This document shows, one piece after another, positions 1-64,000 of a DNA stretch of 64,000 nt. The notes below the pieces were generated by a model, which had not been told where the DNA came from, did not search any database, and was given only the letters and a program-made list of their open reading frames with translations. How positions within the stretch are numbered: the stretch's first letter is position 1; the number at the start of each line of letters is the position of its first letter. The translations under genes were made by a program, and so were the position numbers. The stretch comes from an uncultured Chlamydiae bacterium (GTDB lineage Bacteria; Chlamydiota; Chlamydiia; Chlamydiales; JAJFMA01). The stretch is taken from NCBI GenBank assembly GCA_963713615.1, contig CAVQMM010000001.1, positions 1,440,001 to 1,504,000 on the forward strand, in the 5' to 3' direction.

Positions 1-102
1 GGACTAGAAGTCGCAGTGAGAAAGATTCACAAGCGCCTCTACTTGCAGCAAAGATCTATTTGAGCTTTGGATAGAGGCTCAAGCCAATCAAGGAGGTGCA
101 GC

Positions 103-414
103 ATGAAAACACCATCTCCCCGATTTGATGCTAATGTTATCAAAGAGGCTGTCGACGCTCATGAATTCTATTTACGTGAACAGAATCTTTCAAAGTACGG
201 TTATCGATCGCGCCGATGGGCAGAAGCCGGCTTGTGCCCATTCCATGAGGATCGACATGCAGGCTCGTTCAAAGTGAATTTGGATAGCGGCGCATTTATC
301 TGCTTTTCGTGCAATGCGAAGGGTGGGGACATCATAGCCTACGTAATCCAAAAGTACCATATGACCTTTCTGGATGCCTTGAAAATGCTCTCTTCAGAAT
401 GGAGGGTATTATGA
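103..414 (+). CDS. CHC2 zinc-finger protein (DnaG-type N-terminal domain, split primase)
   Basis: CPFHED...FICFSCNAKGGDII...F.DAL motif; ATG at 103 follows GGAGG. Confidence 0.85.
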   Translation: MKTPSPRFDANVIKEAVDAHEFYLREQNLSKYGYRSRRWAEAGLCPFHEDRHAGSFKVNLDSGAFICFSCNAKGGDIIAYVIQKYHMTFLDALKMLSSEWRVL

Positions 415-2579
415 ATAACCTGCCCATGGTTGTACCAAGAGATCGACTAACATGTCATTGGCAATATCGAGATGAGAAAGGGCTACCTGTTGCGATTGTC
501 GCAAGATATGACGAATGCGTCACAGGCGGCAAACAGAAAAAATGGTTTCATCAATTCTATCTAAACAGGTCTGACGAATGGGTCGAGGGCGCGCCAACGC
601 CCTCTCCCTTATTTGGGCTAGATACCTTGCCAAAACACCAATATGAAGGGTTTGTGTATATCTTTGAAGGTGAAAAATGCACTAACGGGTCTCACCACTT
701 AGGGCTTCCTGCACTAACCTCTATGATGGGCGCCAGCCAGGCGGACAATGCCGATTGGACAATATTAGCCAAATTTCGACATCTAAAGCGCTTTGTACTG
801 GTACCAGATAACGACATCCCTGGTCAACGGTATATGGAAATCGTCCATCATAATATCAAAAAGGCCCATCCAGATGCGGAAGTCTTTGTTTGTAACCTAA
901 ATGTCGAGGAAAAGGGACATGACCTCATTGACTGGCTTCAGGCACAGCATGCATGCTCACAGGAGTGGGATGGATTTTCCCCAATCGACGATCCTTATTG
1001 CGATCATTTGAAGGTCGTATTTGAGAAATATGTGGAAGCCCATCTTGTACCGGCGGGAAAGTATTTCGCTCAAACGGATTCCTCGGAACCGACCTTTGAA
1101 GGTCCGCCAGAACCTATCGAAGAAGTTTTAGATGCTGTACTCCCTTGCCCAATCGAAACACTTCCAGAGATTATCCATCGCTGGATTTCCACCGAAGCCA
1201 AGCTTATGCAAGTACCCCCTGACTATTTGGCGATACCCTTATTCTATCTAGGCAGTCTTCTTGGCAGGAAGCGAGGCTTGAGGCTTCGCCCTGGAAATGA
1301 TTGGGTCGAACATAGCAATATTTGGGGAATACAGGTTGGAAGACCCTCTGTGATGAAAAGTCCTGCCATGAGAAAGGCAATGAAACCACTGGTGGTTCTA
1401 GCCTTGCGAGCAGATGTTCGCTTTAAAGAAGCATTGAAGAAGTACGAAGCTGAATTGGAGGCATGGAAGATTCGAAATAAGGCTAGCGAAGAATGTTACA
1501 AAAAAAATGTAAAGAATGCCCTGGATAAGCCACCAATGGCCACAAATCAAGAACTCATTCTTCAAACGCAGGAAGAACCTTGTAAACCTGTCCGAAAGCG
1601 TTACAAGACGGACGACCCTACGGTAGAGAAGCTCGGCGAACTTTTAATTGAAAACCCACAAGGCTTATTACTCTTTCGAGATGAGCTATCCGGATGGTTA
1701 CACAGCTTCAACAAACCAGGAAGGGAAAATGATCGTCAATTTTTTTTGGAAAGCTGGACAGGACGGGAAGACTTCAATGTGGATCGTATCGGACGCGGTT
1801 CTTTGCACATTCCAGCATTGTGCCTCTCAATTTTCGGCAGTATCCAGCCTGGCCCGCTCACTCAATATATTCGAGCTGCTATAAAAGGAGGAATAGGTGA
1901 CGATGGATTCCTGCAAAGGTTTCAGCTTGTTGTTTGGCCCGATCCTACTCTTGGCTGGGAACTAATAGAAGGTGTTTCCACTATAGAGTTCGAAGAACCC
2001 CTTCAGGACATTTTTGACACGATGGATAATCTGAACTTAGGCGAGGATAACAACCCTATCTATCTCGAGTTTGCGCCGGATGCACAGCAAAAATTTAATG
2101 AATGGCAATGCCAGCATGAACACCGACTTCGAACAGGCGTCCTAGCTCCACACCTTGAGGCCCATTTGGCAAAGTACAAAAAACTTTTGCCGGCTCTTTG
2201 CTTGATCCTGGAGCACTTAGATGCGGCTATAGTAGGTCGAATACCTATTGAAGTTACCTTGAGAACCCTTGAAGCTTCCATAAACTGGCTTGAATACTTC
2301 GAAAGTCATGCCAATCGTATGTATAATAGTGTCAGAAATGCGATCCCTAAAGCTGCTTTAGAACTAATCAGGCATGTAAAGAGCGGAGACATTCAAGTAC
2401 CATTTTCAGTACGGGACGTCTACTATAAACACCACTGGAGCGGGCTTTCCGATGCTGATGAGGTGAAAGAAGTCTTGGACTACTTAGAGGAAAGAAATTA
2501 TGTAGCGGCTGTAACCAGGAAGGGTAAGGGAAGGCCAAGTGCCAGGTATTGGATCAATCCAAAAATCCTGGAGAATTAG
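411..2579 (+). CDS. TOPRIM primase fused to a DUF3987 (YfjI-like) domain
   Basis: FEGEK and PDNDIPG TOPRIM motifs; GRPSVMKSP, LFRDELSG, DDGFLQRF in the C-terminal domain; ATG overlaps the upstream stop. Confidence 0.8.
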   Translation: MNNLPMVVPRDRLTCHWQYRDEKGLPVAIVARYDECVTGGKQKKWFHQFYLNRSDEWVEGAPTPSPLFGLDTLPKHQYEGFVYIFEGEKCTNGSHHLGLPALTSMMGASQADNADWTILAKFRHLKRFVLVPDNDIPGQRYMEIVHHNIKKAHPDAEVFVCNLNVEEKGHDLIDWLQAQHACSQEWDGFSPIDDPYCDHLKVVFEKYVEAHLVPAGKYFAQTDSSEPTFEGPPEPIEEVLDAVLPCPIETLPEIIHRWISTEAKLMQVPPDYLAIPLFYLGSLLGRKRGLRLRPGNDWVEHSNIWGIQVGRPSVMKSPAMRKAMKPLVVLALRADVRFKEALKKYEAELEAWKIRNKASEECYKKNVKNALDKPPMATNQELILQTQEEPCKPVRKRYKTDDPTVEKLGELLIENPQGLLLFRDELSGWLHSFNKPGRENDRQFFLESWTGREDFNVDRIGRGSLHIPALCLSIFGSIQPGPLTQYIRAAIKGGIGDDGFLQRFQLVVWPDPTLGWELIEGVSTIEFEEPLQDIFDTMDNLNLGEDNNPIYLEFAPDAQQKFNEWQCQHEHRLRTGVLAPHLEAHLAKYKKLLPALCLILEHLDAAIVGRIPIEVTLRTLEASINWLEYFESHANRMYNSVRNAIPKAALELIRHVKSGDIQVPFSVRDVYYKHHWSGLSDADEVKEVLDYLEERNYVAAVTRKGKGRPSARYWINPKILEN

Positions 2580-2672
2580 GAATTAGATCAGATTCAAAAG
2601 GTTCGAAAGTCTATTTTGAACCTTTTGAACCGTCATTTTCTAGCAATAAACTTTAATTTTGGGGATAAAAAA

Positions 2673-3167
2673 ATGGCGTCAGAAGCACAAGTCAAAGCTA
2701 ATAGACAAAATGCACTCAAATCAACAGGACCTCGAACCATTGAAGGTAAAGCATGCGCTAGCCAAAACTCAGCTAAGCATGGGCTGCTCTCGAAGGATTT
2801 GTTGATCCTCGATGAAAGACTAGAAGAGCTCAACTCATTCCGTCAAGGAATCTATCAAAACTTATGTCCCCAGGGGGCTGTGGAAGTCCTTTTGGTTGAA
2901 AAAATAATTAATGCAGCGTGGCGCCTTCGACGCGTAACTAAAGTTGAAGGTGAAGTGATCATGCAAAGCAATAGATTCCAAGAATATGATCGGGGAATCC
3001 ACAAAGCCTTTAGGGGTTGTGATGGTTCATGCCTGCAAACTCTGTCTCGATATGAGATGACTCTTGAACGAAGTTTCTATAAAGCTATCCATGAACTCCA
3101 ACGTCTTCAAGCCATGCGTGTTGGAGTGCCAGTGTTGGCACCGGTAGCAATTGACTTTAACGTGTGA
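2673..3167 (+). CDS. Conserved mobile-element protein of the ANRxNAxKSTGPRT type
   Basis: ANRQNALKSTGPRT...N..KHGL and LSRYE..LER motifs. Confidence 0.7.
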   Translation: MASEAQVKANRQNALKSTGPRTIEGKACASQNSAKHGLLSKDLLILDERLEELNSFRQGIYQNLCPQGAVEVLLVEKIINAAWRLRRVTKVEGEVIMQSNRFQEYDRGIHKAFRGCDGSCLQTLSRYEMTLERSFYKAIHELQRLQAMRVGVPVLAPVAIDFNV

Positions 3168-3631
3168 TTAACCCTCACAATTGGCTTCGTTTGGAAAATA
3201 CAATACACGATAGGTCGTTCAAATGTTAACCCTAAAGAAGCCGGCCTTCAGGAGTGAGGTCCACCGATAAGATTTTTGATTTCACTGGGTCAAGTTATAT
3301 GCATCGACTGCCTGTCCATTATTCCGAAAATCGAATATTAGCGACGCAGACGGTTGAAACTTCAAGGTTTCAACTTTTTTTAAGAACAATGGTACCTAAA
3401 TTTAGGTAGAGTGTTTTTCTTAATCTATCCACAGATAGCCTGCTCCAGATAGCTAGCTATCAATATTAAGCAAGCCACTCAAAAATTCTCAGACGCTTCC
3501 TATAGAAGTAATTTTTGACTTAAAATATAATCAATACAATAAACATAACTGTATTGGTGATTAAATTGGCTGACTTGGTGTATTATTTAGTTAAAGAAGT
3601 GTGTTGATATTAGAAATATTTATTAATCTAT

Positions 3632-4756
3632 TTGACAATGCATAAGCATAAAAAATTAACATCTGCAATGCAAAACCTTTCAAGGTCTAAACCTAAGGTG
3701 ATTTCATTGTTTGCAGGGTGTGGTGGTCTTGATCTGGGATTTCATCTTGAAGGCTATGACATCGTCTGGGCAAATGAATTCAACAAATGGGCCGCGGATA
3801 CTTACGAGCGAAACTTTAAGAAGATAAAGGTTGATCGCAGAAACATTTTAGATATTGATCCCTACAATGAACGGGAAATTCCTTCCGCCGATCTGATTAT
3901 TGGAGGTTTTCCATGCCAAGACTTTTCTGTCATATGGAAAAGACCAGGCCTGAATGGAAGTAGGGGTAGCCTTTACCAAGAGTTTCTTCGGTTTATTGAC
4001 GCAAAAAAGCCAAAAGCTTTTGTTGCTGAAAATGTTAAAGGAATCTTGAGCGCAAATAAAGGTCACGCGATCAGACAGATTATTGAAGATTTTGAAGCTG
4101 TCGAGCCTGGCTATACGCTCAGTATTAAGCTATATAACTTCGCCGATTATGGTGTTCCCCAGTTTCGTGAACGGGTTCTCATTGTCGGAATTCGAAATGA
4201 CATTGGATTCCAATTTGAACATCCTATCCCTACGCACGGCCCCAAGGCATCCAAACCTTATTTCACTGCCGGTGATGCCTTAGATGGAGTAGACAAGGTC
4301 GCAAATAACAATGAGCATATGAAGATCATGCCACGGACAAGAGAGATCTTAAAAAAGATTTCAGAGGGCGGAAATTATGCCGATATTCCAAGAGATGATC
4401 CTCATTATGTTAATGGCATGATCAGCCATGTCTATAGGCGTATTCACCGAGATCAACCTGCCAAGACCCTGATAGCATCGGGGGGAGGAGGTACATGGGG
4501 ATATCACTATCCTGAACCAAGAGCATTAACTAATCGAGAACGGGCGAGGCTTCAATCATTCCCTGACTCATTTATTTTCACCGGATCTTTTAGCGAAATT
4601 CGCCGACAAATTGGAAACGCTGTTCCTCCTAAAGGCGTCCGAAATTTGGCAAAAAATTTGAGGAAGCTTTTCGATAGCCAATTTGAAAAAGTGGAACTTA
4701 AAAAACACAAATCGCTTAAACAAAAAAAAAATAGTACCGTTATAGATCGTGACTAA
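3632..4756 (+). CDS. dcm: DNA cytosine-C5 methyltransferase
   Basis: LFAGCGG, GGFPCQ, ENV, QFRERV, RERARLQSFP and QIGNAVPP motifs. Confidence 0.95.
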   Translation: MTMHKHKKLTSAMQNLSRSKPKVISLFAGCGGLDLGFHLEGYDIVWANEFNKWAADTYERNFKKIKVDRRNILDIDPYNEREIPSADLIIGGFPCQDFSVIWKRPGLNGSRGSLYQEFLRFIDAKKPKAFVAENVKGILSANKGHAIRQIIEDFEAVEPGYTLSIKLYNFADYGVPQFRERVLIVGIRNDIGFQFEHPIPTHGPKASKPYFTAGDALDGVDKVANNNEHMKIMPRTREILKKISEGGNYADIPRDDPHYVNGMISHVYRRIHRDQPAKTLIASGGGGTWGYHYPEPRALTNRERARLQSFPDSFIFTGSFSEIRRQIGNAVPPKGVRNLAKNLRKLFDSQFEKVELKKHKSLKQKKNSTVIDRD

Positions 4757-5783
4757 ACTTCTTCTAACACGAAAAAAGCCACTATCCCTAGGGAACAGCG
4801 CTTTCCTCGATGCCTTCGAAGAATATTCGGCTACTGCGGAGTCGATTTACATCTCTACGGGCTATGTGTCAGTTGAAGCCCTGCAATTTCTTTTGGCGAA
4901 TGCTAAGGAAGGAAGACTTCCCTACCTAGACCTTACAATTGGAATGCATTATTTTGACGGCATTACCAAAGCGCAATATGATTCCGTTATTGATCTTTCT
5001 AACCACTTGATGAAAACGCAAAGGGGAAAAGCTAGTATTTGTGTAGCTTTTCCTTATCATGGAAAGATTTATTCATTTCACAAGACAGGAAAACCATTTG
5101 CCGCAATTTTGGGGTCATCAAATTTGTCAGCCTTAAATTGCGGAGCGTATAATTTTGAAGTTGATACTACGCTAGAAAATCCATCAATGCTTATCGATCT
5201 ATACAACTTTCAAACTCAACTAAGAGAAAAAGCTTGTAAGTCAGTAGATGACTGGAAACCAAAGAAATTTATTGAAAGCATTAAAATTCCAGGAGCTACA
5301 AGATTAGAAGGAAAAGAAACAGCTGATTATTGGTGTCTCAATCGAATACAAAGCATTCAGATTCCTTTAAAAGCTGAACAAAAGAGCAATCTAAATGCAT
5401 GCTTTGGAAAAGGTAGAAAGCAAAAAAATCAATTAATAAGACCACGTCCGTGGTATGAAGTAGAATTAATTGTTCCTTTATCTACAACTAAAATAGAAGG
5501 CTATCCGAGGAACTCCGTAATTCAAGTCGTTACTGACGACGGTTGGATGTTTAAATGCAAGACCAGTGGAGATTATTCTAAAAATTTTAGATCGAAAGAT
5601 GATTTATGCATTCTTGGAGGTTGGTTAAAAGGTCGACTCGAATCTGCGCAAGTATTGAAAGTTGGTCAACATATCACGTTGCAAATGTTGGAAAGCTACG
5701 GCAGAAGCCATCTGGAACTTATACGGACTTCCGAACCAGATATTTGGTTGCTGGACTTTGGCACTAAGAATTCAAGAGGGTAA
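4749..5783 (+). CDS. PLD-family restriction endonuclease (NgoFVII/NgoAVII-like) with C-terminal DNA-binding domain
   Basis: YHGKIY...GSSNLS PLD motif; KSNLN..FGKGR...RPWYEVEL and SGDYSKNFRS in the C-terminal domain; overlaps dcm. Confidence 0.85.
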   Translation: MTKLLLTRKKPLSLGNSAFLDAFEEYSATAESIYISTGYVSVEALQFLLANAKEGRLPYLDLTIGMHYFDGITKAQYDSVIDLSNHLMKTQRGKASICVAFPYHGKIYSFHKTGKPFAAILGSSNLSALNCGAYNFEVDTTLENPSMLIDLYNFQTQLREKACKSVDDWKPKKFIESIKIPGATRLEGKETADYWCLNRIQSIQIPLKAEQKSNLNACFGKGRKQKNQLIRPRPWYEVELIVPLSTTKIEGYPRNSVIQVVTDDGWMFKCKTSGDYSKNFRSKDDLCILGGWLKGRLESAQVLKVGQHITLQMLESYGRSHLELIRTSEPDIWLLDFGTKNSRG

Positions 5784-5791
5784 ATTGAAGT

Positions 5792-7666
5792 ATGAGTTTT
5801 TTTCAAAAATTTCTTGCAAGTTGGGAAGGGAAAAATCCCGGGACGTCGAGTGCTATTCAAGAATCCACAACTCAGTTTGTAGCTAAGCTATTGGCTATGT
5901 TTGATTATAGGGGCCAAACTAGCGCATTGCTATTGGGTCATGTACAAAGCGGAAAGACAAGCCAAATTCTCGCAACCATTAGCTCACTAGCCGATAAAGA
6001 CTTTAAGTTATTCATAGTTCTAACATCGGATATGACAAGTCTGCAAGAGCAGACTTTGAAACGAGCCTTTAACTTTCTCCCAAGGGAATTCAATATATGT
6101 GATGAAACAGACGATATGCGATTTATAGAAAAAGGAATAAAAGATCCCACAATTCTGGTTTTAAAAAAAAACAGCAGAGTTTTGCGAAAATGGAAGCGCA
6201 AATTTGAGTCCTTAGATCAATGCAAATATGATCCTATGGTTTTTTTAGATGATGAAGCAGATGCAGCAAGCCTAAATACTAAGATCAATCAACGCAAATT
6301 CAGTACAATTAATCGAATCTTAGATGAAATGAAAGAAATTTCACCTAGTAGTATTTATATCCAAGTAACAGCAACGCCACAGGCCATACTTTTGCAAACT
6401 AAGCGATCCGGGTGGAAACCAACAGTTATTCATGCATTCGAGCCCGGCACGGGTTATCGGGGGGGAAATCATTTTTATGGTGAATCATCCAAATGTATTA
6501 GACCTCTACCTGAGGCGGAACGACTTACTCTGATAGGTAGCGAAGAAATTCCATCCGGACTCAAGGAAGCCATTCTGAGTTTTCTGATCAATGATATTTA
6601 TACTATTGATTATCTTAAGCGAAGCGTATGTAACCTTTTGGTTCATCCAGGGTCTAAAATCGAAGACCATGACAAAACTGAATCCAAGATAAAAAAACTC
6701 TTAAAAACTATTCCAGAGGAGTTCTCTATTGGATCACAAATGTTAAAATCCAATTTATTTCAGGCCTACGAAGATATTAACCAGACCTGCGAAGATCTTC
6801 CTCCTTTTAATTTTTTCTGGTCACATTTGCCCTGCGCAGTCAGGCGAATACGAACACAGAAATTAAATTCCGAAACAATTGAAAAATCGGAATATGACAC
6901 GGGATCAAATATCCTAATCGGTGGCAACGCTACTGGAAGAGGAATTACATTTCCAGGTCTTCAGGTGGTATATTATTGTAGAGAGTCGAAGAGCCCTCAA
7001 GCAGATACACTTTGGCAACACTCTAGAATTTTCGGCTACGATCGCAAGTTTGATGCATGCCGCGTCTTCCTCCCAACATTACTGTTACGAATATTTCGTA
7101 GCCTAAATGAATCCAATGATGCCTTATTTGGGATGCTGGCTGAACATGGGTTAGATCAAATAACTCTGCTTCAGCCCGAAGGGGTCAGTCCCACAAGAAA
7201 GAATGTCCTCGATCAGCGATCAATAAATCCGGTAGTCGGTGACTGCAATCGTTTCTTTGAAGGGGTAAGCCCTGTGCCAACCACTCAGATAGATTCTTTT
7301 ATTAGGAAGGAGGATAGGGAGGAAGATATTTCCATAGAGAATGCTATACAGCTTCTTGAGATGATTGATCCTGTTGAAGATTTTGACCGTCAAGACCTAC
7401 GTCTTTATATTAACTGCCTGAAGGCGTTGCAATCGGCCGGTGACAGAATCTGCCATCTTATCGTTCGCACTGATAGAGATATCACAAGAGAAACAGGTTC
7501 TCTTCTATCTCAGAATGATCGCCAAAGAGGATCATTAATCACCGATAGGACAGTATTGACTATATATCGCGTAAACGGTCAGGTCGATAAGGGCTGGACT
7601 GGTTCGGCGGTTTGGGTTCCAAATATCAAATTTCCTAAAGGTCGGTGTTTCTACTCTGTTGTTTGA
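5792..7666 (+). CDS. SF2 helicase-like ATPase with Z1 domain (N.NgoAVII/H.CglI-like)
   Basis: GHVQSGKT, DDEAD, TATP, IGGN..GRG.T.PGL, DTLWQHSR.FGY motifs. Confidence 0.85.
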   Translation: MSFFQKFLASWEGKNPGTSSAIQESTTQFVAKLLAMFDYRGQTSALLLGHVQSGKTSQILATISSLADKDFKLFIVLTSDMTSLQEQTLKRAFNFLPREFNICDETDDMRFIEKGIKDPTILVLKKNSRVLRKWKRKFESLDQCKYDPMVFLDDEADAASLNTKINQRKFSTINRILDEMKEISPSSIYIQVTATPQAILLQTKRSGWKPTVIHAFEPGTGYRGGNHFYGESSKCIRPLPEAERLTLIGSEEIPSGLKEAILSFLINDIYTIDYLKRSVCNLLVHPGSKIEDHDKTESKIKKLLKTIPEEFSIGSQMLKSNLFQAYEDINQTCEDLPPFNFFWSHLPCAVRRIRTQKLNSETIEKSEYDTGSNILIGGNATGRGITFPGLQVVYYCRESKSPQADTLWQHSRIFGYDRKFDACRVFLPTLLLRIFRSLNESNDALFGMLAEHGLDQITLLQPEGVSPTRKNVLDQRSINPVVGDCNRFFEGVSPVPTTQIDSFIRKEDREEDISIENAIQLLEMIDPVEDFDRQDLRLYINCLKALQSAGDRICHLIVRTDRDITRETGSLLSQNDRQRGSLITDRTVLTIYRVNGQVDKGWTGSAVWVPNIKFPKGRCFYSVV

Positions 7667-8121
7667 CGCAGTCTTTGAACTATCCGTCGATCAAGATTTG
7701 TTGCATCAATTTGACAACCCCATATAACTATTACTCTCCATCCAAGACCCTCTAATTTCTCTTTGTTCTCACGGTCGCGCTCTTGATTTCTTCTTAATTT
7801 TGCGTTCCAATATTTTAAATTGCTTTTAGGTAAACGACCCGATTTACAGTAGGGGCATTGATGCCAGAAACACCCGTGCACTAATACAATAGTTTTAAAA
7901 CGAGGTAGAACAATGTCAGGCTTTCCTGGTAGTTTTTTTTGATGTAAGCGAAAGCGAAATCCGCGTGCATGCAAATATGACCGCACCACTTTTTCGTGTG
8001 AGGTGTTCATGGATCCAATCCTAGACATTATCCAGCTTCTTTTCTTGGTGGAAAACGTATCAACCAACCCTTGCTCCTCGTAAATGGCTATTACGCGCCC
8101 AGACCGACCATAGGCTAACAT
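7651..8121 (-). CDS. vsr: Very short patch repair endonuclease
   Basis: RS.IMSRI, LPGKPDIV, VHGCFWH, GW.V..IW motifs; true start is probably a little downstream of 8121. Confidence 0.92.
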   Translation of the reverse strand: MLAYGRSGRVIAIYEEQGLVDTFSTKKRSWIMSRIGSMNTSHEKVVRSYLHARGFRFRLHQKKLPGKPDIVLPRFKTIVLVHGCFWHQCPYCKSGRLPKSNLKYWNAKLRRNQERDRENKEKLEGLGWRVIVIWGCQIDATNLDRRIVQRLRQTTE

Positions 8122-8335
8122 TTCACCGTTTTTGAGACGGTTCTATCTTTTGCACTATTTGAATCATATCATTGAGCGATGGATGGTGCAACGGCAACGC
8201 GGTGCAATTTGTGTCAGCACGAACCGATATAAGTCGGTAGACGAAAAGCCCAGGAGCCAACTACAATGTTGATGATACCGGTTCATTTTGTGTTGATTAG
8301 CAATTAAAGTGCTTGTGACCAGGAAACATTCAAAG

Positions 8336-9072
8336 ATGAAAATCCCATCCTTTAGCGACAGCATTCTCCAAGCAATTAGTAATACACTTGGTGCGACAGA
8401 TAATGGTTTAACTGGCTCTGAGATTGGCTTGCTGCTACAGCAACTAGAGATTCAGGATCCAGAGTCGAGCAGCACAAAAAAACATAGACTTTTCTATGCT
8501 TTGAAAAAGGAACAAGATCTCGATGGATGTGGAAATTCAATTGTAAAATTTATACAAGCAGCGATGAGTCCAGTTAGTTATATTGAACGAGCCAGCTTGT
8601 TTCAAGATAGGCGAAATAGGATAAATGAAATCCTCAGTTTTTCAGCACTTTACTTAGAAGAAAATGGAAATATTCGACCAGGAACACCGGCAAAAACGAT
8701 CGAAGAGGCGCAACAAATTGCAAACCGGTTGAAGTCCGAGCTTCAACGCCGAAATGCACACCCCGACGTTTTGAAATTTTGCCGTGTGGAATTGTTGCAA
8801 GAAAATTTCTTCCACGCAGTGCTAGAAGCTTGCAAGAGTCTGGCAGAGAATATTCGCCAAAAAGCAAATCTCCGTTCCGATGGCGCCCCTCTTGTAGATG
8901 AGGCATTTGGATTAGGTTCCACAAAAGTACCTATGTTAGCGTTTAATTCACTTTCGAACTGCGAGTGAGGAATCAGAACAAGGGCTTATTTGGTGCATTT
9001 AGGAATCCACCTGAACATGCTCCAAAAAAATTTTGGCCTATTTCAGAGCAAGAAGCTCACGATATATGCTAA
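8336..9072 (+). pseudogene. TIGR02391-family (AbiJ-N-like) protein, frameshifted near the C terminus
   Basis: GLTGSEIG, FHAVLEACK, DG..LVD.AF; GLFGAFRNP..HAPK continues in another frame after 8968. Confidence 0.7.
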
Positions 9073-9085
9073 TGTCGTAATGCTA

Positions 9086-9198
9086 TGCTAAGGGTCGGAC
9101 TTGACTTATTTGACTTCTCGGTCGAAATTCTGCTGGATTTCTTACTGAAAGTCTCTCGTGCGATAAACAAGTCAACTATTCACGTCTGACGCCTAGCA
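9086..9198 (-). repeat. REP-A doublet (about 110-bp REPIN/MITE-like element)
   Basis: Inverted ends GCTAAGGGTCGGACTTGAC...CACGTCTGACGCCTAGC; reverse complement aligns with 14529-14629, 30864-30964 and 43022-43130. Confidence 0.85.
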
Positions 9199-9205
9199 TT
9201 CTCTT

Positions 9206-10009
9206 CTACCTAAGTACCGCATGACCATAAAGGTCTAGCCGGAAACGTTTAGGAGATTTAGGATCTCGACGTTCTTCGGGAATTTCACATATCGCAATAA
9301 GAGGATTAAGATTCATAGAGACGGCGGCCATTAATGACTCTTCAATAAAATGAAGCAACATGGGCGTAGCTTGTTTAAGATACTCAAAAATGTGAGTTTT
9401 ATCTTTAAAACAAGGCCTTCTCAAAATTAAATAGCCTTTATGCTTTTCAATGCTATAATTTAATAGAAACACCTTTGAGTAATGTCCGTGCTCATCTTCA
9501 TTCCTACGGCCGACCAATTCATCAGCAAAGGGTTGGTAATGCTCTAATATTTTCAATATGAGAAATTCTTCCCCTGGTGATCCCGTTAGCTTTTTCTTCA
9601 GTTTTTCGCTGATATCTTTAAATTTTGGATCGTTAAATCCTTCGTCGAAAATGATTGCAAGAGCACAGGCAAATTTCCTTAACGCACTTTTTCCAAATTT
9701 CAAAAACGATCTTGTGTTCTCTATACTAATCACAGACTCAATCGAATCTGGTCTAGTTGTTGATTTGGCGCTTTCTAAGTTTTTCTCTATTTTTTTTATT
9801 TCTTGGATTACAGGCTTGGCTTGTTTTTCTGCTTCAATAAGATCTGTAGCAATATCGAAGCATAAGTCCTTTAGATTTGTTTTTTTTTCTTTCGACAATT
9901 CACTGTGGTCTAATAAATCTGAAATCCCACATGCAATTCTTGCCATGACTGGATGGCTTGTTCCGACGTCCATGATTTTTGTGGAATAAAAGGGTGACTG
10001 GTTTTCCAT
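9206..10009 (-). CDS. Hypothetical protein
   Basis: 267-aa ORF, no recognised motif. Confidence 0.65.
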   Translation of the reverse strand: MENQSPFYSTKIMDVGTSHPVMARIACGISDLLDHSELSKEKKTNLKDLCFDIATDLIEAEKQAKPVIQEIKKIEKNLESAKSTTRPDSIESVISIENTRSFLKFGKSALRKFACALAIIFDEGFNDPKFKDISEKLKKKLTGSPGEEFLILKILEHYQPFADELVGRRNEDEHGHYSKVFLLNYSIEKHKGYLILRRPCFKDKTHIFEYLKQATPMLLHFIEESLMAAVSMNLNPLIAICEIPEERRDPKSPKRFRLDLYGHAVLR

Positions 10010-10497
10010 GTTGATTACCGTCTCGTCTAGATTTAATCATTTTTCCTTATAAGATAACGATTTCAAGCTTTCCAATCTGTTCTCCATGAGCTAAAGAAGC
10101 CGTTGCATATAGTGGTCTCGAATCTATTTTTTGAAAAACAGAGTAGTTTTGCGCGAAAAAACGGATTCCATATAGAGAATGTAAATGTGATTCGAGAAAG
10201 CGGTGCATACTCTTTAATGTTCTTCCGTCACCACTTTTTGCCTCGATTTGCATGATGCACATGATGCACACGAAGCGTTCTCTCGTCAATTTGAAAAGGT
10301 CGCGATTGGAATCAATAATCCCTGTCGACAGGGAGAGGGCGGTCCAGTCCAGATATTGGCGGTGCAATGACGGTGCAACGCGGTGCAATTCGAGTCAGTA
10401 CGAACCAATAGAATCCAGTAGACTGAAAGGGTACAAGCTGCTTATAGTGTTGCTGATAGCGGTTGGATGATGTTTGGTCGTAGGGTGTTCCTCCGCC

Positions 10498-10539
10498 CTC
10501 ATAATCCGTTGGTCGCAGGTTCAAGTCCTGCTTGCCCCA
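10498..10539 (+). other. att site: 3' fragment of tRNA-Ile2(CAT)
   Basis: CTCATAATCCGTTGGTCGCAGGTTCAAGTCCTGCTTGCCCCA contains anticodon loop, T arm and acceptor 3' strand but no 5' half; identical to 29929-29970. Confidence 0.88.
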
Positions 10540-10703
10540 CTTATTAAATTCCCATCATGAGAAATACCAGAACCTGGTTGTTGTGACCCACCAATTTTGG
10601 TTAAAACGGCGATTTCGCCGCCGTGGACCACTAGTGGACCAAATGATCACAGCCGATCATTTACCCTTATATGTGGGGATTCTACTTTCACAATCCAACT
10701 TTG

Positions 10704-11000
10704 CTATGGCAATAAAAGCTCAAGATCAAGCCCCTTCACGGCAAGATCATTTCCAAGTGGCTGGAAGATATCCTGGAGGCTGTCAGTAACCAAGGACTTG
10801 ATGTCCCCGTCATTGTAACTAAAAGGATCTTGAAGCAAACGATAGGACAGATCAAGCGCTACGTACAATTTAGACACTTGGTGGCCCTCTTGTATCTGAC
10901 GATCGCTGGCCCCTTGAAGTTGCTCAGCCGTTTCTTGCATAGTGTTGCGCACCCAATCCCTTTGGATAGCGTTCATTGTTAATTGGCATCTTTCAGACAA
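10704..11000 (-). CDS. Hypothetical protein, possibly 5'-truncated by REP-A
   Basis: 98-aa ORF starting just inside the REP junction at about 11027. Confidence 0.35.
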   Translation of the reverse strand: MSERCQLTMNAIQRDWVRNTMQETAEQLQGASDRQIQEGHQVSKLYVALDLSYRLLQDPFSYNDGDIKSLVTDSLQDIFQPLGNDLAVKGLDLELLLP

Positions 11001-11484
11001 GTGAGCTTCGTCGGTACACAGCCAGGGCTAGGGGTCAGACGTGGGCTGAAACGAATCGACTATTTACGACGAAAATCAGTATCGATTTGTCCTCCCAGAT
11101 TCTGAAGGCAAGTGACAGAAAACACTGAGGTCAAAATGCTGTCCTTTTTGTCCTTAAGGTCCTTTTCGTCCACTTCTGGGGTTCTTGTACGGCGACAGTG
11201 ATGATGGCACCTCGGCGACACGCAGTTGGCACCTTCCATCACCGCCCGGCGTCAGCGAGTTGGCACCTTCCATCACCGACTGACGACAACCTCCTGGCAC
11301 CTCCTCCATCACCGACCCGCGACACGCGGTTGGCACCTCCCATCACCGCCCGACGACAGTCGGTTGGCACCTAAAAACAGGCCAGAATCAACGGCCCAAT
11401 CCCTCAAATCTTTCAGTCCTTTCTTGGGAGCTTGCAAGAGAGCATTTAGAATGCTGACGTCCCCAAACTTAAGCGAGAGTTAGG

Positions 11485-12981
11485 ATGTCAAATAGAATTA
11501 CGAAAGAACAATTGAGGTTGTATATGCAAATTAGAAACGGTGGCAGCATGCAGGCCACTGCCGCTGCCAAAGCGGGTATTAGTACGCGAAGCGCTAAGCG
11601 CTTCGAGAAAGGCACTCATATCAAGGAGTATCGCTCCAAATCTGGATCTTCATCAGACCCCTTCGCGAAAGTCTGGAGGACCGAGTTCGTTCCCCTGTTG
11701 GAAAGAGATCCGTTCCTAACGCCCATTACCTTAATGCGGGATCTCCAGGAACGCTATCCACAGGAATATCCCGACAGCCTACTTAGAACCCTACAAAGAA
11801 GGGTTCGGCAATGGAAAGCACTCCATGGAAGGGAGAAGGAACGGATCTTTCGGCAAAACCACCCTCCCGGTTTTCAGGGCATTTCTGACTTTACCAACTG
11901 CGATGAACTGCATGTAACAATAGAGGGTACTTCGCTTCCTCATTTGCTGTATCATTTCAGGGTTCCATTCAGCGGCTGGGCATATGCCTTTGTCATTCTG
12001 GGAGGAGAGTCCCATGTAGCTCTCTCTGCAGGTTTTCAAAATGCGTTATGGGAGCTAGGTGGGGTACCTGAAACCCATCGTACCGATAGTCTTTCAGCGG
12101 CATATAAAAATCTAAATGAATCAGCAAGAGAGGACCTTACAAACGCGTACAATGAAATGTGCGCACACTATGATGTAAAGCCCACGCGAAACAATAAAGG
12201 AGTAAAGCATGAAAATGGCAGTATTGAAAGTTCGCACAGACATCTTAAAAATAAAATCGATCAAAAGCTGCGCCTGAGGGGTTCTAGAGACTTTTCCTCA
12301 CTGCAAGAGTATCGAAACTTTGTCGATGAAATTGTTAAAAGTGACAATTCGCGACGTCAGGCTGAAGTAGCTGAAGAACGAAAGCACCTAAAGCCTCTCC
12401 CAAAACATAAGGTAGGCAGTCACGATATAGAAAACGTCGGTGTTCCTACCACGGGCATCATAACCGTACGACAGGCATATTATGCAGTGCCTTCGCGCTT
12501 GATAGGTCATACGTTAACGGTACACGTTCATGACGACCGATTAGAGTGTTTTCATGCAGCCTCTCATATCATTACTTTTCCGCGATTACGTTGGAGCAAG
12601 ACGGGTCCTCGCCCAAGAAACATCGACTATCGCCATGTCATTCCTGAGCTTGTCCGCAAGCCTCAAGCGTTTCGACACTACATCTTTAGAGATGATTTAT
12701 TTCCCAGCGATGAATTTCGCCAGGCTTGGGTGTTACTGGATGCGCGGCTTGATGAGCGTATGGCATGTAAGGAAATGGTGAGGATCTTAAAGCTGGCTGC
12801 AGACGGTCACCAGCAACAAATTGCAGCCGAGCTTCGAAAGGCACTAAACGAGCAACGCATACCAAGCTTTGAAGAGCTACAGCAACACTTTAAGGAAGCG
12901 AAGCACGTTGTCCCTCTGGTAGAGATTGAACAACACGATCTTGGCTCATACGACGAGCTGTTAAAGCACGCCACATTATAA
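11485..12981 (+). CDS. istA: IS21 transposase
   Basis: RTLQRR, SDFT, HRTDSLSAA, HENGSIESSH, YAVPSRLIG motifs. Confidence 0.95.
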   Translation: MSNRITKEQLRLYMQIRNGGSMQATAAAKAGISTRSAKRFEKGTHIKEYRSKSGSSSDPFAKVWRTEFVPLLERDPFLTPITLMRDLQERYPQEYPDSLLRTLQRRVRQWKALHGREKERIFRQNHPPGFQGISDFTNCDELHVTIEGTSLPHLLYHFRVPFSGWAYAFVILGGESHVALSAGFQNALWELGGVPETHRTDSLSAAYKNLNESAREDLTNAYNEMCAHYDVKPTRNNKGVKHENGSIESSHRHLKNKIDQKLRLRGSRDFSSLQEYRNFVDEIVKSDNSRRQAEVAEERKHLKPLPKHKVGSHDIENVGVPTTGIITVRQAYYAVPSRLIGHTLTVHVHDDRLECFHAASHIITFPRLRWSKTGPRPRNIDYRHVIPELVRKPQAFRHYIFRDDLFPSDEFRQAWVLLDARLDERMACKEMVRILKLAADGHQQQIAAELRKALNEQRIPSFEELQQHFKEAKHVVPLVEIEQHDLGSYDELLKHATL

Positions 12982-12997
12982 ATTTAGGAGAAGATTC

Positions 12998-13822
12998 ATG
13001 GTTACAAAAGAAGAAGCAGTACTACCGATACTACTCAAGCAGCTTCGCCTGCCAACAATGGCCGCTTTGTGGGAAGAAATGAGTCATCAAGCGGACCTTG
13101 AAGGGTGGGGAAGCGCCAAATGCCTGAAAGTCTTGTGTGAACACGAATTAACAGGAAGAACGGATCGTCGTATGATCAGGCACCTGAAGGAATCCTGCCT
13201 GCCCCTAGGTAAAACACTTACAGACTTCGACTTCAAAGTGACATCGCTCAATAAGACGTTGATTTGTACATTAGCCTCAGGTGGGAACTGGCTACGCGAG
13301 GGCAGAAACATTCTGATTTTTGGCCCCTCAGGAGTTGGTAAAACACATCTGGCAGCTGCAATTGGAGCGGGACTCTTAGAGCACAAGTTCCGTGTTTTGT
13401 TCATGCGTACCACCGAGCTCATTCAAAGGCTTCAAGCCTCAAAACAGGCCCTGACGCTACCGACAACGCTAGCAAAGCTGGATAAATATGATTGTTTGAT
13501 TTTAGACGATTTTGGCTATGCCAACAAGGATCTCATGGAAACAAATGTTCTCTTTGAGCTGATCTCAGAGCGATATGAGCGAAAGAGCCTGATCATAACA
13601 TGTAATCAGCCATTCAGTGAATGGACCAACATATTTCAAGATAAAGCTATGGCGGTGGCCGCAATAGACAGGCTGGTACATGACGCTCAAATTATCCAGA
13701 TCAACGGCGAAAGTTATCGCAGGAACAGCTTGTCAGCTAAAGCAAGAGCCAGTGTGACCGACCAGGATCGGGCGAAAACATTGAGTACTTGCATGAATCA
13801 AGAAATACAAGATTCGAGGTAA
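12998..13822 (+). CDS. istB: IS21 helper ATPase
   Basis: GPSGVGKTHLA, LILDDFGY, IDRLVH, GESYR motifs. Confidence 0.95.
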   Translation: MVTKEEAVLPILLKQLRLPTMAALWEEMSHQADLEGWGSAKCLKVLCEHELTGRTDRRMIRHLKESCLPLGKTLTDFDFKVTSLNKTLICTLASGGNWLREGRNILIFGPSGVGKTHLAAAIGAGLLEHKFRVLFMRTTELIQRLQASKQALTLPTTLAKLDKYDCLILDDFGYANKDLMETNVLFELISERYERKSLIITCNQPFSEWTNIFQDKAMAVAAIDRLVHDAQIIQINGESYRRNSLSAKARASVTDQDRAKTLSTCMNQEIQDSR

Positions 13823-13824
13823 AC

Positions 13825-14157
13825 ATGAAACATCATTCAGAAATACTCCTCAGTAGGGCTTTGGTTGAGGATTTACGAAATGCGGTGGCTGAGCTTGAGC
13901 GTAGAGCCGATAGCTCAATAGAAAACGCCCTAAGTGGAGACAGGACTTATGTGGCCCCATCTTTAGAGGTGCGAGAAGGGATTTTTCAGCTATTGGCCCT
14001 AGTAGCTGGCTTGGAGGAAGATCTACGTAGACGTTTTAGAGAACTTGTTGCAGAATATCTGGAACAGATCTATGCCTTTCATGCAAAATTGGAGGAAGAC
14101 TTGGAGGCTCTGGAGGGTAGCACTAGAAAGACTATCGGAGACGATCCAGTGATCTGA
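13825..14157 (+). CDS. Small helical passenger protein inside IS21
   Basis: ORF with GAGG RBS immediately after istB and inside the right TIR boundary. Confidence 0.6.
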   Translation: MKHHSEILLSRALVEDLRNAVAELERRADSSIENALSGDRTYVAPSLEVREGIFQLLALVAGLEEDLRRRFRELVAEYLEQIYAFHAKLEEDLEALEGSTRKTIGDDPVI

Positions 14158-14528
14158 GAAGAAGTTAGAACAGATGGTCCATACTCGCCCTGCGGGTATG
14201 GACCGGGCTGGAAGGACTTCAGACGAGAAGGATCTGGGCCCGGGTGATTCTGGCCTGTTTTTAGGTGCCAACCGACTGTCGTCGGGCGGTGATGGGAGGT
14301 GCCAACCGCGTGTCGCGGGTCGGTGATGGAGGAGGTGCCAGGAGGTTGTCGTCAGTCGGTGATGGAAGGTGCCAACTCGCTGACGCCGGGCGGTGATGGA
14401 AGGTGCCAACTGCGTGTCGCCGAGGTGCCATCATCGCTGTCGCCGTACAGGTTCTAAAGATGAGCCAAGAAAGTGCGGAAATTCTAGAGAGAAAATTCAT
14501 TGTTTTTAGGACGATTCGTTTCAGCCCA

Positions 14529-14629
14529 GGTCAGACGTGACTTGTTGACTTGTTCATGGTACGAGAGATTTTGGGTGAGAAATCCAGCAGAACTTTGGAC
14601 GAAAAGTCAATAAGTCACGTTTGACCCCT
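14529..14629 (+). repeat. REP-A doublet, right part (left part at 11027-11041)
   Basis: GGTCAGACGTGACTTGTTGACTT...AAGTCAATAAGTCACGTTTGACCCCT. Confidence 0.85.
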
Positions 14630-14837
14630 CGTATCGCAGCTCCCGCCTCTTTATAGGTACAGGAAAATTAATGGCTTGAGAAGCATCGATTCTGCTGGGA
14701 TGTACTATTTTATGCCAGTTTTTTCCAGAAGCCAATAGACAGGAATGCATAAGCAGCCTATAGTATCGCCAAAAACGGTTCTATCGTGTGGATTGTGAAT
14801 ATTCCTTACTACCTTCACATCGAATTTTAGGGTTCTC

Positions 14838-15524
14838 ATGACTACAAGCAGGCTATTTGTTAAAGCCGAAGAAGGCGTTCCCGCAGCAGGATACGAAAAA
14901 TCCTCCGTAAGATACTACGACAATGAGGGTAATGTTCTCATTCGTTTTGAAGGCTCTAAAGCCTGGCGATGCAATAACCCTGGCAATATGAAACACAAAA
15001 AAGGGGGCTTTGCAGCGCGCCATGGTTCAATTGGATACGCTATGAAGATGGCTGTTTTTCCAAGCGAAACCTCTGGAAGAGCTGCACTAATTGCTCGCTT
15101 AAAAGCCGAAGAATTTGGCGCCCTAACAATCGAGAAATTTCCAGAGGTGTGGGACTACGATAACGCTAGAGAATACAGAAAGATGTTGGTGAGTATCTCC
15201 AAACTGCCTCTTGAGAAAAAAATCAAGCACCTATCGGCAGAAGAATTCGAGAGATTTCGTAAGGCCGTCGAACAAATTGAGGGATGGCAGGAAGGCGAAG
15301 AGGTATTCTATGAAAAAGAATATATTGCTGGTGTTAGAAAGCGCGGTACATCAATAGCAGAGTATTTAATTCAAGGGACCAAGGGCCAAAAATGGCATTC
15401 AAAGAATGAAGCCATCGCCTTAGCTGAAATGGGAAGGCTGCATGCGATAGTAGTACATGCAAGACGAGGAACCTATCTTCGACCCGAGTATCATACCAGA
15501 CCTTTCCGCGATATGACCTGCTAG
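14838..15524 (+). CDS. RxNNPG-motif (lysozyme-like) protein with a possible DUF3892-like C terminus
   Basis: GSKAWRCNNPGN...AVF.S...G..AL; paralogous to 43787. Confidence 0.55.
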   Translation: MTTSRLFVKAEEGVPAAGYEKSSVRYYDNEGNVLIRFEGSKAWRCNNPGNMKHKKGGFAARHGSIGYAMKMAVFPSETSGRAALIARLKAEEFGALTIEKFPEVWDYDNAREYRKMLVSISKLPLEKKIKHLSAEEFERFRKAVEQIEGWQEGEEVFYEKEYIAGVRKRGTSIAEYLIQGTKGQKWHSKNEAIALAEMGRLHAIVVHARRGTYLRPEYHTRPFRDMTC

Positions 15525-15786
15525 ACTAAACGAAGACTTCGACTAAGGGGTTTTTGTACTTCGAAAAAGGCTCTCGTTAATCTCTTTGAGCTGGAGAATC
15601 TCATGTTTATTTCTTTAATGCTCTGTCCCCTTTTCGCCTGGATTCCACTGGGATATCAGAGTGATATCGACTCCATCGAATGCAAACAAAATGTGTTAGA
15701 GGCATCTTTCGATACGAATGTGCATGTTGAAGCCACCACGACTTATCCCAGTTTTCCTGGCACAAATACGTTCGTCAAGCATGTAA

Positions 15787-17502
15787 CCTCATTTCCCGTG
15801 AAAATTGTAACTAGGTCTGGCCCGGCAACGCAATTTTTAGACCCTGTAAAATTTCCCTCTGTGGTTTTGTAACCTCGGTGAGGATATGGCCGTACTTACC
15901 AGAATACTTTATTTTAGTCAGTGTATCCATTTCTTGTAGAAGCTCCCGAACCGTGTATCGTTTAATAAGACCAGACTGTCTCATTTCTTTGCGCAGAGCG
16001 CTCATGTAAATAAGGGCAATGAATTGCACAAAAAGCCTGCCATCAACAGTTGCTGAACTATGCATGCGTAAGCGTTTCATATCCAACTGATTTTTCAGGT
16101 CATCAAAGCACTTTTCTACCACATCTTTGTCTCGGTAGATTTGCAAGGACTCCACCGGATCCTTAATACTATTGGTCAACAGCGCTTGGAATCCAGCATA
16201 GCGGTTGATGTACTGACTCACAGCTTGATCATTGTACGAGACTCGTATGCCTCGCTTGCGGGTGGTCTTTATCACAAAAAATGCGTCGTACGCATCTTGA
16301 TGCGCGTTAATCAAATCTCCTGATTCCAGTTCCTTCTTATACCCAACCAATTCTTCAGTAAACTGATCGACGGCGGTGGCTCGTGCATGAGCATTGTAGT
16401 AGAGGTGTAGATAGCAGCGACGCTTGTCATCCCCCCATGGGTACAGACGAGAGTGAACATATAGGATCTCATTATCAAGCTTTTGGTATCCCTCAGGCCC
16501 ATGGATCACCCCATAAATGTCATTTATAGCGAGTTGTACCCACTTGTTCTTCAGAGGGATTGATAGAGTAAATCTGTCCCTGGCAGCAAGCAGGTGATCA
16601 ACATTTTTTTTGCTGTAGAACCCTTTGTCCATCACGTAGTGAAGTTTCTTTATCTCCAGAGCTTTGAAGGTCTTCAAGAGGTTGTGTAATGTAGTCACAT
16701 CGGTGATGTTGCCCGGAGTCCGTTCGAAATACACTGGCAAACGTCCCTTCTGGCCGAAGAGTATGGCAAGATTCAGCTGTGGTAACTTATCCAGGTCGCG
16801 GTTGTGGCCGTATTTGATGTATTCATTGAGCTCAGAATATGAGGAAATAGAAGTGATGTCGTAACAGAGATAATCATCCTCTAACACTTTATTCATCCAC
16901 TTGGTGAAAAAGGTTTGCTTCTTATCGATGCTAATGGCGCCAAGGATTTCGCTAATCCTCTGGCTGGTTAAGCACTCAACGGAAGGCACATGGTTCTTGC
17001 ACCATGTCCCGCAATAGCTCAGAGGCCCTCCTTGAATGGCAAGATAATAGGCCATTGCCTGAATCTGTTGGTACTCCTGAGGGAAGCAAGACCTCAACAA
17101 CTGTTTCAGGCCTAACTGCTCGGTAATAGCATCGAGCACGATCGAAGGTCCCACAACTTCAGCAGATGCAGTGACCGCGGGATCTCGAATGACTGCCTGT
17201 TCAGGTTTAAGACGCTTGGAGGGAATGAACTCTCCGGTGACTGGATCGAGCTTACCCACACACACTTGCTTATTACGAGACTGTTTTTTCTCTTTATCCC
17301 AGAATGAGGTGTATTCGTATACGTAGGTAACGCCGGTAGTCTTGTTTATATGGTTGACTCTGCATGGCATACACTATTTCCTTCCTTAAATCGTTACAAT
17401 TGTAACGATGAAAAATGAAAAAATCCAGCATAAAATGTGCGCAACAGGCTTTTTTTTAGTGAATTACGACAGACCTAGTTACAATTTTCGCGGGAAATGA
17501 GG
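15787..17502 (-). mobile_element. IS1634-family element
   Basis: 33-bp TIRs with one mismatch; 6-bp TSD ATGTAA (15781-15786, 17503-17508). Confidence 0.93.
15811..17370 (-). CDS. IS1634 transposase
   Basis: YDITSISSY, YGHNRD..LPQ.NL, MDKGFYS, Y...D.VEK.F..LK motifs. Confidence 0.92.
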   Translation of the reverse strand: MPCRVNHINKTTGVTYVYEYTSFWDKEKKQSRNKQVCVGKLDPVTGEFIPSKRLKPEQAVIRDPAVTASAEVVGPSIVLDAITEQLGLKQLLRSCFPQEYQQIQAMAYYLAIQGGPLSYCGTWCKNHVPSVECLTSQRISEILGAISIDKKQTFFTKWMNKVLEDDYLCYDITSISSYSELNEYIKYGHNRDLDKLPQLNLAILFGQKGRLPVYFERTPGNITDVTTLHNLLKTFKALEIKKLHYVMDKGFYSKKNVDHLLAARDRFTLSIPLKNKWVQLAINDIYGVIHGPEGYQKLDNEILYVHSRLYPWGDDKRRCYLHLYYNAHARATAVDQFTEELVGYKKELESGDLINAHQDAYDAFFVIKTTRKRGIRVSYNDQAVSQYINRYAGFQALLTNSIKDPVESLQIYRDKDVVEKCFDDLKNQLDMKRLRMHSSATVDGRLFVQFIALIYMSALRKEMRQSGLIKRYTVRELLQEMDTLTKIKYSGKYGHILTEVTKPQREILQGLKIALPGQT

Positions 17503-18100
17503 ATGTAAATCAAATTTTAGAAAATGATGCTCAGTGTCGCTTTAATCAGTTTATACAGGAAATGCAAGTTCCCGAGGGTAAAGTATTGGAGGATGATACG
17601 GATCGAACATTTCAGTATTCCCTTTATCCGATCTGCAGCTACTCCAATCTTGTAAGCGTCTATGGATTTGAGTACCGCTATAGGAACTTTCCTCACGGCA
17701 GTTGGCGGCCTTTCGGAAGAACTTTCTGGCAAAATGATTCCATCTCAGAATTAACTCTGAATGATTTATTTATGGATGAGAGTAACTATCAACAATTTCT
17801 GCTTCAACATTGTGAAGATTATCTTAAATCGCGTAAACATGGATATTATTCTTATGAACATCCTGAATGGCCTAAACTACAACTCAGCGATTTAAACACC
17901 TTTGTTCTAACAAAAAAGGGGTTATTAATTATTTTTGGAATGTATAGAGTAAACGGTCTCGATGATAACCCAGATACTGTGCTTATCCCATATCCTCTTT
18001 TAAAGCCTTTTGCGAATCCGAATGGACCCATCTCTTTGCTCCTTCACCTGCAACAAGTACACTAACCAAAACGGTCTGCGCTTGTGGCAGAACAAGTTGG

Positions 18101-18116
18101 GGCTAGGGGTCAGACG
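18101..18116 (+). repeat. REP-A left end (IS target)
   Basis: GGCTAGGGGTCAGACG directly followed by the IS terminus TGGGGTGAAACGAA. Confidence 0.8.
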
Positions 18117-19912
18117 TGGGGTGAAACGAACCACCAGTTTTCGAGAAAAATCAGGCCTATTTTTACCCCCTAATTCTGGTACCAGACCTTATGGCAGCTC
18201 CCAATTAGCAATTGTTCAATTTCCCTTGTTGAAATCTAAAAAGTTGATTATCTTGAGTTGATTTTTTAAAAATATCCCACGCCCATTGCAATTACAGGGA
18301 CAACATGAACGAAAAAACCAACAAGTCCAGCATCAACAAAGAAGCGCGTATGTTACGCAGACAAAACAAACGAATCGAGGAGAGCCGCTCCTTAATCAAA
18401 GCCAAAAATCACGAGAAAGGAAAAATCATCAAGGCACACGAGGATCGCCAAACGGAGTTAGCGCAAAATCGCGATGAATGGAAGGCGAAGTGTAAGGAAC
18501 AGGAAAGGCAATGTGCTGAGGCAGAGAAAAATTACAAGCACGTAGCGGGTCTACTTAATATAAAAGAGGAGCAGCTAAAGGAAATACTAAGGGAATTTGA
18601 AAAGTTAAAAAAAAAGATCTCCCGAAGAAACGATAAAGTTGGACTCGCTGTGCAGTCGGCTTCGATGTTGGTATCAACGCTCTGTTATCCTACTGTGCGT
18701 TCGTTTATTTGTAATAGGTGCATCTCCATTACGAACCACCGCTAACAGTTTAAAAGTCTCATTTGAGACCCTTCCTGAGCTGAAGGGGTATCGAGCGCCA
18801 TCATTTATGACGATTAAACGTTGGGCGCAACAGGTCGGTTATTATAAGCTGAAGCTCCCTAGAGTTACTGCAAACGATTGGATGGTGATCATTGACGCAT
18901 CCATTCAAATGGGTGAGAAAAAGTGCGTAGTGGTCTTGGGGTGTGGTGGGACCAACCTACCCAGGGACCGTGCGTTGACCCTTGAAGATTTAGAAATTTT
19001 GTCCATGGTCATTGTGTCGAACTTAAATGGGGAAGTCGTCGCTAAGCATTAGCCGTAGGAAAAATAATTGCTATCTGCAGCGATCGTGGATCGGAAATCC
19101 TTCGTGGTGTCAGACATTTTCAGAGCACCAATCCTGAGACGCGGCACATTGGCGATAATGCGCATCGCGTATCAAATCTACTTGAGGCTACCTTAGAGAA
19201 GGCCACACGCTGGAAAGAATTTCGCGAGCAAGTTACCCTAGCTAGGAGAAAAATGCAAAATTCCTTAATCCCCGGTGCGCTTCCGCCGAGCCCGCGAGCA
19301 AAAGCTCGCTACATGAACGTGGATTCTCTAATAAAGTGGGCTGCAGACATGTTGGTTTTGCTTGATTATGGAGTCTCGAATCCGGGTCTTGATATCGATG
19401 ACCTCCGAAAATATTTAGGTTAGCTTCCGTCCTATCGCGAAGACGTTGAATATTGGAATCGACTCATTTCTATCGGATTAGCAGCGCGTTACATTGTTAG
19501 GATAGAGGGTATTCACCAGAATGTAGCGGATTCCTTTGAACAAGCAATCTCTTCTATTGAACTCGGTAGGAGAGAACTGAAATTTTCCGATCAATTGACC
19601 ATATTTTTATTGGATCAGTCGAAGGGGATGAAACTGGGAGAGTGTTTTATAGGCTCAACAGAGGCATTAGAATCTCTTTTTGGAAAAATCAAGTACATGG
19701 AACGTGAACAAAGGGCATTTGGTTTTACTTCGCTTTTACTAGCAGCCATAGCGGCTGTTGGCCCAATCGATGAAGCAACAATCGCAAATGCATTGGCCTT
19801 AGTGAAGCTGTCAGACATAGATCAGTGGGCGGCAGAAGAAATCGGCCAGAGCGTCCAGTCTCAAAGACGGCAAATCAAGAAAATCGTAGCGAGGCTGACT
19901 TGCCCGCCTTAA
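18117..19912 (+). mobile_element. Degenerate IS with Mutator-like DDE transposase pseudogene (18305-19912); right end lost
   Basis: Left end TGGGGTGAAACGAACC; fragments carry IIDASIQ.G..K, SDRGSE, DNAH and STEALESLFGK; A9 tract at 18607-18615 and internal stops. Confidence 0.7.
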
Positions 19913-20111
19913 TTGCTTTTCGTTTCTCTAGGTTAGCTGCTTCGAATTCGTTTTCAGAGAAGCGAAATGAATCGCACATAAAGTTTACAACAACGGATCG
20001 GTTGTTGAACCCGATTACATTACCCCAGTCGAAAACAACGGCTTGAGGAGCTGCAATAAGGGAAGTGGCTGTGAGGGTTGATGCGATCAGGGAAAATAGT
20101 GTTTTTTTCAT
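19875..20111 (-). pseudogene. Exported HAD-family hydrolase, C-terminally truncated
   Basis: Signal-like N terminus followed by VVFDWGNVI; runs into the IS remnant. Confidence 0.6.
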
Positions 20112-20132
20112 AAGAATAACCTTTCGTTGAAA

Positions 20133-21098
20133 TTAGGGAATTGTAAAAACTCTCCGCAACTCGCGCAATAACTGATCAAACCGTTCCTGTAAATGTTTTC
20201 CCGCATTCCGATAAATCGCAAGCACGCGATATTGGGAGGTTGCGGGTTGCCACATCACAGGATACAGGTTAAACTTTTTTGCTAGAAAATCGGGCAGAAA
20301 GCCTATTTCCTGAGATTCCGAACAAATATTGGCAATCAGAGACCAGCTTGGAATACGGGATTTGACTGGGAGGGAATATCCATGCACTTGTTGCCAGCTT
20401 TGCTGTAGCGACAACACCTCCATTTGGTCCTCAGGAAGTAAAACTGGTTTGAGAGAGGCATCTTTATCGCTGGAGTAAAGTTGAAAATGGCCTTTTCCGA
20501 CTTCAGCTGCAACAACTCCCTTCCATGGAGCATTATCGAGAACAAGAGCAATATCAGCTTCATCATGCAAAATAGCTGCATAGGCATGGTCAGGGCGCAT
20601 ATGTTTGAAATCGATGTTATCGATGGAAAGTAAAGCCGGTACCGCAATTTGTGCAATCGCGTGGGTTGTAACGAGACGTATGGGGATCTGATCTTTTGAA
20701 ATAATTAAGTCTCGCAATTGTTTGATCCAATTTTCTAGACGTGGAAAGAGAATCTGTCCCTCACGAGTGAGTCGGAATTGCCGTTTTTCGTGGGTACATA
20801 GAGATACTCCGAAAGCAGATTCCACCCGTTGAATTGCCGTGCTTGTTGCGCTTTGGCTTAGGTGATGAAATGAAGCCGATTTTCCGAGATTTTTCATATG
20901 GGCTGCTGTAATAAATAATTCCACGTCAGCGACACGTAAATTTTTTAATGAGTTTTCAAGTTTTTGCAATAATTTTTCCTCGAGCAATTGAGTAGTATCA
21001 ACATTGTTCGCCAATTCTTTCACAAAAACCTCCCAGCTTTCAAATCGATTTTTTCGATATTGGAAATCGAATATATCAACAGTACAAATAAAAACCAA
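20133..21098 (-). CDS. LysR-family transcriptional regulator
   Basis: HTH ..HLSQSATSTAIQRVE..FGV.L...F.LTREG; start codon uncertain. Confidence 0.85.
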   Translation of the reverse strand: MVFICTVDIFDFQYRKNRFESWEVFVKELANNVDTTQLLEEKLLQKLENSLKNLRVADVELFITAAHMKNLGKSASFHHLSQSATSTAIQRVESAFGVSLCTHEKRQFRLTREGQILFPRLENWIKQLRDLIISKDQIPIRLVTTHAIAQIAVPALLSIDNIDFKHMRPDHAYAAILHDEADIALVLDNAPWKGVVAAEVGKGHFQLYSSDKDASLKPVLLPEDQMEVLSLQQSWQQVHGYSLPVKSRIPSWSLIANICSESQEIGFLPDFLAKKFNLYPVMWQPATSQYRVLAIYRNAGKHLQERFDQLLRELRRVFTIP

Positions 21099-21136
21099 GA
21101 GGTTATCCTACTATTTTTGATAAAGGAGTCAGATTC

Positions 21137-22543
21137 ATGGATAATACAAGCGGTATATTGCGATTTTTTCAGTCGATTTGTCGATTTAACTTTGGAAATT
21201 TCGAGAAAGAGGAATTTAAAAAATTTCTCAGGATGGGTGTAATTTTTGCACTAATGATTGGGGTGTATTGGACGTTACGTCCGCTTAAAGATGCAGTGTT
21301 TATTCAACTCGTAGACAAATTGCAGCTCCCTTTCGCAAAAACTGTCTCTGTTCTTGCTCTTTTGCCACTGGTGATGTTCTATACGAGGTTGCTTGAAAAG
21401 ACCTCAAGGGAAAAGATGCTGGTTATTCTACCCATTTTCTATGGAGTCGCAGTTGTTATTTTTAGCTTTTTGATGATGTGGTTTCAGGCCCCTGCTGAGA
21501 CAATAGCCAGTCGTCCATTCTTTTTCTTGGCCGCTACCAAGGTGGTTGGTTACCTGTTTTACGTTTTCGTAGAAAGTTTTGGCTCTTTGGTAATCGCCCT
21601 CTTTTGGGCATTTGCAACCGACACAACAACTGCGGGGCCAGCAAAAAAAGGCTTTCCCCTTGTAGTTGCCATTGGTCAAATGGGAGGAATCATTTTTCCC
21701 TATAGCATAGGAGGGCTTCCTCATCGACTGGGACTATCTACAGACGCATTATCTATGATGTGTTTGGGAGTTCTAACGCTACTCATCGTGCCTATGGTGC
21801 GATACTTTTTGCGAGCTACCCCAAGTCATCTACTCACCTCTTTTCATGGAAAAAACGAAACGGTAGTAGAAAGCAAGCAAGAACCTGGATTTTTAGAAGG
21901 GTTAAAACTTCTCCTCAAAAATCGATATCTTCTTGGCATTTTTGCTGCGAATTTCATCTATGAAGTCGTAGTGACTATTTTTGACTTTAATTTCAAAATA
22001 TCGGCCAGCTCTGAATATTCAGGCGTTGCACTCAGCAATTATCTAAGCATTTATGGCTCAAGTGTGAATATTGTGTCTTTGCTCTGTCTTTTACTTGGAA
22101 TTAGCAACGTAACCCGATTTCTCGGTGTGGGCGTCGCATTGGCGGCAATGCCTATTATCGTTGGAGGAGCTCTCTTGGGCTTTTTAAGCTTGAATTCCCT
22201 CACATTCCTCTTTGCTCTCATGGTGGGTTCAAAAGCCATTAATTACGCACTCAATGGCCCAGCTCTTAAACAGCTCTATATCCCGACAACCCCGGATGTA
22301 AAATTTAAAGCACAAGCGTGGATAGAGACATTCGGTTCGCGATCATCTAAACAAGCAGGATCGATGTTCAATATGTCCTTGGCACCCCTTCAAACCGCTT
22401 TCGGGACATTGGCAGGCAAATCGCATTACCTGATGCTAAGCGGAGCTTTGTGCTTCCCCTTATTGGGCTTATGGTTGGTCATTGCGATCTTCTTGGGAAG
22501 ATCTTTTCGAAAAGCCGTCCATGGAAATACTGTCATTTGTTGA
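21137..22543 (+). CDS. Npt/TLC-family nucleotide transporter (ATP/ADP translocase-like)
   Basis: Multi-TM protein; YWTLRPLKDA, LFWAFA, LYIPT..D.KFKA..WIE..G.R motifs. Confidence 0.8.
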   Translation: MDNTSGILRFFQSICRFNFGNFEKEEFKKFLRMGVIFALMIGVYWTLRPLKDAVFIQLVDKLQLPFAKTVSVLALLPLVMFYTRLLEKTSREKMLVILPIFYGVAVVIFSFLMMWFQAPAETIASRPFFFLAATKVVGYLFYVFVESFGSLVIALFWAFATDTTTAGPAKKGFPLVVAIGQMGGIIFPYSIGGLPHRLGLSTDALSMMCLGVLTLLIVPMVRYFLRATPSHLLTSFHGKNETVVESKQEPGFLEGLKLLLKNRYLLGIFAANFIYEVVVTIFDFNFKISASSEYSGVALSNYLSIYGSSVNIVSLLCLLLGISNVTRFLGVGVALAAMPIIVGGALLGFLSLNSLTFLFALMVGSKAINYALNGPALKQLYIPTTPDVKFKAQAWIETFGSRSSKQAGSMFNMSLAPLQTAFGTLAGKSHYLMLSGALCFPLLGLWLVIAIFLGRSFRKAVHGNTVIC

Positions 22544-22721
22544 GATAAGAGACATCGCTTTCGATTATGAGAGCGACGTTTGTTTTATCATCATGAGGCA
22601 CTTTGGCCTCCCAGTCAAAGATGGCATTGATTTAAGGGAGGGTTTTGCAAAAAAATCCTCCTTTTTATTAGCTCAGCAAAACCCTCCCTAAAGTCACCCT
22701 CGGAACCCCCTATTAGATGGC

Positions 22722-23776
22722 TTATAATTTATCACTTTGCAGCCCCCGAACTATCCTCTGACTTTTCAAAATTTCCTCTTTGGACTTTCGAAAATCTTCC
22801 TGCAGGATCTGAAGGGGATGGTTTAGCGTAATTGGCATGAGTTGCCCCTGTTCTAAAATCACCATTCGATCATTGGGGATCTTTTCCTCATTTTGCTTTG
22901 CTTGAGCAGTATAGCCATTGCTGCTAAGAAATTGGTTGTACTCCCAAGCAAGCTTTTGCTGAGGAGTCATACTTTTTCGATTTTCCTTGGGAAGCTCAGG
23001 GAGGCTAGGCTGTTGACAAACCCACATCATCAGCCCGATGGGGCTGTCGACATTGTGCTTTCTTCTTACAAATTCCGCAGCATGAGCCACACGATGTTCG
23101 CTATAGCACATCAGGGATCTCTTTTCCTGATCGCTCAAATCCAATCCATCCAGGCATTTGTAAAAAGTGCGCGAATAGGCTGCTGCAGCTCTTTTTCTTC
23201 TTCTTTTTCTTCTTCCTTTGTTAGTGGTTCTGGATTGGTTCTCGATTGGTTTCTATCCGGTTCTTTTGTGGTTTTTTGGTGGTTGTTAACTGGTTCTTTG
23301 GTTGGTTCTTTTTCTCGATTTTTCATTGACAAATCTGATGGTTCTTTTGATGGTTCCCATGTGGTTTCTTTTTGGTTCTCTAGTGGTTGCTGAATGGTTT
23401 TCGCGTGGCTGTAATTTGGTTCTTTTTCTAAGGCTGTGCACGCCTTTATAGGCCCTTCATCCGATTCAGCATTGATGTCAAAAATGGCTTTGTTAGTGAG
23501 AACTGCAATAGTCCCTTGATTGGTTTTTCGGAAAGTCGCAAGGCCGTGTGCTTCAAGTCTCAGTACCGCATCACGGTATTGCTGCCTGGACAAACCAATC
23601 TTTTTATGATCGCCAACGAGTGCTTCGTTAGCCTTGAGTTGATAGATTGAATAAGCGGGATCCATCCGGTTTGCACGCAAAGCAATCTGCGTCAACAACG
23701 CGAAAGCTGGAAGGCTGAGTTCTAAAAGCGCAAGTCCCTCTCGATAAAGTTTTACGAATCCTTCGGAAGTTATCAT
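22722..23776 (-). pseudogene. Phage/ICE replication-initiator-like gene, split into two overlapping ORFs
   Basis: N-terminal FVKLYR plus HTH-like region and a KEP/TK-rich linker typical of O-like initiators; ORFs 23135-23776 and 22722-23144 overlap. Confidence 0.5.
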
Positions 23777-24065
23777 GGCTGTACTGCGATTTTAGCGTTT
23801 TCCTGGACTTCGGGCTCCTTTTTCCGGGGTCTGTATTTTTTCTCAGATACCCACTTGAAAAAAGCCTTCTCATCAATGAGCCAGGTTCGATTAGGTCGCT
23901 TTAAGACCTTAGCAAACCCATTTTCATTTCGAAAAAAGATCAAGTGGCGCATTCCACCGACTGGAGGCCACTCATGAAACTCATTCCATTTCGAACAGGG
24001 ATGAACCGTGTCTGTTTTGGCTCTGTAGCCACTTCGTCTATATTTTTTGATCTATCGTTTTTCAT
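23773..24065 (-). pseudogene. Excisionase-like small DNA-binding protein with one frameshift (not in the ORF track)
   Basis: Hand translation gives MKNDRS...RFIPV then, after a frameshift, KWNEFHEWPPVGGMRHLIF...NGF...LIDEKAFFKW; AGAGGAG RBS; stop overlaps the next ATG. Confidence 0.55.
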
Positions 24066-24180
24066 TTCGCACTCCTCTGCTATTGCAGTTTGAATTTAAT
24101 AACCGCATTTTACGGCGACCTATCGTCATGAAAAAATGGCGCCGGTGGAAAAACCGTAAAATGCGTTGAATAGCAGTGAG

Positions 24181-24726
24181 TTATAAATGATTGAAATAGG
24201 AAGAGAAATCGAAAGAAAGCTTCTGATAGCTGTCTTTTTTAGGACGGCCATTTCTATCCCGCCTGCTTTGCGAAGGCTCTTCATTTATGGGAATAGCTGA
24301 ATCGATGACCCAGCCGTAAACGGTCTTGAAAGGATATTTCCGCACCTTCGAGCAATGCTTGTAGATGATCTGTGCCATTTGACGGTTGGACAGTTGAGAA
24401 AAATCCCTTCGCAGTTTTCTTGCTGCGCTCCAAGCAAAGAGCTTATCTTCCCTTTCTTGAGCGGGTCGCCTTTTGGCGAAGACCGCCTTCCCTTGCAAAA
24501 GAAGCCAAGCTTCCGTAAGCAAAGGAGCGACATACAAGCCTTCTCGTTTCACTTCTTTGTCTTCGATAGCGTCGTCTTTTAGCCGCCCCTTATGGACCAG
24601 CTTCAGCCAATCGACAGGCAAGGCAGCCCGAACATTCTTGCCATATTCTGAGCAGAAGGAATGGACCGCAATTCTTCCCTCTTCAAAACAGCTTTTGAAA
24701 AGCTCGTAGTACTTTTCAAAATCAGA
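24181..24726 (-). pseudogene. Hypothetical protein, 5'-truncated at REP-B
   Basis: The ORF's apparent N terminus is translated REP sequence. Confidence 0.55.
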
Positions 24727-24829
24727 GCTGGGGGTCAAGCTGGGGGTCAGGCCTGACACTATGACACTTGAGGCTGGGGTCAGGCCTGACACTAGAGGCT
24801 GGGGTCAGGCCTGATACTATGACACTTGT
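24727..24829 (+). repeat. REP-B stuttered array
   Basis: Four units starting GCTGGGG(G)TCA with variable 3' length; palindrome GTCAGGCCTGAC. Confidence 0.9.
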
Positions 24830-24919
24830 GTATATAAAATAAGGGGCTGGCGTAGCACAAATAAATTTATGGAAACGGCGCTTGATCTAACCTTCGATGT
24901 TATGGAAATGCCAAGCCCA

Positions 24920-25624
24920 CTAGCTATTGGCCATGGCCAAAATGAACTCAGCCTTAAGGCCATCCACCTCGCTTCGTAATGCACTAGATTCTTGCATTCT
25001 GCTTTCTAACCGTGCTGCGGCCTTGCTCATACCACTGGCTTCTCGATTACAGAAATCTGCTAACTCCTGCAGACTAACGCCCTGTGCATCTCTCATGATT
25101 AAAGCCATAACTGATCGGATATGTGAGATTTTGCGGTCCATATTAGGTAATCGTAGCATTTCTTCATGAATGTTATAGTGCTCCGTGATGAAAGAAAGAA
25201 TGCTTGGAAAGTCGATGGTCAGAGGATAGCCCATTGAATGGTCCATCCGTTCTCGCTCTTTTTCAATGAAATCATCATCGCCCAAAATCCCGTCACTAAA
25301 GCCATTTTTAAAATCGATATCCGGATCTCGGTTCATACCTGCGTTAACGTACTCGTGAAATGCGATTACAGCCTCACTGCGTAACTTGCCAAAATGCTGC
25401 AGACAATCGTCTATTGAGAGCCATGCATATTCTTCCTTCATCAGATATGCCTGATGACTGCTCCATCGATAATTCGAAGGATCATCCACCATCCTTGCAC
25501 GCACCGGATTCAAGTGGATGTATCGGACGAGTTCTTTGAGATAGCGGCGACTATCCACGAGTACCGATTTAAATCTCCCCTGAAATAAGTGTCCAATGGT
25601 TTTGCGACGCTGATTAAAAAATAA
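24920..25624 (-). pseudogene. 5'-truncated tandem copy of the RAYT gene
   Basis: 24795-25624 matches 25656-26485 (offset 861); the break abuts REP-B at 25625. Confidence 0.9.
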
Positions 25625-25690
25625 GCTGGGGGTCAGGCCTGACACTATGACACTTGAGGCTGGGGTCAGGCCTGATACTATGACACTTGT
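25625..25690 (+). repeat. REP-B array
   Basis: Two GCTGGGG(G)TCAGGCCTGA[CT]ACTATGACACTTG units. Confidence 0.9.
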
Positions 25691-25780
25691 GTATATAAAA
25701 TAAGGGGCTGGCGTAGCACAAATAAATTTATGGAAACGGCGCTTGATCTAACCTTCGATGTTATGGAAATGCCAAGCCCA

Positions 25781-26737
25781 CTAGCTATTGGCCATGGCCA
25801 AAATGAACTCAGCCTTAAGGCCATCCACCTCGCTTCGTAATGCACTAGATTCTTGCATTCTGCTTTCTAACCGTGCTGCGGCCTTGCTCATACCACTGGC
25901 TTCTCGATTACAGAAATCTGCTAACTCCTGCAGACTAACGCCCTGTGCATCTCTCATGATTAAAGCCATAACTGATCGGATATGTGAGATTTTGCGGTCC
26001 ATATTAGGTAATCGTAGCATTTCTTCATGAATGTTATAGTGCTCCGTGATGAAAGAAAGAATGCTTGGAAAGTCGATGGTCAGAGGATAGCCCATTGAAT
26101 GGTCCATCCGTTCTCGCTCTTTTTCAATGAAATCATCATCGCCCAAAATCCCGTCACTAAAGCCATTTTTAAAATCGATATCCGGATCTCGGTTCATACC
26201 TGCGTTAACGTACTCGTGAAATGCGATTACAGCCTCACTGCGTAACTTGCCAAAATGCTGCAGACAATCGTCTATTGAGAGCCATGCATATTCTTCCTTC
26301 ATCAGATATGCCTGATGACTGCTCCATCGATAATTCGAAGGATCATCCACCATCCTTGCACGCACCGGATTCAAGTGGATGTATCGGACGAGTTCTTTGA
26401 GATAGCGGCGACTATCCACGAGTACCGATTTAAATCTCCCCTGAAATAAGTGTCCAATGGTTTTGCGACGCTGATTAAAAAATAATGCGTACCTAAAAGA
26501 TAGATTTTGACAGATCTTCGATAACGAAATTTCGTTCAGCTGGATCGCCAAATGTATATGATTGGTCATGAAGCAGAATGCCAGAATGCGATGCCTATAT
26601 CGTTCAATACCCTCTTGCATTAGTAGACAGAATCGACAGCGTTCTGCGTCTGATGAGAAAATGGCCTGACCATTATTCCCTCTCAGCATCACATGATACG
26701 TAGCGCCGGGAGAAAAGTGTCGTTGTCGTCTCGCCAT
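25781..26737 (-). CDS. REP-associated tyrosine transposase (RAYT/TnpA-REP, Y1 HUH) with C-terminal HTH-like extension
   Basis: YHVMLRGN, MTNHIHL (HUH), GHLFQGRFKS, YIHLNPVRA, YRWSSH; flanked by inverted REPs. Confidence 0.93.
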   Translation of the reverse strand: MARRQRHFSPGATYHVMLRGNNGQAIFSSDAERCRFCLLMQEGIERYRHRILAFCFMTNHIHLAIQLNEISLSKICQNLSFRYALFFNQRRKTIGHLFQGRFKSVLVDSRRYLKELVRYIHLNPVRARMVDDPSNYRWSSHQAYLMKEEYAWLSIDDCLQHFGKLRSEAVIAFHEYVNAGMNRDPDIDFKNGFSDGILGDDDFIEKERERMDHSMGYPLTIDFPSILSFITEHYNIHEEMLRLPNMDRKISHIRSVMALIMRDAQGVSLQELADFCNREASGMSKAAARLESRMQESSALRSEVDGLKAEFILAMANS

Positions 26738-26802
26738 AAGCACTCCCACTTTGATGTTCGTAAAATATTTATTTGGATTTGAGAGCTTACAACGAATCAA
26801 AA

Positions 26803-26864
26803 GGTACGTCAAGTGTCATAGTGTCAGGCCTGACCCCACCATAGTGTCAGGCCTGACCCCACCA
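26803..26864 (-). repeat. REP-B array in inverted orientation
   Basis: CAAGTGTCATAGTGTCAGGCCTGACCCCACC plus a shorter copy with the same outer end. Confidence 0.9.
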
Positions 26865-27030
26865 TCCCTCTTCCATTTTTAGCGAGAGTCTTCGATCTAA
26901 ATGACCTATCAAAGCACTGACCGCCCTTCATCCGAATGCGCACTCGATAAGTTTGGCAATGCCTATGAGTCCTCACGATAATTCCTCTGAGATCATTTTC
27001 CGTTTTTTCCAAGCTTTCTTTCTGCTCCAT
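26865..27030 (-). pseudogene. Tyrosine integrase N-terminal remnant
   Basis: YRVRIRMKG....RSF.SKT.AK arm-binding-type N terminus, cut at REP-B. Confidence 0.55.
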
Positions 27031-27308
27031 GTTTGCTCCTATTGTTATAGCACGAGTTTAGTTGTAAACGATCGAATTCTATTGCAAACTGTTGGAACGA
27101 AAAATGGCGTCGGTGGAAAAATTTTAGAGGATCATACTACTCTACGAAGATTAAAACGACGCAAGCATCTGATTTGTAATAGCTTTGAATTCTCAACTGT
27201 TCGCTATAACCAGCTGTTCAATATATAATGAACAGTTCCAGATAGTGAACAAGCGAAGGCTTATGAATAAAAACTACAGCAAAGAAATCCGCGAATAATA
27301 GGAGTGAC

Positions 27309-28733
27309 TTACGGCTTGTCTAGCACATGTTTAAAATCAATGATTGCAGAAAAAAAGTCGCTTTCTACTACGGTTTCATCAACTCCATTCACATGAATCA
27401 AAACAGGTCGTATTGATATATTTTTAGGTAGAGTTAAACTACGAATTTTTTGTTTTATCTCATCAACAACACTTCTCGTAAGCTCTTGACTACTAAATTT
27501 AATTTCACACAAATAACACGTTCCGAATTTTGTTTGAATCATGTAATCAATTTGACAACCTGACCGACCTTTAGCTTTACGTTGGAAAAATGGATTGTCA
27601 TTCACAATCTCAGAGGGATCAATATTGAGAATATGTTGTATTGCCTTGCGATTGCTGAGTACAAGATTTTCAAATTGCAACCCCATTGCCGATTGCCATT
27701 GAGGTAACAGCTTTAATCCCTGTCTTGCGATTTTCTTTTTATTTGGCTCGATATACTTCAAATAAAACCTTAAATAATTGTCTTTAAGTCGATAATGACT
27801 CAACTTTGAATCTTTCCCTGTTTTAAGATGCCATGTAAAATCTTGAGAAACAAACCCTGCAGTGACTAGATCTTCCATATATCTAGAAGTCACCCCACTT
27901 TTTTCGACGTTTAAAGCTGTATAGATATCTTTAAGCTCACACGGACCTTCAGCAAGTCTTTCGACAATTTTTTTGTAAATCGCACTTCTATTTGAGAACA
28001 AATCCGAAAAAATTCGCTCAAACTCACTAAAAAGAAATCCTTCTTTTCGAAAGCACAGTTTTTGAATATTATCCTCAGCGCTTTGATTAGGTACGATTTC
28101 TTCAAGATAGCGAGGAACTCCGCCAATGACTGAAAGAACCTTTAGTTTATCAAAAGCGGACACCCTTCTCTCTTCTGCATTCCAAAATTCGTTACATTCA
28201 TAAAGCGGAAGTTCTTCTAAAACAATATCTAAAGAAATTCTCCCAAAAAAACCTGTGCTGCTAAGAATGTTTTCTTCTATCCAACTTGAAATTGATCCGC
28301 ACAATATGAGGATCAACTGAGGGTTATTCTTAAAATAGAGATCCCAAGCTGTTTTAAGCTTTCCTAAAAACGTAGGATCTTTTGAACCCATCCAACTGAT
28401 TTCATCTAAAACAAGAACGATTTTTCCTTTTTGAGCATGTTGCGCTAGATGCCAAAATAAATCTCCCCAGTCATCAGCTCTTGGAAGAGGGATTTTCATT
28501 TCACGTTGTAATTGTCGAGCAAATTCCTCTCTTTGATCGGCAGCTGAAATGTTATTGGTGGGAGGAAGCCCAGAAAATACATAGTGAGGTATTTTGCTAG
28601 CAAATTCTTGAGCTAAACGACTCTTTCCGATACGTCGTCTACCCCGAATAACAACAAGGCTCGACGCTTTTTTCTTAAAAAGCTCCTGTAACATCTGAAG
28701 CTCTCTTTTGCGTCCCACAAACGTATGCAGCAT
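27309..28733 (-). CDS. Archaeal-type AAA ATPase with C-terminal PD-(D/E)xK-like (DUF234-like) domain
   Basis: FVGRKREL, GRRRIGKS, LDEISW, GGVPRYL, QID...CEIKFS motifs. Confidence 0.85.
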   Translation of the reverse strand: MLHTFVGRKRELQMLQELFKKKASSLVVIRGRRRIGKSRLAQEFASKIPHYVFSGLPPTNNISAADQREEFARQLQREMKIPLPRADDWGDLFWHLAQHAQKGKIVLVLDEISWMGSKDPTFLGKLKTAWDLYFKNNPQLILILCGSISSWIEENILSSTGFFGRISLDIVLEELPLYECNEFWNAEERRVSAFDKLKVLSVIGGVPRYLEEIVPNQSAEDNIQKLCFRKEGFLFSEFERIFSDLFSNRSAIYKKIVERLAEGPCELKDIYTALNVEKSGVTSRYMEDLVTAGFVSQDFTWHLKTGKDSKLSHYRLKDNYLRFYLKYIEPNKKKIARQGLKLLPQWQSAMGLQFENLVLSNRKAIQHILNIDPSEIVNDNPFFQRKAKGRSGCQIDYMIQTKFGTCYLCEIKFSSQELTRSVVDEIKQKIRSLTLPKNISIRPVLIHVNGVDETVVESDFFSAIIDFKHVLDKP

Positions 28734-28940
28734 ATTTTTATCCTGTATTTTGGTGATGAATTTATCATAACAAAAACACATCACAAAATCAATATTTTTC
28801 GTTTTGGTGATGTACATAAATCAAGGTCTATGCTAAAAAAGAAGTCGTTTAGCAAAATTCTTTCTTGGCGAGGTCTTCTTGCAGAAAAGACATAAGCGAC
28901 ACATATTAAAAGACTTGTTTTTATTAAAAAAGGAAATTAC

Positions 28941-29771
28941 ATGTCAAATACTTCACTTGAGGCAGCAATAGGAGGAGCCGTAGGAGGCTTTGTTTCTGTT
29001 TTAACCACCAATGCCCTTACCTGGGTTTCACATCGTCTGCAATTAACACAGGGTAAAGCTGAAAAAAACATCAAAAAGTTTACGAAAAAACTATCTCACA
29101 GGCTTGAAAGACTTGAATATGAACTGGATGAATTAAAAAAATCTGTCTTTCAAGACGCCTTAGAATCACCCAATACTGCATTTTTGTTTGAAAAAGCAAT
29201 AAGGGAATCAGCTGCTACTGATTGTGATGAGAGACATGCTCTTTTAGCTGAGCTAATTGCACAACGCCTTAGTGCTGGAGGTGAAGACATGATTGCTTTA
29301 GCGGGTAATACAGCGTGCGGTCTTATCAATTTCCTTTCCGTCCGACAAATTAATCTCCTAGCACTACTAGCAGTCTTGTATGAAGTACGACCATTACAAA
29401 AACAAACAACTCCTCAAGACGTTGACCAGGCTAGTCGGTACATCTTAAATTGGTGGGAGTCTCAATTATCTAAAACTTTGCAAAACTTTGATATTAAAAC
29501 GATAAATAGGCTTGATATTGAACATCTAGCCTCTTTAGGCTGTCTAAGAATTAGTATTGGTTCAAAAAGTTTTAAGTCGATTATATCTTCTAATATTCTC
29601 GATAAAGACATTGCCCTTTCTGAAAACCTCTTAAATTCTGCTTCCTGGTATACCTCGTTAAAATCGCAAGAAAATTCGTTAAGTCATTGCAGTTTGACCA
29701 CTACAGGAATTTTGATTGGAATATTGCATTTCGACAGTTTAAATAACACGAAAACGGTCATAAACTGGTAA
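28941..29771 (+). CDS. Hypothetical protein (LPO_1073/Vpar_1526-like)
   Basis: LLAELIAQR, LSVRQINLL, D.EHL..LGC, LT..G..IG pattern. Confidence 0.55.
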   Translation: MSNTSLEAAIGGAVGGFVSVLTTNALTWVSHRLQLTQGKAEKNIKKFTKKLSHRLERLEYELDELKKSVFQDALESPNTAFLFEKAIRESAATDCDERHALLAELIAQRLSAGGEDMIALAGNTACGLINFLSVRQINLLALLAVLYEVRPLQKQTTPQDVDQASRYILNWWESQLSKTLQNFDIKTINRLDIEHLASLGCLRISIGSKSFKSIISSNILDKDIALSENLLNSASWYTSLKSQENSLSHCSLTTTGILIGILHFDSLNNTKTVINW

Positions 29772-29920
29772 AGCTTTCATTAAAAAGCAAATTTCCGTGG
29801 ACCATTTGTGGACCACTGGCATACAAAAAAGAGCAACAAATCACGACAGTTCGCAGTAGCTCGAAAGGCTGACTTTCCGCTATGATTTCGGGGAGTTAGC
29901 TGCTGAGAAGTGGCGTGGGG

Positions 29921-29970
29921 GCAGCGGACTCATAATCCGTTGGTCGCAGGTTCAAGTCCTGCTTGCCCCA
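29921..29970 (+). other. att site: 3' fragment of tRNA-Ile2(CAT)
   Basis: Anticodon arm GCGGA-CTCATAA-TCCGT and T arm GCAGG-TTCAAGT-CCTGC present; D arm and 5' acceptor strand absent. Confidence 0.88.
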
Positions 29971-30254
29971 TCTCCTCCAAAAACACTCCTAAAGTCGCTT
30001 TCGTGCATTTCTGAAGCAACACGTTGGATCAAATTTACGCACTATTTACGCACTCGACTGCAACAATGTAAAATACATGGTCAGCCGTAAAACGAAGCAA
30101 GTGGCTAGCTGTGCTTCCGTGTCCAGACCTACTTATTACATCCAAGATCAAATTATGCTTGCCATCCCTATCCATCACTACGCACCTCACTGATGTAGTC
30201 GAAAAGCCACCTTCTTGCTTGAAATAGATCTCTTTTAGGTATATAATGTAAGAT

Positions 30255-30539
30255 ATGAACGAAACACCATGGACTGTGGCCCTTGTTGGGCAGGCCAAGA
30301 AAGCACCTCAAAATCTATCTCAGATCGCTCTTCGATCATTGGCCTCGCTACTTGAAGAAATGAGACGGCTGGGGCCTCAACGACATGAGTGGTCTCACTT
30401 TGGCAAGCTAGGACCGGATACCTATCACTGCCATCTAAAGAGCGGGCGACCGACGTATGTGGCATGTTGGACGGTCTACAAAAAGGCAAAATTAATAGAG
30501 GTATATTATGCGGGCACACACGAGAAAGCTCCGTACTGA
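30255..30539 (+). CDS. RelE/ParE-like toxin
   Basis: YHCHLKSGRPTYVACW...IEVYYAGTHEKAPY; overlaps the downstream HTH gene. Confidence 0.7.
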   Translation: MNETPWTVALVGQAKKAPQNLSQIALRSLASLLEEMRRLGPQRHEWSHFGKLGPDTYHCHLKSGRPTYVACWTVYKKAKLIEVYYAGTHEKAPY

Positions 30540-30801
30540 AAGCCAGAAAAAAGAAGACGACAAGCCCATCATCTGGGGTGACGATGTCTTTAAGGAATGG
30601 TTTGGTGATATCCCCAAAGCATCTGTGATGTTGAAGGGACTGCGGAATAGGGAAGGACTAACACAACATGAGCTGGGCGAAACCCTGGGCATTCCGCAAA
30701 CGAATATCTCTCAAATGGAACGTGGTGTAAGGTCGATTGGTAAACAGCTTGCCAAGCGTTTTGCTGCTTTCTTTAAGACCGATTACCGCCTTTTTCTTTA
30801 A
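30508..30801 (+). CDS. XRE-family HTH antitoxin
   Basis: LRNREGLTQ.ELG..LGIPQ.NISQMERG. Confidence 0.8.
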   Translation: MRAHTRKLRTESQKKEDDKPIIWGDDVFKEWFGDIPKASVMLKGLRNREGLTQHELGETLGIPQTNISQMERGVRSIGKQLAKRFAAFFKTDYRLFL

Positions 30802-30863
30802 CCATGTCGATTCTTTCCTGTGACTCCTCGATTCACCTACCCAGCCAAATCAAAGGAACGCAA

Positions 30864-30964
30864 GGCTAGGGGGCAGACGTGACTTGTTGACTTGTTTATC
30901 GTACGAGAAACCTCGGTTGAGAAATCCAGTGGAATTTCTGACAAACATTTACGCCTGCCCTAGC
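30864..30964 (+). repeat. REP-A doublet
   Basis: GGCTAGGGGGCAGACGTGACTTGTTGACTT...ACGCCTGCCCTAGC. Confidence 0.8.
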
Positions 30965-31221
30965 ATCACATCTTGGAATGCTCCAGCGCCACTCCCGATC
31001 TCTAAGTCACCAAAAAACTCACTAAACACATCTCAGAAAAGATTCTTCAAGAAGTTGCACCCATGACCTCAAGCAATGTAGAGGTCAATTGTCGCATCAC
31101 CAATGCGATAATTTAACGCTAGATTACAGATTGTCATATCGCAGACAATCCAGCAAGCTCCATGTAGGCACAATAGGATTGATTTAATAGCCCAAAATTG
31201 GGATAATTAGGATTGAGGGGA

Positions 31222-31620
31222 ATGATGAGCGAGAAAAAAATAAAAGGAACTTGGGTGGATCGCCTCTAGTAAAAAAGACCTCATGGAATTTCCCTTGGAT
31301 GTTCGGAAAGAGATGGGTCATGCTTTGTATATCGCACAGCAAGGGGGCAAGCATAGAGACGCTAAACCCCTCAAAGGCTTTAACGGAGCGACTGTTCTGG
31401 AGGTTGTGCAGATGATGGCAATGGCACATATCGCACAATGTACACAGTCCAATTTGAAGAGATTGTATATGTGCTCCATGCCTTTCAGAAAAAGTCCAAG
31501 ACAGGCATTAAAACACCCAAACAGGATATGGACTTGGTGGAAAAAAGGCTTGCTGCAGCAGAACAAATGCACGAGGAATGGCTGACACGCCAAAATAAAA
31601 AAGGTAACAAAGATGGCTAG
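31222..31620 (+). pseudogene. RelE/Gp49-like toxin with two frameshifts
   Basis: W.ASSKKDL.EFP...AKPLKGF in one frame, YVLHAFQKKSKTGIKTP in another. Confidence 0.8.
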
Positions 31621-32011
31621 AAAGAAGCAGCAACACAGTGAAGAGACGGAATTGGAGATGAGTGGCGGCAATGTCTTTTCCGATCTCGGCATTGAAAATC
31701 CAGAGGAAGAGCTGACCAAGGCCAAACTTGTGTGGGAAATCGAACAGATCATTAAAGAGAAAAAACTAACCCAAGTGGAAGCTGCTAAATTTATGGGCAT
31801 TAATCAGCCAAAAGTGTCTGCCTTAATTCGTCGAAAACTCGATGGATTTTCTGTTGAGCGCCTGATTCACTTCTTGAATGCCCTAGGACAAGATATCGAC
31901 ATCGTTGTCAGACCGAAGCCACCGGGTCGCAAGAAGGCAGTCATCAACGTCTACCATGCGCCCCATTCCGAACCCTCCTGTAAAATCCCCATTGCTGCAA
32001 AGGGCTGTTGA
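31613..32011 (+). CDS. XRE-family (HTH_37-type) antitoxin
   Basis: SGGNVFSDLG, LTQ.EAA...GI.QPKVS, FSVERL motifs. Confidence 0.85.
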   Translation: MARKKQQHSEETELEMSGGNVFSDLGIENPEEELTKAKLVWEIEQIIKEKKLTQVEAAKFMGINQPKVSALIRRKLDGFSVERLIHFLNALGQDIDIVVRPKPPGRKKAVINVYHAPHSEPSCKIPIAAKGC

Positions 32012-32739
32012 ACTCATGTTATCAGCGACATCCTCACATGCCCTCTAACAATAATTATAAAGCAAGAAGATCATTAACGCACCTCGAAGTTCTGCAAGAA
32101 AAAAACGCTGCACAAAGCTATCGAATAAGCACGACATCGATTTGAAACTAATCCGGATGGCGGACATGACCAAAGACTGCTCACTACTTAGTAACATCAT
32201 TAATGAGCTCTTCACTGACATTGCAAAGGTCAAAACCACATGGGAAATAATAAGAGAACTTAATCCCCATTTTGAGCCGGTTTCAGAGGACAACTGGCGT
32301 GGAAAGGAAGCTTGTTTTTGGCTTCATGGAGAGACCCGAGTAATGGAAGCAAATAAATTGGAGCAATGGCTTTGCATTAGTCCACCTGTTTCCGAGACAG
32401 CCAAAAGCTCTGCAGTGAAGCACTACAGGAGTTGGTGTGAGCATAGTCTGAAGGCCAGCTTATCGCCCCGCTAGTGGTTTTGCACGAGCAAACGATGTTT
32501 TGGCTGGGACGGGCAATGCGCCCAGAGAGAGAGAGTCGACTTCGCCATTATCTACCTAAACGGCGCTTCAAAGCTTCTGACAAGGCATCATGAAACCCTT
32601 GATACCTTATTGAAATATAGGCGAAGAGGTGAGCAACGCGTTCATGTCGAACATGTTCACGTTCATGGCGGAGGACAAGCGATCGTCGGAACTGTCACTA
32701 CCGAGGGTGGGACTAATAAAAAATCTGAGGAGGGTCCTC

Positions 32740-33000
32740 ATGCAAAGGTGTAAAGCAAAGTCAAAACGTAGCCAACAACAGTGTAAAAACTATGCGCTAA
32801 GAAGCTCTACCGTCTGCCGCGTGCATGGTGCTCGTGGTGGACCAAAAAGCCAAAAAGGGCTCCAAGTCTGTAAGAAAGCTCCTTATAGGCATGGTTTCTA
32901 TAGCAAAGAGATGATTGCGGAAATGCGATCCCTCAGGCGCTTCCAGAAGTGCAACGCCCTGGATTACGGAAAACTCCCTGGGTATATTGATGATTTGTAA
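32740..33000 (+). CDS. HGGxSTG-like small protein
   Basis: RCKAKSKRS..QC......VCRVHGA..GPKS...HG.YS. Confidence 0.6.
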   Translation: MQRCKAKSKRSQQQCKNYALRSSTVCRVHGARGGPKSQKGLQVCKKAPYRHGFYSKEMIAEMRSLRRFQKCNALDYGKLPGYIDDL

Positions 33001-33058
33001 AATCTGTTGGCGGTTACAGTGAAAGACAGTATATTGCTTTCTTCCAATGAATCATTAG

Positions 33059-33812
33059 GTGAATGTGGAAACAAATTTTAGCGACTATATCGTGTATGCG
33101 GATGAAAGCGGTGACCACAGCCTTAGCACATCCGACGAAGACTATCCTGTGTTCGTGCTGGCGTTCTGCCTATTCAAAAAGTCCGAATACGCTGAGGTCA
33201 CTTTGCCTCAGCTGAGTCAGATTAAGTTCCAATTCTGGGGCCACGATGCGGTAGTCTTGCATAGCCACAAAATTCGCAAGCAAAAGGATGACTTTGCCGT
33301 TTTGGGCAACCGACGTACTCATGAACTTTTCGTTGAGCAAATCAATAACCTCATATCGGCATCACCCTTTTCTATTGTCGCGACGGTCATTGACAAGCGT
33401 CGTTTAATAAGCAGATATGCCAAGCCAGCTAATCCGTATAACCTGGGGCTTTTGTTTTGTTTGGAACGGACCAGCAAGTTCTTAGCTGAACACGGACAGA
33501 AGGAGCGCCTCACCCATATAATTGTAGAAGCGCGTGGAAAAAAAGAAGACACTGAACTGGAATTGGAGTTCAGACGGATCATAGCCAAAGACCCAAGCCT
33601 AGCAAAGTTTGAACTCGTCTTCTCTGATAAAAAGGCAAATGGGACGGGCCTGCAAATTGCCGACCTGATCGCCCATCCAATTGGCAAGCGTGTGAATTGG
33701 CAAGCGTGTGATTAATCCAGATAAGCAGAACAGAAGCTTCGAGATCGTAGAAAAAAAATTCCACAAGTATCCCAAATACCAGGGCAAGGGCCTCAAAATT
33801 TTCCCTCTCTAA
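33059..33812 (+). pseudogene. DUF3800 protein frameshifted by a 16-bp tandem duplication
   Basis: YADESGDH and LQIADL.A.PIG motifs; AATTGGCAAGCGTGTG occurs twice at 33679-33710; removing one copy restores ...GKGLKIFPL*. Confidence 0.85.
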
Positions 33813-33813
33813 C

Positions 33814-33870
33814 AAGCGAAAGGCCCCGGTATACACCGAGGCCAGACGCCGACCGGGAATCCCCAATCCT
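33814..33870 (+). ncRNA. DUF3800-associated structured RNA motif (candidate)
   Basis: GC-rich GGCCCCGGTATACACCGAGGCC hairpin plus downstream ACCGGG complementary to CCCGGT, directly after the restored stop. Confidence 0.6.
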
Positions 33871-33963
33871 TATTACCATTGTATAACGAGGAGCGATAAA
33901 ATTCCAGAAAATTTCTCTCGCCTCTCTCGCCTAGTGATTTATGGTCGTTAGCCTAATAGTTCT

Positions 33964-34152
33964 TTGATTTTTTATCAAACTGAGGACGGCCAGACCCGGA
34001 TTGAAGTTCGCCTTGAAGACGAAAGTGTGTGGTTAAGCCAGAAACACATGGGCGAATTGTTTCAAAAAGATGTCAGAACGATCAACGAACATATTCAAAA
34101 TATTTATGCTGAAGGAGAACTGATCGCGAATTCAACTAGAAAATTGCTTTGA
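33964..34152 (+). pseudogene. RhuM-family N-terminal fragment
   Basis: YQTEDGQTRIEV..EDE.VWLSQ..M.ELFQ...TINEHI.NI. Confidence 0.75.
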
Positions 34153-34292
34153 TTGGAGAGTTGATCATGACTAGGACGAGATATGACTCACTGCGTAGCA
34201 ATGCATTTTTAGGATTGCCGTAATAAGGAAATAAAAATCCACTTTCAAACGATTCAGAAAAACGAGAGCGAATCCCCTTCGTTTAAAATTTC

Positions 34293-35667
34293 TTGTATGT
34301 TACACAAAAGATACCATTTACCCAAAGTAAAACAAGGTCTCTTATGACACAAATGACTGATATCTGTCCTTTACAGAAAAAATCTAAGATATCAGTGGAT
34401 ATGAATTATGTCACCACAATTATTCTCGCGGGTGGAAATGGTACACGGCTTGAGCCTCTTACAAATACTCGCTGTAAACCCGCTGTTTGCTTTGGAGGAA
34501 AATATCGTTTGATCGATATTCCTATATCGAATGCCATTCATTCGGGTTGCTCTAAAATTTTCGTTATTTCCCAATATCTTTCGTCTTCTCTTAACCAGCA
34601 CATCTTTAACACATATCATCCAGGCGCATTTTCTTCAACTGCTATTGAGCTTATATCAGCAGAACAAAGACACGCGCAAAAATCATGGTTTCAGGGAACG
34701 GCGTGTGCTGTTCGACAAAATCTGCATTACTTCACTGAAACTTCTGCAGAGTATTTTCTGATTTTGTCTGGCGATCAGATATATAATATGGATTTCCAGC
34801 ACCTGATGAATTTTGCAAAAGAGACTAATGCCGATCTCGTCATTGCAGCATTACCTGTGAATGAGGAAGATGCAAAGCGGATGGGGATTATGAAGGTGCA
34901 TCCAGACTACTCTGTTGCTGAGTTCCATGAGAAGCCTCAAGAACAAGAACATTTAAATAGTTTGCGTCTTCCTTTATCCACTTTGGAACAGATGATGGAT
35001 GGAGAGATTGGGAATCGGCAATTTCTTGGTTCGATGGGAATTTATGTATTCAAACGGCAGGCATTATTAGACTTGCTGCAATGTGATGCTCGAGAAGACT
35101 TTGGCAAACATCTGATTCCAACTAAAGTGAGCCAGGGGAATGTTGTGGTTTACCCCCACAATGGCTACTGGGAAGATATCGGAACAATAGAATCTTTTTT
35201 TAAAGCCAACATCGCATTGACGGCATCTACCTGATTTCAATTGTTGCGAACAAAAAAAACATATTTTCTTCAGGCAGCATTACTTGTCAGCTCCCAAGAT
35301 TGTTAACTCATCGATTATGAATTCCATTATCTGCGAAGGATCTTTTGTGGAAGCAGCTGAGGTGACAAAGAGTATTATTGGATTGCGGTCGATCGTTAAG
35401 CAAGGTTCTATCATTAGGAATAGCTATATCATAGGTAATGATTGCTATACTTCTTCCACTCAATCACAAAGTTCAAATTCTCCTTCAATTCGAGAAAACT
35501 GCATCATCGATCACGCTATCATCGATAAAAATGTTCACATAGGAAAAAACGTGCAGTTGATTAACAAAGATAAACTATTGAACTTCAGCAGCGATAAAAT
35601 TTGTATTCGAGATGGGATTATCGTTGTCCCTCGTGGAGCTCATCTACCGGATGGATTTATTTTATGA
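34293..35667 (+). pseudogene. glgC: Glucose-1-phosphate adenylyltransferase, one frameshift near 35230
   Basis: ILAGG.GTRL.PLT..R.KPAV.FGGKYRLID, WFQGTA, DFGK, YWEDIGTI; C-terminal domain in ORF 35284-35667. Confidence 0.9.
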
Positions 35668-35690
35668 TGGCAAATTATGGAAGAAATTAG

Positions 35691-36338
35691 ATGAAAAAAT
35701 CGAATGCAATTACCCACTTGTTTTTGGATATCGGCGGTGTTCTGCTCACCAATGGTTGGGATCATCATGCCCGCAAGCGGGCAGCAACAAGCTTCAAGTT
35801 GAAGTGGGCAGAGATAGAGGCGCGGCATCATTTGATTTTTGAAACCTATGAAGAGGGAAAGTTTACGCTGGAAGACTACTTGAGTCTGGTTATCTTCTAT
35901 AAAAAACAACCGTTTACAAGAGCTCAATTTCGAAGTTTCATGTTTGCACAGTCTAAGCCATATCCCAAAATGATCGATTTGGTGTGTCAGCTTAAAATAA
36001 AATATGGATTGAAGATTGTTGTGGTCAGCAACGAAGCAAGGGAATTAAATGCACATAGGATTCGGAAGTTCAAGTTAGATGAATTTGTGGATTCTTTTGT
36101 TTCGTCTTGCTTTGTCCACGTCCGCAAGCCCGACGCAGAGATCTTTCGACTTGCGTTGGACATCGGTCATGCACAAGCCGAGCAAATAGTCTATATAGAA
36201 AACACCCCGATGTTTGTCCAGATCGCGGAAGGATTGGGGATCCGAAGCATTCTTCACACAGATTACAAGTCCACATGCGAAAAACTGGCTTCATTCGGAT
36301 TTCAGACTGACGAAGGAGCCATCTATGAAACCAGCTGA
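35691..36338 (+). CDS. HAD-family phosphatase
   Basis: FLDIGGVLL and RKPD..IF motifs. Confidence 0.85.
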   Translation: MKKSNAITHLFLDIGGVLLTNGWDHHARKRAATSFKLKWAEIEARHHLIFETYEEGKFTLEDYLSLVIFYKKQPFTRAQFRSFMFAQSKPYPKMIDLVCQLKIKYGLKIVVVSNEARELNAHRIRKFKLDEFVDSFVSSCFVHVRKPDAEIFRLALDIGHAQAEQIVYIENTPMFVQIAEGLGIRSILHTDYKSTCEKLASFGFQTDEGAIYETS

Positions 36339-37539
36339 AAAACGTATCCTGACGATTAATGGCGGTTCATCGAGCATCAAATTCGCGGTGTTCGATGCGG
36401 CAGGCCCGCTTAATCGGATTCTAGGAGGCAGCATTGACCAGATTGGATTGCCGAATACCACCTTGCGTGTGAAAGGCTTGAGCAAGGCGGACAACTTTTC
36501 GCGACCGGTGGAGGCACAGAACCATACTGTTGCGGTGGCCACCCTGATGGACTGGATTGAGGAACGCTGCGGGAAGGATGGATTGACCGCGGTAGGACAT
36601 CGAGTGGTACAAGGTGGACCGAAATATAGCAATCCGCAGCGAATTACTGAGGAAATGGTTGAAGAGTTGCGTCAGCTTAGTTCTTTCGACCCTGAGCATC
36701 TACCGGAAGAAATTCTGTTAATCAAAGCGTTTCATCGCCGATTTCCTGACTTACCACAAGTGGCGTGTTTTGACACCGCTTTTCATCATGACCTGCCGTG
36801 CGTAGCTAGGTTATTACCGATTCCACGTCGTTATGAATCTCAGGGAGTGCGACGGTACGGATTTCACGGATTGTCGTATGAGTTTTTAATGGGAGAACTG
36901 GCCCGCTTGGCCGGATCTGAAGCTGCACAAGGCCGAGTCGTCCTCGCTCATCTAGGCAATGGCGCAAGCCTGGCTGCGGTGCGACATGGCAAATCCATGG
37001 ATACAAGTATGAGTTTCACTCCGACAGCTGGGGTGCCAATGGGAACCCGTTCAGGAGATCTTGATCCCGGACTGGTTTGGTATCTATCGCGCACTGATGG
37101 CATCGATGCAAAACAATTCAATGAGATGGTCAATTTTAAGTCTGGGCTGCTCGGTATATCAGAAACTAGTTCTGACATGCGTGAATTGCTTGATCATGAA
37201 ACTCAGGATGTAAGAGCTGCTGAAGCGGTCGCACTGTTTTGCTATCAAGTTAAAAAATGGATCGGTGCATTCGCAGCGGCGTTGGGTGGAATAGACACGC
37301 TGATCTTCGCTGGCGGTATTGGAGAGAATGCACCCATTGTCCGCTCCCGAATTTGCGAGGGACTCGGATTCCTTGGAATAGAACTCGAAGAAAAACAAAA
37401 CGCAACAAATGAAGGTGTGATTTCTGCGAATGCCAGCCGGGTCTCTGTCCGTGTCATTCATACGGACGAGGAATGGATGATTGCTCACACAGTTTGCGGC
37501 GTTTTGGGTTTTCGAATTGAAAATAAAAAAGATGTTTGA
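36325..37539 (+). CDS. ackA: Acetate kinase
   Basis: [45 protein letters not shown] motifs. Confidence 0.93.
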
Positions 37540-37552
37540 AAGGAGCATTGTT

Positions 37553-39966
37553 ATGAAGGTTAAAAATGGAGTTAAGGAAGACATTGCTGCGGAAATGATA
37601 AATAATCCGTTGTCTCCTGATTTGCTGCAAAAGATAAACGCCTATTGGCGTGCTGCTAATTATCTCTCGGTCGGCCAGATTTATCTCTATCGACAATCCC
37701 CTGTTGAAGGAACCGCTGAAATTATCCCACGTGAAGCCTCTGGTGGTAGGACACTGGGGCACAACGCCGGGCCAGAACTTTATCTATGTACACCTAAACC
37801 GGGTGATCAAGAAGTATGACCTAAATATGTTCTATATCGCCGGTCCCGGTCACGGCGGTCCTGCTCTGGTGGGGAATGTCTACCTCGAAGGCACCTATAC
37901 CGAGATTTATCCAAACATCACCCAGGACGAAGCCGGGATGAAAAAGCTGTTCAAACAATTTTCGTTTCCTGGAGGGATTTCCAGCCATGTTGCACCTACG
38001 ACTCCGGGGTCGATTCACGAAGGGGGTGAGCTGGGCTATTCACTCAGCCACGCATTCGGTGCCGCGTTCGATAATCCCGATTTGATTGTGGCTTGCATCA
38101 TCGGCGACGGTGAAGCAGAAACTGCCTCTTTGGCAACCGCATGGCAGTCCAACAAATTTCTCAATCCAATTAGCGATGGCGCCGTGCTGCCAATCCTGCA
38201 TCTTAATGGGTATAAGATCAGCAATCCAACTGTCCTGGCCCGTATCGAGCCAGAGGAATTGGAGCAATTCTTTCGAGGCTGCGGATGGACACCTTATTTT
38301 GTCGAAGGTGATGATCCGGAAAAAATGCATCAACTCATGGCCAGTACCTTGGAAAAAGCTATTGAAGATATCCGGCAAATCCAAGGCAATGCACGGAGCA
38401 AGAATGACACCACTCGGCGACGATGGCCTATGATCGTCCTCAAATCACCAAAAGGTTGGACGGGACCGAAAGTAGTCGACGGATTGCAAATCGAAGGCAC
38501 CTTCCGGGCACACCAGGTGCCGCTTCTGGTGGATGCCAAGCATCCCGATCATGTCAAGTTACTTGAAGAATGGATGAAAAGCTACAAAGCTGAGGAGTTA
38601 TTTGATGAAAATGGACGTCTGCGAGCGGAATTGGCCGAACTTGCGCCCAAGGGCGAACGACGCATGGGAGCAAATCCCCACGCCAACGGTGGCATTTTGC
38701 TGCGCGACTTGGAAATGCCGGACTTCCATAACCATGCGTTGAATGTCTCTTCGCCTGGTGCCATTGAAGGAGAAGATACGCTCGTATTGGGTAAGTTTCT
38801 GCGTGACGTCGCCAAGCTGAATCAAAACCCACGCAATTTCCGTGTCTTCGGTCCTGATGAGACACTCTCGAATCTCTTGGGTGCTGTTTTTGAAGTCACC
38901 AACCGTCAGTGGGACGCCAGGGAAGTAAAAAATGATGAATTTCTTGCGCCCAACGGAGGCGTCCTGGATTCGATGCTCAGTGAAAACCAGTGCGAGGGTT
39001 GGTTAGAAGGTTATCTGTTAACCGGACGACATGGGCTTATTCAACAGCTATGAGGCGTTCATTCGCATCATCGATTCGATGTTCAGCCAGCATGCCAAGT
39101 GGCTGAAGGTATGCTTGGAACTGCCCTGGCGCCGGAAAATTTCATCGTTAAACTACCTGCTTGCTTCTCACGTTTGGCAGCAAGACCACAACGGCTTTAC
39201 ACACCAAGATCCTGGTTTTCTCGACCACGTCATCAATAAGAAAGCCGATATCGTGCGCGTTTATCTGCCTCCAGACGCCAACTGCCTGTTGTCTGTGTTT
39301 GATCATTGCCTGCGCAGCCGTAATTACGTCAACGTGGTTGTTGCAGGTAAACACCCTCTCCCTCAATGGCTGAACATGGATGCTGCGGTTGTGCATTGCA
39401 CGGAAGGCATTGGCATTTGGCAATGGGCCAGCAACGATCAGGACGCTGAGCCAGATGTTGTGATGGGCTGTTGCGGAGACACTCCTACGCTAGAAACATT
39501 GGCCGCTGTTTCCATCCTTCGCGAGCATCTGCCCGATCTGAAAATTCGCGTCGTTAATGTCGTCGATCTGATGAAGCTTCAGCCTAAAAGCGAGCATCCG
39601 CATGGATTAAGCGAAGCGGATTACGATTCGCTCTTCACAAAAGACAAGCATATCATCTTTAACTTTCATGGATATCCCTGGCTAATCCACCGGCTGACCT
39701 ATCGCAGGACCAACCAAAATCTGCACGTTCGGGGATACAAGGAAGAGGGCACGATCACGACAGCCTTTGACATGCGAGTGCAAAACGATATTGACCGGTT
39801 TCATCTGGTACAAGATGTGGTTGATCGGCTGCCTCATTTAGGATCAAAAGGCGCCTATCTGAAGCAGATGATGCAGGACAAGCTCATTGAGCACAAACAT
39901 TACATTGATAAGCATGGTCAAGACATGCCGGAAATCCGAAACTGGAAATGGGGTGCTCAAAAATGA
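37553..39966 (+). pseudogene. xfp: Xylulose-5-phosphate/fructose-6-phosphate phosphoketolase, two frameshifts
   Basis: [50 protein letters not shown]; shifts near 37690 and 39035. Confidence 0.9.
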
Positions 39967-41001
39967 ATACCCAAGAGCTTATAAACACTGCTATTGCCCT
40001 GGTCGCCTGTGATAAAGGCTTATTGGCGATGGATGAAAGTAATCCAACTTGCAATAAACGATTTGCCAGATTAGGGATTCCCCAGACCGTGGAAGCTAGG
40101 CGATCATACCGGGAATTGATTGTGACTACACCTGGTTTAGGTGAGTTTATCAGTGGCGCTATCCTTTATGATGAAACTATCCGTCAGTCCACGAAAGATG
40201 GCATTCCTTTTATTAAGGTCATTACTGATGCAGGGATCATTCCCGGCATCAAAGTTGACACGGGTGCAAAGGATATGGCAGGCCATCCCGGAGAAAAAAT
40301 AACTGAAGGTCTTGATGGGTTGCGCGATCGACTTAAGGAATATTACCAAATGGGCGCCCGTTTTGCTAAGTGGCGCGCTGTTATTGCAATAGGCGATGGC
40401 ATCCCTAGCAGAGGATGCATTGAGGCTAATGCGCAGGCGTTGGCACGCTATGCCGCATTATGCCAGGAGGAGGGATTGGTACCGATTGTCGAGCCGGAAG
40501 TGCTCATGGACGGAGAGCATACCTTAGAGCATTGCTTTAAAGTAACGGAAGAAGTTCTACGAACAGTTTTCAATCATCTTTATTCACAAGGAGTGATGCT
40601 AGAAGGTATGCTTTTGAAGCCCAACATGGTGCTTCCGGGATTAACCTGTCCCAAACAAGAAACTGTTGACGAGGTAGCCGATGCTACGGTGAGATGTCTC
40701 TTGCGAACTGTCCCAGCAGCCGTTCCTGGCATTATGTTCTTATCGGGCGGTCAATCTAGTGAACACGCTTCAGCCCGCTTGAATGCGATGAATGCTCAGA
40801 TTCAAGTCAAAACTTCCTTGGGCTTTGTCATTTTCTTTTGCCCGTGCCATCCAACAACCTGCTTTAGAGATTTGGCAAGGCAAGGAGGCAAATGTATTAG
40901 CAGCACAGCAAGCTCTGTATCATCGAGCCAGATGCAACCAGGCTGCACGACGCGGCGAATACAATGCCATGTTGGAAAAAGATATGAGGATGGATTTATG
41001 A
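39963..41001 (+). pseudogene. Class I fructose-bisphosphate aldolase, one frameshift near 40797
   Basis: KGLLAMDES, FAKWR, PIVEPEV, LKPNMV, FLSGGQ; PW.LSFSFARA.Q tail lies in ORF 40792-41001. Confidence 0.9.
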
Positions 41002-41774
41002 GTTCATCAAATCGGAAACCTGTGATCGCAGGTAATTGGAAAATGCACAAGACAATTGAGGAAGCAGTGAGTTTTGTGCAGGAACTGATCCCATTAATCC
41101 AGAATACTCAAGCTAAAATCTATATCGCTGTTCCCTATACAGCACTTCGTTTTGCTGCTGATGCAGCCAAGGACTGCCCTATTGTCATAGGAGCAGAAAA
41201 CATGAGTGATGAAACGGAAGGCGCTTTCACCGGAGAAATTTCAGCAAATATGTTGAAAAATGCAGGAGCACAGTTTGTTATCTTAGGCCATTCTGAGAGG
41301 CGTCACATTTTTAATGAGACTAATGCTTTCATCCACAGCAAAGTCAAAAGAGCTATTTCTGAAAATATACAAATTATCTTTTGCCTCGGTGAAACAGAAC
41401 AAGAGCGCAAAGCTAAAAAAACAGAAGAAGTACTCACTCAGCAATTGGAGGAATCCCTAGGCGATATTGCGGCAGAACAGATGGCCGCGATTATTCTAGC
41501 TTATGAACCTGTATGGGCCATTGGGTCGGGTCATTCTGCTCTTCCTGAAGAAGTTCAAGCGATGCACCATTTTTGTCGTCAATGGGTGAAGCAAAAGTGG
41601 GGAGAAGAAACCGCTCAGAAAGTGATTATTCAGTATGGAGGCTCGGTGCATCCTAATGATGCAAAGGATTTTATGGAACTACCTGATGTGGATGGTGTTC
41701 TGGTAGGGGGCGCTTCCCTCACAGTCGAATCATTTAATAAAATTATTCATTATTCAAGTGTAGGCATTAGATGA
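40998..41774 (+). CDS. tpiA: Triosephosphate isomerase
   Basis: AGNWKM, GAFTGE, GHSERR, AYEPVWAIG, YGGSV, LVGGASL motifs. Confidence 0.93.
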   Translation: MSSSNRKPVIAGNWKMHKTIEEAVSFVQELIPLIQNTQAKIYIAVPYTALRFAADAAKDCPIVIGAENMSDETEGAFTGEISANMLKNAGAQFVILGHSERRHIFNETNAFIHSKVKRAISENIQIIFCLGETEQERKAKKTEEVLTQQLEESLGDIAAEQMAAIILAYEPVWAIGSGHSALPEEVQAMHHFCRQWVKQKWGEETAQKVIIQYGGSVHPNDAKDFMELPDVDGVLVGGASLTVESFNKIIHYSSVGIR

Positions 41775-43002
41775 AATCCAATGCTGATCAGCTCAAGACT
41801 TCCAAATTGAACCCGGAATCAAAACCCAATGCAAAGGATGATCTAAAAACTATTTCCATGCCGGAATTGGAGAAAAAATTGGGCTCGTCGTCGGAAGGAC
41901 TTACTCAAGCCGAGGCGCAGAAACGATTGATTCAATATGGACCTAACGAGATTGAAGAAAAGAAAACCAATCCTTTTCTTAAATTCCTTAGCTACTTTTG
42001 GGGTCCCATCCCTTGGATGATTGAAATAGCGGTGATTCTGTCAGGCGTGGTCCGGCACTGGCCGGATTTTTTCATCATTCTGCTTTTACTTTTTACCAAT
42101 GCTATCGTCGGATTCTGGGAAGAACGGCAGGCTGGAAATGCCATTGCTGCTCTGAAAGCCAAGCTGGCGATTAAGGCTCGAGTGAAACGCGATGGAAAGT
42201 GGGTTAATCCAGCGGCGCGTGAATTGGTGCCGGGAGATGTCATTCGGTTGCGCATGGGCGATATTGTGCCGGCGGATGCGCGTTTGTTAGAGGGCGATCC
42301 GGTGGAGGTGGATCAGTCTGCGCTGACAGGAGAATCGTTGCCAGTCACCCATAAATCCGGCGAAGCTGTGTTTTCCGGATCGATTATACGCCAGGGAGAA
42401 ATCGGAGCATTAGTATATGGCACTGGTGCGAATACCTATTTCGGCAAGACAGCACAATTAGTACAGGGAGCGCATACCGTCAGTCATTTTCAAAAAGCGG
42501 TTTTGAAGATTGGCGATTATCTGATTATTCTCGCAGTGGTTTTGGTTGCTCTGATTATTACTGTGGCGATCTTCCGTGGAGATCCGATCCTCACGACATT
42601 GCAGTTCGCCTTAGTATTGACTGTAGCGGCGATTCCTGTGGCAATGCCGACAGTCCTATCGGTTACGATGGCAGTCGGTGCGCGCCTACTAGCCAGAAAA
42701 GAAGCAATTGTTAGCAGGTTAGTGGCCATCGAGGAATTAGCAGGAGTCGATGTTCTGTGCGCGGATAAAACCGGTACGCTGACTCAGAACAAGCTGACAC
42801 TTGGCGATCCCTTCAGCGTGGATAATGTTAGCGCGGAACAAGTCATCCTCAATGCCGCGCTGGCGTCCCGCGCAGATAATAACGATATTATTGATCTGGC
42901 CGTTCTGGGCGGTTTGAAAAATAAAGATGCAATGAAAGGCTATCAGGTAATTCATTTCCAGCCATTCGACCCAGTGCATAAACGTACCGAGGCCACAGTC
43001 AA
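41771..43002 (+). pseudogene. Plasma-membrane-type H+ P-type ATPase, truncated at REP-A
   Basis: FWGPIPWMIE, LTGES, IPVAMP, DKTGTLT, PFDPV.KRTEA; ends abruptly at GGCTAGGGGTCAG. Confidence 0.9.
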
Positions 43003-43130
43003 GGCTAGGGGTCAGGGCTAGGGCTAGGGGTCAGACGTGACTTGTTGACTTGTTCACTTGTTCATCGTACGAGAAACCTTAGTTGAGCAATCCAGCGGAA
43101 TTTCTGACGAACAATCACGTCTGCCCCTAC
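43003..43130 (+). repeat. REP-A doublet with stuttered left end
   Basis: GGCTAGGGGTCAG-GGCTAG-GGCTAGGGGTCAGACGTGAC...CACGTCTGCCCCTA. Confidence 0.88.
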
Positions 43131-43489
43131 TAACATCACACCTTGGAGAGCTCTAGCACTACATCCATCTTGATCTCCAAGTCACCAAAAAATTCACTAA
43201 ACACATCTCAGAACAGATTCTTCAAGAAGTAATCCAGATGACCTCAAGCAATGTGGGGGGCAATTGCCGCGAAACTGTAACGATAAGTAATGGCTTTGAA
43301 TTGTCGCTTCACCGATGCGATAATTTAACGCTAGATTACAGATTGTCATATCGTGATACGACAATCCAGCAAGCACCCTGTAGGCACAATAAGTAGGATT
43401 GATTTAGTAGCCCAAACTGGGATATTTAGGACTGAGGGAAGTGATGAATGAGAAAAAGGTAAAAGAACTTAGATGGATGGCCGCTCTGG

Positions 43490-43520
43490 GGCTAGGGTCA
43501 GATATGACTTATTGACTTTT
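43490..43520 (+). repeat. REP-A half element
   Basis: GGCTAGGGTCAGATATGACTTATTGACTT. Confidence 0.75.
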
Positions 43521-43526
43521 GTGCAC

Positions 43527-43708
43527 AGCATCTGGCTGACGCCAATGCCTATCGCCGGGATAGACGTAAAGATGCTTTACTCCAACAGAATGGTTACATG
43601 GTTCTACGATTCTTAAGCGAAGATGTGGGTAAGCATCTTGATGATGTTTTGGATTCAATTCTTCGCGCCTTGACACATCAAAGTGCACTTCTAGAAGGCA
43701 AAACTTGA
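43527..43708 (+). pseudogene. DUF559/Vsr-like endonuclease C-terminal fragment
   Basis: QHLADANAYRRDRRKDALLQQNGYMVLRFLSEDV. Confidence 0.65.
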
Positions 43709-43786
43709 ATCTATTTGTGAGATAAAATATGGGAAGGTATTATATGAAAGTTCAATTATTGAAGATACGGTTAAGGATTTATTGGT

Positions 43787-44030
43787 ATGTTTAAGTCTGC
43801 CTTTGCTTATGATGAAGAGGTCATTTTCTACTTTGATCTTTTGGGAAATAAATATGTTGCACAAGGAGGAAGTCTTGCCTGGCGTTTAAATAACCCTGGA
43901 TTGGTCAGAAGTCGTTCTCATTTTGCTAGAAAAAACGGATCTATTGGATCTTATACGGGATTTGCTATTTTTTCTTCTCCTCAACAGGGAAGGAAGGCTC
44001 TAATAGACTTGGTAAGAACGAAAAAATATT
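43787..44030 (+). pseudogene. RxNNPG-motif protein truncated by ISL3
   Basis: GGSLAWRLNNPG...GSIG...FAIFSS...G..AL; paralogue of 14838. Confidence 0.65.
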
Positions 44031-45414
44031 GGTTCTTGGGAAGAATTGGGGGCGCAGAGCGCAAAGATCAGCTAATACATTAATTTTTTAGGCAAAAAAA
44101 GAGAGGACATAGAAAATCCTATGTTTCGACACAATAGGAGGTTCTCTATGTCCATCTCAAAGGTCTTTTATGCCTTGATCGAAGATAAAAGTGTAGTTTT
44201 TCAAAGCGCAGAATTTCAGTCGGACTATACCATCTTTCACGGTCATCTGCGGCAAAGTGGCAAAAAATGCCCATGTTGTAAGGCTTCCAACGTGCGAATC
44301 AAGGAGACAAAGGAAAGAACTTTTCGAATGCTCAACCTTGGCCAAAAACGGACCTACCTTAAAATGGATTCCCACAAGATCTGGTGCCAGCAATGTAACG
44401 CGATTGCCTGGCTTCAACACCCTTTTACCTCTGGAAAGCTACCGATGACCAAGTCTTTCATCAATTACATCCTTCAGTTAACTGCAATGACAACCCTTCT
44501 TTGCGTAGCACTATTCCTAGGACTGCAATGGAAGACCGTAAAGAACCTAGACAAAGCCAATCTTAGAAAACGTGCAAAGCAATTTTCATTCCGAAAGCTT
44601 CGTTACATTAGCATCGACGAGATAGCAATAAGGAAGGGTCATAAATACATGACAATTTTCACAGACATCGCGACAGGCCAAATTATCCATGCTGTCGCAG
44701 GGAGGGACGAAGAATCACTTAGACCTTTTCTAAAGCTTCTTTCAAAGAAGGCCAAGCGACTTAGGGGCATTGGTATCGACATGAGTGCAGCCTATTCGAG
44801 TTCGATTCAAAAACACCTTCCTCTGGTGCCGATCATTTATGATCGCTTTCATGTTACCAAACTTCTCAATGATACGATCGACAAAATCAGGCGCGCTGAG
44901 TACGCCAAGCACATGAACACGGGTGTAGCGGTAATGAAAGGTCAGCGGTTTCTACTTCTGCGAAATTTTGTGGATCTTGATGATGGACAGAAAAGTAGCC
45001 TTGAAAGACTCCTAGAAGTTAATCACTCATTAGCAGTAGCTCACAGTATGAAAGAACAATTCAGGTTATTTTGGGAGCTTGAATCAAGACAGGAAGGAGC
45101 TAAATTTCTTGGATGGTGGATCATTCAGGCAATTGAGTCTGGGATTGAGCAGTTAGCGAGAACTGCTCGTACACTACTCCATCATTACATGGGGCTCTTA
45201 AGCTACTTCGAACACCGGATAGACAATGGAAAGGCGGAAGGAATCAATAACAAGATAAAGGTTTTGAAGAGACAGGCATATGGCTTTCGAGACCAAGAAT
45301 ACTTTAAGCTAAGGCTATACAACCTCCACAGGAAGGACTATGAATTGGTTGGTTAGACTGGAAGATACTGGGAAAGTGTCTCTGGAGGGCCGCCCCCAAT
45401 TCTTCCCAAGAACC
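44031..45414 (+). mobile_element. ISL3-family element
   Basis: TIRs GGTTCTTGGGAAGAATTGGGGGCG and CGCCCCCAATTCTTCCCAAGAACC. Confidence 0.92.
44148..45356 (+). CDS. ISL3 transposase
   Basis: CPCC zinc finger, IDE...RKGH.Y, IDM, DRFHV, EGINNKIK..KR.AYGFR motifs. Confidence 0.95.
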   Translation: MSISKVFYALIEDKSVVFQSAEFQSDYTIFHGHLRQSGKKCPCCKASNVRIKETKERTFRMLNLGQKRTYLKMDSHKIWCQQCNAIAWLQHPFTSGKLPMTKSFINYILQLTAMTTLLCVALFLGLQWKTVKNLDKANLRKRAKQFSFRKLRYISIDEIAIRKGHKYMTIFTDIATGQIIHAVAGRDEESLRPFLKLLSKKAKRLRGIGIDMSAAYSSSIQKHLPLVPIIYDRFHVTKLLNDTIDKIRRAEYAKHMNTGVAVMKGQRFLLLRNFVDLDDGQKSSLERLLEVNHSLAVAHSMKEQFRLFWELESRQEGAKFLGWWIIQAIESGIEQLARTARTLLHHYMGLLSYFEHRIDNGKAEGINNKIKVLKRQAYGFRDQEYFKLRLYNLHRKDYELVG

Positions 45415-45435
45415 ATATTTTCTCGAGGTATTCAC

Positions 45436-46143
45436 ATGTTTTTAAACAAATCTATATGTATTTTTTGCTGTAGTCTTCTTTGTCTGTGCACTAATGGTCT
45501 TTCTACTGAACCCCATGCTAAATATCCAGAAATTGAATTCAAATATGACTGGCGTGGTTATATCATGGATTTTTTTGGTAGGTGGTATTTTGATGCACCA
45601 ATAACGGAACATCTTAAAAATCAGTTGACTAACCAGCTTCCTGAGTTGATCACTGCTTGGGAAATAAATGCTCCAATACTTTTTGGAGAAGTATTTGCCA
45701 CCTTTAATCGAGGAATTGAAGCTGAAACTAGAATTGGAGTTATTAACTTGAGTCATGGAAGCTCTTACGGTAGTCATCGATTTTTAATTTTTGGATTACG
45801 TTGGCTTCTGGATTCAGAGTGGCCCTATTCGGTGAGTAGAGAAGATGCTTTTTCGGCCCTTGTTTTTCATGAATTATTGCATGTTTGGGTCGATGAAAAT
45901 GTCAATAAGGACCTTTCGTCTATGCTAGCGAAATACAGTAATGAAGAGTTTGATGTTCTTGATCATTTACATTTAATGGCTATCCAAAAAATGGTGTATA
46001 CAAAGATAAATCGTCCGGATGTACTCGAGTATATTGGAGAGTCCTATGCATCATATCAAGGTCCTCTCTATCGTCGTGCCTGGGAAATCGTTAATGATAT
46101 TGAAGGACATGAAGCGTTACTTCAAGATATTGTGATTAAATGA
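45436..46143 (+). CDS. Exported hypothetical protein with HExxH motif
   Basis: Hydrophobic N terminus; VFHELLH. Confidence 0.6.
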   Translation: MFLNKSICIFCCSLLCLCTNGLSTEPHAKYPEIEFKYDWRGYIMDFFGRWYFDAPITEHLKNQLTNQLPELITAWEINAPILFGEVFATFNRGIEAETRIGVINLSHGSSYGSHRFLIFGLRWLLDSEWPYSVSREDAFSALVFHELLHVWVDENVNKDLSSMLAKYSNEEFDVLDHLHLMAIQKMVYTKINRPDVLEYIGESYASYQGPLYRRAWEIVNDIEGHEALLQDIVIK

Positions 46144-46173
46144 TGACCCAAGCTCAGATACGACAAATGGAAT

Positions 46174-47208
46174 CTATTCCCGTACAATTCGATCCGTTAG
46201 GGATGGAATTAAATACTGTATGTCTGCCTGTATGAGAAAATCTTCGTTGCCTAGATATGATGGCAGCCCTAAATCAACTGAAATTATTTTTCCATTTGGA
46301 TTATTATTTTTATACCAACCTAAAAATCCCCTATCGTCATAACTTAACCCAATGCAAATAATATAGTCTATATTACTTAATTGAATCCCCCCTGCTTCCC
46401 TTAGCTCTTTTGCATTAATACGATAGGGCAAAATTCCACTATATTCATGAAGGCAATCTAAGTTTTCAGTCACTATCTTCGTGTTTTTGAATTTTGCTAA
46501 TTTCGTCAGAGCTTTATGTGCTTGTGTTAGGGGGCTAAAGAAACAAGCGTTGTGAAATGTGGAAATTTTTTTTGAAAATTCTTCCGGATTTCGAAAGGCA
46601 TTTTCCAATGAAATGGCAAATTCTTCTCCCTCTTTTAAGCCAAGCAAATCATTTAGTTGAGTCATTGAGGGCACGCCAGAGGCCACAGAAATTCCTGCTC
46701 CTGTATAAAAAAGAATATTTTTATCGGCAATGATTGATAAGATGCCGTCTTCAGTGATCTTTTGAGGTGTCGACTGCTCAAATATACGCCTTTTATCCAC
46801 CAAATAAGATGCGTTATCTGAACCGTGCTCCTTATTCTGTTTTCGAGGTAAATTTATAACTGATGGTTCGTTATTCTTCCATTCATAATAAAAAATATAG
46901 TACTCTTTTCCATTACTATCAACAAATTTACTTTTATCAATAAATAACTTTTTGACTGATTCATCATAGCAGATAGGAATGTCGGCAAATAAAACTTCAA
47001 AATAGACTTCATCCTTTTTACTAATAAAGTGAAAGAAGGCATTTTCTCCGAACTGCCAACACATATCAAGAGATTTAGAGTCAAGTTGCTCGTGGATCTC
47101 ATTAGTGGAAATAACTTCGGGATTAGAGAAAAAGTCTGCTTCTCTTCCATAAGCATTGCACAGGTTAACTGAAACTATCGCGGATAATAGAATTTTGTTT
47201 AAGTACAT
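46174..47208 (-). CDS. Sir2-family domain protein with N-terminal extension
   Basis: YTGAGISVASGVP, T.AH.AL, VTENLD.LHE, ICIGLS motifs. Confidence 0.75.
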   Translation of the reverse strand: MYLNKILLSAIVSVNLCNAYGREADFFSNPEVISTNEIHEQLDSKSLDMCWQFGENAFFHFISKKDEVYFEVLFADIPICYDESVKKLFIDKSKFVDSNGKEYYIFYYEWKNNEPSVINLPRKQNKEHGSDNASYLVDKRRIFEQSTPQKITEDGILSIIADKNILFYTGAGISVASGVPSMTQLNDLLGLKEGEEFAISLENAFRNPEEFSKKISTFHNACFFSPLTQAHKALTKLAKFKNTKIVTENLDCLHEYSGILPYRINAKELREAGGIQLSNIDYIICIGLSYDDRGFLGWYKNNNPNGKIISVDLGLPSYLGNEDFLIQADIQYLIPSLTDRIVRE

Positions 47209-47349
47209 ATGCGTATACTCATTATTTTTGGGAGACAAGCTTAAAAAAAATAGCAGATCTGTCACCGCCTGTCAAATGGAAGGACTGTCAATTTTTCCGG
47301 AATTGTTTTTTGACAAAACGCACTCAAATCGAGCACATGCTCTATATGC

Positions 47350-47434
47350 GGTCAGACGTGACTTATTGACTTCTTGTCTGAAATTTTGGATCTCTCGTGC
47401 GCTAAACATCTATAAGTCACGTCTGACCCCTAGC
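47350..47434 (-). repeat. REP-A doublet (shorter spacer)
   Basis: GGTCAGACGTGACTTAT...ATAAGTCACGTCTGACCCCTAGC. Confidence 0.85.
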
Positions 47435-47435
47435 A

Positions 47436-48610
47436 CTAGCATGAATGAGAGCGAAGATTGCGAAAGTACTCAGCCGCGCTTTCAGATTCTTGAACTGCAA
47501 TTTTTGCTCTGGCAAACATTTCTCTTTCAAATTTCTCTGTCAATCTTGGCCAGTCGATAGGCTTTGATGAGGAGGCTAATAGAATCGTTAGTAATCTGGC
47601 ATCTTCAAGCACATTATTTCCACCTAGCCCTCGTTGTGTGGGCATGGCATGGGCTGAATCTCCCACGAGAGTAACTCTTCCTGTTGGAACCATGGGAAAT
47701 TGTGGAGAGTCAGAAAACTGGTAGTGCGTATGAGCCAAGGCGCCATGATCGCTTCTGCCGGAGTATCGTACACGAGCTTTTTCAAATTCTCATGCCAAGG
47801 TTCATTTTTCATCAACTGCTTACAGTGGTCCAATATTCGCGTGCGACATTGCAATCCTTCATCAAACTGATACCAAGGGGCACTTCAGTCTTCTATTTCT
47901 TCTGAAAATGCCCAAAAAACCGTAGGACTTCTATCGGCCCGTTCTGAAAAGCATACTCCCATGTAATGTGAATTAGGCCCTAGAAAATGAACCAATCCTG
48001 TTTTGTTTAGTGGAAGAAGCGTGTTCCATTCGGGTGTTCGCTCAATCTGTCCTCCTAGGGTGGCGCGAGTACCCTCAATCACATTTGGAATCGATCCAAG
48101 GCCATGTTGGTATACTGATGGTAAGAGTTCTCTTACAGTCGATGCTCCTCCATCGCACCCAACAAGGAGATCCCCAGTGGCATACGAGCCATCTTCAAAA
48201 TGAGCAGTCACTTGGTCGCCATTGTCTTCGAACATGACAAGACACTTGTTCCATTCAATATTGATCCCCTCCTGCAAAAGGCTTCTCAGTTCTGAGCGAA
48301 GGAACGGGACAGCAGCATCTTGCCCTGCTGGAACACTGAAAAAAGGTTCCATTTTTTCATTCGCACAGGTAAAGCCATCACCCACATCAGTAACCTTAGC
48401 CATGGATACCCGGTTCATTTTTTCAGGCGTCAATAGTGCAGCTAGTGCGCTCATTCCCAACGAACGAATTGAAATCCGATATCCTTGAGGTCTGCTTGTA
48501 GGACTTTCATCTCTTTCAAAAACTGTGACATGGAATCCAGCCTTGGCAAGTCCCTGCGCCAAAGCCAATCCACCAAGACCTGCTCCAATTATTAATATTT
48601 TATTTCCCAT
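47436..48610 (-). pseudogene. FAD-dependent monooxygenase, frameshifted
   Basis: IIGAGLGGL, LVGCDG..S.VR, VTLVGDSAHAM....G.GGN..LEDA spread over three ORFs. Confidence 0.85.
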
Positions 48611-49131
48611 TTCTTAGCATTCTCACTACTTAACCATTTAATTTCGGATTCAAGATGAGCAATTCCATATCTCAAAGCTTTGAGGCGAATCATTTTAAGG
48701 GGCGAATCGTTTATACCCTCCAGCCTCTCCTCGATTTGTTTGTATTCTTCGTGTATCTTCTCAACTTTTTCTAATCTTTCCTGAAATAGCCGAATCATCT
48801 CATTTCGATCTGTTACGAAAAAGAGCTTGAGAAGAAACTCATTGCGTGGGGTTTCCTCCCCTGTCGGACTTTCGAACCAAGCCTTAAATTCCATCCGTCC
48901 CATTTCTGTAATAGAAAAGACCTCTTTCTTTTTCTTTCCCACATAGACGATCTCAGAAAGCACCTTTCCTTCCTTTGCCAAAACTTTCAACATCGGATAA
49001 ATTGTCGAATCGGATTCCCTCCAGAAATATACTGTCGATCTTCCCATAAGAGACTTGATCTCATATCCGGTGGTGGGTCCCTCAAGGAGAACCCCCAAAA
49101 TAGCGTATCTTGTTTTATTGACTAATCTCAT
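48592..49131 (-). CDS. PadR-family transcriptional regulator
   Basis: AILG.L..GP.TGYEIK, IYP.L..L, F.ITE.G, FLLKLFF motifs. Confidence 0.9.
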   Translation of the reverse strand: MRLVNKTRYAILGVLLEGPTTGYEIKSLMGRSTVYFWRESDSTIYPMLKVLAKEGKVLSEIVYVGKKKKEVFSITEMGRMEFKAWFESPTGEETPRNEFLLKLFFVTDRNEMIRLFQERLEKVEKIHEEYKQIEERLEGINDSPLKMIRLKALRYGIAHLESEIKWLSSENAKKWEIKY

Positions 49132-49188
49132 AAAAATACCCAGTTACTGGGTATTATGGCATGGCGGGTGATTTTCAGGCAATGCAAA

Positions 49189-49220
49189 GGCTAGGGTCAG
49201 ACGTGGGCTGAAACGAATCG
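49189..49220 (+). repeat. REP-A left end plus orphan MITE TIR
   Basis: GGCTAGGGTCAGACG followed by TGGGCTGAAACGAATCG. Confidence 0.85.
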
Positions 49221-49222
49221 CC

Positions 49223-49562
49223 CTACACTTTTTGATTTAATTCCAATAACCTTGGCTGAAAAGTCATGTTATAAATGTTGATTTGCTCAGGAAACCTATG
49301 TTGTTGGATCCATTCTTTAAAAAATTTATCGGCAACCTGTTTATAGAATTCAGAGATCTGGTAGTCTTTATGGCCTTTGCAGAGATCCGGATTTCCCAGG
49401 CAGAAGGAACCTCCACCCTTAATTTCTTTCCATGTCTTCTTTCCTTTGCCCTTAGACTCTTGTTCCTCCATTACCAGTCGAATACCGCAATCCTGTTTGG
49501 TTTCTTCTTCTTGCAATCCTTTCTCTAAACCAATCTCTTGATAGTGGACACAATATTTACGT
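49223..49562 (-). pseudogene. Diverged copy of the C-terminal repeat domain of 49870-51540
   Basis: Shares HKDYQISEFYKQVADKFFKEWIQQH...NMTFQP.LLEL.QKV; 5' end cut at REP-B. Confidence 0.8.
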
Positions 49563-49668
49563 GGGCTGGGGGTCAGGCTCTATGACACTTGGGCTGGGGG
49601 TCATGGGGGTCAGGCCTGACACTATGACACTTGGGCTGGGGGTCAGGCCTGACACTATGACACTTGTG
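49563..49668 (+). repeat. REP-B stuttered array
   Basis: Four GGGGGTCA-initiated units of variable length. Confidence 0.88.
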
Positions 49669-49869
49669 AGGGTAGTGATCTACAAAGACGGCAAAATAGT
49701 GACCGTGCCGCCCAAATTCAAATACGTACGAGTCCCCATTGACTCCCCTCCTAAAAAATCTGCTTCCCTCAAAAAATCACGTGCATAATCCCAGCGTATG
49801 GTCTGATCTTATATCTCGTGATAAGCAGGTTATCTATGACTTGCCCGCTCTAGCTTCCTGTTAGCTGCG

Positions 49870-51540
49870 CTACACTTTTTGATCTAATTCCAATAGCTTT
49901 GGCTGAAAAGTCATGTTATAGATGCGCATTTGTACAGGAAACTTATGTTGTTGGATCCATTCTTTGAAAAATTTATCCGCAACTTGTTTATAGAATTCAG
50001 AGATCTGGTAGTCCTTATGGCTTTTGCAGATATCCGGATTTCCCAGCCTGAAGGAACCTGCTCCACCCTTAATCTCCTTCCATGTCCTCCGCTTGCCCTT
50101 AACCTCTTGCTCCTCCATTACCAGCTGAATGCCGCGATCCTGTTTGGAGCTTCTCTCTTCTTCTAAACCAATGTCTTTGTAGTGGATACGATATTTACGT
50201 GTACCGTCATCGTCATTATATGCTTTAAGATTTTCATCATAGTAACGCGTACCCGGTAGTTGAGGCGTATCCCGTGCGTTTTCTGGTACAGGCGTGTTTT
50301 GATCTAGGCGGATAGGATTGAAATCTAAACCGAATGCTTTAATTTCTTGGGGAAATGATTGATGTTCAATTTGTTCCTTTAAAAACCGATCGGTTACTTG
50401 GATGTAAAATTCTGTTGCCTGTCCCTTGTTGTTATAGCGTCCGGAAGGATGAGGATCTCCAAGGTAGAAGCAACCTGAGCCTTCAATTTTTTTCCACATT
50501 TCTCCATTGCAAGAACGTTCTTTAATATCTAAACGTTCTTCCATCTCTATTCGAATACCACGCTCATTTTGATGATATTCGCTTTCTTTTCCTTCTTGTG
50601 TTGTTCGAAACTTTCCTTTCATGAAAAGTTCTGTGTAGCGGACACGGTACTTACGCTTTCCATCATCACCATTAAAGCCTTCGAGATTTTCATCATAGAA
50701 ACGATAGTCTGACACCGGGGGCTTTCCACCCTCTTGTTCAATCAGTTCGTGGGATGAAAACTGTCGTAATGGTTGCGGAGAGCCTTTTGGTGGGGTTGCG
50801 GGTGTTGCAGATTGTCGCTTAAAAATAGAAGAATGTTTCATCAGGTTTAAAGAAACCACCAATTTGTCGATTACTTTTTTACCGTCGGCGATGAGGTGAC
50901 TGACTTCTTTTACCTTTGGTTTGCCTAAGTGCATCAAGACTACTTTGTTATGTTTTGTGAAGTAGCATCCTCCTGAGCTTCCTGGAGAGGTATCGCTAAA
51001 CACCATTTGAAATGACGGGTTGGAACTGTTCTCTTTTCCAGCTTTGCTTAAGGAAAATACGGGTTGCCCATCTCTTTGATGAACCAACATGAGTTCTTCA
51101 TCTGGGCGAGCATCTCGAAGTGGCGGAATCGTGACCCAATGGTCAGCGTGATGGCCATCTTGAGGCTTGAGTTGAGCAATGCAATAATCCGTACTTTTTT
51201 CGTAATTCATGAATTCCGCTATTTCAAAACTAAGAGGGGCGTTGCCATCCACGTGAAAGACTACCGACAAATCTCGGGGATGCAAATGCTTCTTCGCAAG
51301 ATGTAAAGGGATGAGCAAACGATCAGGACCGAGCAAAATACCCGATCCTAAAGGTGCGCCGCCGGAAGTGTTAATCTGAGCTCGACAGCGATTGGCATAT
51401 TCAATTGTTTCTTTCCAATGTGGCCATTGGTGAAGAGCCTCATGGTAATCCAGCATCGATGATTTTTCGGAGATTGAAGACTCTTGAGAGACCGTCCAGC
51501 CAGTCAAAGAAGTGGGTGGAAGAGTATTGAGGATTACCAT
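49870..51540 (-). CDS. Trypsin-like serine protease domain with a tandemly repeated C-terminal domain
   Basis: GSGILL...H, DYCI, DTSPGSSGG; YDENL..N.DDG.RKYR repeated twice. Confidence 0.65.
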   Translation of the reverse strand: MVILNTLPPTSLTGWTVSQESSISEKSSMLDYHEALHQWPHWKETIEYANRCRAQINTSGGAPLGSGILLGPDRLLIPLHLAKKHLHPRDLSVVFHVDGNAPLSFEIAEFMNYEKSTDYCIAQLKPQDGHHADHWVTIPPLRDARPDEELMLVHQRDGQPVFSLSKAGKENSSNPSFQMVFSDTSPGSSGGCYFTKHNKVVLMHLGKPKVKEVSHLIADGKKVIDKLVVSLNLMKHSSIFKRQSATPATPPKGSPQPLRQFSSHELIEQEGGKPPVSDYRFYDENLEGFNGDDGKRKYRVRYTELFMKGKFRTTQEGKESEYHQNERGIRIEMEERLDIKERSCNGEMWKKIEGSGCFYLGDPHPSGRYNNKGQATEFYIQVTDRFLKEQIEHQSFPQEIKAFGLDFNPIRLDQNTPVPENARDTPQLPGTRYYDENLKAYNDDDGTRKYRIHYKDIGLEEERSSKQDRGIQLVMEEQEVKGKRRTWKEIKGGAGSFRLGNPDICKSHKDYQISEFYKQVADKFFKEWIQQHKFPVQMRIYNMTFQPKLLELDQKV

Positions 51541-51719
51541 GAGATTGTCCTCGAGACATTGTGAATCATTATCGATAAAGCTAGGATATCTGAGCTTTGA
51601 TCACATCAAAGCTGGTAAATCGACCAAGCTGTAAAATGCACTGTATCGGTAAGCAGCCTATTTCTCAAGAACAGCGTTCAAGCACCAGCACTTAGGCATC
51701 AATTTCCAAGAGTAGTCAA

Positions 51720-52185
51720 GGCTGGGGGTCGGCTGGGGGTCAGGCCTGATACTAGGGGCTGGGGGTCAGGCTGGGGGTCAGGCCTGATACTATGACACTT
51801 GTGTATATAAAATAAGGGGCTGGCGTAGCACAAATAAATTTATGGAAACGGCGCTTGATCTAACCTTCGATGTTATGGAAATGCCAAGCCCACTAGCTAT
51901 TGGCCATGGCCAAAATGAACTCAGCCTTAAGGCCATGCACCTCGCTTCGTAATGCACTAGATTCTTGCATTCTGCTTTCTAACCGTGCTGCGGCCTTGCT
52001 CATACCACTGGCTTCTCGGTACGTCAAGTGTCATAGTGTCAGGCCTGACCCCACCCTCGTCACGTCACGTCAAGTGTCATAGTGTCAGGCCTGACCCCAC
52101 CATAGTGTCAGGCCTGACCCCACCATGACCCCACCATAAGTGTCATAGTGTCAGGCCTGACCCCACCACAGGCCTGACCCCACCA
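51720..52185 (-). mobile_element. Internally deleted RAYT derivative between stuttered inverted REP-B arrays
   Basis: RAYT downstream flank and last codons joined at 52018 to GTACGTCAAGTG (matches the right REP at 26804 onward); one substitution seen versus the parent. Confidence 0.88.
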
Positions 52186-52233
52186 TTGAAATTTCTTGGA
52201 CTCCCTATCGTCCTCAAGGTGGCTTTCCTGAGT

Positions 52234-52252
52234 GCTAGGGGTCAGACGTAGG
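52234..52252 (+). repeat. REP-A variant half (inverted partner at 53418-53436)
   Basis: GCTAGGGGTCAGACGTAGG versus CCTACATCTGACCACTAGC. Confidence 0.7.
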
Positions 52253-52267
52253 GTGTTGATTCAAGTG

Positions 52268-52365
52268 AGGCTTCCAACTCTTGTCGATAGCGGCTTCGGT
52301 TGGGCCGTAGAGTCGGAGGACGACGAAGAACCCTTTGCCAGGCGGCACGGTAGCGAGCCAGTTAT
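52268..52365 (-). pseudogene. DUF1214-like C-terminal fragment
   Basis: Hand translation NWLATVPPGKGFFVVLRLYGPTEAAIDKSWKP. Confidence 0.55.
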
Positions 52366-52513
52366 AGCCGATGAGGATGAAAATACTCCAATAACAAAAT
52401 GCTGGAATAAAATGGCATAAAGCAGCAGAATTATTGTTCTTTTAAACCCTCAATTTCATTGGGTCCAAAGAGAAGCTTTTTTACACAAGAGAAAGGCATG
52501 ATAGATTCTCAAT

Positions 52514-53386
52514 TTGAAACAAAATAAAATGTTTTCTTCAAGTTATTGTCTCACCAACGAACAAATCATTCATTTTCAGCATAAAGGTTTTCTCTTATTG
52601 CCTGATTTTGTTTCAGAACAACTTTGCGAGCAACTTAAAACACGATCTTTACATTTAGTGGAAAAGTTTCAAATACCGGATATTTCAAAAGAAATTGCTG
52701 AGCAAAAAGAAATATTTTCATGGGAAAATTATTACTATAAAAACAATACCAAGGAGTGTTATTTTTTTGAGAAAGAAGCCATGCTGCCTGATGGTTCCTT
52801 AGATAGAGACAAAACGGATGCTATTCAAAAAATTAGCTACGCTTTACATTCTCTTGATCCTATCTTTAATGCATTCTCCTATTCATCTAAAATCGGAAGT
52901 TTGGTCGCTGATTTGGGCCTAAAGAAACCCGCTATCCTTCAATCAATGTATTTGTTTAAACAGCCCAAAATTGGCAGTCCTGTTTTTTGTCATCAGGATA
53001 GCTCTTTTTTATACACCGAACCCGATACATTGCTTGGACTTTGGCTTGCCATAGACGATGCTGTAATTGAGAATGGATGTCTATGGGTTATACCGTCTGC
53101 TCACAGAGAAGCTTTAAAATTTCGTACACTGTTTGATAAGAATGGGAAACAAAACTACACGATCTTAGATGAAAGACCTTGGTCCATGGAAAATATGATT
53201 CCTCTTGAAGTGAAGAAAGGCTCACTAGTTATCTTACATGGAAGAGCGCCTCATATGAGTAAGGCTAACCTTTCGAATAAATCACGCCACGCCTATGCTA
53301 TGCATCTTATGTGCACAGAAAGTTTTTATCCAGAAGATAACTGGCTACAGCCAAAACCGTGTTATGACGCAACTTTTACGCACTAG
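52514..53386 (+). CDS. Phytanoyl-CoA dioxygenase (PhyH) family 2OG-Fe(II) enzyme
   Basis: QSMYLFKQP.IG, HQD, W.AIDDA..ENGCL.VIP, H.S..N.S..SR motifs. Confidence 0.9.
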   Translation: MKQNKMFSSSYCLTNEQIIHFQHKGFLLLPDFVSEQLCEQLKTRSLHLVEKFQIPDISKEIAEQKEIFSWENYYYKNNTKECYFFEKEAMLPDGSLDRDKTDAIQKISYALHSLDPIFNAFSYSSKIGSLVADLGLKKPAILQSMYLFKQPKIGSPVFCHQDSSFLYTEPDTLLGLWLAIDDAVIENGCLWVIPSAHREALKFRTLFDKNGKQNYTILDERPWSMENMIPLEVKKGSLVILHGRAPHMSKANLSNKSRHAYAMHLMCTESFYPEDNWLQPKPCYDATFTH

Positions 53387-53493
53387 ACTCGTAAAAACTG
53401 GATTAAAATTTTGCAAACCTACATCTGACCACTAGCATTTCTGGATTTGAAGGTTTACAGAGTAAGATTATCTTACTAAGGCGGGGTTCCTCA

Positions 53494-54969
53494 ATGAATA
53501 GAAAAAGACTAACTTTAGCAATATGCAGCATGGTATTAGTCGGTTGTGGAAATTGTTCTAGCAAAGTCAGCTCAATTGTAGGAGATTGGTCGGGAGTTTT
53601 AGATGTCGGTATAGAAAAATTAACTTTAGCTCTTCATATTCAACAAAATCCTGATGGAGCATTGAGCGCAACTGTTGACACTTTGGGAAAAAAAATAAAC
53701 GGCTCTTTAATCGATTTAGTGACATTCGATAAGGGGTCGTTAAGATTCGAGATCAAGGAAGCTTTGACAAAATTTGAGGGGTCGTTAATTAAGAATGAAT
53801 CCGAAATTTCTGGTCAATGGACTCAAGCCGGGCAATCGTTCCTACTTGTATTTGAACGAGGTATAATATCCGTAGAAGCACCAAACCGCCCACAAGAACC
53901 TAAACTTCCACTTCCTTACACTGCAGAGCATGTTTCCTATAGTAATCCAGAGACTGGAGTTACTTTGTCTGGGACTTTGACTTTACCCGCCTCAAAAGGG
54001 CCTTTTCCAGTCGTTTTATTGATTGCCGGGTCAGGACGAATCGATAGAGATGAAACAGTATTTGGCCATAAACCCTTCTTAGTATTAGCAGATTATTTGA
54101 CTCGTCAAGGTATCGCTGTGCTTCGATTCGACAAACGTGGGTGTGGAAAATCAACAGGCAATTACGACCAAGCGACAACTCAAGACTTCTCTGATGACGT
54201 GCTTGCTGGTATTGCATATATTAAATCACGAAAAGAAGTGAATTCAAATCAAATCGGTCTGGTTGGTCATAGTGAAGGAGGGATTATTGCCCCTATGGTT
54301 GCAGCAAAATCAACAGATGTTGCTTTCATTGTACTTATGGCAGGAACTGGCGTAAATGGAGAAAAAATCCTCTATGAGCAGAGTGCATTGGTCCAACGAG
54401 CTGTGGGAGGGACAGAAGATTCTATTAATCAATGTCGAAAATTTCAAGAACAGATGTTCACACTAGTAAAAAAAGAATCAGATCCACAAATCGCTGCTGA
54501 ACAATTGCAAGAAATTGCTAAAAATTACATGGCGACGTTACCGGAAACTCAAGAAAAAGTAACTCTTGAATACTTAAAATCACTAGCAGCTCGTGTAAAT
54601 ACCAAGTGGTTTCGCTATTATCTCGCTTATGACCCGATTATCGCTTTGAAACAGGTGCGAGTTCCAGTATTAGCCCTCAATGGTGAACTTGATTTGCAAG
54701 TATCTTCCCAACAAAACCTTCCTGTTATTACTAAAGTACTAGAAGAATCTGGAATCAAAGACTTTACAACAATTGAACTGCCAAAGCTCAATCATTTCTT
54801 TCAGACATGTGAAACTGGATCTATCGCAGAATATGCAAAGATTGAAGAAACGATTTCTCCATCAGTTTTAAACTTGATTACTGAGTGGGTCTTGGAAAGA
54901 ACGGTCCAAGATAAGGGCGGTTCTTGTGAAGAATTGGAGGCGCTTTGGAAGTTTGATTCGTCTAATTGA
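53494..54969 (+). CDS. Exported alpha/beta hydrolase (lipoprotein-like)
   Basis: LVGC lipobox-like sequence, GSG..DRDE, GHSEGG, NGELDLQV, LNH.FQ motifs. Confidence 0.88.
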   Translation: MNRKRLTLAICSMVLVGCGNCSSKVSSIVGDWSGVLDVGIEKLTLALHIQQNPDGALSATVDTLGKKINGSLIDLVTFDKGSLRFEIKEALTKFEGSLIKNESEISGQWTQAGQSFLLVFERGIISVEAPNRPQEPKLPLPYTAEHVSYSNPETGVTLSGTLTLPASKGPFPVVLLIAGSGRIDRDETVFGHKPFLVLADYLTRQGIAVLRFDKRGCGKSTGNYDQATTQDFSDDVLAGIAYIKSRKEVNSNQIGLVGHSEGGIIAPMVAAKSTDVAFIVLMAGTGVNGEKILYEQSALVQRAVGGTEDSINQCRKFQEQMFTLVKKESDPQIAAEQLQEIAKNYMATLPETQEKVTLEYLKSLAARVNTKWFRYYLAYDPIIALKQVRVPVLALNGELDLQVSSQQNLPVITKVLEESGIKDFTTIELPKLNHFFQTCETGSIAEYAKIEETISPSVLNLITEWVLERTVQDKGGSCEELEALWKFDSSN

Positions 54970-55240
54970 GGTAATTGCATAAGTCCGGTAGACCGTTTTT
55001 TTGGCGCCTTTATCAATCTTCTGCAACTACCTCAATTAATCCAAAACGCTGTGGCGAATGACGATTATGACTCCAAAGTGCCCCCAATTCTTCCCAATTC
55101 CGATCCGTCCTCATATGCCGTAAGTTATTAAAGCAGGTACCAGGTACTTCCAATAGGAACCAGCTTGCTTTTAATCGCTACGATCCGATAAATTATATGT
55201 ATTGCTTTTCGTTAAATGTTTAATTTTAAATGGCGGATTT

Positions 55241-56254
55241 ATGATTCATTCAGAAAGAATTAATGTAGGTGACTATTTAGAGAGGATATGGTGTGGCATT
55301 AGGGATCTCAAGGCGCAACTCCAACAGGTTTCCGGTAGCCAAGAACAAATTCAACCAATCATCGTCAAGCTCAAAGATCAAAATAGTGAACTTCAGAACC
55401 AGCTTAGCCATCCCCACTTAATTAAAGACTGGCCACATGTCGTGAATCAATTGCGCGGAGAAATCGTGCAAATTCAGAAAGAAATTGAGGGACTTCCATT
55501 TGTTCGTGCTGATTACAATCCGGTTTCCTTTCGGACACAAGAACGTCTAAAACAAGATGTGCTAGATAAGTATAAACAAGAAAAATTTCAATATGTGAAT
55601 GATCCACGACTCTCATCTGATAGTTTATTCGAACTGCAACAAACCATTACTCTTTCAAAGGATACATTAAAGATAGAAGTTGATATGTTTGATGAAGGAA
55701 GAGTTGTACAAGTTTCAAACCCTCCTGTCTTTCTCTATACCGATTATCTTGGTCCTTGCGTAGCTGCAATTGGCAAATGTAAAGTATCAGAATCCTCAAT
55801 GCTAATAGGTATCACACATCTTTATCCTGAATATGAAGAATTTGATGATACGTTAAAACTTCAAGTGAACTTAATTCTAAACATTAATAACACCTGTAAA
55901 AATATAAACAAAAATAGAGTTATTCAAGAAAAACAGTTTACACCACGCAAGTTCATTAGTTTTATTGAAAAATTTTCATTACATACAAGTTATAAAGGTG
56001 AAGCAATTGAGCTGTTTTTTGCAGGAGGAAACGGGAACCTTTATGCTACTTTTTGGAGAGAACTAACTACTGAATACGCAAAAAGTCTTCCACGCGTGAC
56101 TGTGATCGGCACTTGCTTTAATCCTTATCGAGCTACACCCGAAATCCAAGCCAACATACGCTGCGAAAATTTGAGGCTGTCTTTTTTGGCTGGTATTACA
56201 AATTATGGCTCTATTTTTTTACATAAATCTCACGCTATCGATTTTAATTTTTAA
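55241..56254 (+). CDS. Hypothetical protein: coiled coil plus CheD-like cysteine motif
   Basis: LYTDYLGPCVAAIG...GITH...FAGG. Confidence 0.5.
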   Translation: MIHSERINVGDYLERIWCGIRDLKAQLQQVSGSQEQIQPIIVKLKDQNSELQNQLSHPHLIKDWPHVVNQLRGEIVQIQKEIEGLPFVRADYNPVSFRTQERLKQDVLDKYKQEKFQYVNDPRLSSDSLFELQQTITLSKDTLKIEVDMFDEGRVVQVSNPPVFLYTDYLGPCVAAIGKCKVSESSMLIGITHLYPEYEEFDDTLKLQVNLILNINNTCKNINKNRVIQEKQFTPRKFISFIEKFSLHTSYKGEAIELFFAGGNGNLYATFWRELTTEYAKSLPRVTVIGTCFNPYRATPEIQANIRCENLRLSFLAGITNYGSIFLHKSHAIDFNF

Positions 56255-56538
56255 GTATCTAATTTTGATTCCTTATTCAACGAATAATGAAAACCAAGTT
56301 TCTTGCTGAAGAGTTCCAAACTAGAGTTATGTGTATCTATTTTGCCTTGTCTGTAGCCATTTAGACCGAAAAAGGCCTCGAGTTACGGGTGCGTTACGAA
56401 CTTTGGAGTGGACTGGCCTTTCAAGAAATACAACAGTCGAAGAGATGTAATCCATCTCGAATTGACGAATTCTGGCACAATCCCCTTGACAACATCAATT
56501 TTATTATTGATAGTGGTTCGTTCGTGGAGGATTCAACT

Positions 56539-58272
56539 ATGAAAATCAAAACCATTTCTATCACACTTGCATTATTAACTGCTGTAGCCAACCTTTGTTG
56601 CGATACTCCTTATCGATGCAAAATGTCAGGGAACAAACTAGAAGCAGATGTTATAGTAGTGGGTGGTGGTGCAGCAGGTTGCGTGGTGATGAACCAGCTG
56701 TCAAAGAGGGGTCGCTTTTCCGTATTAGGAATAGAGGGTGGTCTAAATTTAACAACTGATCCAGCCATTGAGGCTGTAGGTCTTCCTGCATTGCTCTTGG
56801 CTGGAACAGGAAGGTACAAGTATTTTTGGCCAGGATGGAATCAAACCGTACCCATGCCAGGGCTCAATGGACGCACAAGTGATTGGACCACGGGAATGAT
56901 CTTGGGGGGTGGTTCATCGATTAACGGATTATACTATGGTCGTGGCTCGAATGCTGTGTACTCGCTTTGGGAAGAAGTTTCTGGCAGCAGTAATTGGAGT
57001 CTGACCAAAATTCTGGCAACCTTCAACGCTCTAGAGACATACCAAGGATTGACATTCACACCAGGATCGCGAGGGACCAGAGGTGCTGTCAATGTGCTAC
57101 AAACACCTACATTGTCTCAAATAACAACAAACGTACTCTTACCTGCGTCACAAGCAGCGTTTCCTGGAATTCCAACTGTGGATGACTATAATAATCCGAC
57201 TGTGGAGAATTGCATAGACTCTCGTGCTCAATGGTTTATTGACCCAACAGGCACCCAACGCGTGAGTAGCGCGACAGCATTTTTAAATAGCACAGTGATG
57301 ACGCCGGAAGGTCAAGGAGTTAACGGACATAAGCTATTTATGCTCTTTGACGCCGTAGCTGTGAAGATAGTCTTTAACAAGCATGGGCGTGCGGAAAAAG
57401 TACAATATATTCAGGATGGTCAACTCTTTGAAGCACGAGCTCGGAAAGGCGTTGTTTTGGCAGGTGGCATCAACAGTAGCAAATTGCTACAGCTTTCGGG
57501 CATAGGTCCATCGGAAGCGCTACAGAATGCAGGGATTAAGCCCGTTTTCATCAATGAGAACGTGGGAAAACATCTCCAAAACCATCCGCTGATCTTCATT
57601 ACGCTGCTAGCAGATCCCTCAAGTAATGGCATACCTCCTGGAGCTCCCTATGCATTTACTATCAATAGTGTCTACTTGCCAGCGGTGGGCGGTAGTGCCA
57701 GCGACCCACGAATGTTACAGATTTTGTTCGAATACATCCCGGGTACTGTACAGACACCTCCTCTAGTACTCATTGGATTTGAGCTTTTGAACCCACTGAG
57801 CGAGGGTAGCGTTACCATCCAAAGTGACAACTCATTTCAAATAGCGGCGGCAGACGATGGCTTTTACCAAAATCCTGTAGATCTGGAGAACATGAAGAAC
57901 GCCGTTAAGGTCTATATTCGCAATCTGTTAGAGCAACTAGCCTTGATTGATCCTCCTTACTATCAACCTATTATTACAGACCCCATCAATGCGGTCATCC
58001 TTTCAGGCTATGACGACGCAGTGGTTGAACAGTACGTGAAAAATAACAGCAATCTTTCATTAGATGTACACCACTTTACATCGCACTGTAAAATGGCTCC
58101 TCTGAACGCCGGAGGCGTGGTCGATGGCGACACCCGTGTTTATGGCACAAAGAACGTCTATGTGGTGGACAACTCCATCTGCCCGGTAATTCCCGATATC
58201 AATACAGCAGCAGCAGCTATGATGATAGGGTTACGAAGTAGCGAAATTCTGAAACGTGCCTTGCGCAAATGA
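56539..58272 (+). CDS. GMC-family oxidoreductase, exported
   Basis: VVGGGAAG, G.ILGGGSSING, S.KLLQLSGIG, VGKHLQNHP, GVVD...RV.G motifs. Confidence 0.92.
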   Translation: MKIKTISITLALLTAVANLCCDTPYRCKMSGNKLEADVIVVGGGAAGCVVMNQLSKRGRFSVLGIEGGLNLTTDPAIEAVGLPALLLAGTGRYKYFWPGWNQTVPMPGLNGRTSDWTTGMILGGGSSINGLYYGRGSNAVYSLWEEVSGSSNWSLTKILATFNALETYQGLTFTPGSRGTRGAVNVLQTPTLSQITTNVLLPASQAAFPGIPTVDDYNNPTVENCIDSRAQWFIDPTGTQRVSSATAFLNSTVMTPEGQGVNGHKLFMLFDAVAVKIVFNKHGRAEKVQYIQDGQLFEARARKGVVLAGGINSSKLLQLSGIGPSEALQNAGIKPVFINENVGKHLQNHPLIFITLLADPSSNGIPPGAPYAFTINSVYLPAVGGSASDPRMLQILFEYIPGTVQTPPLVLIGFELLNPLSEGSVTIQSDNSFQIAAADDGFYQNPVDLENMKNAVKVYIRNLLEQLALIDPPYYQPIITDPINAVILSGYDDAVVEQYVKNNSNLSLDVHHFTSHCKMAPLNAGGVVDGDTRVYGTKNVYVVDNSICPVIPDINTAAAAMMIGLRSSEILKRALRK

Positions 58273-58934
58273 AAAAAAATCACAATAAGATCGTCAACAT
58301 GAAAAAAAGTATTCTTCCACTTATCATGTCATTTTTATTTTTCATGGCAGCTAATGCACAAGGTGTAGTAAAGCGTGATGACAACTTCTTCTGTTATGAA
58401 GACTCCTGCTATGTTGATGAGACGAATGTCTATGCTAAGATTTTCAGCGGTGCTAACTTCTTGCAAAACACGACAATCGAAAACACCAAAACCACATATG
58501 AGACAGGGTATGTTATTGCCGCTTCTTTGGGGTATTATTTGCCTTGTGGTTTGAGCTTGGAAGCTGAATATGCTTTTAGAGAAGATGAGATAAGGCAAAT
58601 CGATTTCTTTGGACAAGGCTTTTCCAATAATGGATATTTCCAAACTTCCTCGTGTATGGTCAACCTATGTTCATGGGGATGTCTATTTGGGAATATCAAA
58701 TCTTTCATTGGCGCAGGCATAGGCTGTGATTTCCAAAAAATGCACTCCTCAAATTCTCGTATTGTTTTTGACCAAGAGTGGAACTATTTTTCTTGGCAGG
58801 CGATGACTGGGTTAGTCTATCCAGTCTCCTGCAATACAGAGGCTACTTTGGAATACAAATTCCATCAGGGAGGCTATTTTAATAACCACTCCATCGGAGT
58901 TGGGCTCGTATATAACTTAGACTTCCTAAGGTAG
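58269..58934 (+). CDS. Outer-membrane beta-barrel protein
   Basis: Signal peptide, amphipathic strands (LEAEYAFR, FIGAGIG, WQAM.GL.Y) and C-terminal GL.Y. Confidence 0.75.
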   Translation: MKKNHNKIVNMKKSILPLIMSFLFFMAANAQGVVKRDDNFFCYEDSCYVDETNVYAKIFSGANFLQNTTIENTKTTYETGYVIAASLGYYLPCGLSLEAEYAFREDEIRQIDFFGQGFSNNGYFQTSSCMVNLCSWGCLFGNIKSFIGAGIGCDFQKMHSSNSRIVFDQEWNYFSWQAMTGLVYPVSCNTEATLEYKFHQGGYFNNHSIGVGLVYNLDFLR

Positions 58935-59001
58935 TGCTAAGAGGATAAATCAAAAAAAAGAGTCTAATATTTCGACCATATAATCTACATAGATTTCATA
59001 G

Positions 59002-60227
59002 GTACGTCCTTAAAAAACTATGGCGCTGGCGCGCCACAGCTTTTCAATGTTTTTTAAGTTTCTCCTCAGCATCATGATGTTTAAATTTTGATTGATATTA
59101 GAAGTTCAATCGTAGATACTCTCTCAGTATGAATCTCGAGAATCTCCTCTCTGCATTTCCAGCCGAGGTACGTGAATCAGCCTCCATGAAAGGTTTGGTA
59201 GTTCTTATCCAAACCCTTCTTGAGCAGCTTCAGATTACCCAAGAGCAGCTGACAAAGTCCCAAGAGAAAATTAAAACACTAGAAGATGAGCTGGCAAAGC
59301 TAAGAAAAACACCAAAACGTCCAAAGTTTCGTTCTAATGGAATGCAACCCAGGGATCGAAGCAATGGTTCTGGCGGTCCTTCAAATTCGGTACCTCCTTC
59401 AGATGGCGCTTCTCTGGCAAAAAAAGAGATCTCGGAAATCATAATTACCGCTCTAAATGTTGCAGCAGGCTCCTGATTCAAGGGATATCAGTCATTTGTT
59501 ATTCAAGATCTTGCCCTTGTGGCCAAGGAAATCACCTATAAGTTAGAAGTTTGGCAATCCCCAAATGGCGAAGTTTTCAGAGGTAAGCTTCCAAGCGAAT
59601 TGGAAGGTCAGCATTTTGGGTCAACATTGCCCTCTTTGATCATGCTGGGTGCTGGGTACATATGGAACGTCCTTTGCGCAAAATCATCTGCACAAACGAT
59701 CAAGTGGAGCAGGAACTAAAACAAGTGCGCAATGCCATCTGGACGCTTTATCGCGCTCTTAAAAAAGCAGCCTTAGATCAAAGCGACAATGAAGCCGTGC
59801 ATAAACTATACGACGAGCTTGTCATGATGAAAACAATAAGTCCTGAGATTAATGCGGTTATAGCAAACTTTGCAGCCTATCGTGACGAGATGCTCAAGGC
59901 ATTAGACCATCCAGGTCTTCCCTTACATAACAATGACAGCGAGCGGGATATACGAAGCGTAGCTAAGCGACGAAACATTTCAGGAAGCACCAAAAGTGAT
60001 CTGGGAAGAAAATTTCGAGATGGCCTATTAAGCGTGAAACAAACGTGTTTTAGGCTTGGATATAACTTTTGGGATTATTTGCAGCGATTGTACCATGGTG
60101 ATCCTCCAGATCTTGCTGAACTAGTCCGAAGTCAATATCGAACCTCACCCTGTTAGATGAACGTTTTCTATGTTTTTTTCCTTAGAAAGCTGCGGCGCGT
60201 CAGCGCCATAGCTTTTTAAGGACTTAC
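59002..60227 (+). mobile_element. Degenerate IS66-family element (fragmented transposase 59129-60156)
   Basis: About 40-bp TIRs beginning GTA[CA]GTCCTTAAAAA; PLHNNDSERDIR motif; internal stop and deletion; no TSD seen. Confidence 0.8.
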
Positions 60228-60464
60228 GATAATTGTGTGTATCTGAGTGGAGGGGTGCGCGTTCTGAGGGATCTCAATAGCTGGGAAGTGGTTAATGGCA
60301 TGAGTAGTGAAAGAGTTAATACCAGGAAATTTTTTGAGGTCCATAGTTGGGGAAACATCAATTAATGGGGGAATATAATTATATTTTTGGCTTCTGTCGG
60401 GAAATAGATTCATATCGAATAGCTCTCGTTATAATAATTGATTGTTTAATTTCGTATAGTTATA

Positions 60465-61680
60465 TCAAGTAAACACCACATCATCTGGGATTTCGACAAA
60501 CTGGCTGATAAAGGCCAGATTTTTCGATTCCTTGGGAACCGGAAGAAGGTGGTCACCACTGTTGCGTGGCATGAACATGCTGGTGATATAAGGCATTCTG
60601 CACGGTATGCAGTTTGCCCTCTCAAAGGTTGCCGGATCGAAGCGCAAATGTCCGCATAGTTCCCGCAGAATTTCTTCGCCATTGCAATCGGACATAGGTT
60701 TGGCGACAAAATTGCCGATCCGGTCGGGAGACAACGCATAACCCCAGAATAACTGTACGCCTTCAGGCTGATTCAGAAAGTGTGGTTGATGATGCAACAC
60801 AATCGACATAAACCAATTCGAATCCTTAAATGTAACCAAGCCACCGGTACCAGGCTTGTTGCCGCTGAATTGAATCATTTGATCGAAGAACGTAGGGTCT
60901 TTCAACGTAACAGTAAAAGACTCCCAAAAGGATTGCGCGATGTTGCTATTGAATACAGCTGGGTTGCCGAATTTCGGCCTGTTCTTCGCTATTTTTTCCC
61001 ACAATTCCCAACCATGGCTGTCTTTTTTAGAAAGCTTCACAGGCGCGCTGGCCATCGACCCTAGGCTGGAGGCATCAGTCATCGAGCCGTTTTGGAAAAA
61101 GACAAGATCGCCATCGGGGATGTCAATCACCTCGCGCCTGCCTTGAGATAGCGTTTGAATTCAACAGCACTATGCCAGGGTTGGAAGGCAAAGGTGGTTG
61201 CCCACATATACCAAAATTCCGTCTCGAAAAAGGAGGGCGACAGCCAATCCGTGATTCGGCTTGCACCTAAAAAGTCTTCGTTAGCATTGCTAAGCTTGAG
61301 CAATTCGATCCGATCCAGCATCGAAAAACCCATCGAACTAACTGGTACCTTGGCGCGACGCTCGTCAACCAGTCGCGCCATTGAATTGGAAGCATATTCG
61401 GTATTGAATTCGAGGGTTTCATCATATACGGTTTTACCCTTGTTGTGGAGGGATGGAATCGATTTAAAAAGATCCCACGTGCATTCGTAATTATCGTAGG
61501 TTAGCATGCGACCACCGCGCATCGAGTATCCCTTATCTGAATCTCCGGCGGCATCTAAGCTACCACCCAGAACGGGCAGCGTTTCGAGGATTGATATATT
61601 CTTACCATCCATCTTCCCGTCGCGAATCATAAAAGCAGCGGCTGCCAATGAGCCAATACCACCAACCTACCAGATATGCT
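60465..61680 (-). pseudogene. Oleate hydratase (MCRA family) remnant
   Basis: GGSLD, YSMRGGRM, FAFQPWHSA.EF.RYL, GGLVTFKDSNW, MPYITS.FMPR, QFVEIPDDVVFT; internal and terminal deletions. Confidence 0.85.
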
Positions 61681-61824
61681 TTGATAGTCTTGTTCATTTG
61701 AATTGCCTCCTTGTAAGGATAATGAAGGGGCCGGAGCTGCGATGTGCGATTCTGGGGCTAGATTCTAATTAGGAACCTCAACCGACTACGTCGCCAACGT
61801 TTGTTTTGCACGTCTCCATAATTG

Positions 61825-61984
61825 GGCCTTGTTCACCTTTACGGTCAGAATTTCGGTCGGACGAAAAAGGTCGGATGTCGTGGTTTGTGACGAGGGCATA
61901 GCGCCAGCTATGTCCGAGGAGCAAAACGCGACAGACGATCCTTTTGCAGTCGACCGAAAACTGACCGCAAAGGTGAATAAGGCC
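61825..61984. mobile_element. 160-bp MITE, copy 1
   Basis: TIRs GGCCTT[GA]TTCACCTTT[AG]CGGTCAG; 8-bp TSD CATAATTG. Confidence 0.9.
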
Positions 61985-62485
61985 CATAATTGCAATGGAT
62001 TGTTCGCAGTCATGGAATGTTCATGGAATGACTGCGCCACATAGGAGGCCTTGTTACTTTCGGATATTGGCGACGCAGTCGGTTGGGGCTCCAAAGCGCT
62101 TCGCGCCGAGTTTTGGGTTTGACATAGAAAACTTGACAGACTTTATGTCAATGTTTTATTTTACTTTTAGCGCATGGGAGAAGCCCATTTTGGCTTTGTA
62201 AAATTTCAATTTTTCTATTCTCTGTCTATTTTACCTCGCCCTAGGGGTGATTGGACGCATTCAGAATGTGTGCAACACGAAGTCGCAGAGGAATTGTCTC
62301 TTTCATGAGACAACTCCTACCGCGGGAATTAATCAGGAGCCTGAATAAAGCAACGGATCTGCAAAAAAACAAGATTTTTTAAAGAAAGTGATTAACCTGA
62401 GTTTTTGATTTTTTCGATTTTAGCTTGAGTGAAAGCTCTTGTGATGACAAAATCACAAAATTCATCTCGTTACATGGGGTAAATT

Positions 62486-63049
62486 ATGTTTAAACAAGGT
62501 ATTGGTATAGAACAGCTCAATTTCATAAAGAAAAGTTACGTGAAACTTTTCCTATTGTTATGCGTTTGTTTTATCTATCAGCCGCACACTCTCTATAGTG
62601 GTCAGACCCAAGCATTAATATATTATCTGAACATCTCAGACTTTGCAGATAGTTTTATTGAAATACCAACATCTAATGTGTCAATTGGAAGTTCTACAAT
62701 AAGTTCAACATATCTTGCCGGAAGAGCAGCGGTTTATGATAGTAATAATGTAAAGGTTGGAACATGTTCTGCTTCGTTTTTATGCATGCAAAATGCGGAT
62801 GGAATCTATACAGATATATCAAATTATTTTTCTGTTGATAGTGGATTAATAGTGTCATGGTTTACTCCTACAACATTGATAAATTTAGAATTAGATACTA
62901 TTATAAATTCCATGGTAACTGAATGCATGGTGCTGGCATCAACACAGGTTGGTGTTAATCCTTTTTATGGACAGACCTTTGACTTAATTGTTTCATCGGA
63001 TAGCCAAAAAATCTATTTTGCATTTACAAGAACAGGAACGATTTTCTGA
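62486..63049 (+). CDS. Exported hypothetical protein
   Basis: 187-aa AT-rich ORF with hydrophobic N-terminal segment. Confidence 0.6.
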   Translation: MFKQGIGIEQLNFIKKSYVKLFLLLCVCFIYQPHTLYSGQTQALIYYLNISDFADSFIEIPTSNVSIGSSTISSTYLAGRAAVYDSNNVKVGTCSASFLCMQNADGIYTDISNYFSVDSGLIVSWFTPTTLINLELDTIINSMVTECMVLASTQVGVNPFYGQTFDLIVSSDSQKIYFAFTRTGTIF

Positions 63050-63130
63050 ATTTGGACGTTAGTTGATTCAAATTCAAAGATGCCTCTTGGGAAGGATTGG
63101 GGACGCTTTGGAATCACAATCGCAACTCGG

Positions 63131-63290
63131 GGCCTTATTCACCTTTGCGGTCAGTTTTCGGTCGACTGCAAAAGGATCGTCTGTCGCGTTTTGCTCCTCG
63201 GACATAGCTGGCGCTATGCCCTCGTCACAAACCACGACATCCGACCTTTTTCGTCCGACCGAAATTCTGACCGTAAAGGTGAACAAGGCC
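63131..63290. mobile_element. 160-bp MITE, copy 2 (inverted relative to copy 1)
   Basis: Reverse complement of 61825-61984; own 8-bp TSD CAACTCGG. Confidence 0.9.
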
Positions 63291-63370
63291 CAACTCGGCG
63301 CGAAGCGCTTTGGGCTATGGACGAAATGGACTAATTGAGGTAATTGCAGAAGTCCGATTCTCCGAAATCA

Positions 63371-64000
63371 ATTTCCTGAAAATCGGATGCCGGTGAAGAG
63401 AGAGTCATTCCCTTCCCAGGCCCGCCCGAAGGGTCGATATTGCAACAGGCCATGGCATCGCCACATAGGCCTCAACCTAACAGGTCTTTTGAGCTTATAT
63501 CTCAATGACTTAGGACTTCACAATCGTATCTCGGCGCGCAGCGCTTTGGAGTGCGGTCGCTTGCGACCGCTTTTCGTTCCTTGGGACGGCAATGCTAAAC
63601 GGCATTGTATGGATTCGTCGAAGGCTGCATGTACTAACTATTTTACCCTTAGGGAATTATAGTGATGCCGTTGCACACGACCGTCGCAAGGAACCCAAAG
63701 CGGTCGCAAGCGACCGCACTCCAAAGCGCTGCGCGCCGAGATACGATTGTTAGGCTTAGGTTGAGGCCTATGTGGCATCGCCATGGTATATGCCAAAACG
63801 GTTTTAGCAGCCTGTAGGGCTGCCATAAAGCGCATGCATAAATGGTGTTTGTAAACTGGCGTCTTGTAGCAGTCCTTCAGACTGCGAAATCCCTTCCTGG
63901 CATATACCATGGCGATGCCATGGCCTGTTGCAATATCGACCCTTCGGGCCTGGGAAGGGAATGGATTCTCTCTCTTTGCCGGCATTCGAGTTTCGGAAAT
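63371..64000. repeat. Nested inverted-repeat mosaic including a GGAG-type REP doublet
   Basis: Pairs 63371-63463/63910-64000, 63461-63480/63756-63775, 63520-63590/63680-63750 and 63773-63795/63898-63920. Confidence 0.8.

Follow-up and report, generated by a model that had tools for sequence, protein, structure and literature searches.

The window, i.e. the whole stretch of 64,000 nucleotides of contig C1 of an uncultured Chlamydiae bacterium that was analysed, contains an integrative-element array, which is marked by two att-like repeats of a tRNA-Met 3' end (10498-10539 and 29929..29970, plus strand) and hosts the terminal inverted repeats (TIRs) described here. TIRtron-B (25625..26863, minus strand) consists of an intact TIRYT gene (25781-26812), encoding Y1_Tnp and Bac_DnaA_C domains, between GGGGTCAGGCCTGAC terminal inverted repeats, each of which is a nested array. 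On its left follows a tandem partial copy of the left TIR-B array and the 3' part of the TIRYT gene (24727..25624, minus strand) with a period of 861 nt, in which 24787-25624 duplicates 25648-26485 with one difference in 838 nt. Further left, a conserved integrative-element gene (24181..24726, minus strand) has lost its N-terminal ~60 amino acids at the left end of TIR-B (180 aa compared with ~240 aa in homologues), and on the right a 5' remnant of ~56 codons is left of the tyrosine integrase of the integrative element (26864..27033, minus strand).

An earlier note on this DNA had read the repeats as REPs within a GCT[AG]-led motif. They are not GTAG-type REPs, no GTAG lying 5' of the hairpin, and GCT[AG] is no fixed signal: leaders vary between related elements (GCTA, GCTG, GGT, GCTC, GTTC and others), and GGT even occurs on the right end of the same element. 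The 'REPs' are instead GGGGTCAG terminal inverted repeats of TIRYT/TIRtron elements and ~100-bp MITEs. TIRYTs are a known family of single-strand-DNA jumping genes and, to our knowledge, have never been bench-tested. In the available text of the sources, three names refer to this one group: TIRYT/TIRtron (Di Nocera 2013, PMC3733652), TnpA-Y1 subclass 2.1.2 (Quentin 2018, PMC6006769) and RAYT group 1 (Bertels 2017, bioRxiv 119735). Our class assignment is based on motifs, domains and repeat ends. Both copies, A and B, score above the cut-off for PF01797 (Y1_Tnp), and the ~290-320-aa protein combines a Y1-HUH transposase with a DnaA-like tail; its catalytic motifs are intact, with H85-I-H87, FQ and Y144 invariant across the seven sequences compared. 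Against the motifs in Table 1 of PMC6006769 (NH[YF]H, FQ, Y[IV]HLNP), as far as its available text goes, FQ and YIHLNP are exact, whereas the HUH motif NHIH is a variant at the hydrophobic position of the consensus. A C-terminal DnaA-like HTH is indicated by Bac_DnaA_C in TIRtron-B (E 1.9e-5, below the Pfam cut-off) and by TIGR00362 in TIRYT-A (E 1.4e-9). The best PDB match in a fold comparison is TnpA-REP (4er8), with IS608 TnpA also matching, and the NCBIfam REP_Tyr_transpos scores of 70.7 and 76.4 bits stay under the 80-bit cut-off.

A second transposase for the REP-A ends, predicted by the earlier note to exist elsewhere in the genome, was indeed located as TIRtron-A at C1:1580887-1581999 (~1.581 Mb). 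GGGGWSAS inverted repeats flank both TIRYT genes, at 25625(+)/26863(-) and C1:1580887(+)/1581999(-), with only three G in the GGGG position at the left end of TIRtron-A. Genome-wide there are ~50 TIR-A-like ends and ~20 MITEs; the same-genus genomes G001-G003 gave no TIRYT match with the query used. In the accessible parts of their descriptions, the published TIRYT elements share the Y1-HUH core, FQ and YIHLNP, a tail of the Bac_DnaA_C type, a gene bordered on either side by GGGGWSAS inverted repeats, and element-specific TIR families with single, dimeric and clustered TIRs elsewhere in the genome. The portions available of PMC3733652, PMC6006769 and bioRxiv 119735 give neither a junction analysis nor a mechanism for TIRYTs; literature searches, with thin coverage of subscription journals, found no description of TIRYT junctions, and for the motif itself only unrelated primers were among the matches listed.

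The window contains 13 copies of the motif GCT[AG]GGGGTCAG (12 plus, 1 minus) and contig C1 has 24 (14 plus, 10 minus), whereas 100 dinucleotide shuffles of the window contain none. It had been proposed that seven gene breakpoints coincide with this motif. Six of these indeed lie at the outer end of a TIR, 0-2 nt from the leader (5-9 nt for a diverged toxin homologue) when compared with intact homologues, but the literal motif is present at just three of the six and the seventh joint is of a different kind. The P-type H+ ATPase gene (41771..43003, plus strand), of which 1-375 of the 755 positions of the NCBIfam model remain, matches a full-length paralogue without a difference as far as the G at 43004, the first base of the TIR leader; it is cut mid-gene at a TIR-A array with a ~110-bp MITE whose right end is degenerate (43004..43134), and its C-terminal half is absent on the other side. 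At 25625, the partial TIRYT copy abuts the TIR with no base shared at the joint. In the gene at 24181, intact alleles diverge past 24725 and the leader begins at 24727; at the integrase, the TIR ends at 26863 and the flank begins at 26864, where the empty allele carries a 387-codon frame with an integrase-like LGH..T..Y motif. The protease-like gene 49870-51540 has its C-terminal repeat copied in diverged form (84%) at 49220..49564 (minus strand); this copy loses identity at 49563 and is cut at an orphan TIR-B array of four units (49565..49668, plus strand) with its leader at 49565. The leader of a RelE/Gp49-like toxin-antitoxin toxin gene (43397..43520, plus strand) resembles intact copies (74-82%) until 5-9 nt before 43491, where it is cut at a TIR-A end and 30 bp of TIR follow. 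The DUF559 C-terminal fragment (43521..43708, plus strand), by contrast with the claim that it abuts a repeat end at 43490, is joined at ~43520 to the inner side of this TIR remnant.

Automated breakpoint calling that was blind to TIRs yielded 18 candidates, three of them no more than 16 nt and five no more than 35 nt from one of 21 TIR termini (9e-4 and 5e-5 in a binomial test). The list misses three true joints, includes artefacts and was built on a reference set partly fetched around TIRs. Mid-gene breaks without a nearby TIR were also called in the window, at 10256, 19896, 32100, 32444, 34137 and 40992.

Further TIR-A MITEs lie at 9087..9197 (degenerate), at 30865..30964, whose right flank (75%) but not left flank is common with the MITE at 43023, and at 47343..47439, where a FAD monooxygenase gene has its stop codon invaded by the outer end of the MITE. 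Another (11027..14632) is split, with a 9-bp duplication of the TIR core, by a MITE of the TIR-targeting IS, and this inserted MITE carries an IS21. A TIR-A half at 18102..19895 (plus strand) is followed by a frameshifted TIR-targeting DDE IS (IS256/Mutator-like) with its far end missing, and one at 49190..49225 (plus strand) by a short end of a TIR-targeting IS, with the joint 58 nt upstream of padR. A miniature of TIRtron-B at 51721..52184 is an internal deletion derivative that retains both TIR arrays and the 3' tail of the gene. Finally, a PhyH gene (52514-53386) is enclosed by two inverted TIR-A halves (52234..53436), and behind each half lies an end of a second element that inserted into TIRs.

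These IS raise the possibility that adjacent deletions by DDE elements of two TIR-core-targeting families made the breaks, with TIRs as mere landing pads. At 11042, 18117 and 49204 the TIR core does run into an IS256/Mutator-like end, with the 9-bp duplication, and at 52249 into an end of the second family; this explains four apparently 'lone' ends. Such deletions, however, would stop at the IS terminus inside the TIR and not at its outer tip, and no IS end lies at any of the six confirmed joints or at the joints in genomes G305 and G345 described below, so that we regard this origin as very unlikely. That plus-strand ends look lone is in general largely due to the strictness of the motif: a degenerate partner lies ~100-110 nt from each of the ends at 9087, 30865 and 43023, while at 11027, 18102, 49190 and 52234 half a TIR runs into another element. 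Several 'lone' ends are MITE halves or are split by a TIR-targeting DDE IS. The strand bias proposed earlier does not extend past the window: lone ends number five plus and no minus inside it (p=0.06), 7 against 6 with respect to replication direction genome-wide, and 63/56 in G302.

This also bears on the view that a selected, strand-biased capture assembles and shuffles gene cassettes by means of TIR ends. The PhyH unit is the only cassette-like unit, with the sole passenger gene between inverted TIR-A halves; TIR tips bound the padR-monooxygenase pair on both sides, and MITE-plus-flank segments recur at distant loci. Yet the usual outcome of a joint is a destroyed gene, the PhyH unit was seen in a single copy, strand bias is absent outside the window, and the integrative elements of relatives carry the cargo blocks without TIRs, which makes cassette capture highly improbable. 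Of the cassette-like mosaic that the earlier note had ascribed to RAYT-dependent deletion or capture, it stands that the ends are real deletion or duplication joints, with a Y1 transposase as the likely agent; the mosaic, however, is mainly a tRNA-anchored integrative-element array (att at 10498 and 29929), damaged by TIR ends and holding one passenger gene.

An alignment with related genomes, as proposed earlier, revealed the pre-deletion allele of the TIRtron-B site in nine relatives, with 1,126-1,138 bp extra and no TIR in the gap where checked. Compared with these intact alleles, TIRtron-B has replaced ~1,126 bp between the integrase remnant and ORF 24181, thereby removing most of the integrase. 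In contigs from three unrelated runs the left flank of the site continues without interruption; viral contigs gave no match to the empty allele, and the relatives compared had no usable alleles at the joints 9087, 11027 and 18102. (G098 was left unscored for these three joints, the integrase remnant and the 47343 MITE.) Among 21 paired elements genome-wide, 12 were testable after exclusion of self-matches (C1:1035003, 1449087, 1470865, 1607136), with C1:3084291 retained on non-self homologues: eleven have non-contiguous flanks and one has a 53-nt gap, with no target duplication, whereas 16 of 19 DDE IS control copies in the same genome keep matched target duplications (Fisher p 9e-5, or 9e-4 on the eight most robust elements). 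As TIR-A MITEs are older and more diverged than these controls, they have had more time to lose their flanks by any route. Non-contiguous flanks appear to be the rule for these elements.

Would clean insertion followed by homologous recombination between two copies, deleting or exchanging the DNA in between, produce the same unrelated flanks? The many TIR-A-like ends and MITEs would provide substrates, three of the 19 DDE copies also lack a matched duplication, and the toxin-leader joint occurs at two loci, its 124 bp being identical to the left joint of TIRtron-A at C1:1580793-1580916. Nearly every element would have to have recombined, however, and recombination can yield neither arrays with variable 3' ends nor the 861-nt partial duplication with its homology-free joint. 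Moreover, in G305 a MITE stands in place of a whole 178-bp spacer seen in the TIR-free G346, the sister genome G345 has the same MITE with both joints different, and the left joint of the TIRtron in G345 lies ~1.28 kb further out, with a whole gene removed; the spacer loss and shifted joints would require insertion pairs less than 200 bp apart. We thus consider recombination distinctly unlikely. Least probable of all is that repeats were misassembled. No run proved to hold the source reads (the best contained 0.23 of words), spanning reads were not seen, and several frameshifts occur in the window, some in homopolymers; reads compared over 29500-49400 came from distant relatives only and contained no informative joints. 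Nevertheless, the joints fuse unique sequence to repeats of 30-110 bp, ordinary IS copies in this assembly retain matched duplications, and the array and joint pattern recurs in many independent assemblies.

The nested arrays point to where the ends are cut. In 119 of 163 array junctions, drawn largely from one genome (G302) with inherited copies that are not independent, the next unit restarts 4-5 nt outside GGGG, whatever the sequence; the formula [end 1..x]+leader+end, x ranging from 7 to 53, fully accounts for 101 of the 163 but not for the other 62. No base is shared in 48 of the explained junctions, and 53 have 1-8 nt of microhomology. No dinucleotide rule at the outer cut was found in the 48 blunt junctions: a peak of A^G reflects one hot position (x=7), and C^T occurs in two, on the target or outer side, unlike the C|T of REPtrons. 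Nor is cytosine preferred, being the final retained base in 4 of the 48. The TIR-A leaders had pointed to cleavage at T^G, but this rule was rejected on the same blunt junctions, as was an IS91-like CAAG target, since CAAG stands before only 3 of 12 listed plus-strand termini. Such joints might also be made by the host at hairpin-forming ends, through replication slippage, template switching or break repair, with TIRYT only spreading the elements or ends being captured at pre-existing breaks. Compared with shuffled sequences, MITEs and arrays do form more stable folds (z -2.5 to -4.8), the microhomology would fit, and the available text of PMC11708052 proposes IS capture at breaks without target duplication. 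On the other hand, the restart is constant despite differing leaders, slippage offers no reason for the polarity, and almost half of the explained junctions share no base; host repair as the maker of the joints seems unlikely to us.

Overall, the evidence, which is end-state sequence throughout, makes it rather probable that the repeats are the TIRs of two TIRYT elements and their miniatures, and that each GGGGTCAG end is nicked by the transposase at a distance of 4-5 nt on its outer side and joined singly to a free 3' end elsewhere. TIRYT itself would make the outer-tip joints, nicking just outside each end at a position set by distance and not by sequence; each end would then be joined, one at a time, to a free 3'-OH, for which a nascent strand, a nick or a resected break are candidate sources. 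A 3'-OH upstream would give a deletion, one inside or beyond the element a duplication, and the two ends would work independently, on opposite strands. The products would be deletions, tandem duplications and nested end arrays, always with one joint at the outer tip of an end. Comparison with intact relatives shows deletion or duplication of DNA at TIR outer edges, the likely reason being that each end is linked on its own to unrelated sequence. Outer-tip joining does not account for the inner-side joints at 43520 and 49668 or for the mini-element's internal deletion, and several joints (24726, 49564) contain 1-3 unexplained purines. The putative chemistry is borrowed from TnpA-REP, for which the available text describes a 5'-phosphotyrosine resolved by any attacking 3'-OH in vitro (PMC8266576) and a model of cleavage-primed tandem amplification (PMC3333891); by analogy, TIRYT may use all three.

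REPtrons with TnpA-REP of groups 2 and 3 (PMC3333891, PMC8266576, as far as available) share the related fold and tandem amplification of repeat units but have a GTAG guide, a C|T cleavage signature and a gene at a fixed locus, whereas the TIRYT gene sits at unrelated loci beside broken genes. IS200/IS605 elements have the same Y1-HUH fold and make no target duplication in their peel-and-paste cycle, yet their ends are non-symmetric hairpins, their target is guide-selected and their excision and insertion are precise (PMC6006769, available part). In place of a TnpA of ~150 aa with Y---Q, non-inverted ends and precise insertion 3' of a fixed tetra- or pentanucleotide, we find a ~290-320-aa protein, inverted ends, no fixed target, imprecise insertion and non-contiguous flanks. 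IS91 is capable of one-ended transposition, with one joint at the element end and the other variable; the transposase of IS91/ISCR rolling-circle elements is a Y2 or a large Y1 enzyme, their ori and ter ends differ from each other, and they target a fixed tetranucleotide. TIRYT ends, by contrast, are symmetric and both form arrays. Adjacent deletion by DDE IS (PMC11708052, available part) likewise leaves one joint at the element end and the other variable, without target duplication and with deletions and duplications, but one-ended events are exceptional there, whereas for TIRYT they are apparently the rule, at both ends and with 4-5 nt of flank carried along. New with respect to the published TIRYTs, in so far as their text was available, are the apparent lack of clean insertions, the fixed 4-5-nt carried leader, the one-ended deletions and duplications and the joints moving between sisters.

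More tentatively, and with slightly more doubt than belief, TIRYTs might represent a third Y1-HUH mode with symmetric ends, a ruler cut 4-5 nt outside the repeat, independent transfer to free 3' ends and almost no clean insertion, in which every event replaces, deletes or duplicates host DNA, so that the family would trim genes on a wide scale while serving in turn as host to a parasite, the TIR-targeting IS256/Mutator-like element. The joints yield sharp predictions on cut position, polarity, absence of a target sequence and of target duplication, and deletion and duplication products. If true, TIRYT elements would truncate genes and remove spacers in a way that has gone unrecognised, would here inactivate the integrase of a widespread integrative element, and would offer a natural single-strand ligase-like activity accepting arbitrary 3' ends. 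According to the available text of PMC6006769, subclass 2.1 is the second largest Y1-HUH group, present in 14.9% of species.

Repeated rounds under selection might ratchet the joint to the stop codon or promoter of the nearest needed gene. In other genomes, counted with a stricter core that excludes a chance match within a gene, 12 of 96 termini follow the stop codon of a long ORF at a distance of 0-6 nt, against a null of ~1% derived from G000, and seven more lie inside such an ORF; this pile-up is absent in the present genome (0 of 50 termini). The leader itself may supply the stop codon. A flank test in other chlamydial genomes (G301-G305 and others) was informative for 3 of 39 elements, the relatives of G304 giving no flank matches. 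In G303, a MITE between ftsW and murG, genes whose spacing varies too much among relatives for a firm comparison, could be a near-clean insertion.

The REP ends discussed in the earlier note are the terminal inverted repeats (TIRs) of Y1-HUH transposase elements. The gene at 25781-26812 (minus strand) encodes Y1_Tnp and Bac_DnaA_C domains; residues H85-x-H87, FQ and Y144 of its product (TIRYT-B) are invariant in the alignment, and the best matches of its structure model (mean pLDDT 64.5) are TnpA-REP (4er8) and IS608 TnpA. This gene lies between GGGGTCAGGCCTGAC repeats in inverted orientation (25625 and 26863), and the element at 25625-26863 is a TIRtron, i.e. a transposase gene (TIRYT) between TIRs, as defined in the relevant passages of PMC3733652, PMC6006769 (its subclass 2.1.2) and bioRxiv 119735 (its group 1). 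That REP-A has a cognate transposase of its own elsewhere in the genome was borne out: a second TIRYT, 42-44% identical to the first, is encoded between REP-A ends at C1:1580887-1581999 (C1 being contig CAVQMM010000001.1). TIRYT-A and TIRYT-B are a new pair of members of an already known element family. Profile scanning yielded 50 TIR-A-like sites (at most one in the reversed genome at the nearest threshold), mostly as inverted pairs ~100-110 bp apart, i.e. miniature derivatives (MITEs), and 22 of the 52 TIR cores of C1 lie inside the window. A short palindromic repeat of GGGGTCAG type is located ~60 nt upstream of a hydrolase homologous to 53494-54969 in L145, a retrieved locus of genome G163.

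The genome (3.97 Mb, three contigs; window at C1:1440001-1504000) encodes a TLC ATP/ADP translocase according to a domain search, which would fit an environmental chlamydia. Copies of the 3' 42 bp of tRNA-Met (C1:1435752) occur at window positions 10498 and 29929 and at C1:1584341 and 1625737, and the window therefore lies inside an array of integrative elements. Relatives have TIR-free versions of block 22640-27120 and of several cargo blocks. The tRNA-anchored backbone of these elements (22640-27120 plus 29790-29970) recurs at 70-95% nucleotide identity in many families of the order and also in cave, lake and peat sequencing runs, with acetate kinase, phosphoketolase and H+ ATPase as variable cargo in genomes G234 and G177.

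Of seven truncations reported to abut a REP end, six indeed lie at the outer tip of a TIR, i.e. those of the ATPase (43004), the partial TIRYT copy (25625), ORF 24181 (24727), the integrase (26864), the protease copy (49565) and the toxin leader (43491), whereas the DUF559 joint is found 30 nt inside a TIR remnant. At 47439, a further TIR tip cuts into the FAD monooxygenase gene at its stop codon. When breaks were searched for blind to TIRs, 18 candidate mid-gene breaks emerged; three were 16 nt or less from a TIR terminus and five 35 nt or less (p = 9e-4 and 5e-5), in a noisy list which missed three real joints and drew on references partly retrieved around TIRs. The proposed enrichment of REP ends at breakpoints thus holds within the window, but six breaks in this list have no TIR; TIR tips are therefore an enriched class of joint, and others exist. 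The earlier note was mostly right in its observation and partly right in its interpretation. Similar joints occur in the metagenome loci L063:253-765 and L073:885-1352, where the reading frames of a different Y1 transposase and of another phage-type integrase extend into a TIR tip.

Pre-deletion alleles, sought in related genomes, were found for the TIRtron-B site. Nine relatives have extra DNA, including the bulk of an integrase and the beginning of ORF 24181, between the left flank (to 24723-24728) and the right flank, which begins at 26864 (in one relative, at 26853). Among 19 homologue pairs (these include overlapping loci), this DNA measures 1,126 bp in 12 and 1,132-1,138 bp in six; in one cross-copy pair the flanks are 8 kb apart. 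The uninterrupted sequence beyond the left flank is the same in contigs from three unrelated runs. Among 21 paired elements examined genome-wide, 12 were testable after exclusion of four self-hits: 11 have non-matching flanks and one a 53-nt gap. Conventional DDE insertion sequences of this assembly (IS21, IS1634 and ISL3) served as control; a matched duplication is kept by 16 of their 19 copies (in one case of only 5 bp). This contrast (Fisher p = 9e-5; 9e-4 when restricted to the eight most robust and independent cases) is weakened because the DDE copies are younger. Judged from these sequence comparisons, TIR joints are no simple insertions.

In other genomes, where 36 of 39 elements gave no usable flank comparison, a MITE of G305 stands in place of a 178-bp spacer found in the TIR-free G346 (flanks 89-90% identical), and in the sister genome G345 (92%) this MITE is joined differently at both of its ends. 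At the TIRtron of G305, last codons, stop and spacer present in G351 (66-72%) are removed; in G345 the left joint of the TIRtron is shifted outward by ~1.28 kb, and the inositol-monophosphatase gene is absent. Part of this gene is also missing from G346, which has no TIR there. In G303, the MITE located between ftsW and murG is possibly a near-clean insertion. Among 96 outer tips in retrieved loci, 12 follow the stop codon of a long ORF at a distance of 0-6 nt, against a null of 0.8-1.0% derived from non-coding DNA of G000, and seven fall within such an ORF; the corresponding count behind stop codons in the genome under study is 0 of 50.

TIR ends also form nested arrays, in which every unit starts just outside the GGGG of the TIR and stops at variable inner points; the 861-nt partial duplication is such an array on a larger scale. 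Of 170 array junctions from this genome and 49 retrieved loci, 163 were scorable; much of this sample comes from one genome, G302, whose 119 TIR-B copies, arranged in extensive nested arrays (L202-L217), offer the most material for surveying junctions. A leader of 4-5 nt, i.e. the nucleotides just outside GGGG, is shared in 119 of the scorable junctions, and 101 are fully explained by 7-53 nt of an end having been copied, 48 without microhomology. Leaders vary among elements, even between both ends of TIRtron-B, and no dinucleotide rule was found on either side of the cut at array junctions. The motif as first formulated is present in its literal form at just three of the six outer-tip joints and, given such variability and the lack of a rule, its GCT[AG] leader is best read, on sequence grounds, as carried flank and no signal.

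Lone ends were said to lie mostly on the plus strand. Those inside the window do (5/5, p = 0.06), but four seeming lone ends (11027, 18102, 49190 and 52234) are TIR halves with other elements next to them. With replication direction taken from GC skew, a strand bias is not supported: three of 16 candidate lone ends have degenerate partners, and the remaining 13 divide 7 to 6. One TIR-targeting IS family, whose ends start TGGG and which duplicates 9 bp of the TIR core, adjoins a TIR core in five of eight fuzzy matches in C1 (the other three resemble chance) and in 9 of 11 distinct contexts in the retrieved loci (three from this genome). At 18117-19895 lies a frameshifted version of a G302 element that is intact there, comprises 469 codons and is likewise inside a TIR; this element has no Pfam or NCBIfam match, invariant D103, D173 and E366, and a fold like those of Hermes and ISCth4. 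Besides 18117-19895, locations of this unclassified DDE IS include L085:3918-5324 (minus strand), L215 and C1:164523 and 1505160. Among its 342 homologues, close relatives insert at one TIR-core position; distant ones have varied insertion sites in G234 and, in G430, reside in short G+C-rich repeats, some like the ends of a second family. This second family, with ends beginning TAGGGTGTTGATT, adjoins a TIR core in all five matches (window 52249; C1:1605133, 1625821, 2369842 and 2413125); its transposase was not found, and the copy at C1:1605133 is a ~150-bp MITE with a 9-bp duplication.

The 5'-phosphotyrosine link made by TnpA-REP is resolvable by an arbitrary 3'-OH oligonucleotide (PMC8266576), and PMC3333891 outlines a cleavage-primed model of tandem amplification. 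Extrapolating from TnpA-REP, TIRYT would nick 4-5 nt outside an end, and a 3'-OH would capture the protein-linked tip. Upstream capture would then delete the intervening DNA, and capture inside or beyond the element would generate a duplication. If the two ends, on opposite strands, act independently, flanks would rarely match and no target duplication would arise, and repeated rounds under selection could drive tips up against genes that are needed. Another cause is required for the joints on the inner side (43520, 49668 and the mini-element), and the model leaves 1-3 extra purines at some joints without explanation; homopolymer errors may contribute to these. The literature searched yielded no description of TIRYT junction behaviour. 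DDE IS are already known to cause adjacent deletions and duplications that leave no target duplication (PMC11708052); what this locus adds are alleles lacking the element, a control within the same genome, the offset of the leader and joint shifts between sister genomes.

Several further features of the window were observed. Its GC skew (+0.023) within a replichore of negative skew is consistent with foreign or inverted DNA. The first integrated unit carries a restriction-modification cluster (3632-8121) with C5 methylase, NgoFVII-like endonuclease, Z1 protein and Vsr. Frameshifts or insertions split glgC, phosphoketolase, FAD monooxygenase and MCRA genes (34293-35667, 37650-39966, 47436-48610 and 60465-61648), with decay and long-read indel errors both possible. 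Class I aldolase and triosephosphate isomerase form one fused ORF at 39948-41774, and the break at 40992 relative to an aldolase-containing paralogue has no TIR nearby. Finally, 63420-64000 contains a palindromic repeat of ~190-300 bp present in hundreds of copies across the genome, at the edge of which TIR-A MITEs are found at C1:1.971 and 3.351 Mb.

Follow-up and report, generated by a model that had tools for sequence, protein, structure and literature searches.

The window analysed here is a stretch of 64,000 nucleotides from an uncultured Chlamydiae bacterium, whose genome is referred to below as the source genome (G000). Near position 18117 it holds the left part of an insertion sequence (IS) placed inside a palindromic repeat, REP-A, with the following features on the forward strand:

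18101..18116, + strand: left half of a REP-A repeat (TIRYT type), with the 9-bp target GGTCAGACG at 18108-18116
18117..18131, + strand: left terminal inverted repeat (TIR) of the IS, about 15 bp, starting with TGGG
18305..18745, + strand: orfA, encoding a predicted coiled coil; the A-run is reached after about 105 codons
18607..18615, + strand: A9 tract where the reading frame changes from orfA to orfB, the latter lying in the +1 frame here
18609..19049, + strand: first piece of orfB, with a predicted helical N-terminus and the first catalytic Asp at 18894-18896, stopping at a 16-bp deletion
19046..19912, + strand: second piece of orfB, with the second Asp at 19082, DxxH at 19154-19165, a TAG at 19421 and the catalytic Glu at 19670

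The original prediction of a DDE-type protein was right as regards the motifs IIDAS, SDRG, DNAH and ESLFG, all of which are present, but this copy no longer has its right end and is a pseudogene. The 16-bp deletion near 19045 and the premature TAG at 19421 disrupt the transposase gene, homology ends at about 19898, and a search for a right TIR or a target-site duplication of this copy found neither. Both features said to precede the transposase ORF, a coiled-coil ORF (18305) and an A9 tract (18607-18615), are in place, and relatives likewise have an orfA-homologous ORF upstream of orfB, fused to it in frame in some. The truncation at about 19898 is not an assembly error, since contigs from two other runs span the junction without differences (X3, 19692-19955; X4, 19827-19977); these contigs are short, cover small shares of the stretch, and none spans the 19045 deletion or the left junction of the IS. 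No intact copy and no second transposase copy were found in the source genome, and the window's own copies of the family are dead remnants.

Occupied repeats in the window

The 9-mer GGTCAGACG occurs eight times in the window against 0.23 expected, and TGGG[CG]TGAAACGAA follows it directly at 11033, 18108 and 49195. The three element junctions first noticed (11042, 18117 and 49204) are genuine, the 9-mer and an element end being readable at each, and a fourth occupied repeat carries an end of another type. The features concerned are:

11025..11041, + strand: left half of a REP-A repeat and first copy of the duplication (11033-11041)
11042..11185, + strand: 144 bp from the left end of a short family member with an internal deletion
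11186..14449, + strand: nested IS21-family element with istA, istB and a third ORF, 205-nt inverted ends and a 6-bp duplication, GGTTCT
14456..14528, + strand: 73 bp from the right end of the short element, including the final transposase codons and the right TIR
14529..14628, + strand: the duplicated 9-mer again (14529-14537), with what is left of the REP-A dimer, a hairpin of about 100 bp
49195..49225, + strand: target 9-mer (49195-49203) and a 22-nt right-end stub in the opposite orientation
52240..52265, + strand: target 9-mer followed by a second-branch end (TAGGGTGTTGATT), at the same base of REP-A

Between 11042 and 14528 lies a 217-bp internally deleted element (144 + 73 bp) interrupted by the nested IS21. 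The 9-bp duplication claimed for this complete case was confirmed, the right TIR running to 14528 and the second GGTCAGACG occupying 14529-14537; rejoining the host flanks restored a full REP-A hairpin that resembles the intact REP-A dimers. Its description as a non-autonomous MITE was only partly sustained: further short derivatives of 143-300 bp recur (in G000 and its relatives G401, G348, G389 and G199), but the 217-bp element itself is present once in G000. At 49204 the element is reduced to a 22-nt stub which is most similar to the right end and is thus in reversed orientation.

Local duplications around repeats exist in the source genome, and the three junctions might on that ground be taken as segmental duplicates of a single insertion, with no targeting involved. 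Such an origin is extremely improbable and was rejected, because the upstream flanks are unrelated past the repeat leader, the left ends at 11042 and 18117 have diverged to 77.5% identity over 80 nt, left and right ends alike are found beside the leader, the second branch occupies the same base, and other genomes use the same site (loci L064, L068 and L075). The junctions are therefore best read as independent insertions.

A widespread family lacking annotation

A near-length search with the orfB piece returned 220 proteins, and of 401 genomes from the phylum, 26 contained matches to the piece. Named relatives come mostly from Parachlamydiaceae/Chlamydiales MAGs (10 of 12 loci), the other two lying on short contigs from MAGs assigned to different phyla. 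A profile search extended the family to 2482 clusters (50% identity) at E<=0.001, and to 1561 at 1e-10, with members in Nostoc, Gloeothece, Thiodictyon and Persicobacter plasmids. A Bacteroidota sample gave matches in 2 of 401 genomes, and a metagenome scan with a single protein query gave no match.

Multi-copy elements are 1.5-2.0 kb long, start with T(A/G)GG and have 5'-T...A-3' ends. Perfect 9-bp duplications flank five of six copies in genome G111, five of five in G132 and six of six in G270, as well as 10 of the 12 non-chlamydial loci examined. The properties expected of a DDE IS, namely TIRs, a duplication of fixed length and multiple copies at unrelated sites, were all observed. Joints between a right end and a left end, with a 9-bp spacer at locus L067 and a 4-bp spacer at L072, fit both circles and tandem copies.

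Of 37 loci, 35 have a run of A8-A11 where orfA gives way to orfB; 20 of these require a -1 and 15 a +1 change of frame. The motif A AAA AAG is known for ribosomal frameshifting; many of the -1 loci carry it, and a ribosomal frameshift at this motif could be their route. Pure -1 ribosomal frameshifting was rejected as the sole mechanism, given that 15 of the 35 loci need +1. Among these is the G111 element, which has the same +1 arrangement as the 18117 copy at an A10 run and whose six copies are identical in pairwise alignment. From the pattern of frames, the A-run is likely a site of transcriptional (RNA polymerase) slippage, a mechanism reported in Roseiflexus for an IS630 element (PMC5009743). 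Proteins of 517-553 aa that are naturally fused in frame also occur, with an orfA-similar N-terminus in 7 of the 15 tested.

Some of the odd run lengths, A8, A10 and A11 among them, may be homopolymer sequencing errors.

Alignment of 110 diverse members revealed invariant D156, D180, E352 and K359 (P0004 numbering) and near-invariant D88 (99%), H183 (98%) and R231 (98%). The structure model obtained from this alignment (pLDDT 94.1, pTM 0.90) places D88 in the first strand (E80-91), D156 after the fourth (E148-155) and E352 in the next helix (H349-368), so that the predicted model has the RNase H fold of DDE transposases; DxxH opens a predicted helical insertion of about 165 residues (~181-345). 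VIA-align ranked Hermes first (Z 15.3; 315 residues aligned, rmsd 4.7, residues 47-387, 11-12% identity), followed by the SIV integrase core (11.9), the P element (11.7) and ISCth4 of the IS256 family (11.3), while Foldseek tied Hermes, ISCth4 and P (E 1e-5 to 7e-5). An earlier model built from 20 close sequences (pLDDT 67.9) had ranked ISCth4 first and is superseded by the 110-member model. The predicted fold is closest to that of the eukaryotic hAT transposase Hermes, and the model suggests an enzyme working like the C/DxxH group, which comprises hAT, P, MULE and IS256 (PMC7780238, PMC3706591).

Comparison of the 110 members with the Pfam and NCBIfam profiles yielded no IS family model above cut-off, the best sub-threshold matches being to IS5_2 in three members (E 8.9e-5), IS6 in two and rve in one, and the same libraries assigned no IS family to the window pieces and 20 close members. 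PDB sequence searches gave nothing meaningful; in the ESM Atlas no Pfam family was found on the 30 nearest clusters, and the nearest named clusters lay at 0.80, which is chance level. All source-database names encountered for members were "hypothetical protein". The literature searched, from which subscription papers were mostly out of reach, describes neither this IS family nor ISs inserted into repeats of the GGGGWSAS type. The view of these elements as an unclassified IS family is borne out by a transposase of DDE/DxxH type, by the 9-bp duplications and by the lack of a Pfam or NCBIfam match above cut-off. This is an unannotated hAT-like bacterial IS family, new relative to Pfam, NCBIfam and the searched literature.

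The cyanobacterial IS892 elements are about 1.6-1.7 kb long, with two ORFs and CTAG-like ends, and the Nostoc members of the present family resemble them (1643-1679 bp, two ORFs, (C)TAGGGTG ends). The family might accordingly be listed by ISfinder already, the unclassified IS892 group being the likeliest place, and only the target specificity would then be new. We judge this unlikely: every source name met was "hypothetical protein", no IS family model passes cut-off in the 110 members, and no homologue lies on plasmids alpha and beta of Nostoc PCC 7120, which were the replicons searched.

Target specificity and the role of the repeats

REP-A and a sister repeat, REP-B, begin with GGGGTCAG, fit GGGGWSAS and pair as dimers of about 100 bp; GGGGWSAS is the repeat type of the TIRYT, or subclass 2.1, transposases (PMC3733652, PMC6006769). 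The features that bear on the nature of the repeats are:

25781..26812, - strand: tyrosine transposase of TIRYT type (Y1_Tnp and a weak Bac_DnaA_C match), flanked by REP-B
C1:1580930-1581900, outside the window: paralogous tyrosine transposase flanked by REP-A as inverted repeats
47343..47435, no strand: unoccupied REP-A dimer, with others at about 30864 and 43022

The repeats had been taken for REPs spread by RAYTs. This stands insofar as REP-A flanks a tyrosine transposase gene, and tyrosine transposases are likely to have spread the repeats, but these are GGGGWSAS repeats of the TIRYT type rather than GTAG REPs. A canonical REP/RAYT target, with a GTAG/CGTC foot and a short hairpin, was rejected in view of the GGGGTCAG starts and the ~100-bp dimers. 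In genome G401 a family copy sits in a repeat array, directly upstream of a tyrosine transposase gene.

Junctions of the close clade provided 79 reads, of which 75 passed the end-similarity filter. The target at these 75 matched GGYCWGRCS exactly in 37, with at most one mismatch in 58 and with at most two in 63, against 0.008%, 0.13% and 1.2% of genome positions, respectively; the reads are not independent, as they derive from 45 source records and include both ends of an insertion and several insertions per genome. The target logo is palindromic, and insertions occur in both orientations. At loci L064, L068 and L075 the target is the window's REP-A sequence, and at L051, L055, L056 and L065 it is of the REP-B type, so that the flanks of homologues place close relatives elsewhere at the same base of the same or the sister repeat. 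The claim of insertion at one exact base of REP-A thus holds for the fixed base but has to be widened for the target, a palindromic 9-mer found in REP-A and REP-B; specificity for REP-A alone was rejected, since the 9-mer is also used in REP-B.

The second end type, TAGGGTGTTGATT, marks seven insertions in G000, one of them at window position 52249. In G195 a transposase of 30% identity lies between second-branch ends, and the duplicated sequence is GGCCTGACC. Of the 61 reads found for this branch 50 were kept, 29 lying within one mismatch of the motif and 41 within two; the filter discarded a genuine Nostoc end whose target is off-motif (L084) and retained three probable chance matches. Family members also stack on one another, 12 junction reads (7 distinct junctions) adjoining another family end. 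At locus L053 the order is repeat, second-branch IS, 9-mer, close-clade IS, 9-mer and a further left end, that is, two different family members and a third end with GGTCAGGCC between them.

Homing to REPs had been proposed for the family as a whole. It describes the two chlamydial branches, but in the G111/G132/G362 group none of 28 junctions lies within two mismatches of the motif and only one of 10 non-chlamydial elements lies within one mismatch, and family-wide homing was rejected on these counts. The elements of G270 favour GCCCWGGGC. Genome G074 has the repeats, yet its copy duplicated CCCACCACC, and one Thiodictyon copy did likewise. In a quick tree, whose deep support is weak, the unspecific lineages fall between the two motif-specific branches. 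Close relatives thus range from no specificity to a tight 9-bp palindrome and form a natural series for specificity mapping.

The proposed count of occupied and empty sites was carried out in G000, where 7 of 27 exact 9-mer sites in REP-A are occupied (four by the window's branch, three by the second) compared with 0 of 21 identical non-repeat 9-mers (p=0.014). With both repeats taken together, 8 of 44 sites are occupied, against 0 of 29 non-coding motif sites outside repeats (p=0.019); a stub at C1:2366599, in which six bases match the end, was left out of the insertion count. The preference for REP-A (7/27) over REP-B (1/17) is not significant (p=0.13). Because predicted coding DNA, as delimited by a crude ORF heuristic, contains 19 of the 21 exact 9-mers outside repeats, selection accounts for part of the occupancy contrast.

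Whether the transposase recognizes the 9-mer or the repeat bears on how these figures are read. True homing to the repeat would mean that the transposase requires the hairpin in extruded form, or else a TIRYT or host protein bound to the repeat, which the 9-mer would merely mirror. Bases of the leader or arm past the 9-mer are indeed enriched, 27 of 46 near-motif junctions away from other ISs carrying the GG leader or the GTCA arm against a background of 5.9%, but the remaining 19 have neither. All eight exact-motif insertions in G000 lie in a repeat context, with none of the 29 non-coding non-repeat sites used, and unspecific elements reside mostly in genomes with 0-4 copies of GGGGTCAGRC (G111, G132, G362, G364 and G319), as homing would have it; against this, close-clade ends continue to adjoin motif-like 9-mers in the repeat-poor genomes G304, G348 and G403 (4-7 GGGGTCAGRC), and G352 uses the motif without a tyrosine-transposase match in a genome 85% complete. 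Elements moreover insert next to the ends of other elements, at places where the hairpin has already been disrupted. We consider true homing doubtful on this evidence; the best fit is a transposase that reads a palindrome of 9-13 bp directly and for which the repeats are the main safe supply.

Proposed mechanism and comparison with known systems

Taken together, these results make it probable that the 18117 locus is what remains of one member of an unannotated IS family, characterised by TRGG ends and 9-bp duplications, and that in this branch the predicted DDE/DxxH transposase reads the palindrome SGYCWGRCS directly, whereby insertions gather at one base of GGGGTCAG(A/G)C terminal repeats likely spread by tyrosine transposases. 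The active enzyme would be an orfA-orfB fusion made through RNA polymerase slippage on the A-run, with catalysis predicted to depend on the RNase H fold (D88/D156/E352), DxxH and the helical insertion. A symmetric complex would cut the target with a 9-bp stagger. The element ends would supply TG/TA and CA/TA beside the duplicated 9-mer and usable targets would remain, and stacks of elements at one site may form because each insertion leaves such targets. Intergenic repeats would be low-cost sites and may thus serve as safe landing sites, selection against genic insertions sharpening the pattern. Exit from the donor might follow hAT-like cut-and-paste or proceed by IS256-like circles.

A broader reading is offered more tentatively. 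The elements may form an undescribed multi-phylum family, the nearest prokaryotic relative of hAT, in which individual branches would have acquired or altered their 9-bp specificity: two chlamydial branches would use SGYCWGRCS, others GCCCWGGGC or GGTGGTGGG, and the remaining ones would have no specificity. Several branches would parasitise TIRYT repeats in self-renewing stacks.

Some 2500 clusters labelled "hypothetical protein" would represent ISs missed by annotation based on Pfam and NCBIfam. A predicted fold that lies nearer to hAT than does that of the one solved bacterial DxxH transposase (IS256 type) bears on the origins of the eukaryotic cut-and-paste superfamilies. The family is also a compact candidate for site-directed insertion, and it adds a parasite of TIRYT repeats, whose biology has had little study.

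Elements of the hAT superfamily duplicate 8 bp of target DNA and excise with hairpins formed on the flanking DNA. The present family resembles hAT (Hermes; PDB 8EDG, 2BW3 and 4D1Q) in the predicted RNase H DDE core, the C/DxxH motif and the long all-helical insertion, and the insertion R followed by an aromatic residue and N, together with S-x-ES-F-G around the Glu, resembles hAT motifs. It differs in being bacterial, in its 9-bp duplication and T(A/G)GG ends, and in the coiled-coil orfA joined via an A-run; hAT profiles gave no match above cut-off among the 110 members, with one weak match to DUF659 (E 0.039, in 1 of 110).

The Mutator-like (IS256) affiliation given in the original prediction did not survive this comparison. 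The present family shares DDE with C/DxxH, a helical insertion and 8-9-bp duplications with IS256 and p-MULT1-5 (ISCth4, ISH6, ISLre2, ISKra4, ISMich2), and ISMich2 is split into two ORFs like orfA/orfB. The p-MULT transposases are described as having a 99-138-residue insert between D2 and E and 18-39-bp inverted repeats with a conserved terminal cytosine, and ISMich2 as having a conserved -1 frameshift between its two ORFs (PMC3942029). In the present family D156 and E352 are 196 residues apart (insert ~165), the terminal base is T/A instead of C and the base outside the T varies (G111 and G132 copies), and +1 and -1 frames are used alike. Transposase_mut and related Mutator/IS256 models of Pfam and NCBIfam gave no match at E<=0.05 in the 110 members, and no PF00872 match was found in G000. 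The fold is moreover predicted to be nearer to hAT, and the described p-MULT specificities are for promoters or AANATNTT, not repeats. Membership of IS256/Mutator was rejected on two published criteria, the D156-E352 distance and the absence of a terminal C, along with the absence of a profile match. Identity with ISL3 was rejected as well: DDE_Tnp_ISL3 had no match in the 110 members, and the family profile aligned with the window's ISL3 transposase over the DxxH stretch alone, at 0.4% probability.

Dada transposons, compared here by description alone, also combine a DxxH-type DDE transposase with sequence-specific insertion into multicopy elements, but they are eukaryotic, with 6-7-bp duplications and small-RNA genes as targets (PMC3706591). 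With the TIRYT/TIRtrons (TnpA-Y1 subclass 2.1) the repeats share their inverted arrangement around a Y1 transposase with a C-terminal DnaA-type HTH and their occurrence as dimers and clusters; the available text of the TIRtron accounts (PMC3733652, PMC6006769) mentions no IS insertions into the repeats and no chlamydial TIRtrons.

Fixed-base insertion into REPs has been reported for members of the IS3, IS110, IS4, IS256 and IS5 families (PMC1525189). Like those ISs (IS1397, ISKpn1, ISPsy8, IS621, ISPa11, ISPpu9/10 and ISRm22), the present elements insert at a fixed base within a palindromic repeat between genes. That ISs can target REPs is thus already known, and it is this family and its target that are new to the searched literature: the transposase is of another family than those of the REP-targeting ISs, the target is a TIRYT-type GGGGWSAS terminal repeat, and the site is common to two distant branches, whose elements stack on it.

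Second-branch ends and repeat copies in the source genome

In G000, the genome from which the window derives, a second type of end, TAGGGTGTTGATT, occupies the same repeat sites or variants of them. It comes from a distantly related branch of the insertion sequence (IS) family represented by the window's copies. One of these insertions is a complete element of 143 bp with the duplication GGTCAGACG. The window's own branch has left two more right-end remnants on the same contig (C1), one of them within the terminal repeat REP-A and the other at a site resembling the related REP-B.

C1:1604991-1605133, 1625821, 2369842, 2413125, 398045, 3510003; window 52249: second-branch ends
C1:164523 and C1:1505162 (the latter just beyond the window): right-end remnants, window's branch
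C1:1509593: transposase fragment of 45-49 bp
Window 24741-26876, 49560-49680, 51731-52203: REP-B arrays flanking the tyrosine transposase gene, together with the next two entries
Window 24920-25645: partial duplicate of the tyrosine transposase gene
Window 51760-52059: related 300-nt block

Fragments of RHS-repeat-like ORFs (C1:2366600-2369840 and 2410600-2413100) are flanked by repeat halves and second-branch ends. Three REP-A copies (window 47350; C1:2368838 and 2420443) lack the leader, which is lost exactly at the boundary of the target 9-mer, possibly through IS-mediated adjacent deletions.

Rearrangements beside the window's copies

The IS copy at 18117 has lost its right end, and a neighbouring ORF breaks off at the truncation point, which suggests that a single deletion took both the IS right end and the 3' part of that gene.

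Window 19875-20111, (-): ORF of 78 codons whose start motif looks HAD-like (our own motif call); no match in a Pfam search

A 198-nt duplication (49220-49417 and 49867-50064) starts right at the right-end stub at 49204 and includes the C-terminal portion of a trypsin-like ORF with internal repeats (49870-51540).

Other mobile elements of the window

The window is rich in IS elements.

11186-14449: IS21 element
13789-14157: its third ORF, without a Pfam match
15787-17502: IS1634 family
44121-45356: ISL3 family
59002-60227: IS66-like remnant, inverted ends of 42 nt

The inverted ends of the IS21 element are perfect over 205 nt and contain tandem 34-nt subrepeats; another IS21 copy lies at about C1:397 kb, near a second-branch end. 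At 67-8121, what we take from motifs to be primase-like and DUF3987-like ORFs are followed by a cluster of presumed cytosine methyltransferase, endonuclease-like, Z1-like and Vsr-like genes, an arrangement suggesting an integrated element that carries a restriction system. Long inverted-repeat pairs (175, 86 and 40 nt) at 61822-63293 and 63424-63949 represent other repeat or MITE families.

Targets and end joints in other members of the IS family

On short contigs, right ends are joined to left ends across spacers of 9 bp (locus L067) and 4 bp (L072); these joints may be either circle junctions or copies arranged in tandem. Further lineage-specific target preferences exist within the family: CCCACCACC is duplicated as the target in two distant hosts (L008 in genome G074 and L169 on a Thiodictyon plasmid), and CC(N5)GG is the target of three copies in genome G648 (L165-L167).

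Follow-up and report, generated by a model that had tools for sequence, protein, structure and literature searches.

TIRYT transposases and the TIRtrons to which they belong were named in 2013 by Di Nocera et al. (PMC3733652). They are the same as subclass 2.1.2 of the TnpA-Y1 proteins, set up by Quentin et al. in 2018 (PMC6006769), and as RAYT group 1 of Bertels et al., described in 2017 (PMC5581495). Subclass 2.1 is reported as the second largest Y1 transposase-like group, with a presence in 14.9% of species (PMC6006769), and RAYT group 1 as the one with the highest duplication rate among RAYT groups and with some plasmid copies (PMC5581495). Where these studies define it, TIRYT is kept apart from the REP-associated RAYTs and is the most IS-like RAYT group (PMC3733652, PMC6006769, PMC5581495). 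The element analysed here resembles the published TIRtrons in its Y1/HUH core with the YIHLNP motif, its Bac_DnaA_C-like tail, its inverted repeats of the form GGGG[AT][CG]A[CG] and its lack of REPs, and also in forming small families of dimeric (MITE-like) repeats (PMC3733652, PMC6006769, PMC5581495). It goes beyond that literature in showing a boundary 5 nt outside the repeat (position -5), partial ends stacked on each other, empty alleles and rearrangements that affect one side. Among the main texts searched, none described TIRYT end stutter, a cut site, a mechanism or an activity.

The REPtrons (TnpAREP, RAYT groups 2 and 3; PMC3333891, PMC8266576) are close in fold (4ER8), and the model of nicking, priming and rejoining described for their BIMEs fits the arrays reported below. 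Unlike a REPtron, the element has neither a GTAG foot nor a stable hairpin, occurs in tens and not hundreds of copies, and carries an extra HTH. REPtron cuts are described at CT dinucleotides at variable distance, whereas the cut predicted here appears to be set by distance. The IS200/IS605 elements (IS608, ISDra2) share the Y1 fold, the phosphotyrosine chemistry and the absence of target duplication, but they have a Y-x3-Q motif and subterminal hairpins with guides in place of the Y-x3-NP motif, the HTH tail and the symmetric inverted repeats found here. The transposases of IS91 are of the Y2 type. IS91 and IS1294 are comparable in their HUH enzyme, the lack of target duplication, the combination of one fixed and one variable end and the carrying of flanks, and are described as having distinct oriIS and terIS and a tetranucleotide target and as lacking terminal inverted repeats (PMC13181058). 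In contrast, our element has two similar ends that both show stutter, and a fixed target was not observed; all that the flanks have in common is, in family A, a preference for purines at -6/-7. With symmetric, both-stuttered ends and no tetranucleotide target, the element was not assigned to the IS91-like rolling-circle elements.

The element in the window is a TIRtron

The window is the whole stretch of 64,000 nucleotides of chlamydial DNA that was analysed. The host is apparently an environmental chlamydia, as the window also encodes an ATP/ADP translocase and most of the nearest named relatives are chlamydial MAGs. The complete element is framed by 28-bp terminal inverted repeats (TIRs) that begin with GGGGTCAG (25629-25656 and 26810-26837), and the locus has the following features:

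24181..24725, minus strand: left flank, the 3' portion of an ORF that has lost its 5' portion here but not in related populations; without hits in Pfam or NCBIfam
24726..24795, plus strand: outer short units of the left-end array, with heads at 24726, 24738 and 24771 and bodies of 7, 28 and 20 nt
24796..25623, plus strand: long stutter unit, made of the left end and the gene's 3' portion (residues 84-318, without the HUH motif), equal to 25657-26484 over 828 nt
25624..25689, plus strand: left end of the complete element, a head and 28-nt TIR followed by a second head and 28-nt TIR
25781..26737, minus strand: intact TIRYT gene, 318 aa from the ATG at 26737, with a Y1_Tnp core and a Bac_DnaA_C-like HTH tail
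26810..26865, minus strand: right end of the complete element, with the 28-nt TIR (26810-26837), head ATGGT, an 18-nt partial copy and head ATGGT (26861-26865)
26866..27030, minus strand: right flank, the 5' fragment of another ORF, cut by the element

The catalytic motifs of the protein are H60-I-H62 (NHIH) and Y119 in YIHLNP, and residues H60, H62, Y119, N123 and P124 do not vary across 15 aligned relatives. A Pfam search found Y1_Tnp (E 5e-13) and Bac_DnaA_C (E 2e-5, under the gathering score), and a profile search hits six DnaA chains (top E 2e-8). The predicted structure (pLDDT 88) has TnpAREP (4ER8) as its top fold match, followed by the TnpA of IS608/ISDra2 and then by DnaA domain IV; the tail domain of the model matches the DnaA-type structures 1J1V and 3PVP in Foldseek with an rmsd of 1.7-1.8. 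The features that define subclass 2.1.2 were found in the window: a Y1_Tnp core with HuH and Y-x3-NP (Y[IV]HLNP), a C-terminal Bac_DnaA_C/HTH domain, and terminal inverted repeats starting with GGGG[AT][CG]A[CG]. Judged from motifs and domains, with the definitions given in PMC3733652 and PMC6006769, the element is a TIRYT/TIRtron (TnpA-Y1 subclass 2.1.2), i.e., a Y1/HUH gene between terminal inverted repeats. It is thus an ordinary member of a named family and not a new kind of element.

The original prediction had taken the gene for a RAYT and its repeats for REPs, and motifs, folding and domains identify them instead as a TIRYT and its terminal inverted repeats. A conserved 5' GT[AG]G foot was sought at the ends and in the relatives and was absent; GTGG occurs only at the right end of family B, the family of the complete element, where it arises from the head and the G-run. 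Three single ends fold weakly, no better than shuffled sequences (-2.2 to -2.6 kcal/mol, z 0.55-0.82). The genome holds 17 copies of the B repeat and 38 of a second repeat, A (at most 2 mismatches), hence tens and not hundreds, and the NCBIfam RAYT model NF047646 gives the protein 70.8 bits, below its cut-off of 80. The REP/REPtron reading was rejected on these grounds. The accompanying contrast with single-copy, immobile RAYTs is also weaker than it had been put, because TIRYT, the most IS-like RAYT group, was already set apart from the REP-associated ones.

Two small ORFs lie further left on the minus strand (23135-24080), the one at 23135-23776 having no Pfam or NCBIfam hit; in appearance they recall a replication protein and an HTH protein of the excisionase type. 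The ORF fragment of the right flank (26866-27030) presumably resembles the N-terminus of a phage integrase. The two small ORFs suggest that the TIRtron landed inside an integrated mobile element, which is also present in related populations.

Stuttered ends mostly share an outer boundary 5 nt outside GGGG

Arrays of partial ends are present, within a base of where they had been predicted, at 24726, 25624, 26805-26865, 49564, 51720 and 52020-52186, and also at 43003, where the repeats are of family A ('REP-A'). Three features lie away from the complete element:

43003..43045, plus strand: stuttered A-family end, joined into a P-type ATPase gene, which is cut off there
49564..49666, plus strand: solo left-end array with four anchors and head GGCTG, joined to a truncated 3'-end copy of the ORF at 49870-51540
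51720..52186, unstranded: internally deleted, non-autonomous copy of the element, with four anchors in its left array, some 245 nt of interior from the left side and six anchors in its right array

The ORF at 49870-51540 encodes 556 aa with an internal repeat and has no Pfam or NCBIfam hit; we take its N-terminus to be trypsin-like. The truncated copy of its 3' end (49220-49563, just downstream) is 84% identical.

Genome-wide there are 13 arrays, and when they are split 5 nt outside GGGG, each unit resolves into a locus-specific 5-nt head and a body of 4-41 nt. The head varies by locus (AGCTG, GGCTG, ATGGT, TGCTA), and left-end heads bear no relation to right-end heads, nor those of one element to those of another, relatives included. 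Units of an array have a common outer end and differ in their inner stops, which lie 4-41 nt inside and in one case 823 nt: the long unit at 24796-25623 keeps the same -5 register and has a body of 823 nt that is 100% identical to the full copy. Inner (3') ends repeat at +6/+7, +11, +18/19 and +27/28, so that they are variable and not uniform. The window also holds exceptions to -5, namely a 2-nt head at 49597, a boundary at -4 at 52164 and 1-2 extra G at a few junctions. The fixed outer end and variable inner stop that had been predicted therefore stand as a pattern, but the fixed point is 5 nt outside GGGG; the end at GCT/GGT first proposed was rejected in favour of this position. Similarly, the six repeats with shrinking heads reported for 52020-52185 are real as six copies of GACCCCACC (within 52047-52176), but there is no ordered shrinking, the six right-end units of 52020-52186 having bodies of 12, 27, 6, 18 and 41 nt and then the full end.

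Perfect tandem duplications of 10-60 nt are strongly concentrated at these ends: 12 of the 124 in contig C1 overlap element ends, when 0.17 are expected (about 70-fold). Tabulation of the unit boundaries bore out the expected difference between the two sides, inner ones ranging from 4 to 823 nt, and the copies at 10 of the 13 outer junctions having 5 or 6 nt to the left of GGGG in common. Randomly placed duplications of the same lengths give 2.4 (P ~2e-6), and the three remaining junctions share 2, 4 and 7 nt. The 5-6 window was picked from these same 13 junctions, so the independent tests of -5 given below weigh more. Among 18 hand-listed stutter junctions, 8 begin at -5 without homology to the head, and 9 have a 2-3-nt match (at least 2 nt) to the local head when 1.0 is expected, although two of the set are likely one inherited event and several reuse an internal TGAC, so that the true count is nearer 7. 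Overall, microhomology of 1-3 nt is found at about half of the junctions.

These figures bear on the improbable reading in which the arrays come from replication slippage, independent of the enzyme, at an end that is palindromic and rich in G, and in which the outer boundary is no more than the edge of the element. The B repeat does contain a perfect 12-bp palindrome, a stack of two B units forms a strong fold-back (-12 to -16 kcal/mol; z -2.5 and -5.1), microhomology is enriched at the junctions, and for the unit at 24771 slippage from one unit to its neighbour is the best reading. Yet the palindrome of family A is imperfect and its ends stutter too, the 823-nt unit and the insertion junctions use the same -5 position, and neither the eight homology-free junctions at -5 nor the excess of 10 over the 2.4 produced by random duplication is what slippage predicts. 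Pure slippage fails on the register, yet it probably reshapes the B arrays.

Sister copies, paralogs and uninterrupted alleles place the boundary at -5

Sister copies of the element ends at unrelated sites of C1 have exactly 5 outer bases in common (374785/1748900 at both ends, 2412594/3084393 and 2420542/2368961), as do the right ends at 26865 and 52186 in the window; older, diverged sister pairs have 0-4. A paralog of the outer flank exists in the genome for 17 of 62 ends. Two of these are copies with the same end, and four, with diverged paralogs, break at -7 to -9. Near-identical uninterrupted paralogs give seven distinct junctions, which first depart at -5, -4 or -3 (C1: 1465629, 1483008, 1971241, 3351092, 3084393, 2368961 and 1581995), and the matches inward of -5 are bases in common with the head.

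Outside populations were represented by contigs only, from four runs (X1-X4) of four studies; X1 may have a connection with the source sample. Pieces of the element interior, free of differences, are present in contigs of all four runs. The contigs of X2 and X4 match the left flank as far as 24725, beyond which uninterrupted sequence follows (break between 24725 and 24726), and those of X1 and X3 contain the right flank from 26864/26865 outward, with other sequence in place of the element. Because the uninterrupted alleles differ from the head and there is no target duplication, the head is not native to its present site and travels with the end. We accordingly rejected two other origins of the 5-nt head, as a target-site duplication (none above 3 nt in 19 end pairs) and as native target DNA of the present site (the alleles differ from it). 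Each continuation also differs from the flank on the opposite side. The element thus lies between sequences that were not adjacent before, and a deletion or rearrangement must have affected one side or both. The same one-sided truncation is seen in the ATPase at 41771-43002 and in the fragment at 49220-49563. When the 19 end pairs were joined in silico and tested against the genome, where most flanks have no paralog, spanning hits were obtained for one (2 hits, 75-77% identity, 21 gaps) and no clean two-ended insertion was seen; the orthologous locus is absent from four same-genus/family genomes. Three concordant lines for the -5 boundary, a long unit in register and the empty alleles are what this genome adds, and on the evidence of these junctions the boundary likely marks the site at which the enzyme cuts and rejoins.

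The same contigs speak to the very remote chance that the arrays are an assembly or consensus artefact of repeats. Such an origin would be in keeping with the 828-nt duplicate being 100% identical to the full copy, with none of the X1-X4 contigs spanning 24738-25623, and with evidence made of contigs and not of raw reads. It is hard to reconcile with array junctions that recur elsewhere (one of the 49564 array in a contig of X3, part of the 52020 right array in one of X1), with the same stutter in 18 loci of other assemblies, with a head and unit set particular to each array, and with one register common to 12 arrays over 2 Mb. Independent support for the arrays is therefore at hand, but it does not extend to the long duplicate.

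End stutter in relatives

We surveyed 131 related loci, of which 113 have a near-full gene. Paired repeats were found in 30 of the 75 with flank on both sides, and stutter at 23 of 126 ends (18 loci). Their 43 junctions share a head of 5 nt in 18 cases, 6 in 4, 7 in 8, 0 in 6 and another length in 7. Outer junctions fall at 5-6 in 8 of 23, when 3.5 are expected (P 0.011, under an approximate null and with kin that are not independent), and the offset is 4 nt in locus L171 and at least 7 nt in several other relatives. Only 3 of 25 held-out loci have adjacent anchors; 9 of their 10 junctions lie at 4-7, and none of the four outer ones, a small set, at the preset 5-6. End stutter is thus real and family-wide, and the register, as read from the junction sequences, is 5 in the source genome and 4-7 across the family.

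Pairs of relatives also differ in their surroundings. L010 and L011 have the same element plus 2.9 kb on one side, with one extra unit there and a different flank on the other; the elements of L059 and L090 are 99.4% identical and their flanks differ. Together with the uninterrupted alleles and swapped flanks, these pairs uphold the view that the element behaves as mobile, rearranges DNA and is not domesticated. Among viral contigs, 8 candidate TIRYT relatives were found and 0 confirmed. Runs X2 and X3 contain a mini-element of about 90 nt from another organism, with B-like ends, a short AT-rich interior and then a partial copy of the end. In a stutter unit at L133:2370-2431, the start of the unit recurs as a fold-back copy, a hint that the template was switched while the unit formed.

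How the arrays might be built

Cleavage by HUH enzymes produces a 5'-phosphotyrosine and a 3'-OH, the latter being able either to serve as a primer for synthesis or to attack the link, and any oligonucleotide with a 3'-OH resolves the phosphotyrosine link of TnpAREP, as described in PMC8266576; nick-primed extension followed by rejoining has been proposed for BIME amplification (PMC3333891, Fig. 7B). From the junctions, it seems probable to us that the TIRtron transposase nicks the GGGG strand 5 nt outside either repeat and joins the tyrosine-bound 5' end to any available 3'-OH. The DnaA-like HTH would probably bind the repeat (GTCA-N4-TGAC-N4-TGAC) as a duplex and, once bound, would set the HUH site at a fixed distance and not at a fixed sequence. 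The freed 3'-OH would then prime strand-displacement synthesis by the host over a few to several hundred bases, and the displaced, enzyme-linked head would be rejoined to the new 3' end, helped where its first bases pair with the template, leaving a tandem copy of the tip. Joining to a more distant 3'-OH would produce one-ended insertions, adjacent deletions and carried flanks; either end of the TIRtron could serve as the start, and ordinary slippage between stacked units would later reshape older arrays.

We infer all enzyme steps of this nick-extend-rejoin scheme from the junctions. Nicking at -5, extension and head rejoining would yield tandem copies with a fixed outer and a variable inner end, and would account for the microhomology to the local head. 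The earlier proposal that a fixed 5' end is repeatedly joined to variable 3' ends agrees in this respect with all junctions collected, but the ends are not REPs, some secondary slippage is needed, and the part of the enzyme is deduced. Counting against the -5 scheme are deviating junctions in the source genome at -2, -4 and -7, with extra bases at some, and joining head first does not explain solo ends that are followed by foreign DNA (49666, 43520).

The same enzyme with the same -5 cut could also act without nick-primed synthesis, through an IS608-like exchange between sisters, with two single strands cleaved at the replication fork, in which an acceptor site inside would give a duplication and one outside a deletion. 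This alternative is the nearest to the wording of the original prediction, and we think it unlikely. One reaction would cover both the inward duplications and the one-sided loss of flanks, and the acceptor may be chosen under guidance by DNA, as described for IS608 and group 3 TnpAREP (PMC8266576), with the microhomology to the head as a possible trace of it. Such an exchange fits nearly as well as nick-primed synthesis, and junction sequence alone cannot separate the two. It is less at ease with the half of the junctions that have no homology to the head, with very short units (head plus 1-7 nt), for which the acceptor would have to be cut inside the enzyme footprint, and with single ends that fold weakly, unlike IS608 or REP hairpins.

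The junctions give a precise and cheap prediction, a nick 5 nt outside GGGGTCAG on the GGGG strand of either end, and they show the element truncating genes and swapping flanks. A broader and more tentative reading, to which we give somewhat less than even credence, is that TIRtrons are active HUH transposons with two equivalent origins, a cut that is measured by distance from an inverted repeat bound as duplex and is independent of sequence, and an end that can be ligated to nearly every nascent 3'-OH. Each end would then work as a one-ended, rolling-circle-like rearrangement engine stacking past nicks in the chromosome. If the predicted nick is confirmed, it would add a mode of transposition that combines inverted repeats with HUH chemistry, and a distance-guided single-strand ligase could serve as a tool.

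Family A and other copies in the genome

A second TIRYT, 42-43% identical to that of the window, is encoded at C1:1580934-1581890 and goes with the A ends, which make about 15 MITE-like pairs across the chromosome. At the A-family end in the window, the uninterrupted ATPase paralog departs at -3, equivalent to -5 with 2 nt of microhomology. Bases -4 to -1 are conserved in family A and -6/-7 are purine-rich; the conserved bases outside the end make some sequence reading by the enzyme possible. All clear B-family ends lie within 28 kb (window 24726-52186), and 27 of the 68 end-like matches of both families are in a single 250-kb bin (C1 1.25-1.5 Mb), so the activity looks local, inside an island-like region.

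Several copies have flanking DNA attached. A 124-nt piece, made of 97 nt of flank and 27 nt of A end, is 100% identical between window 43397-43520 and C1:1580793-1580916, leading into the A transposase at one site and into an unrelated gene fragment at the other. A long palindromic repeat with more than 100 copies in the genome alternates with three copies of MITE-A at C1:1970830-1972100; two of the repeats there are cut at the same base, and the third is whole. Tandem units of MITE plus flank occupy C1:1970830-1971732, and a 64-nt flank was carried to C1:3351092; by analogy, these resemble the one-ended transposition described for IS91 (PMC13181058). A 426-nt flank common to C1:2368836 and C1:2420441 was not counted as transduction, because it sits in a multi-copy gene family.

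Ends of a third kind (GGGGTCAG..GGGCTGAAACGAA) are found at window 11031, 18106 and 49190 and at L004:882. No transposase gene of its own was found here, and these ends may bound larger cargo-carrying units. The window also contains an ISL3-family transposase (44121-45356) and, at about 14300-14450, the end of another IS that has 13 more near-identical copies in the genome.
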